Below are positions 1 to 27,830 of a stretch of 27,830 nucleotides of DNA, piece after piece. How positions within the stretch are numbered: the stretch's first letter is position 1; each line of letters starts with the position of its first letter. The DNA is from Planctomycetales bacterium 4484_123. Lineage in GTDB: Bacteria; Planctomycetota; Phycisphaerae; SM23-33. The position numbers and the translations under genes are program-made. The stretch lies in NCBI GenBank assembly GCA_002049885.1, contig MVCS01000001.1, positions 1 to 27,830 on the forward strand. Direction: 5' to 3'. The notes beneath the pieces were generated by a model. That model saw nothing but the letters and a program-made list of their open reading frames with translations. It ran no database searches and had not been told where the DNA came from.

Positions 1-601
1 CGCGGGTCGCGAATCTCCCTGGCCGCGGCCAGGATGTATTCGTGTCCCTTCAGTTCCGCCAATCGGGAGACCTGTGTGGCCAGCACGTCGTCCGGCCCCA
101 GGCCCAACGATTGCCGAAAGAGGTCAACCTCGGCGGGCCGGCGGAGGTACGTCTCGATCTCCATGCCGCTGTAGATGGTGGTGAACTGTTCGGGCCGACC
201 CACGCCGGCGGCCAGTGCCTGGCGGGTCATGGCGTCGGCGACGGAGATGATGGCGTCAGTCTGCCTGGCCGCCCGCCGTTCCAGGGCGATGTACATCCGG
301 TTTCGCCAGCGCGGCAGGTAGGGGTGGAACGGCAGGCCGTGGATGGTATGCACGATGCGGAGGCGGGCGTAGCGGCCGCCGCGACGGCGCAACTTGGCCG
401 CCGCCTGCGCAGTGTCCCCAGCACGACGAGGCGATATCCGCCGGCCCGGGCCCGACCCAGCAGCTCGCCCTCGGGCCCCAGGGGCGGGCCGGTGATGAGC
501 GTCACCTGATGGCCGCGGGCGTGCAGGCCCTCGCAGGTGAGGATGGTGTTCTCCTGGGCCCCGCCGAGGATCATGCGGGTGATGATGTGAACGATCTTCA
601 T
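1..601 (-). pseudogene. Glycosyltransferase family 4 (GT-B), internal deletion with frameshift; 3' end runs off the window
   Basis: The N-terminus MKIVHIITRMILGGAQENT...GPEGELL is GT4-like up to ...LGTLRR (~nt 404). GT4 homology resumes in another frame that is open to nt 1: AAAKLRRRGGRYARLRIVHTIHGLPFHPY...DAIISVADAM...FTTIYSGME...SRLAELKGHEY. The usual intervening segment (about 40 codons, including the DVVHTH-SKAG motif) is absent. Confidence 0.85.
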
Positions 602-2273
602 TGGGCACCATCACACCCGGCCCTGGCGGCGCCGTCAAGGCCGACCGTCCTGGGTGGGGCCGTGGGGCCAGCCGTCCGAGGCTGGCGGTCCGGCCTGGAA
701 CCCGGCACCGTCGGCGGCGGGTGCGACTGTCGGCAGGCCGTTGGCGCCGTTGTCCCCGGGGGCGGGTCTTCGCAGGCCGCCCAGTCCGAAGCGGGCGGCG
801 GCGCGGTACAGGACGGTGTACAGGGTGGGTACGACCACCAGGGTCAGCAGGGTGGCGAAGGCCAGGCCGAAGATGACGGCGATGGCCATGCTCGACCACC
901 ACTGGCTGGACTCGCTGCGGGTGTTGATGATGGTGCCCCAGAAGTTGGCCGGGTCCACGTCGTGGATTTCCAGGCTCACGCCGACGGCCATGGGTATGAG
1001 GCCGAGGATGGTGGTGGTGGCGGTCAGCAGCACCGGGCGCAGGCGGGTCACACCCGCATCCGTGGCCAGGCCGTCTCGGGCGACCCTCTCGATGGCGGCG
1101 CGAGCGTCGGCCTGGCGCCGGCCGAGCCATCCCGGCCTCAGCAGTTGCCAGACGCGTCCGGCGGGGGAGTCTTCCGGCCCCGAGGCTGCGGCCATCAGTG
1201 CCCGGCAGAAGGCGGGCCAGTCGCGGATGTCGTCTTCCCACAGGCGGTTGTCGCCCAGTGGGTCCAATCGTGCCTGGACGTCCTTGAGCACCTCCTCGCT
1301 GCGCCGGCCCTCGGCGTCGGCGGTGATGGTGACCACGCGCTTCTGGTTGATGCGATGGATGGTGCCGAAGCCGGGACGGTAGTCGAACTCGCCCAGCGAG
1401 CTGAGGGGGACCGCCTTGCCTTGGCGGTTGGGCACGCGCAGGCTGAAGAGGTCTTCGATGCGCCGGCGCCGGCTGAGCGGCAGGCGGATGGTGATGTCGT
1501 ACTCGTCGTTGAATTCCCGGAAGGTGCTGACCTCCGTGCCGAAGACGGCCATCTTGAGGAAGTTGCCGATGATGCGGGTGTTGACTCCCAGCAGCATTGC
1601 CCGGCGGCGGTCCACCTTGAAGACCAGTTCCGGCCCGGCCGCCTCCAGGTCGCTGCGCAGGTTGACCAGTCCGGGCACGGGCGGGTCGGAGATCAGGCGC
1701 TTGGCCCGCTCGGCGAGCCTTTCCAGCTCGCGGAAGTCTTTGCCGCTGATCCGCAAGGTGACCGGTGCGCCGGTGGGAGGGCCTTCCTTTTCTTTCTCCA
1801 GCTTGATCTCCGCGCCCGGGATGTCGGCCAGGACACGGCGGATTTCCTCCACGACCTTTGCCGAGGGGCGGTCCTCGGGGCGGTCCTGGTAGTCCAGGAA
1901 CAGCAGCGTGACGTTGGCGACGTGCGGCCCGGAGGCCGAGCCCACCAAGGCGAACCCCTCACCGGCCGATCCCACGTTCGTGATCACATGCTTGAGGTCC
2001 GCTCGGAAGGGTTCGACGCGGCGCTCGACGATTCGCGCCAGGCGGTCTGACTCGCGCAGATTCGTGCCCTGTGGGCTGCGGATGTTGATGTAGGCCCGCC
2101 GGGGATCGAAGTCGGGCAGCAGTTCGAAGCCGTTGCCGCGCTTGGCGTACACCTCGGCCAGGCCCACCAGCAGCAGCACCGCCAGGGCGATGGTAACGGG
2201 CCAGCGCCTCAGCGAGGCAGCCAGCAGCCGGCGGTAACCGCGGATGAACACGAGCCGACTGCGACCTGCGGCG

Positions 2274-2293
2274 GTGACTGACCGGTCAATCAC
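2274..2293. promoter_or_regulatory. 20-bp near-perfect palindrome, probable repressor operator (TetR-like)
   Basis: GTGACTGACCGGTCAATCAC (one mismatched pair), starting 2 nt downstream of the -10 box on the minus strand. Confidence 0.6.
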
Positions 2294-2295
2294 TG

Positions 2296-2324
2296 ATTGT
2301 ATCACGGCAGCCCTGAGGCGCCAA
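2296..2324 (-). promoter_or_regulatory. sigma70-type promoter with extended -10
   Basis: Minus strand TTGGCG-N17-TACAAT, with TG at the extended -10 position (TGaTACAAT). Confidence 0.6.
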
Positions 2325-2473
2325 GGGACGCAATTGGCACCACTTGGTTGGGCGGTCACCGACGATGGCGGGGGCCTTCACGGGCCCGGCTGGGGCTGGT
2401 CATGGCCCTTCATCGCCAGCGTTGGTGACGCCGGGGGGGTTACGTACGCTCTGGGTAGCTGTGGTCGGCGGGG

Positions 2474-3862
2474 CTATTGGTGCCCCCTGGGCCGCTGGCG
2501 TCTCCTGCTCCGGCCGAAGGTGTGCAGCGGCTGGGTGGCCAGCTTCCTGATCCTTCGCCACCAGGCGGCGAGGCTGTGGCCGCTGCGACTCCGCAGCAGG
2601 GCGTGAAAGCGGTGGAAGATCTCGTCGATCCGTTCTGCCGGCAGGGAGGGCATCTCCAGCACGCTGCGAGGGACGTAGAAGCATTCCTCTCCGCGCCCGC
2701 TGATCCAGCCGTTCTCGGCGCACACCTCCGCGGCCCTTGTCCCCGCTATGGGGAAAAAGATTCGCGGGACGACCTCGTCGAGCTTCAATGCCGTCACCAG
2801 GTCGAGGGTTTCTTCGACAGAGACCTCCGACTCGTACGGCACGCCGATGAAGACCATGCCCCGCACCGCCAGCCCGGCCCGTTTCATGGACGAGACGCCG
2901 TTGAGTATCTGGTTGTGCGAGGTGCGCAGGGTCAGCACCTCCTCACGGATGAAGTTGCTGCCTGAGCCGATCTGGACATCCACCTGTCGGCAGCCGGCCC
3001 GGGCGAGTAGTTCGGCCGTGTGCTGCCCCACGGCGTTGAGGCAGACCCGGCAGCGGAAGGGCAGGCCGCAACGGCGGGGGTATTCCTCCGCGAAGCGGGC
3101 CAGCCATTCGGCGTCCGTGGCGAAGGCGTGGTCCTCGAAGACGATGCCCTGGATGCCCTGGTAGCGTTCGACCACGGCGCTGATCTCTGCCAGCAGGTGG
3201 TCCACACTGCGACGGCGCAGGTAGCCGTCCCGGCCGTAAAGCTCGATGTACCAGTCGTTGAGGCAGTGGGCGCACCAATTCAGGCAGCCGCGGGTGGCGC
3301 GGAATGCCGCCTCGTGCTCGGCGGAGACGGTCCGGCCGTAGTCGAATATATCACGGTCGGGGTGGGGCAGCGTGTCCAGGTCGGCAGTCGGCTTGTCGGG
3401 GACATTGCGGACCAGGCCCTCTTCACTGTTGAACCACACGCCGGGCACCTCGGCGGGTGACAGGTCGCTGGTGGCCAGGGCTGCGGTCAGCCTGGGCAGC
3501 GCCTGGTCATATTCGCCGCGGATGAGGGCGGTGACCCCCGGGATGCTGATGGCCTGTTCGGGCTGGGAGGTGGCGTAGCGTCCGACCAGGATGACGGGCA
3601 GGTAGTGTCGCTCGGCGATTTCCACGATGGTGTGGCGAGCAAGGGTGTGGCGGTGGGGGGGGACATCCATGAGGATGTGGCTCGGCCGGTGGCGCGTCAC
3701 TGCCGAGCGCAGTCGGTCGCGGTCGTAGTCGCTCATCGCCACCAGGGCGACCTCCAGGTTCCGGCGGCGGAGCATGGCCACTGCCAGCCCCAGCTCGTGA
3801 CAGAAGCGCGGCCGGTCTGGCGCGTGAGAAGGGGGGACGAGTTGGACAATCAGTATGTTCAT
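2474..3862 (-). CDS. B12-binding domain radical SAM protein
   Basis: CxxxCxxC motif (RGCLNWCAHC), DLDTLPHPDRD linker, N-terminal cobalamin-binding-like region (VGRYATSQPEQ, IRGEYD), FEDHAF and GSGS core motifs. Confidence 0.88.
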   Translation of the reverse strand: MNILIVQLVPPSHAPDRPRFCHELGLAVAMLRRRNLEVALVAMSDYDRDRLRSAVTRHRPSHILMDVPPHRHTLARHTIVEIAERHYLPVILVGRYATSQPEQAISIPGVTALIRGEYDQALPRLTAALATSDLSPAEVPGVWFNSEEGLVRNVPDKPTADLDTLPHPDRDIFDYGRTVSAEHEAAFRATRGCLNWCAHCLNDWYIELYGRDGYLRRRSVDHLLAEISAVVERYQGIQGIVFEDHAFATDAEWLARFAEEYPRRCGLPFRCRVCLNAVGQHTAELLARAGCRQVDVQIGSGSNFIREEVLTLRTSHNQILNGVSSMKRAGLAVRGMVFIGVPYESEVSVEETLDLVTALKLDEVVPRIFFPIAGTRAAEVCAENGWISGRGEECFYVPRSVLEMPSLPAERIDEIFHRFHALLRSRSGHSLAAWWRRIRKLATQPLHTFGRSRRRQRPRGHQ

Positions 3863-3907
3863 GCTCTCCGGCCCTCCGCGCGGCAGGCCGGGGGGCTCCG
3901 GGCCGCC

Positions 3908-4804
3908 CTAGCTGCACAGCCGGGTCACCAGCAGTTGCATGGTCGTCAGTGGGTCGGCGCCGGTCTTCAGTGCCAGGTCTGCTTCGAGCAGATGCCGGAA
4001 ATCTTCGAATGACCTTTGGGGGCTCTGGTCGCGGCCACGTCGGGCCGAACGCGGTCGGCGTCTGCGGCCTTGAAGGCTCGACCGCAGCATCCAGCCGATC
4101 AGCCCCAAGGCGCGGAACTCATCCCCACGGGTGCTGAGCAGGTCGTCGAGGGCCTCCAGCGCCCCCTTCAGGTCCCCGGCCTCTATGGCGTTGGTCAGGG
4201 CGAAGGGCTCCGGTCCGGCGGTGGCGACCACGGCTGCGGCCACGTCGTCGGCGGAGACGGTGCTGCGCCGGCCCACGAACAATGCCAGCTTTTCCAGCTC
4301 GCTGTCCAGCCGCGCCAGGTCCGGCCCGATCCACTCGGCCAGCACCTCCGCCGCCTCGCGCGAGATCGTCTTGCCGCGGGCCCGGGCGAGCTTGCTGATC
4401 CACCCGGGCAGGGCGTCGTAGGCGGGGCAGGAGCAGTCGAAGACCTCCCCCACCTTGGCCGCCTTCCTGGCCAGCACCCATCGTCCCTGCCAGGCGTTGA
4501 CCATCAGCACCAGGGTGCCGGTAGGGCAGGGGTGGTCGAGGTAGTCTTCGAGCTGATGGCGATATCGGCTGACGAAGGGGTCGGCGTCGTGCACGAAGAC
4601 CATTCGGCGGGCCGCCAGCAGCGGGGCGGTGCGGAGTTCGTCGAGCACGGTGGCCAGTTGGGCCTGGCCGTCCAGGTCGGTGACGGCCAGGGCCGTGTGC
4701 TCGTCGGGCGGGAGGGCCTCGATGAGCTGCCTGCGGTAGTGGCGGCGCAGGTAGGGGTCCGGGCCGTTGAAGATGTAGATGCACTTGCAGGGCTTCTCGG
4801 CCAT
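3908..4804 (-). CDS. holA: DNA polymerase III delta subunit
   Basis: IYIFNGPDPYL N-terminus, DELRTAPLL, IGPDLARLDSELEKLAL, C-terminal LLEADLALKTG. The ATG at 4804 is preferred over the GTG at 4813. Confidence 0.88.
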   Translation of the reverse strand: MAEKPCKCIYIFNGPDPYLRRHYRRQLIEALPPDEHTALAVTDLDGQAQLATVLDELRTAPLLAARRMVFVHDADPFVSRYRHQLEDYLDHPCPTGTLVLMVNAWQGRWVLARKAAKVGEVFDCSCPAYDALPGWISKLARARGKTISREAAEVLAEWIGPDLARLDSELEKLALFVGRRSTVSADDVAAAVVATAGPEPFALTNAIEAGDLKGALEALDDLLSTRGDEFRALGLIGWMLRSSLQGRRRRPRSARRGRDQSPQRSFEDFRHLLEADLALKTGADPLTTMQLLVTRLCS

Positions 4805-4896
4805 GGCGCGCACTCATTGTCCAGGAAGCCCGGCGTGTTGTAAAGACGGCAGCAACAGGGCGGGGGTCCGCCGCCCCTGGATGGGTCAGGGCAGTC

Positions 4897-5184
4897 TCAG
4901 ATCAGGCCGAAGAGTTGCTTGACGGCCGCGCCAGCGCGCCGAAACGGAACCGGGTCGATGGAGTAGAAGACCTGCTTTCCCTGGCGGCGATTGCGGACCA
5001 ACCCGTGCGCCCGCAGCAATCCGAGGTGGTGAGAGACGGTAGGCTGGGGCAGGCGGAGGGTCTTGCAGAGCTGCGTGACGTGCTGTTCGCCCTTCTGTAG
5101 CAGCAGGACTACGAGTTTCAGTCTCGTCTGGTCCGAAAGTACACGGAAAAACCTAGACAAGCTCTGGATATGCTGACTCTTCAC
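4897..5184 (-). CDS. ArsR/SmtB family winged-helix transcriptional regulator
   Basis: FRVLSDQTRLKLV, QPTVSHHLGLLRAHGLVRNRRQGKQVFYS; GGAGA SD upstream of the GTG. Confidence 0.88.
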   Translation of the reverse strand: MKSQHIQSLSRFFRVLSDQTRLKLVVLLLQKGEQHVTQLCKTLRLPQPTVSHHLGLLRAHGLVRNRRQGKQVFYSIDPVPFRRAGAAVKQLFGLI

Positions 5185-5443
5185 TATTCCGTCTCCATAG
5201 GGCTTTGGGCAACTTGCCGGGCCAAACCCAGGCGGCTGCCCTGCTTCGGACCGAAAAAGAATATTACGTAAGGCAGCGATGAACAGCCGACCCTTACGGG
5301 CCGCCGGCGCGGAAGGCTTGCCGCCCCTTGCCGTCGGCCCATCGGGAGCTTCCGTTGTCTGCTCGGGTCGGGGAGATGTTCACAGCGGAACGGTCCCGGC
5401 GTCGCGCTGCCGCGCAACCGGGACGGCAGGCGCGACGGAGATA

Positions 5444-5566
5444 TTACATCTGTCGGCGACGATACATGACCAGGCCGATGATGAGGGCGATCAGCACCAC
5501 CAGGAGTGGGAGCTGCCACCATCTGAACCATGCGGCCGCCACACCAAGCAGTCCACCATCGATCAT
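5444..5566 (-). CDS. Small single-pass membrane protein (40 aa), absent from the ORF track
   Basis: MIDGGLLGVAAAWFRWWQLPLLVVLIALIIGLVMYRRRQM*; AAGGAG SD upstream of the ATG; hydrophobic helix followed by a basic tail; dedicated promoter. Confidence 0.8.
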   Translation of the reverse strand: MIDGGLLGVAAAWFRWWQLPLLVVLIALIIGLVMYRRRQM

Positions 5567-5613
5567 GTCGCTCTCCTTCGTGCCGCTGCCGTCAATAACT
5601 GATTGCGATAGTG

Positions 5614-5643
5614 CTTATAGCGTTCCAGCAAAAAATGTGTCAA
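5614..5643 (-). promoter_or_regulatory. sigma70 promoter of the small membrane protein gene
   Basis: Minus strand TTGACA-N18-TATAAG, preceded by a T-tract (UP-like). Confidence 0.72.
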
Positions 5644-5712
5644 GCAAAAACCCTGCATCGCTCGATCGGCCGAACCAGCGTCGCCATGACCGAAGCGGCA
5701 AGGCACGTGCAC

Positions 5713-5785
5713 TGGCGGCGACTGGACTCGAACCAGTGACCCAGGGCTTATGAATCCCTTGCTCTGCCGACTGAGCTACGCCGCC
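5713..5785 (-). tRNA. tRNA with CAT anticodon, probably elongator tRNA-Met (Ile2 not excluded)
   Basis: GGCGGCG TA GCTC AGTCGGCA GAGC A AGGGA TTCATAA GCCCT GGGTC ACTGG TTCGAGT CCAGT CGCCGCC A. The cloverleaf has a G1-C72 pair, so it is not initiator-like. CCA is not encoded. Confidence 0.93.
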
Positions 5786-5918
5786 AACGCCGGTACATAT
5801 TGCCTCTGTCGCCAGGGCATTGCAAGGGCTTTCTCGCCTCCTCCGTATTCCTCCGGTGGCATTTGCGCTGCGGGCCCCGTGCCGGCTGGGCCTTTGTCCG
5901 CGCCGCCGCGGGCGGCGC

Positions 5919-5959
5919 AAAAAACGGCCGGCGCCCCGTCTGAGCCGCGGCGCCGGCCG
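5919..5959 (-). terminator. Rho-independent terminator after the Spy-like gene
   Basis: 11-bp GC-rich inverted repeat (CGGCCGGCGCC / GGCGCCGGCCG) followed by T6 on the minus strand. Confidence 0.75.
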
Positions 5960-5993
5960 GCGTGCTAGAAGCGCACGGAGGGGGGAGCCATCT

Positions 5994-6929
5994 TCATTCA
6001 GTCGTCGTGGCCGTGGGTCCGGTCGCGGCTTGAGTCTTGCGTTTTCTCTGCCGCGGCTTGCGCTTCCTGGGCTGCCGGAGCGGCCTGACCTTTTCACGCT
6101 GCTGTTCGTCGAGGATTTGCTCGCGGACGTAGGTGTAGAGCTTGTTGTAGAGCTCCATCCGGGCCTTGCGGTCGGTCATGTCCACGCCGGTGGACTGCTC
6201 GACGTATGCGGCCTTGATCTTGGCCTTCTGCTCGTCGGTGAGTCTTGCCCGGTGGAAGCGGCGGACGAGGTACGCCACTGCCACTTCTGTCCGCTGCTCG
6301 GGGGAGAGGACTTCCTTCTCGACCTGGGCGTACAGCTTGGCCAGCAGGGTGCTGCGGCCCTTCGCGGTGGTCGCCTCGGTGCCGGCGGCGAGCTTGACGT
6401 AGGCCGCCTTGACCTGCTCTTCCTGCTCGGCGGTCAGCTTGGCCGGGCTGATGCGCCGCTTGACGTCCAGGAGGGCCTGGTACTGGTCCCACTTGGCCTT
6501 CTGCTCGGGGGTGAGGACCTCCATGACGGCGTCACGGAATTTCTTTACGATCGCGTTTTTCTTGCCTCTCAGGGCCGAGTATTCCGCCCAGGCCTTCTTG
6601 GCGGCTTCCTTGTCCTTGGCCTCGCGGGCCTTCTTCAAGGCCTCTCGGAGGGCCTCGTACTTGGCCTTGTTCTCTTCCCGGAAGGCGGTGAGTTCCTTGG
6701 CCCGCTGTGCGTTCAGTTCGGCGATCTGCTTTTGCTGGTCCTCGGAGAGGTCGCAGACCTTGACCATCTGGGCGTGCATGCCACGCAGCAGTGGCCTCTT
6801 TTTCGCTGCACGTGCCTTCCTTGCCTTTCTGGTCTTCTTCGGCGCGGCTTGGCCTTCCCGGGCCAAGAGGCTGGGCGCCGCAATGGCCATGGCGAACAGC
6901 CCAGCCAGGATCCATGTCAGGCGTCTCAT
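5994..6929 (-). CDS. Exported helical protein with six LTxxQ-like motifs (Spy/CpxP-like repeats)
   Basis: Signal-peptide-like MRRLTWILAGLFAMAIAAPSLLA; motifs LSEDQ, LTPEQ, LTAEQ, LSPEQ, LTDEQ, LDEQQ; GGAGA SD before the ATG at 6929, preferred over the track start at 7031. Confidence 0.72.
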   Translation of the reverse strand: MRRLTWILAGLFAMAIAAPSLLAREGQAAPKKTRKARKARAAKKRPLLRGMHAQMVKVCDLSEDQQKQIAELNAQRAKELTAFREENKAKYEALREALKKAREAKDKEAAKKAWAEYSALRGKKNAIVKKFRDAVMEVLTPEQKAKWDQYQALLDVKRRISPAKLTAEQEEQVKAAYVKLAAGTEATTAKGRSTLLAKLYAQVEKEVLSPEQRTEVAVAYLVRRFHRARLTDEQKAKIKAAYVEQSTGVDMTDRKARMELYNKLYTYVREQILDEQQREKVRPLRQPRKRKPRQRKRKTQAATGPTATTTE

Positions 6930-7044
6930 CGGTGTTCTCCCTGGGGGCTTGTGTTGCGCCACGGCGCCGCCCCCTGGCGCCGGGCGGCTCGCGACGGGTC
7001 GGGCGTCGGCCCCAAGACCGCCCGAGTTCACAGTGCGGACTATT

Positions 7045-7070
7045 AAACGCCCAGGGCGGGCTGGGGTTGC
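7045..7070 (-). promoter_or_regulatory. ECF-sigma-type promoter candidate for the Spy-like gene
   Basis: Minus strand GCAAC-N16-CGTTT, matching the general ECF AAC...CGT pattern. Confidence 0.45.
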
Positions 7071-7208
7071 GGTGGAGGGCTGGAAATCTTCCGCCCCGGC
7101 CAGGGGTTGGGCTGGGTTGGCCGGACGACAAGGCCCGCATCCAGTCGGATGGGCCCAAGGCGGCGCACCAATGAGACTTGCGATTGGTGCCGGCCGTCCT
7201 GCCGGCCC

Positions 7209-7532
7209 TCAGCCTCCCCCGCCGGCTGCGTCTTTCTTGGTCGATTCGGCGCCGGAGTCGGCCTGACCGGATTTCGACCGGCCGGACTCGGCGGGGCTTG
7301 GGGACTCTCCGGAGCTGTGTTTTTTCTCGGTCCGCTTGCCGTGATTGTTGCGGCGGTAGTCGGTTTCGTAGAAGCCGCTGCCTTTGAAGATGACCCCGGC
7401 CCCGGTGCCCAGGAGTCGGCGCAGGCCCAGCCGACCGCAGGCGGGGCACTTCCGCAGCGTCCCAGCGGTGATGGACTGGAAGCGCTCGAAGTGATGGCCG
7501 CAGTATTGGCACTCGTACTCGTACGTTGGCAT
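7209..7532 (-). CDS. FmdB family zinc-ribbon protein
   Basis: MPTYEYECQYCGHHFE...CPACG...GAGVIFKGSGFYETDY, with a low-complexity tail. Confidence 0.9.
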   Translation of the reverse strand: MPTYEYECQYCGHHFERFQSITAGTLRKCPACGRLGLRRLLGTGAGVIFKGSGFYETDYRRNNHGKRTEKKHSSGESPSPAESGRSKSGQADSGAESTKKDAAGGGG

Positions 7533-7534
7533 GC

Positions 7535-8170
7535 CTACTCGCTTTCGTTGTCGTTGGGGCTCTGGATCTCGGTGGTCTCCTCCTTGGCGGCAACGGGGGC
7601 GGAGATCACCACGCGCGCGGGTCGCAGCACTCTGCCGTTCAGTTCGTATCCTTTTTGCAGTTCGTCCAGCACGGTCGGCGCAGCGTGCTCGGCGGAGGGC
7701 CTTTGCATCATGGCCTCGTGCCGGATGGGGTCGAAGGCCTGACCCGCTGCCTGGATGGGGCGCAGGCCGTAGCCGCCCAGTATCTCCAGGGCCTTCTTGT
7801 ACACCAGTTGCATCCCCGCCAGCAACGGGTCTTCCTCGCTGTGGTTGGCCTTGGCGGCTTCCAGGGCCCGCTCCATGTCGTCCAGCACGCCCAGCAGGTC
7901 GCGGATGAGCTCGGCATTGGCGAACTGTCGGGCCTCTTCCATGTCGCGCTGGACGCGCTTCTGGTAGTTGACGTAGTCGGCCGAGAGCCGTTTCAGCCGG
8001 GCCAGCAGGTCGTCGCGCTCGGCCTGAAGGGCCTTGAGGTCCGCAGCCATTTGGGCGCAGGTGGGCTCACGGCCCTCCGCCGGTGGTTCTGCCGTCGGCT
8101 CTGCCGGCCGGTCCTGCCGGTCGGGGCCATCGGGTCGTTCTTCAGGTCGCTTGTGCTTACGTGACGCCAT
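7535..8170 (-). CDS. grpE: Nucleotide exchange factor GrpE
   Basis: RLSADYVNYQKR, LLGVLDDMERAL, FDPIRHEAM, QKGYELNGRVLRPARVVI. Confidence 0.96.
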   Translation of the reverse strand: MASRKHKRPEERPDGPDRQDRPAEPTAEPPAEGREPTCAQMAADLKALQAERDDLLARLKRLSADYVNYQKRVQRDMEEARQFANAELIRDLLGVLDDMERALEAAKANHSEEDPLLAGMQLVYKKALEILGGYGLRPIQAAGQAFDPIRHEAMMQRPSAEHAAPTVLDELQKGYELNGRVLRPARVVISAPVAAKEETTEIQSPNDNESE

Positions 8171-8231
8171 TTTTGTACCGTGTCTGCTGTGGCCTGCGCC
8201 GGCGCCGGAGGCACCGGCGCACGTGGTTGAT

Positions 8232-9368
8232 TCACTTGAAGCGATCTGCCGCCCTTTCGAAGAAGCCGGGCTTTGACGGTTTGACCTCGCTCTGTTCGAC
8301 GCTTGCCAGGTCGCGCAGGAGTTGCTCGTGTTTCTTGGAAAGTTTTTTGGGCACGACCAGGCGGAGTTGGACGTGCTGGTCGCCTCTGCGTCCGGTACGG
8401 CGGTCGGGCAGCCCGGCCCCCTTGATGGTCACCACATCGCCGGGCTGGGACCCGCGGGGGACCGAGACGCTCAGCGTTCCGCTCAGGGCAGGGACCTGGA
8501 TGGTGGCCCCGAGGGCGGCCTGGGTGTAGGTGATGGCGGCCTGGCAGATGATGTCGTTGCCGGAGCGCCAGAAGGCCTCGTCCGGCAGCACGCGGATGTA
8601 GCAGTGCAGGTCGCCGCGGGGACCGTTTGCCGCCGCCGGCTCGCCCTCGCCCGGGATGCGCAGCACTTCTCCATCGGCCACGCCGGGCGGAATGTGCACG
8701 GTCAGCACGCACTTCTTGCGTTTCCGGCCGGTGCCGCGGCACTCGGGGCAGGCCTCGGCGATGATACGGCCACTGCCCCGGCAGGCCGGGCAGGTCTGGC
8801 TGATACGGAAGAACGAGGAGACCTGGCGTTGGACCCGGCCCGTTCCGCCGCAGCGGCTGCATGTCTGGGGGGCGGTGCCCGGCTTGGCCCCGCTGCCGCC
8901 GCAGTGGTCGCAGAAGTCCATTCGCTCGAACTCCAGCTTCCGTTCCGTGCCGGTGGCGACCTCCTGGAGGGTCACGTCGAACTGGGTTTCGAGGTCGTAG
9001 CCCTTTCGTCTCCGGCCCCAGCGTTGGGCGAAGCCGCCGAGGTCGCCTCCGATCCCGAACAGGTCCCCGAGGATGTCGGCGAACATGCTGGAGATGTCCC
9101 CCAGGTCCATGCCCGAGAAGTCGTGCACGCCCGCCCCGCGCAGGCCGGCGTGCCCGTGGCTGTCGTACAGGGCGCGGCGCCGAGGGTCGGAGAGCACCTC
9201 ATAGGCCTCGGCCAGCTCCTTGAACTTTGCCTCCGCCTCGGCCTTGTCGCCGCGATAGTTGTCGGGGTGGTACTTCAGGGCCAGACGCCGGTAGGCGCGG
9301 CGGATCTCCTCGGGCCCGGCATCGCGGGCCACGCCCAGCACCTCGTAATAGTCTCTTTTCTCTGGCAT
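8232..9368 (-). CDS. dnaJ: Molecular chaperone DnaJ
   Basis: J domain with HPD, G/F-rich region, four CxxCxGxG zinc-finger repeats, C-terminal GDQHV domain. Confidence 0.97.
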
Positions 9369-9426
9369 GGGTCCTGGCCAGATGCCCTCTGCGCCTCGGC
9401 CGCCGGTGCGCCCGGCCCCGAAAAGT

Positions 9427-9461
9427 CAGGGGCGCCTCAGCCGACCACCGAAGCGCCCCTG
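9427..9461 (-). terminator. Stem-loop between groEL and dnaJ (possible partial terminator or RNA-stabilising hairpin)
   Basis: 9-bp arms CAGGGGCGC / GCGCCCCTG followed by ACTTTT on the minus strand. Confidence 0.45.
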
Positions 9462-9495
9462 CCACGTGCAGTGAATATCGGCCGACGCGACCGTC

Positions 9496-11118
9496 TCACT
9501 TTATCGCCCCGGCGACTTCCTCTTGCTCTTCGGCCTTCTCGTCGAATTCGGTGACCATGACGTTGGTGGTCAGCAGCAGGCCGGCCATGGAGGCCGCGTT
9601 TTGCAGGGCGGTACGACCGACCTTGGCCGGATCGATGATGCCGGCCTTGAACATGTCGACATATTGGTCGTGGGAGGCGTCGTAGCCGATGTCCTTGCCC
9701 CGCTCCAGGATGATCTCCACCACCACGGCCCCGTCTCCGCCGGCGTTCTCGACGATCTGCATGGTGGGGCAGCGCAGCGCCCGGGCGACGATGTCCACGC
9801 CCAGTTTCTCATCGCCGGTGACCTTGGACCGGACCTTCTCCACAGCTCGGATGGCCCGCAGGAAGGCCACGCCGCCGCCGGGGACGATGCCTTCCTCGTT
9901 GGCGGCCCGGGTGGCGTGCATGGCGTCGTCGATGAGGTCCTTGCGCTCCTTCATCTCGCTTTCGGTGGCGGCGCCGGCGCGGATGATGGCCACCCCGCCG
10001 GTGAGCTTTGCCAGCCGCTCCTGGAGCTTCTCGCGGTCGTAGTCACTGGTGGTCTTTTCGATCTGGTTGCGGATGGTCTGGATGCGGGCGTTGATCTCGC
10101 TGCGCCTGCCGGCGCCCTCGATGATGGTAGTGCTATCCTTGTCCACCACCACGCGCCGGGCCTGGCCCAGCATTGACAGCTCCACGTTCTCCAGCTTGAT
10201 GCCCACGTCCTCGCTGATGAACTGCCCGCCGGTGACCACGGCGATATCGCCGAGGATGGCCTTTCGCCGGTCGCCGAAGGCCGGCGCCTTGACGGCACAG
10301 ACCCTCAACGTGCCCCGCAGCCGGTTGATCACCAGCGCCGCCAGGACCTCGGTGTTCACGTCCTCGCAGATGATCAGCAGCGACCGGCCCGCCGCGACGA
10401 CCTTTTCCAGCAGCGGCACCAGGTCGCGAATGGATTCGATCTTCTTTTCGTGCACCAGAATGAGGGGGTCCTCAAGCACGCATTCCAGGTTGTTGAGGTC
10501 GGTCATGAAGTAGGCCGAGATAAACCCCTTGTCGAACTGCATGCCCTCGACGAACTCCAGTTCGGTCTGGAGGCCCTTGCCTTCCTCGACGGTGATGACC
10601 CCGTCCGGGCCGACCTTCTCGATGGCCTCGGCGATGAGCTTGCCGATGCGCTCATCCCAGTTGGCCGAGACGGTCGCCACCTTGCGGAGCTCGTCGGAGC
10701 TGCGGACCTTCCGCGCCTGTTGGGCGATGCTCTCCACGGCGGCCTCCACGGCCGCGTCGATGCCGCGCTTCAGGGCCAGGGGATTGGCTCCGGCGGCGAC
10801 GGCCTTGAGCCCCTCGCGCATGATGGCCTCGGCGAGGACCACCGCCGTGGTGGTGCCGTCGCCGGCGACGTCCGAGGTCTTCGAGGCCACCTGGTTGAGC
10901 AGCTTGGCACCCATGTTGGCGAAGGGGTTGGTCAGCTCGATCTCCTTGCTGACGGTGACGCCGTCCTTGGTGACCTTGGGCCCGCCGAAGGACTTTTGCA
11001 GCAGCACGTTCCTGCCGGTAGGTCCCAGGGTGACCTTCACGGCCGCGGCCAGGGCGGCCGCCCCGTCCAGCAGCGCCGCCCGCGCATCGGCGTCGAAGAG
11101 CATCTGTTTGGCTGCCAT
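9496..11118 (-). CDS. groEL: Chaperonin GroEL (downstream paralog, no GGM tail)
   Basis: [39 protein letters not shown]; AAGGAG SD before the ATG at 11118. Confidence 0.97.
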
Positions 11119-11229
11119 CTTTTGCTCCTTCATGGACTGATCGATCGGCCGACTGACCGTCGCGCCCCTCGGCGGGCGCCGCCCCGGCAGCGGGCCGGCG
11201 GTCGGCCCCTCAGCCTCTCGCCCAGGGGG

Positions 11230-11520
11230 CTATTTCTCCACCACTGCCAGCACGTCGGATTCACGGAGGATGACGTAATCCTCCCCGTCGATCTTCACCT
11301 CCGTGCCGGCGTACTTGGCATAGTACACCTCGTCGCCTTTCTTGAGGCTCATCTCGCTACGCTTGCCTGAATCCAGCAGCTTGCCCGGCCCCACGGCCAC
11401 GATGGTGCCGCGCTGGGGCTTTTCCTGTGCGGTGTCCGGCAGGACGATCCCGCCGGCCGTTACCTCTTCGGCTTTGGACTGCTTGACCAACACCCGGTCT
11501 TCCAACGGTTTCACTGCCAT
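11230..11520 (-). CDS. groES: Co-chaperonin GroES
   Basis: [43 protein letters not shown]; AAGGAG SD before the ATG at 11520. Confidence 0.97.
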
Positions 11521-11616
11521 CTGTCGGTGCTCCTTCCTACAAATCCCTGCCGTGCAACGGCGGCCCATCGCCCGATGCTCCAGTCCAACGGTCACAGCGG
11601 GGCCCGACAGGCCCCA

Positions 11617-13242
11617 TCAGGCCATGCCGCCGGGGCCGCCGGGAGAACCTTCCTCCTCCTCGGTGGGCTTCTCGGTGACCACGCAGTTGCAGGTCAGCAG
11701 CAGCGTGGCCACGCTGACGGCGTTGGCCAGGGCGGACTTTGTGACCTTCGCCGGGTCGATTACACCGGCGGCCAGCAGGTCCTCGTAGCGCATGGTCTCG
11801 GCGTTGAAGCCGAAGCCGTCTCCGCCGCTCTCGACCTTCCGCAGCACGACCGACGGTTCCCGGCCGGCGTTGGCCACGATCTGGCGGAGTGGCTCCTCCA
11901 GGGCCCGGGCCACGATGGCCACCCCGGTGGCCTCGTCGCCCTGGGCCTTGATGTCCTTCAGGGCGCTCTTGGCCCGCACCAGTGCCACGCCCCCGCCGGG
12001 CAGGATGCCCTCCTCGATGGCCGCTCGGGTCGCGTGCAGGGCGTCCTCGACGCGGGCCTTCTTTTCCTTCATCTCCGACTCGGTGGCCGCCCCGACGTTT
12101 ATCTGGGCCACCCCGCCGGCCAGCTTCGCCAGCCGCTCCTGGAGCTTCTCGCGGTCGTAGTCGGAAGTGGTGGTCTCGATCTCCTCGCGGATCTGGGCGA
12201 TCCGGCCCTGGATGGCGCGGGTGCTGCCGGCGCCCTCGATGATGGTGGTGTTGTCGTTGTCCACCACCACCCTCTTGGCCTGGCCCAGGTCGGTCAGGGA
12301 GATGTTCTCCAGGTCGATGCCCAGGTCCTTGGTAAAGACCTTGCCGTTGGTGAGGATGCCGATATCGGCCAGCATGGCCTTGCGCCTGTCGCCGTAGCCG
12401 GGGGCCTTGACCGCACAGCAAGAGACGATGCCGCGGAGCTTGTTGACCACCAGCGTGGCCAGGGCCTCGCCCTCGACGTCCTCGGCGATGATCAGCAGGG
12501 GTTTCTTGGCCTTGGCCACCTTCTCCAGCAGCGGCACCAGCTTGCCCACGTTGCTGATCTTCTCTTCCAGGATCAGGATGAGGGGGCGTTCGAGCACGCA
12601 GACCATGTCTTCCTGATTGGTGGCGAAGTGCGGGCTGAGGAAGCCGCGGTCGAACTGCATGCCTTCGACCACGTCCACGGTGGTCTCGATGCCGCGGCCT
12701 TCCTCCACGGTGATCACGCCGTCCTTGCCCACCTTGGCCAGGGCGTCGGCCATTATCTTGCCCACGCTGACATCGTTGTTCGCCGAGATGGCCGCCACGT
12801 TGACAATGTCGGTGCGGTTGCTGATGTCCACGGGCCGGGACATCCGGGTGAGGGCCTCATCGACCTTGGCCGCCGCCCGGCGGATGCCGCGCGCCAGGGC
12901 CATGGCGTCGGCCCCGGCGGCGATGTTCTTGAGTCCCTCGGCCAGGATGGCCTGGGCCAGCACGGTGGCCGTGGTCGTGCCGTCGCCGGCGGCGTCCGAG
13001 GTCTTGCTGGCGGCCTCCTTGACCAATTGGGCGCCCATGTTCTCGAACTTGTCGGTCAGCTCGATTTCCTCGGCGACGGTCACGCCGTCCTTGGTGACTG
13101 TCGGGGCGCCCCAGCCCTTGTCCAGCACGGCCGTTCGGCCGCGGGGACCCAGCGTGCTCTTGACCGCATCGGTGACCTTGTTGACGCCCGCCAGCAGGGC
13201 GGCCCGGGCATCGCTGTCGAAGGCCAGTTGCTTGACCGCCAT
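11617..13242 (-). CDS. groEL: Chaperonin GroEL (upstream paralog)
   Basis: [37 protein letters not shown], short GGPGGM tail; AAGGAG SD before the ATG at 13242. Confidence 0.97.
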
Positions 13243-13416
13243 GGAAGCTTCTCCTTTCCCTTCGGCTGCCGTCTCACTCGCCAGGCCGGCCGCGCCCAAG
13301 TCCATGCAGCGCCCCCACGCCCGTTCCCGGCGGCTCGGCCGCCACTGCATCGGCCGGGGCGGTACTGCCCGACCCAGGCCCGGCACAACGACTCCGCCGT
13401 ATTGGCCCAGCTTCGG

Positions 13417-13432
13417 TGCAATTGCCGTGCCT
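13417..13432 (-). promoter_or_regulatory. sigma54 (RpoN) -24/-12 promoter candidate for the chaperone cluster
   Basis: Minus strand AGGCACGGCAATTGCA: GG-N10-GC spacing, close to the TGGCACG-N4-TTGCW consensus. Confidence 0.65.
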
Positions 13433-13769
13433 GTGGAGCTAAGCGTTTCCGTGGCGACATGTTATGTGCAACATCGGCATTTGTCGCTGCTGTCGTGCCT
13501 GCCAGATGGTGCAGCCTGGCCAGACCTTGCCGGCGATTTTGACAGGTGCAGGCCCGCCCAAGCATCTCCATGGGCCCTGGCGGCACTGGCCGGCCGACAG
13601 TCGCCGCCAAGGGGCCCGAGCGGCAGATGCGCCCCGTCGCGGTGGTTCCCAGTTGCACTGGCCTGACCGTCAGATGCCGCCAAGGCACGTGGTCGGCCGC
13701 CCGAAGGGGCGAAGATTGCCTCGTTTGGACCTTTCCCGGCCCCTCCGGTCGTATATCATAGGCGGGATT

Positions 13770-15308
13770 ATGCCCGACCTGCGCGAATATCTTGGCAGCG
13801 AGACGTTGGAGCAATTGACCGGTCTGTTCTCGGAGGCCGTGGGGTCTCCGGTGCGGATCATCTCCGCTGATGAGGCGCCCCTGGCCGGTGCGGCGAGCGC
13901 GACTCGCCTGGCCGGGCAGATGCGGATCGTGGTGGCCGGCCGGCATGTCGGCAGCATCGCCCTGGACGGTTCGGCCGGCCCGCCGACACCGGAGGGCCTC
14001 CGGCTGCTGGGGCTGATGCGCGACATGCTCACTCGCCTGTGCGAACAGGCCCACCAGCTCCGCGAGCGCGTTGAGGAGCTGGCGGCGATGTACAGGCTGA
14101 CGGAGGTCTTCACCGGGCGGAGATCCCTGGAGGAGGTCCACCGGCTCGCCGCCGAGACCATGGTCAAGGTCACCGGCGCGGACGCCTGTTCCATCCGGGT
14201 GTTCAACGACGACCGCACCGAATTGCTGTGCGTGGCGGCCTGCGGTCTGAGCCGGCAGTACATGGACAAGGGCTCCATCCTGCTGGCCGACAGCCAGATC
14301 GACCAGCAGGTGGTGGCCACGGGCCAGTGCGTGTACATCGCCGACGAGCGCACGGACGAGCGCGTGCTGTACCAGGCCGAGGCCCGGCGGGAGGGGATAG
14401 TCTCGGCCCTGTGCGCCCCCATGGCCTACAAGGGCAGGGTGGAGGGCGTCGTCCGGGTGTACACGCGCCGGCGGCACGAGTTCGACTGGTTCGAGACCTC
14501 GCTCATTCGGGGCGTGGCGTCGCAGGCGGCGGCCGCCATCGTCAACGCCCGGCTATATGCCGAGGCCCTCTCGGCGGAGCGCATCCGCCGGCATCTGCGC
14601 CTGGCGGGCGAGGTCCAGCGGCGGATGATCCCGGCCCGGCCGCCGCACATCGAGGGCGTGGACGTGGCCGCCGTCTATGTGCCCTGCTTCGAGCTGGGGG
14701 GCGATTTCTACGATTTCATCGAGTTGCCGGCGGACAACTGGGGCCTGTGCGTGGCGGACGTGGTGGGCAAGGGGGTGCGGGCGTCCCTGTTGATGGCCTC
14801 GGCGCGGTCGTCGCTGCGGGCGCACGCCTTCCACATGTTCGCCCTCTCGGACGTGCTGTCCGCAGTCAACGTGGACATGTGGTGCCAGAGCGACGAGAGC
14901 GATTTCCTGACCATGTTCTACGGGGTGCTGGACGTGCGGGACCGCCGGCTGACGTACTGCAACGCCGGCCACGAGCCGCCCCTGCTGGTTCGCGGCGGGC
15001 AGGTGCGGGCGCTGGGCAGTTCCGGCGGCGTCATCGGCATGGACCCGCACATGCAGTATGGCCACGAGGTGTTGGAGCTGCGCAGTGGCGACGCGCTGCT
15101 GATGTACACCGACGGGTTGCCGGAGGCGATCAACTTTGACGATGAGGCCTTCGGGCGGGAGCGGGTGCGGTCGGCCGCACTGTCCGCCGTGCGGCGCGGC
15201 GAGACGGCCGAGGGCATCGGCAAGCACGTGTTGTGGGAGATGCGACGCTTTGCGGGCTTGCAGCGTCGCTTCGATGACTTGACATTGGTGGTCGTTCGGT
15301 TTCAATGA
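13770..15308 (+). CDS. GAF domain + PP2C/SpoIIE (RsbU-like) serine phosphatase with a short PocR-like N-terminus
   Basis: GAF region (ACSIRV...SALCAPM...GVVRVY...QAAAAIVNARLY); PP2C motifs GGDFYD, ADVVGKG, NAGH, YTDGL, DDLTL. The ATG at 13770 is preferred because the track extension from 13464 is non-homologous. Confidence 0.9.
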   Translation: MPDLREYLGSETLEQLTGLFSEAVGSPVRIISADEAPLAGAASATRLAGQMRIVVAGRHVGSIALDGSAGPPTPEGLRLLGLMRDMLTRLCEQAHQLRERVEELAAMYRLTEVFTGRRSLEEVHRLAAETMVKVTGADACSIRVFNDDRTELLCVAACGLSRQYMDKGSILLADSQIDQQVVATGQCVYIADERTDERVLYQAEARREGIVSALCAPMAYKGRVEGVVRVYTRRRHEFDWFETSLIRGVASQAAAAIVNARLYAEALSAERIRRHLRLAGEVQRRMIPARPPHIEGVDVAAVYVPCFELGGDFYDFIELPADNWGLCVADVVGKGVRASLLMASARSSLRAHAFHMFALSDVLSAVNVDMWCQSDESDFLTMFYGVLDVRDRRLTYCNAGHEPPLLVRGGQVRALGSSGGVIGMDPHMQYGHEVLELRSGDALLMYTDGLPEAINFDDEAFGRERVRSAALSAVRRGETAEGIGKHVLWEMRRFAGLQRRFDDLTLVVVRFQ

Positions 15309-15402
15309 GGCGGCGTCAGCCGTTTCCGCCCCATGACGCGGGGGGCGAGATCGGCCGAGAAAGCCAGGCCGCGTCGGACCGTGCTTTTCGCTCGTAGTAC
15401 CG

Positions 15403-16473
15403 ATGAGTCATTTCTGTCTTCTGGCCGATCCAGACAACTACACCGTCACGGACGTGGACCTGCTCGCCGACGCGGATGCCAGGGCTTACTGGATCAGGTT
15501 GTTCGAGGAGCATTTCGAACGGGCGCTGGCGGCGGCTCGTGAGGCCTACGGTCGGGCGCACGCCAAGGATGTGGAATCAGCGCGGGCGGCCTTCGCGGCG
15601 GCCCTGGCCCCGCTGCGGGGCCGGGAGGTCCCGGACATGGACGGCCCCGTGGGCGTGGTGCAGCTCTGCCGCATGCGGGAGAGGGCCCTTCGCGACAACG
15701 GCCTGCACGATCCCTTCCGCCATATCAAGCTCAGGGAAAACCAGCGTGCCCTGGGAGCATACCCCGAGGTGGTGGCCAGGCTGGAGGAGTTCAGCCCCGA
15801 GCAGCGCTGGGAGGAGCTCATCCGCGGCGTGTTCGCCGGGAACATCTTCGACCTGGGCAGCGCCGCGACCATGGGCTACGCCGACCAGCAGGTGGATTTC
15901 CCCGCCGAGGTGGAAAAGATCAGGTCCCGGCCGTGGCGAATCGATGATTTCGACGCCCTGGCCGAAGTGCTTCCACTGGCCGGGGGCGAACCGGCGCCGT
16001 GGGGCAAGGCCGTAATCTTCGTGGACAACGCCGGGGCCGACTTCGTCCTGGGCCTGATGCCCCTGGCGCGGGAGCTGGCCGCCCATGGCACCCAGGTGGT
16101 GCTGGCCGCCAACGAGCTGCCCAGCCTCAACGACATCACGGCCGATGAGACCGCGGACCTCGTGGGGCAGTTGACCACAGTCGATGAGGACCTGGCCAGC
16201 TACGTCTCGGCGGGACTGTTCGAGGTGGTCTCCACGGGGAACGATATCCCGCTGATCGACTTCTCTGAAGTCTCCGATGAGCTCAACGAGGCCGCCGCGA
16301 ACGCCGACCTGGTGGTCCTGGAAGGCATGGGGCGGAGCGTCGAGAGCAACCTCAACACGCAGTTCACGGTGGACTCCATCCAGTTGTGCCTGCTGAAGGA
16401 CCCATTCGTCGCGGCCTGGGTCGGAGGGGAGGTCTTCGACTGCGTGTGCATGTACCGCCCGGTGGAAGGGTAG
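15403..16473 (+). CDS. DUF89/ARMT1-like damage-control metal-dependent phosphatase (PANK4 C-terminal / plant subfamily II type)
   Basis: KLREN..AL, GVFAGNIFDLGS, RPWRIDD, VIFVDNAGADFVLG, LAANELPSLND, LEGMGR..ESN. Confidence 0.88.
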   Translation: MSHFCLLADPDNYTVTDVDLLADADARAYWIRLFEEHFERALAAAREAYGRAHAKDVESARAAFAAALAPLRGREVPDMDGPVGVVQLCRMRERALRDNGLHDPFRHIKLRENQRALGAYPEVVARLEEFSPEQRWEELIRGVFAGNIFDLGSAATMGYADQQVDFPAEVEKIRSRPWRIDDFDALAEVLPLAGGEPAPWGKAVIFVDNAGADFVLGLMPLARELAAHGTQVVLAANELPSLNDITADETADLVGQLTTVDEDLASYVSAGLFEVVSTGNDIPLIDFSEVSDELNEAAANADLVVLEGMGRSVESNLNTQFTVDSIQLCLLKDPFVAAWVGGEVFDCVCMYRPVEG

Positions 16474-16554
16474 GCCCCGGCTTCGCTGTCCCCCTCGCAA
16501 GGACGGGTCCGGGGATCGAAATCCCTGGGCCTCTGTGTGGTCTTGGCGCACGCC

Positions 16555-16647
16555 CTACGCTTCGCGGGCGGCCTGGACGTAGGCCTCGAAGTTCTCCACG
16601 GGCACCTCCGGCTCCAGCACGTGGGTGGGGCCGAGTATCAACCGGCC
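16555..16647 (-). pseudogene. C-terminal remnant of a uroporphyrinogen decarboxylase (UroD/MtaA-CmuA) family gene, fused to the GH20 remnant
   Basis: GRLILGPTHVLEPEVPVENFEAYVQAAREA* matches the typical end of UroD-family proteins (G.IL.P.H.....VP.EN). Confidence 0.65.
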
Positions 16648-17366
16648 GGCGGCGCCACCGATGCCGAAGAGTTGCCGGCACAGGCGGGCCATGAATGCAG
16701 CCCCCGCCGCACCGGCCCGGCCTGGCGGACCATGGCGGCGGTATAGGCCGCCGCCGGCAGGTAGGCGTCCCGCAGGCCGCGCCAGGGCGCCCACCAGGTG
16801 TTGACCAGGCCGAGGACCTTCCCGCCCCGGGCGCCCCGCCGCAGCGTCGCCGCCATGGCGTCCATGTTCTCGAAGTTGGCCCGATTGGGCATGATCATGT
16901 CGCCCGAGTGGCACAGGGCAGGGCAGCCGATGACGCGGAAGCCCGCCCGCAGGCTGCGGCGGATGGGCTCGGGCCGGATGGCCCGGTACTGCCAGTGGGC
17001 CAGGATGAGGTCGCGCGGCAGGGACTTCAGCATGGCCGGGTCGTGCTCCACATGGTCGGCCCAGACTATCATCTCCTTGCCGGCGGCGGCGACGGCCTGG
17101 TGAATCGCCTTGAGGTGCTGGGCGTAGAGCCACCATCTGGGCCGACCCCGGCTGCGGCGCCGGCAGCGCGGGCAGTCGCCCACGTTCACCTCGTCCATGC
17201 CGGCGTGGAAGTACCGGCTGGGGAACAGCTCGGCCACCTCGGCGATGATTTCCTTCAGCAGCGGCAGCGTGCGCGGGTGGGACGGGCAGATGGCGTTGAA
17301 GCCGTGGCCCTCCCCGCCGTCGGCCAGTTCGGCGTATTGTGGCAGGGAGGTGATGGCCCGGGCGTG
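16648..17366 (-). pseudogene. Glycoside hydrolase family 20 (beta-N-acetylhexosaminidase-like) fragment
   Basis: HARAITSLPQY...AICPSHP...LFPSRYFHAGMDEV (catalytic DE pair), MIVWAD, WQY, GLVNTWW. There is no homologous N-terminus or credible start, and the frame shifts near nt 16701-16705. Confidence 0.78.
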
Positions 17367-17440
17367 GTCGGGCATCTTGCCAGGGCGCTCCGGGTGGGGC
17401 AAGCCTCGGGCCGACCAACTTGGAAGCCGGATGCTGCCAT
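17364..17440. repeat. REP-like GC-rich element at the GH20 truncation point
   Basis: Contains GGGCATCTTGCC and TGGAAGCCGGATGCTGCCA. An inverted copy of the core (GGGCAAGATG) lies near nt 17566. The resemblance to PVC short palindromic repeats is from recall and was not searched. Confidence 0.35.
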
Positions 17441-17636
17441 GAGCGATGTGAAAGTTTGCAGGCAACCAGACAGGAATCGGGAGGATTAAGCCGACAGGCA
17501 GCAGTGAGGCCCAAGGGGGCGGAAGGCGCAATTTTTTGTGTAAGTTGTCTTTTCTGCTGGACTTGGGCAAGATGGGGCGGGCGGTCAGGGTCGTGGCTCT
17601 GCAACAATTTCCAGCAAATCTAGTCCCATTAGCCCC

Positions 17637-17664
17637 TTGACAGATGAGGAATTCGTGGTAAACT
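17637..17664 (+). promoter_or_regulatory. Strong sigma70 promoter of the PEP-CTERM gene
   Basis: TTGACA-N16-TAAACT with an extended -10 TG. Confidence 0.75.
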
Positions 17665-17775
17665 AAGGGCACTTGGAAGGAGCCTCAGAGAAGTACTTCG
17701 CAAGCGTTTCAGGAGGCGTAGTCGCCACATCGGTTGTTATCGGAGTCTCGGGATTCAAGACTAAGGAGGCAGAGA

Positions 17776-18615
17776 ATGAAGAAAACCCTGGTAATTCTCA
17801 TGGTGGTCGCTTTTGCCGCCTCGTACGCGGCAGCCGACGTGTCGTTTGCGAGGTTCCGGGCCACGAGGGACAATGGAATCAAGGGCCACCCGGCGGAAGT
17901 GAATGTCAACACGGGGGCCCTGGAGGTGGTCCGCTTCAAGAAGATGACGCAAGAGTCGATCCTGATGGACTTCGACAAGGATGCGATTCTTGCGTGGATG
18001 GATGAGAACCCTCCGCTGGCGGAAGGCTACGTCGTGTATCTGGAGCTGCTGGGCGCGCAGGAGTCTGCGGGCGAGTTTGAGGGCCTTGAGTTCGAGATCC
18101 GCACCTGCGACAGTGCCCTGGACTGGGTCGAGGGCGACGGGCCCTACCCCAATGGGCCAGAAGGGCCAGAGAACTGGGGTGAGTTCAATTGGTCCTCCGG
18201 CGTTGCCGCCACCAACGTCAGCCCGCAGCAGGACCTGGGTGGCAACATGCCCGACAGCTGGGGGCCCAATACCGACGAGCGGTTCTTCGACCACACCTAC
18301 GTCGCCGGCCAGAGCGTGACGTGGCAGACGGTCCAGGAGTATGATCCGGCGTATTTTGCGAGGTGGCAGATGTACTTCATCCCTGCCCTCGCCCGCTTCC
18401 AACTGACCTCGGAGGTGGTCGAAGACCTGTTGACCAACCCCGACAACCGTGGCCTGTGGACGCGGGGTTTCGATTGGGGTAATCATAAGGTCTTTACGAA
18501 GGACTGGGCTGACGGCTCTTACGCACCGGCGTTGGTCGTGTGCGTGCCCGAGCCGGCCTCGCTGGTGCTGCTGGGTCTCGGTGGCCTGGGACTGCTGCTT
18601 CGCAAGAGGCGGTAA
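17776..18615 (+). CDS. PEP-CTERM sorting domain surface protein
   Basis: Signal peptide MKKTLVILMVVAFAASYAAA; C-terminal VPEPASLVLLGLGGLGLLLRKRR; AAGGAGG SD. Confidence 0.92.
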   Translation: MKKTLVILMVVAFAASYAAADVSFARFRATRDNGIKGHPAEVNVNTGALEVVRFKKMTQESILMDFDKDAILAWMDENPPLAEGYVVYLELLGAQESAGEFEGLEFEIRTCDSALDWVEGDGPYPNGPEGPENWGEFNWSSGVAATNVSPQQDLGGNMPDSWGPNTDERFFDHTYVAGQSVTWQTVQEYDPAYFARWQMYFIPALARFQLTSEVVEDLLTNPDNRGLWTRGFDWGNHKVFTKDWADGSYAPALVVCVPEPASLVLLGLGGLGLLLRKRR

Positions 18616-18664
18616 AGCCCTGGCGGCAAAGACGTACCGTACACATACGTACGCCAGTAACCTC

Positions 18665-18701
18665 ACACCTCCGGTGCTGACTGCATCGGAGGTGTCTTTT
18701 T
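18665..18701 (+). terminator. Rho-independent terminator after the PEP-CTERM gene
   Basis: ACACCTCCGGTGC-tgact-GCATCGGAGGTGT (13-bp stem, one G-U pair) followed by CTTTTT. Confidence 0.8.
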
Positions 18702-18724
18702 GCGCAGAGTCAGTTCCCTAGACG

Positions 18725-19765
18725 CTACCGGGTCACGCAGAAGCCCCGCTGCGAGACCTCCGCCTCGATGCGCGGCGGCGGGTCCAGGCGGGCGAACTCG
18801 GCTGGCTGGACGGAGGCCATGCGCCAGGCATCCTCCAGGCTCACGCCGCAGTGGGCGGTGACGTTCAGGATGGCCCTGTCCAGCGTCAGTGCCGAGCCGG
18901 CCAGGTAGGGCGTCCCCGGCAGGCGGACGGCACCGTCGGGGCAGAGCCTGACGGCGTCCTCGCCGCTGCCGTATTCCCCCGGCGGTAGGTCCGCGCAGGA
19001 GACGGCGTCGGTCACCAGAAAACTGCGCTGCACCTCCTTGGCCCGGAGGAAGTTCTTCAACGTGGGGAAGGGTATGTGGTGGCCGTCGGCGATGAAGCCG
19101 GCTACCAGCCTGTCGTCGGCCAACTGGTGCATGATGTAGTTGTCCAGCCTGGGGATCATGGCGTGCGAGCCATTACCCAGGTGGGTACACATGGTCGCCC
19201 CGGCGTCCACGGCCTCGGCGATGACCTCGGCGCTGGCGGCGTGATGACCCAGGGCGACCACCACGCCGGAGGCAGCCGCTGCGGCAATGAACTCCATGGC
19301 CCCGGGCAGCTCCGGTGCCAGGGTGTATATGCGGACCAGCCCCCCGGTGGCCTGCTGGAACTCCTCCAGCAGACCGGGCCGGTCGGCGGGATTGATGATG
19401 TGTTCCCTGGGATGGGCGCCCCGCGGCCCGTCTTCGGCGTTGAGCATGGGGCCCTCGATATGCAGCCCCAGCAGCATCGAGTTGATGAGCTCGTCCTGCC
19501 GCCGCAGCGACGCCAGCCGGGCCGCCCGGGCGAGCATGAGTTCCACCGCATCCGTGCCGACCGTTGGCAGCAGGCCGACCACGCCGCGCCGCCGCATCCG
19601 CTGGAAGCAACGGCGGACGTTCTCGGCGGTCAGCTCTTCCACCGGCCCGTTGAAGCTCAATCCGCCGTAGCCGTCGAGCTGGAGGTCCACCAATCCCGGG
19701 CCGGCCACGGTGGTGACCCGTCCGTGCTGGTTTCTGGTGATTGAGATTTCGTTGGTCGTGTTCAT
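18725..19765 (-). CDS. nagA: N-acetylglucosamine-6-phosphate deacetylase (amidohydrolase)
   Basis: PGLVDLQLDGYGG, GLHIEGP, RGAHP, TLAPE, ALGH, THLGNG, IADGHH, LVTDA, YLAGSALTLD. Start uncertain (19765, 19777 or 19783). Confidence 0.88.
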   Translation of the reverse strand: MNTTNEISITRNQHGRVTTVAGPGLVDLQLDGYGGLSFNGPVEELTAENVRRCFQRMRRRGVVGLLPTVGTDAVELMLARAARLASLRRQDELINSMLLGLHIEGPMLNAEDGPRGAHPREHIINPADRPGLLEEFQQATGGLVRIYTLAPELPGAMEFIAAAAASGVVVALGHHAASAEVIAEAVDAGATMCTHLGNGSHAMIPRLDNYIMHQLADDRLVAGFIADGHHIPFPTLKNFLRAKEVQRSFLVTDAVSCADLPPGEYGSGEDAVRLCPDGAVRLPGTPYLAGSALTLDRAILNVTAHCGVSLEDAWRMASVQPAEFARLDPPPRIEAEVSQRGFCVTR

Positions 19766-19827
19766 GATATTGAACATCCACATCACCCCTGGCCGTGTCA
19801 AGCGGCGGGGGCGTTCCGAGGGTGGGC

Positions 19828-19857
19828 TTGACAGGCCCCCCAGGGCGCTCGAACAAT
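19828..19857 (+). promoter_or_regulatory. sigma70-type promoter immediately before miaA (leaderless candidate)
   Basis: TTGACA-N18-AACAAT, then 6 nt to the ATG; no SD. Confidence 0.5.
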
Positions 19858-19863
19858 CGCCGT

Positions 19864-20790
19864 ATGGTGCGCGTGCACTTCATCCTGGGCTGCACCGCCG
19901 GCGGCAAGGGAGCGGTGGGGCGTGAGCTGGCGCGCAGGACGGGCGGGCACGTTATCAGTGTCGATTCCATGAAGGTCTATCGCCGCATGGACATTGGCAC
20001 GGCCAAGCCCACGCCGGCCCAACGAGCCGAGATACCTCATCACTGCATCGATATCGTCGAGCCCAGCGAGTCGTTCAGTGTCGCCCGGTACCTCCAGTGC
20101 GCCGATCAGGCCATCGCCCGCGTCGCCGCCGGCGGGGCCGTGGTGCTGGCCGTGGGCGGCACGGCCCTGTACATCAAGGCCCTCTCGGAGGGCCTGTTCG
20201 AGGGGCCCGGGGCGGACCCGGCCATCCGCGCCCGGCTGCGGGCCAGGGCCCGAAAAGAGGGGCTGGCGGCCCTGCATGCCGAACTGGGCAGAGTGGACCC
20301 TCACGCCGCTGGCCGCATTCACCCCAACGATGAGAAGAGGATCATCCGCGCGCTGGAGGTCTTCGAGTTGACGGGCAGACCCATCAGCCGGCTCCAGCGG
20401 CAGTGGGACGCCCGCCGGCGGCGCTACGAGTGTGTCTTCATCGGCCTGCGCCGGAGCCGTCAGGACACCAACCGCCGGATCAACGCCCGCGTCAAGCGGA
20501 TGATCGAGATGGGCCTGCGCGAAGAGGTGGCCACGCTGCTGGCCGAACCGAAGGGGCTTTCCCCTCAGGCTGCCCAAGCGCTGGGATATGCGGAGATGAT
20601 CCGCCACCTGCGCGGGCAGTGCAGCCTGGAAGAGGCGGTCGAGCAGATCAAGATCAACACCCGCCAGTTCGCCAAGCAGCAGCGGACATGGTTCCGGCGC
20701 TTCGCCGACGTCCATTGGATCGACGTGGCAGAGGACGACAGCGTCGAGAAGACAGCCGATGCGGCCATGCGATTCGTCCAGGGCTCGTGA
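19864..20790 (+). CDS. miaA: tRNA dimethylallyltransferase
   Basis: ILGCTAGGKG P-loop, ISVDSMKVYRRMDIGTAKP, VGGTALY, IHPNDEKRIIRALEV, TRQFAKQQRTWF. Confidence 0.96.
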   Translation: MVRVHFILGCTAGGKGAVGRELARRTGGHVISVDSMKVYRRMDIGTAKPTPAQRAEIPHHCIDIVEPSESFSVARYLQCADQAIARVAAGGAVVLAVGGTALYIKALSEGLFEGPGADPAIRARLRARARKEGLAALHAELGRVDPHAAGRIHPNDEKRIIRALEVFELTGRPISRLQRQWDARRRRYECVFIGLRRSRQDTNRRINARVKRMIEMGLREEVATLLAEPKGLSPQAAQALGYAEMIRHLRGQCSLEEAVEQIKINTRQFAKQQRTWFRRFADVHWIDVAEDDSVEKTADAAMRFVQGS

Positions 20791-20913
20791 GCCAGGCGGG
20801 CCTGGCCGACCGTCGGTGCGGCCCGTCGGGGGAGGGGCTCCGGCGGCGCGGGCGGGGAGGCAGGTCGTTTCACATGTGCAAGCCGGCCCGTCCCGGCCGT
20901 AAAATGGTTGCCG

Positions 20914-21597
20914 ATGGGCGTCGAGTTCAGGATTGTCAATATCGGGACGTTGTCGTCGAATCCGTTTTGGAACGAGGCGCCTGGGGTGCGCACGGCCCAC
21001 GCGACGACCACGCTTGTGCGGGATGGAGACAGGCGGATTCTGGTGGACCCTTCCCTGCCGCCGGCGACACTGGCGGCCCGCCTGTACGAGCGTTCGGGCC
21101 TGAGCCCCGAGGACATCACGGATGTCTTCTGCACGACCCTGCGGGCCACGCACCGGTGGGGCATAGCGGCGTTCGGCTCGGCCCGCTGGCTGTGTCATGA
21201 GCCGGAGCTGCAAGCCGCCCGTGGGCATCTGGAGGCACTGGACGATTCTGCCCGACGGATCGAGAAGGACTTCGTGGAGGACATCCAGGCCGAACTGAAG
21301 CTGCTGGAGCGTTTTCAGCCGGCCCCGGACAAGCTTACGGCGGGGGTGCACTTGTATCCACTGCCAGGCCCGTCGGCCGGCTCGGCGGGGCTGCTGCTGG
21401 CCACGCCCACCCAGACGATCATGGTCGCCGGCGATGCCGCGGTCACCTCCGAGCACGTGGAGGCCGGACGCGTCTGGGGGGGCTGTGCCGACGTCGAGGC
21501 CGCCATGGAGAGCCTTCAGGAAATCGTTGAAATCGCCGACATCATCGTCTGCGGGCACGACAACGTCATGCTTTCTCCCACTCGCTGGATGAGGTAG
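20914..21597 (+). CDS. Metallo-beta-lactamase-fold protein with a degenerate metal motif
   Basis: TTTLVRDGDRRILVDPS, PEDITDVFCT, VAGDA, IVCGHDN; the HxHxDH position reads TTLRATH. Confidence 0.75.
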   Translation: MGVEFRIVNIGTLSSNPFWNEAPGVRTAHATTTLVRDGDRRILVDPSLPPATLAARLYERSGLSPEDITDVFCTTLRATHRWGIAAFGSARWLCHEPELQAARGHLEALDDSARRIEKDFVEDIQAELKLLERFQPAPDKLTAGVHLYPLPGPSAGSAGLLLATPTQTIMVAGDAAVTSEHVEAGRVWGGCADVEAAMESLQEIVEIADIIVCGHDNVMLSPTRWMR

Positions 21598-21620
21598 GGA
21601 CCACCCAGGGGTCCAGGCGG

Positions 21621-22913
21621 ATGGCGGCTGCGGTGACAATCGGTGAGTTCCTCGCCCGGGAGGTCCCGCACCTGGCTGTCCTGGTGGTGCTGCTGGCGGC
21701 CGGGGCGTTCTTCAGTGGGGCCGAGACTGCCCTGTTCAGTCTCTCCCGGGGCGAGCTGTTCAACTTGGCCCGGGACGACCGCAGGCTGAGCCGGCTGGCG
21801 GCGTCCATCATGGGCCAGCCCGACAATGTGCTCACCACCGTCCTGCTGGGCACCAATGTCATTCACATCATTTACTTCGTGTTTTCCACCTTGTTGGTCG
21901 TGCGGGCCCAGCGGGCGGTCGCAGGCGGGGATTTCTGGGCCTCGGCCCTGGCGCTGGGCTCGCTGTTGGCCATGATCATATTCTCGGAGATCCTGCCCAA
22001 GACGGTGGCCTTCCTGATGCCGGTGCGGCTGGCCCCCTCGGCGGCGGCGGTCTTGGCGCCGTTGGGCCGGCTGGTCCGGCCCGTTCACCGCTTCCTGATG
22101 GCCGGGGTGGTCAATCCCCTCACGCGGCTGCTGGCACCATCGAGAGACGCCGACGGGCAGCTTACCTCTGAAGAGATGGCCGCCCTGCTGGCCTTGTCGC
22201 AGAAGCGGGGCTTGATCGGCCAGGATGAGGCCGAGCTGCTGCAAGAGGTGCTGGAGCTGACCCGGCTGCGGGCCGGGGACATCATGGTCCCGCGCGTGGA
22301 CGTTGTGGCCTACGAGGCCGACGGCCCGCCTGGCGGGCTCGTGGATCTGATGCGAACTACCGGGGTCACCAAGGTGCCGGTCTTCGAGGGAGACCTGGAC
22401 CATGTGATCGGCGTGGTGTACGCCAAGCGCCTGCTGGCCGAGCCGGGCAAGACCGTTCGGGAGCTGCTGGCGCCGGTGCAGTTCGTTCCCGAATCGGCCC
22501 CGCTGGAGCGCGTGCTGATCCACTTCCGCAGCACGCGGAGCCAACTGGCAATCGTGGTGGACGAGTATGGCGGGATGGCGGGGCTGGTGACGCTGGAGGA
22601 CATCCTGGAGGAGGTGGTGGGCGACATTGCCGACGCTCGCGAGCCTCGCCGGGCCCCGCCGGTGCAGCGCGTGGGGCCGGCGGAGTGGCTGGTGGACGGC
22701 GACCTGGCCATCCACGAGTGGGCGGACGCCTTTCCCACCGACCTCCGCGGGGCCCGCTTCAGTACCGTCGGTGGGTTCGTCGTCTCGCTGTTGGGCCAGA
22801 TCCCGCAGGTGGGCCAGACGGCCCGTTACCGCAACGTGACCTTCATCGTCGAGGCCGTCCGAGGCCGGCGCATCGCCACCCTCCGCGTTCGCCTGGAGGA
22901 GGGCGAGCCATGA
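21621..22913 (+). CDS. CNNM/hemolysin-family protein (DUF21 + 2 CBS + CorC_HlyC)
   Basis: FFSGAETALFSL, LLGTN, FSEILPK, IMVPRVD, VVDEYGGMAGLVTLEDILEEVVG, C-terminal WLVDG...TVGGFV. Confidence 0.92.
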   Translation: MAAAVTIGEFLAREVPHLAVLVVLLAAGAFFSGAETALFSLSRGELFNLARDDRRLSRLAASIMGQPDNVLTTVLLGTNVIHIIYFVFSTLLVVRAQRAVAGGDFWASALALGSLLAMIIFSEILPKTVAFLMPVRLAPSAAAVLAPLGRLVRPVHRFLMAGVVNPLTRLLAPSRDADGQLTSEEMAALLALSQKRGLIGQDEAELLQEVLELTRLRAGDIMVPRVDVVAYEADGPPGGLVDLMRTTGVTKVPVFEGDLDHVIGVVYAKRLLAEPGKTVRELLAPVQFVPESAPLERVLIHFRSTRSQLAIVVDEYGGMAGLVTLEDILEEVVGDIADAREPRRAPPVQRVGPAEWLVDGDLAIHEWADAFPTDLRGARFSTVGGFVVSLLGQIPQVGQTARYRNVTFIVEAVRGRRIATLRVRLEEGEP

Positions 22914-23905
22914 TGGCCGTGGCGGCACAGTCCCTGGCCGGGTGGGCCGCGCTGCTGGTGGGCGTGGGCTTGTCGTTCCTGTACAGCGGGGTGGAGACCG
23001 GCATCTACACCGTCAACAAGATTCGCCTGGACCTGCGCGCCGAGGCGGGCCTGCGCCCGGCACGCAGGCTGCTGGGGCTCCTGCGCGATCCCAGCCGGCC
23101 ACTGGTGGTGTTGCTGATCGGCAACAATCTGGCCAACTATCTGGCCTCGGCCGGGCTGGTGCTGGTCCTCACCGCCCGGGGAATGGCCCACGCGGAGTGG
23201 TATTCGGTGGCCATCCTCACGCCCCTGGTCTTCACCTTCTGCGAACTGCTGCCCAAGAATCTCTTCCGCCGTCACGGCGAGACGCTGACGTACTTCTTCG
23301 GCTGGTTCCTGGAGCTGTGGCTTTGGGTCTTCACGGTGACGGGCCTGGTGGGTTTGGTCAGGGCGCTGGTGTGGGTGACGTTGAAGCTGGCGGGCCGGCA
23401 CGTTTCGGGGGCCGGAGGGCCCTTCGGCTCGGAGCACCTGGCCACCGTGCTGGCCGAAGGACAGGCCAGCGGGGCCATCAGCGGGACCCAGTCGCGTATC
23501 GCCGAGCGCGTGGTCAACATCTCGCGGGTTCACGTTGGCGACGTGATGGTGCCGCTGGGCCGGGCCGCCATGGTCGAGCGGCACGCCACCGTCGAGGAAG
23601 TCAGAGAGGCGCTGCGCGCCAGCGGGCATCCCCGGCTGGGGGTGTACTCGGGGCGGCGAGAGAACCTCATCGGCGTGCTGAACGCCTACGACGTGCTGCT
23701 GGACGAGAGCGGCTCAGCCCCATCGACTCACATCGTCCCGCCGCTGGAGCTCCGCGAGCATACCGGCATCATCGAGGCCCTGGTGACCATGCAGGCCCAG
23801 CGGAAGAACATCGCCTTCGTCTTCTCCGACGACCACAGGTGCCTGGGGCTCCTGACCGTCAAGGACCTGGTCGAGGAGATCGTCGGCGACCTGGAGGAGT
23901 GGTGA
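22910..23905 (+). CDS. CNNM domain protein (DUF21 + CBS), no CorC_HlyC domain
   Basis: SFLYSGVETG, LLIGNNLAN, FCELLPK, VMVPL, LTVKDLVEEIVG; ATGA overlap with the upstream gene. Confidence 0.88.
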   Translation: MMAVAAQSLAGWAALLVGVGLSFLYSGVETGIYTVNKIRLDLRAEAGLRPARRLLGLLRDPSRPLVVLLIGNNLANYLASAGLVLVLTARGMAHAEWYSVAILTPLVFTFCELLPKNLFRRHGETLTYFFGWFLELWLWVFTVTGLVGLVRALVWVTLKLAGRHVSGAGGPFGSEHLATVLAEGQASGAISGTQSRIAERVVNISRVHVGDVMVPLGRAAMVERHATVEEVREALRASGHPRLGVYSGRRENLIGVLNAYDVLLDESGSAPSTHIVPPLELREHTGIIEALVTMQAQRKNIAFVFSDDHRCLGLLTVKDLVEEIVGDLEEW

Positions 23906-25361
23906 CCGCCGCGGGCCTGGCCGGGCCTCGGGCATCGACGGCCCGGACGAGGAGCCGGCAGATCCGGTCTTCCATGACCTTGGCCGACAGACCCCCGCCG
24001 TAGGTCCGGCCATTGGTCAGGACGCTGAAGGTCAGGGCGGGCCTGCCGGCGCGGTCCAACACGTAGCCGCTCAGGGCGCTGATGCCCGCCAGCGAACCGG
24101 TCTTGGCCAGGACCCGGCCCCGGCATGGGCCGCGCAGCCTGCGCCGCATGGAGCCGTCCGTCCCGGCGACGGCCAGGGAGCGCACAAAGGTGGGCTCCTT
24201 CACCAGCGCCCGCAGCAGCCGGGTGAGCACTGCGGGGCTGGCGCGGTTCTTTCGACTCAGCCCCGAGCCGTCGGAGACGCTGAACTGCCCGCCGTCCAGG
24301 CCGTAGTCCTCGATCAGCACGGTGCGGGCGAGCCTGGCCGCCCGCTGCCAACTTGCCGCCCGTCCTTCCCCGGCCGCGGAGCGGAGAAGAATGCACTCGG
24401 CCATCATGTTGAGACTGTCCTTCTCGGCCCGCCGCAGGGCGTCTGCCAGCGGCGTCCTTTCTTCGGCGATGAGCCGCACCGGGCCGACGGGCCGAGTGGC
24501 GCCCACCACGATTCGCCCGGCCAGGCCGATGCCCGCTCGGGCCAGCCTGTCGGCCAGGACGCAGCCGAAGAGTGCCGGCGGGTCGGGCACGGCCACAGGC
24601 AGGGCGTCGGGCGTGGTCCTCCTGACCGTCCCGGTCAGCGTCACCGACGTTCCGGCCTGGTCGAAGCGGCAGTGCCACAAGTGCCGTCGGCCGACCTTGA
24701 CCTTGTTGTCAACCAGGATGTATCGGCTGAGAGGTCGGATGACCGCCCGCGCCCGCCCGTGGGCCACCACGAAGCGAATGTCCATGCAGTTGTCGTTGAA
24801 GTTCACCCCTGCCACGGGTGCGGCGTACCAGCGCTGGAGCTGCCGGGTCGGCCAGTCGGGGTGCACGAATGGGCCCTGGAAGATGCTGGCATCGATGAGG
24901 AGGTTGCCCTTGATGCGGCGGACGCCGGCGCGCTTCAGGGCGGCCGCCCATCGGTCCATCGCCGCGTAGATGGTCTCGTTGCGGGCTGAGGCCAGGCGCG
25001 CATCGCCCGTGGTCGGGTCGCCGTCACCGCGGACAACCAGGTCCCTGCCAGCCAGGGTGATGGTGGTGCGGAAGTGGAAGTCGGGCCCCAGGCGCTTCAG
25101 GGCCACCGCGGCCGTCAGGATCTTCTGGTTGGAGGCCGGCGACAAGGGGCGAGCGGACTGGATGTCGCACAGCACGCTGCCGTCGGTCAGGTCGATCACG
25201 TGCACGCCGACGGCCGAGCCCGTCTCGGCCCGGAAGCGGCCCACCAGCGCGGCGATCCGCGCGGAGATCGAGGCGGGCCGGGATGACGGCTCATCGGCCC
25301 GGCCCGGCGCGCAAGTGGCCCAACTCAGCAGGAATGTCAGGACGACTCGGACGACGTCCAT
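23859..25361 (-). CDS. dacB: D-alanyl-D-alanine carboxypeptidase/endopeptidase (PBP4, peptidase S13)
   Basis: Signal-like N-terminus; SxxK (PASNQK), SxN (DSLN), DGSGLSR, GTDGS and KTG (AKTGSL) motifs are all intact. ATG at 25361. Confidence 0.92.
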   Translation of the reverse strand: MDVVRVVLTFLLSWATCAPGRADEPSSRPASISARIAALVGRFRAETGSAVGVHVIDLTDGSVLCDIQSARPLSPASNQKILTAAVALKRLGPDFHFRTTITLAGRDLVVRGDGDPTTGDARLASARNETIYAAMDRWAAALKRAGVRRIKGNLLIDASIFQGPFVHPDWPTRQLQRWYAAPVAGVNFNDNCMDIRFVVAHGRARAVIRPLSRYILVDNKVKVGRRHLWHCRFDQAGTSVTLTGTVRRTTPDALPVAVPDPPALFGCVLADRLARAGIGLAGRIVVGATRPVGPVRLIAEERTPLADALRRAEKDSLNMMAECILLRSAAGEGRAASWQRAARLARTVLIEDYGLDGGQFSVSDGSGLSRKNRASPAVLTRLLRALVKEPTFVRSLAVAGTDGSMRRRLRGPCRGRVLAKTGSLAGISALSGYVLDRAGRPALTFSVLTNGRTYGGGLSAKVMEDRICRLLVRAVDARGPARPAAVTTPPGRRRSPRPGP

Positions 25362-25423
25362 CGCAGGTTCCGGTCGGTTGTCGGGTCCATCCTGCCCTGG
25401 CGGGCTGCTGCTGCCGGGCTGGC

Positions 25424-26530
25424 TCAGACGGGCTCGTCGCCGAAGCTGGTGCCGACGGCCCGGGCGGCTCGGAGGAGGGGCTCGTCGAGCGGCACGGTCT
25501 TTATCTTGCCCGCGATTCGCTCGATGGGCACGGAGGATACCTTGCCTTCCTTGAAGACCACCAGCTCGCCGAAGCGCCCTGCCGCCGCCAGCTCCACCGC
25601 GTGATGGGCCAGCACCGTGGCCAGCACGCGGTCGAACGGCGTGGGTGTCCCGCCGCGCTGGACGTGACCGAGGACGATGGAACGGCTCTCCAGGCCGCAG
25701 CGTTTTTCCACCTCCTCGGCGACGTACCGTCCCACGCCGCCCAGGCGGATTGGGTCGGGCGAGGTCTCGTCCACGTGGTCCACGATCATCTCCTCGCCGA
25801 CGGGATGGGCGCCCTCGCCGGCGGCGATGAGGGTGAAGCGCTTGCCGTGCCTGGAACGGTGAAGGCACTTGTCGATGACGGCTTCCATCCTGAAGGGGAT
25901 CTCCGGGATGAGGATCACGTCCGCGCCGGATGCCACGCCTGCCCGCAGCGCCAGCCAGCCGGCGTATCGTCCCATGACCTCCACCACCATGACCCGGTGG
26001 TGGCTGGAGGCGGTGGTATGGACCTTGTCCAGGGCCTCGGTGGCGGTGGCTACCGCGGTGTCGTGCCCGAAGGTCACGTCGGTCTCGGGCAGGTCGTTGT
26101 CGATGGTCTTGGGCACGCCCACGATGTTCAGGCCATGACGGATCAGGTGGTGCGCGCCGGCCATGGTGCCGTCGCCGCCGATGACGATCAGGGCCTCCAG
26201 GCCGCGGCCCCGGCAGTGCTCGATGACCTCCTCGGTCACATCGCGCTTGACCCACCGGCCGGCCTCGCGCACGGCGTACTCGGCGGGGTTGGCCTTGTTG
26301 CACGCCCCCAGGATGGTCCCGCCGACGGTCAGGATGTTCGAGACCTCCTGCGGTTCCAGGGCGTGCATGCGGTCCTGGATCAATCCCAGGTAGCCGTCCT
26401 CGATGCCGACCACCTCCATGCCGTACTCGAAGATGCCGGTCTTGACCACGGCCCGGATGACCGCGTTCAGGCCGGGGCAGTCGCCCCCGCCGGTCAAGAC
26501 CCCGATGCGGGTGACGTTGGTTTTCTGCAT
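25424..26530 (-). CDS. pfkA: 6-phosphofructokinase (group III / mixed-substrate type)
   Basis: IGVLTGGGDCPGLNA, GGDGT, PKTIDND, EVMGRYAG, LGHVQRGG. Confidence 0.93.
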   Translation of the reverse strand: MQKTNVTRIGVLTGGGDCPGLNAVIRAVVKTGIFEYGMEVVGIEDGYLGLIQDRMHALEPQEVSNILTVGGTILGACNKANPAEYAVREAGRWVKRDVTEEVIEHCRGRGLEALIVIGGDGTMAGAHHLIRHGLNIVGVPKTIDNDLPETDVTFGHDTAVATATEALDKVHTTASSHHRVMVVEVMGRYAGWLALRAGVASGADVILIPEIPFRMEAVIDKCLHRSRHGKRFTLIAAGEGAHPVGEEMIVDHVDETSPDPIRLGGVGRYVAEEVEKRCGLESRSIVLGHVQRGGTPTPFDRVLATVLAHHAVELAAAGRFGELVVFKEGKVSSVPIERIAGKIKTVPLDEPLLRAARAVGTSFGDEPV

Positions 26531-26713
26531 TGCCGTGCTCCTGCCGTGCCTCCGCGGCGGCGGCTCGGCCGCCTGGGTGGCTACCTTTTACCGCATCGGC
26601 TGGACGTTTGCACGGTCTGGGCCGCGGGGTCCGAAATATCGGCTCGGCCCTGGCAGCGGGGCAAGGCGGCGGTTACAATGGGGCCACTCAGGTGGCCAGA
26701 TAAGGCACTTCTG

Positions 26714-27049
26714 ATGGAAGAACGGTCATCGGCAGACCGGAGACTGCACGTCCGTTATCCCATGGCGACGACCGTGGAGTTCTACCACGGTCCTTCGCGG
26801 CGGAGCTTCCGCGCCCGGACCGTGGACATCTCCGCCGGTGGGATGCTGATGTACGTTCCCACCTCGGCCCCGGTTGCACCGGGCCATCCCATCCGGCTGA
26901 CCATTGGCAGCCGCAATCGGCCTGAACTGGCCGGGCTGAGCAGCCGACCCCTCGACGCCACCATCGTCCGCGTGGATCGGCAAAAGATGCTCAGCCGGGG
27001 CATGTTGCCCGTGGGTGTCAGGTTCGCCCAGCCCCAGGCGGAGACCTGA
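26714..27049 (+). CDS. Stand-alone PilZ domain protein
   Basis: RxxxR (RRLHVR) and DxSxxG (DISAGG) c-di-GMP-binding motifs; ends in GVRF. Read inside track ORF 25283..27049 from the ATG at 26714. Confidence 0.88.
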   Translation: MEERSSADRRLHVRYPMATTVEFYHGPSRRSFRARTVDISAGGMLMYVPTSAPVAPGHPIRLTIGSRNRPELAGLSSRPLDATIVRVDRQKMLSRGMLPVGVRFAQPQAET

Positions 27050-27133
27050 AACAGGCGGCGTGTGGCTCAATGGATGGAACCATCTAAGGGGTGGGTCCCT
27101 CTCATCGTCTGGCGGCGGGTCCACCTGGCGGTC

Positions 27134-27830
27134 TCAGCGGCCCTCGCGGCTGAGCCCTGGCGGGTAGGCCACGTGCATGAGGCACAGCCCGCTTGCCGGG
27201 GCCGTGGGGCCGGCGTGGCGACGGTCGCCGCTGGAGAAGATCAGGTCGATGCGGTCGGCGTCCCACCTGCCCCGGCCAATCTCCACCAACACGCCCACGA
27301 TGTTCCGGACCATCTTGTACAGGAAGCCGTCGCCGGAAATGGTCACGTGCAGCTCGTCCTCGCAGTTGGTCACCTCGCAACGCGTGATGGTGCGGACGGT
27401 GTTCTGGCGGGTCTCCGCCGACGAGGCGAACCCGCGAAAGTCGTGCCTGCCCAGCAGCCTGCGGGCGGCGAAGGCCATGGGCTCAGCCTCCAGCGGGCAG
27501 CGGCAGTGATACACCTGTTCAGCCCGGGCCACCGGCTTGGCCGCGCCGATGTAGATGCGGTAGCGGTAGGTCTTGCCCACCGCGCTGCGGGAGGCGTGGA
27601 AGTCGGGGCCGACCTCCTCGGCCGAGAGGACGCCGATGTCGGGAGGGCACCTGCTGTCTGCTGCCCGGCGCAGGTTCGCCAGCGGTATGGCCAGGTTGGA
27701 GGTGAAGAAATTGGCCACCTGCCCCCGGGCGTGGACGCCGGCGTCGGTGCGGCCAGCCCCGTTGACGGTCACGGGGTGGCCCACCACTCGCTGTAGCGCC
27801 CCTTCCAGGGCGGCCTGGACCGTGGGCAGG
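27134..27830 (-). CDS. truA: tRNA pseudouridine(38-40) synthase; 5' end lies outside the window
   Basis: TVQAALE, GAGRTDAGVHARGQ, FHASRSA..KTYRY, HDFRGF, GDGFLYKMVRNIVG, AGPTAPASGL. Confidence 0.96.
   Translation of the reverse strand, partial: LPTVQAALEGALQRVVGHPVTVNGAGRTDAGVHARGQVANFFTSNLAIPLANLRRAADSRCPPDIGVLSAEEVGPDFHASRSAVGKTYRYRIYIGAAKPVARAEQVYHCRCPLEAEPMAFAARRLLGRHDFRGFASSAETRQNTVRTITRCEVTNCEDELHVTISGDGFLYKMVRNIVGVLVEIGRGRWDADRIDLIFSSGDRRHAGPTAPASGLCLMHVAYPPGLSREGR

Follow-up and report, generated by a model that had tools for sequence, protein, structure and literature searches.

Bacterial genes that have died usually accumulate several lesions each, and early reductive genomes such as those of Sodalis glossinidius, Mycobacterium leprae and Shigella have a verified pseudogene load that ranges from several to tens of percent, together with a reduced coding density, often an IS expansion, and a host-restricted lifestyle. 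In metagenome-assembled genomes (MAGs), local assembly errors and unmerged overlaps also occur at scaffold joins, one example having 13 such errors over 1.13 Mb (Chen et al. 2020, Genome Res, PMC7111523). The window analyzed here, a stretch of 27,830 nucleotides at the start of a contig of Planctomycetales bacterium 4484_123 (MAG G000; 1.46 Mb, 57% complete), had been described in an earlier note as carrying six scars, all in accessory genes, and as possible genome decay in progress. All six discontinuities were found, with coordinates matching exactly or within about 10 nt. Rather than representing six separate gene lesions, five are real and confined to two dead accessory gene clusters, an RND efflux operon and a GH20-like/URO-D-like locus, while the sixth is an assembly gap. 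It is likely that the window holds two genuine dead loci and one assembly artifact, with no sound evidence of genome-wide decay.

These comparisons rest on G017, the closest relative, which belongs to a sister genus (about 70% amino acid identity, gene order alike) and whose orthologs and conserved gene order allowed each deletion to be sized, as the earlier note had proposed. Junctions were checked in Logan contigs, which are unscaffolded k-mer contigs, from X1, the probable source run (about 0.2% of its sites differ from the window), and from X2-X4, samples from other studies. X1 runs through the junctions at 1066, 16647, 16700 and 17366 but carries extra letters between positions 407 and 408. 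Coding-frame switches were located by a Viterbi frame scan, which pinpoints changes at 407/408 and 16695/16696, and domains by Pfam profile matches.

The remnant of the efflux operon consists of the following features:

635-2254, minus strand: RND (AcrB-family) permease remnant, recognized by Pfam ACR_tran, a PDB alignment to MexK and an alignment of seven orthologs
1064-1069, minus strand: junction of an internal in-frame RND deletion, where the matches to G017 leave 561 nt unmatched
2255-2473, minus strand: orphaned upstream region of the operon, with an operator conserved in G017

RND permeases have about 1000-1200 amino acids, 12 transmembrane helices (TM1-6, TM7-12) and two large periplasmic loops, and orthologs in 19 relatives have open frames of about 1050-1220 amino acids where contigs do not cut them. 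Of the 1021 positions in ACR_tran (PF00873), the stop-to-stop ORF in the window (635-2377, 580 codons) covers just 513-835, 956-984 and 988-1020. Compared with the seven orthologs it lacks TM1-6 and TM8-10. The second periplasmic loop is kept between the end of TM6/TM7 and TM11-12, along with a portion of a lineage-specific insert, and no HlyD-type membrane-fusion partner lies in the same operon. Judged by its sequence, this is a remnant and not a functional permease, and a 12-helix RND pump cannot form from it. The gene order in G017 is rSAM-tetR-MFP(HlyD)-RND-GT4. In the window, a 20-bp palindromic operator survives at 2275-2294 (19/20 identical to L111:2914-2933, upstream of tetR in G017), and the sequence passes from this operator directly to RND codon ~505 at a junction at about 2254-2274, with tetR, the membrane-fusion gene and RND codons 1 to ~505 gone. 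A single deletion of about 3.4 kb took with it the repressor, the membrane-fusion protein and half of the pump. Another deletion, internal to the RND gene and in frame, cost it TM8-TM10 and the remainder of the insert, about 187 codons (561 nt) relative to G017. The X1 contig that contains 408-1229 passes through this internal junction, and all eight sampled 31-mers of 2215-2335, across the 5' junction, are present in X1. As none of these eight words was found in X2-X4 and an X2 contig terminates at ~1067, other populations may carry different RND alleles. No RND gene other than this broken one was found in the 57% of the genome that was recovered.

The second dead locus and the DNA beside it contain:

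16558-16646, minus strand: tail of a URO-D-family gene (last 28-29 codons), fused to the GH20-like remnant
16647-16695, minus strand: shifted-frame GH20-like codons that follow the frameshift and correspond to G017 residues 322-340
16701-16705, unstranded: C5/G5 homopolymer at the GH20-like 1-nt frameshift, the switch being called at 16695/16696
16696-17381, minus strand: GH20-like core remnant (Pfam positions 130-262 of 348)
17382-19794, unstranded: replacement segment, a lower-GC non-coding stretch and two genes
17734-18615, plus strand: PEP-CTERM protein gene within the replacement segment
18725-19801, minus strand: Amidohydro_1 gene within the replacement segment

In G017 a GH20-like gene (6655-8274) is followed by a URO-D-like gene (8275-9345), and GH20-like orthologs have 539-548 amino acids, identity to G017 being about 70%. 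The remnant in the window, including the URO-D tail, spans 16558-17381. Its first ~100 codons and promoter are gone at a 5' junction at about 17366-17381, and its C-terminal ~198 codons are replaced by the URO-D-like tail, which is identical in 27 of 29 amino acids to the C-terminus of the G017 URO-D-family ORF (PF01208), with DNA homology covering 16568-16647. The (beta/alpha)8 barrel of GH20 (PF00728) is therefore incomplete, as the profile match covers 130-262 of 348 positions in contrast to 1-262 in the G017 ortholog. The gene is also no longer one continuous frame: the shifted stretch still aligns locally with the G017 protein (10/18 identical), and no residues are missing at the frameshift relative to orthologs. 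The hydrolase has lost barrel strands 1-3 at the 5' end, where other DNA has replaced the NagB-like, PfkB-kinase and Amidohydro_2 genes that G017 has at the position of the replacement segment. A 1-nt frameshift arose in the C5 run, and a deletion of about 1.6 kb (~1.58 kb relative to G017), reflected in the junction at ~16647, fused the gene with the tail of its downstream neighbor. X1 record 7 (16110-18071) is gapless at the C5 run and spans both the fusion junction, which is also spanned by X4 record 30, and the 5' junction, likewise spanned by X2 record 14 and X4 record 31. These contigs from other studies cross 16647 and 17366 with 0-4 mismatches.

The junctions of both loci are thus present in the organism's own DNA, in unscaffolded contigs from one to three samples, and each locus combines disabling lesions with an intact syntenic homolog in relatives, which the GT4 gene discussed below does not. 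They resemble bacterial pseudogenes from operon-scale deletion in their homology to intact syntenic orthologs, in their large deletions, homopolymer frameshift and gene fusion, and in having several recent lesions per dead locus with no extra divergence. Since the remnants match G017 as closely (69-78% similar) as intact neighbors do (64-80%), inactivation was recent. Both loci were presumably non-essential clusters in which decay continued after the first inactivation. Nothing in this is unusual, the sole point of note being the tetR operator that survives beside the truncated pump gene, and two dead loci among ~27 genes are not unusual either. Neighboring genes do show essentially full Pfam coverage, namely holA, ArsR, grpE, dnaJ, two groEL, groES, GAF-SpoIIE, ARMT1-like, miaA, CNNM/CorC, dacB, pfkA and truA.

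The sixth discontinuity lies at the edge of the contig:

3-601, minus strand: GT4-family glycosyltransferase gene, Pfam Glyco_transf_4 in two frames, 5' part present
407-408, minus strand: 118-nt assembly omission, seen as a frame switch with ~39-40 codons absent

The 3' end of the GT4 gene lies beyond the contig edge. Its minus-strand frame changes exactly at 407/408 in both the Viterbi scan and the translations, and the domain lacks Pfam positions 57-93. Flanks on both sides are 67-80% identical to the G017 and G015 orthologs, which carry 120-123 nt more precisely at this point. A Logan contig of X1 (record 1, 1191 nt) consists of window positions 157-407, 118 further letters and positions 408-1229. 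Since these letters match the size of the gap in the orthologs and, once inserted, restore the frame (118 mod 3 = 1), the GT4 'scar' is an omission from the MAG contig and not biology, and the gene is probably intact in the organism. In X4, one contig stops at 407 and another begins at 421. Given the divergence of about 0.2% between X1 and the window, the 118-nt difference could instead be a polymorphism between samples. The case is like the local errors of Chen et al. 2020 (PMC7111523) in that the same reads, assembled independently, do not support the consensus and yield the missing sequence.

Such breaks are frequent across the MAG. A frame-switch scan of G000 gave 122 candidates (84/Mb), 64 of them strong (44/Mb, about one per 23 kb), against 29 candidates (32/Mb) and six strong ones (6.7/Mb) in four related MAGs, whose control stretches came from long, well-assembled contigs; in G017, equal to G000 in GC, the values were 38/Mb and 7/Mb. 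Strong breaks are therefore about six times commoner in G000. Many lack 55-170 nt, others are 1-nt slips and one is a 41-nt duplicated overlap. The fused lpxC-fabZ gene is a single open frame of 425-489 amino acids in each of 18 relatives searched, 17 of which seem to have one copy of it. In G000 it is broken with ~64 nt absent, as are priA (~80 nt) and etfA (~83 nt). Several of the breaks in genes of this kind lack 55-130 nt, in the manner of the GT4 break. A 1- or 2-nt indel, judged by length, breaks rsgA, whose mended length equals that of its orthologs, and the helicase domain of addA and a peptidase of the M16 family contain further breaks. The earlier note had argued that random assembly errors should also strike core genes. 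Since breaks elsewhere in the MAG hit housekeeping genes, the argument from confinement to accessory genes, which holds inside the window, fails. Errors blind to function would strike indispensable single-copy genes too, and the breaks in lpxC-fabZ, priA, etfA, rsgA and addA are in line with this. Within the window, MAG and X1 disagree by two indels per 18.7 kb (at 407 and 18641), a rate that would account for the genome-wide excess.

The MAG as a whole probably carries dozens of such local errors, and the simplest explanation would be that sub-contigs were joined without gap sequence at ~10x coverage. For the ~60 other excess breaks, the size pattern and the housekeeping hits suggest an artifact, GT4 being the one checked against contigs. 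The resemblance to the errors of Chen et al. 2020 extends to sequence that is missing or, once, duplicated (41 nt) at breaks, and to protein-coding genes left incomplete or frameshifted, although the density that these breaks would imply is higher (~40 or more/Mb), with one site directly verified. The possibility of misassembly that the earlier note had kept in reserve thus applies to one scar and to much of the remaining genome, but not to the five other lesions in the window.

Conversely, relaxed selection with deletion bias fits the RND and GH20-like/URO-D-like loci but not the genome as a whole. True genome-wide pseudogenization, in which most breaks in the MAG would be real mutations of early reductive evolution, is unlikely. 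It would be in keeping with the roughly sixfold excess of strong breaks, the five lesions confirmed as real, the broken state of the sole RND gene recovered, and two genes that could be true pseudogenes, a DUF4962 gene on C68 with many lesions (including a loss of ~690 nt) and a similarly damaged M16 gene on C85. Many of the genes affected serve envelope, glycan or repair functions, and several of the broken ones (addA, priA, LPS and glycosyltransferase genes) are of classes also lost when reductive evolution is real, a point against our preferred reading. As in early reductive genomes, losses of efflux, glycan and catabolic genes are deletion-biased and chaperone and replication genes are intact. 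However, GT4, the one break of the short-omission type open to checking, proved to be an assembly omission, the fused lpxC-fabZ would be left without a usable FabZ domain, priA, etfA and rsgA are broken as well, and the narrow size class of 55-170 nt is odd for natural deletions. The excess itself (44/Mb vs 6.7/Mb) is confounded by demonstrated assembly errors, the contig check covering the window. Unlike in early reductive genomes, the coding-like fraction is normal (0.89, as high as the 0.71-0.88 of four relatives), which is a weak test as recent pseudogenes score as coding, and the organism is found in open sediments. The estimated genome size of ~2.5 Mb lies within the family range of 2.3-5.8 Mb, if near its small end. 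At least seven studies have metagenomes, from free marine sediment and hydrothermal vents, with near-identical DNA, which does not point to a lineage confined to a niche or host. A reductive course in a restricted lineage, as the earlier note had envisaged, is unsupported.

Two further explanations concern the window itself. That all six scars are collapsed or chimeric joins, with the RND and GH20 genes intact in the organism, is extremely unlikely: local errors are demonstrated in this MAG, an X2 contig stops near the internal RND junction and X2-X4 lack the sampled 5'-junction words, but unscaffolded contigs of X1 and of other studies continue through the junctions as described, the conserved operator is kept at the RND 5' junction, and deletions of 1.6-3.4 kb would seem larger than a paired-end gap allows. 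It is very improbable, too, that the remnants are still in use as shortened proteins, either a half-RND periplasmic module under a now-unrepressed promoter or a truncated GH20-like protein. The RND frame is open over 580 codons, its internal deletion keeps the frame, codon-position GC is gene-like (GC3 0.87), identity to G017 is no lower than that of intact neighbors, and promoter and operator are kept. Against this, no RND fold would be possible without TM1-6 and TM8-10, the partner MFP gene is deleted, the GH20-like gene is frameshifted with three barrel strands gone, and in DNA of 68% GC open frames survive by chance. The losses in the window are thus the ordinary removal of two accessory clusters within an error-rich MAG.

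To infer pseudogenes or 'genome decay' from a MAG of low coverage is unsafe without a check of every break against reads. The strong breaks here include some in genes that the cell could hardly dispense with, and broken gene calls would enter protein databases. There is a slim chance that this sediment lineage still holds unusually many recent pseudogenes (several percent of genes) once errors are removed. Such pseudogenes would fall mainly on efflux, glycan and catabolic functions and would mark an early stage of free-living streamlining, so far undescribed for Phycisphaerae. What the window itself documents is routine gene loss: relative to a sister genus, one Phycisphaerae lineage has shed an efflux operon and an amino-sugar cluster.

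The window covers all of contig C98, the longest of the 170 contigs in the source MAG (G000; 1.46 Mb, 57.5% complete, 0.9% contamination, every contig at least 5 kb), and has a GC content of 68%. Near-identical DNA occurs in a marine sediment run (X1; 0.89 of sampled window words), the probable source, and to a smaller extent in sediment and hydrothermal vent runs of six further studies. Genes were mapped by codon-position GC, Pfam and tRNA scans:

3-601, minus, GT4 glycosyltransferase
635-2377, minus, RND efflux remnant
2474-3862, minus, radical-SAM protein, rSAM
3908-4813, minus, holA
4897-5184, minus, ArsR
5712-5786, minus, tRNA-Met (CAT) (tRNA scan)
to 13461, minus, in order after tRNA-Met: LTXXQ protein, grpE, dnaJ, groEL, groES, groEL
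13464-15308, plus, GAF-SpoIIE
15403-16473, plus, ARMT1-like
16558-17381, minus, URO-D tail and GH20-like remnant
after the GH20-like remnant: PEP-CTERM protein (plus), amidohydrolase (minus), miaA, MBL-fold protein
then two CNNM proteins, dacB (minus), pfkA (minus), truA (minus)

Pfam domain coverage of the intact genes is essentially full. The second CNNM paralog lacks a CorC_HlyC domain and was rejected as a lesion, as its ortholog in G017, the closest relative, aligns to the very end. The LTXXQ-motif periplasmic gene has three tandem matches in G017 (C115, 6637-9275) versus one or two ORFs at window 5994-7593. A depth spike at 5617-6240 (about 100x summed, in all four runs) is explained by tRNA-Met.

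The RND gene retains a 580-codon ORF that matches only residues 515-819 and 956-1018 of MexK, while orthologs in 19 relatives (48-69% identity) have frames of ~1050-1220 aa where uncut by contig ends. In the ortholog alignment, homology in the window begins at the end of TM6, covers the second periplasmic loop, includes the first ~60 residues (window 1075-1262) of an insert common to G017 and a further relative, G012, and then resumes in the TM11 region. This insert of ~130-150 aa, between the second periplasmic loop and TM8, is absent in five other family members. Against G017 the internal loss is 561 nt (about 187 codons), in frame, and TM8-10 are gone. Two G017 contigs, C115 (1-55) and the end of C209, share 54 nt (18 identical RND codons) at their ends; joining them reconstructs an intact tetR-MFP-RND-GT4 operon beside rSAM-holA in a neighbourhood that matches the window (dnaJ-grpE-LTXXQ-ArsR-holA-rSAM-tetR-MFP(HlyD)-RND-GT4). 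A 20-bp palindrome at window 2275-2294 has a counterpart ahead of tetR in G017, identical at 19 of 20 positions. The window has thus undergone a single deletion of ~3.4 kb, which starts immediately after the operator, ends at RND codon ~505 and took out tetR, the MFP gene and half of the pump.

Both RND lesions (~1060 and ~2260) are present in X1, where a contig (408-1229) crosses the internal junction and all eight sampled 31-mers of the 5' junction (window 2215-2335) were found. None of these eight was found in runs X2-X4, whose contigs end near 1067 (an X2 contig, at the internal junction) and ~2000, so that the RND region of other populations may differ from the window. Contigs of X4 agree with the window as far as 1220 and again after 2200, with at least 255 nt of unrelated sequence beyond, and X4 depth over 1249-1872 is almost none. 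These loose ends, which are unlike the window and have no match elsewhere in the genome, probably belong to a 90-95% relative with a different RND middle part. A scan of JGI metagenomes with the radical-SAM query returned relatives at 80% and 62% only, with no conspecific contig among the matches. One of these, Ga0111187_1007 (11629-16560; rSAM 62% identical), shares the dnaJ-grpE-LTXXQ-ArsR-holA-rSAM block, with tetR-MFP-RND after it, but its RND is just ~30% identical to that of the family; the efflux cassette next to rSAM thus appears to have been exchanged.

The GH20-like gene, whose orthologs measure 539-548 aa in most relatives (70% identity for that of G017), starts in the window at the equivalent of G017 residue 101, and its Pfam match covers positions 130-262 versus 1-262 in G017. 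A frame change between 16695 and 16696 adjoins a C5 run (16701-16705), with zero residues missing, and is followed by 18 more GH20-derived codons. From ~16647 on, the sequence is the C-terminal end (28-29 codons) of a URO-D-family protein, identical at 27 of 29 positions to the G017 downstream gene. As the GH20-like gene (6655-8274) directly adjoins the URO-D-like gene (8275-9345) in G017, the fusion corresponds to a deletion of about 1.58 kb. The NagB-like, PfkB-kinase and Amidohydro_2 genes that lie upstream of the GH20-like gene in G017 are replaced in the window by a lower-GC spacer, the PEP-CTERM gene and an unrelated amidohydrolase. The amino-sugar cluster is thus dismantled in full. All three lesions (~16647, ~16703, ~17366) lie within one X1 contig (record 7, 16110-18071) that matches the window without gaps, and those at 16647 and 17366 are also bridged by contigs of X4 (records 30 and 31) and X2 (record 14). 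The lesions are real and common to populations in at least three studies.

The break in GT4, read in the earlier note as a further scar of decay, has a different origin. The N-terminal 64 codons and the next 135 lie in different frames, and in a codon-log-odds Viterbi scan the switch falls exactly between 407 and 408. The unscaffolded (Logan) X1 contig, record 1, reads window 157-407, 118 further letters and then 408-1229. Orthologs in G017 and another relative, G015, carry 120-123 nt extra at precisely this point, all other residues being accounted for, and 118 mod 3 = 1, the shift required for frame restoration. The site is hard to assemble, since one X4 contig stops at 407 and another begins at 421. 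The GT4 scar thus reflects sequence left out of the MAG contig, or at most a minor allele, rather than gene decay.

Frame breaks were then counted genome-wide as same-strand switches with the upstream frame open for at least 30 nt. G000 has 122 switches (84/Mb), whereas four related MAGs (895 kb, same method) have 29 (32/Mb) and G017, of equal GC, 38/Mb. Pfam searches on about 50 mended candidates showed the weak ones to be mostly ordinary gene boundaries, particularly with the upstream frame open for less than 70 nt (murF/mraY, lpxD/lpxC, phoH/7TM-HD, rhodanese/htrA), and the strong set was therefore restricted to at least 100 nt. It comprises 64 breaks in G000 (44/Mb), 6 in the four MAGs (6.7/Mb) and 7/Mb in G017. 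Strong candidates are true within-domain breaks and affect M16 peptidase (three), AddA helicase, SpoIID, DUF4962, two DegT, GT2, GT1, aldo-keto reductase, ETF-alpha, RsgA, PriA, an ECF sigma factor, large TPR proteins and others.

Sequence missing at individual breaks, measured against relatives (G000 contigs)
GT4 (window): 118 nt
GH20-like frameshift (window): ~0 nt
lpxC-fabZ (C144:3662-4922, strong break at 4001): ~64 nt, at linker and FabZ start
priA (C125, strong break at 3315): ~80 nt
etfA (C140, strong break at 2057): ~83 nt
enolase-like (C39): ~60 nt
C41 break: ~100 nt
C146 break: ~129 nt
C111 break: ~55 nt
DUF4962 (C68:322-6631), at least three breaks: about 0, ~690 and ~168 nt versus G017
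rsgA (C91, strong break at 787): ~0 nt
C25, 16227-16310: exact 41-nt tandem duplication

A recurrent class of omissions of 55-170 nt affects the fused lpxC-fabZ, priA and etfA. GT4 is its sole tested member, and there the break is not in X1's own contig. In each of the 18 relatives searched, lpxC-fabZ is a single fused open frame (425-489 aa); its break in G000 is probably an assembly omission as well. Mended rsgA encodes 376 aa, versus 375-376 aa in orthologs; the protein database holds no conspecific protein for it (best match 71%). The C39 gene was not counted as core, being a tandem, divergent paralog of the enolase superfamily.

An effect of contig ends was rejected as the error source (enrichment just 1.4-fold), and tandem duplications of 18-200 nt, considered as a signature of unmerged overlaps, are not enriched (8/Mb in G000 versus 9-13/Mb in controls). 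They account for a few breaks but are no general signature. The one on C25 resembles a pair of overlapping sub-contigs set one after the other, and two further duplications of 40-41 nt lie on C41 and C90. The best explanation for the genome-wide breaks is that sub-contigs were joined, at ~10x coverage, with the gap sequence left out; Chen et al. 2020 (PMC7111523) describe local assembly errors of this kind in MAG scaffolds. Over 18.7 kb of the window, the MAG differs from X1 contigs by two full-depth indels (118 nt at 407; 2 nt at 18641), a rate sufficient for the genome-wide excess. The two letters at 18641, in the spacer past the PEP-CTERM gene, are also absent from X2 Logan contigs. For C68, where a neighbouring 1488-aa TPR gene has two breaks, the DUF4962/TPR breaks stem from small sub-contigs chained at low coverage, or else mark another true pseudogene.

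Early reductive evolution had been proposed on the premise that assembly errors would strike core genes too. Confinement of scars to accessory genes holds inside the window; genome-wide it does not, with breaks in lpxC-fabZ, priA, etfA and rsgA, and this statistical premise fails. The coding-like fraction of G000 (0.89) is ordinary for the family, as is the genome size of ~2.5 Mb scaled by completeness (family range 2.3-5.8 Mb). A truly elevated pseudogene load in this lineage is possible but unlikely, and the quality of G000 precludes a pseudogene census without read-level curation. Of the six scars, GT4 is an assembly artefact and five are genuine, confined to two dead accessory loci, the RND pump and the GH20-like/URO-D-like genes.
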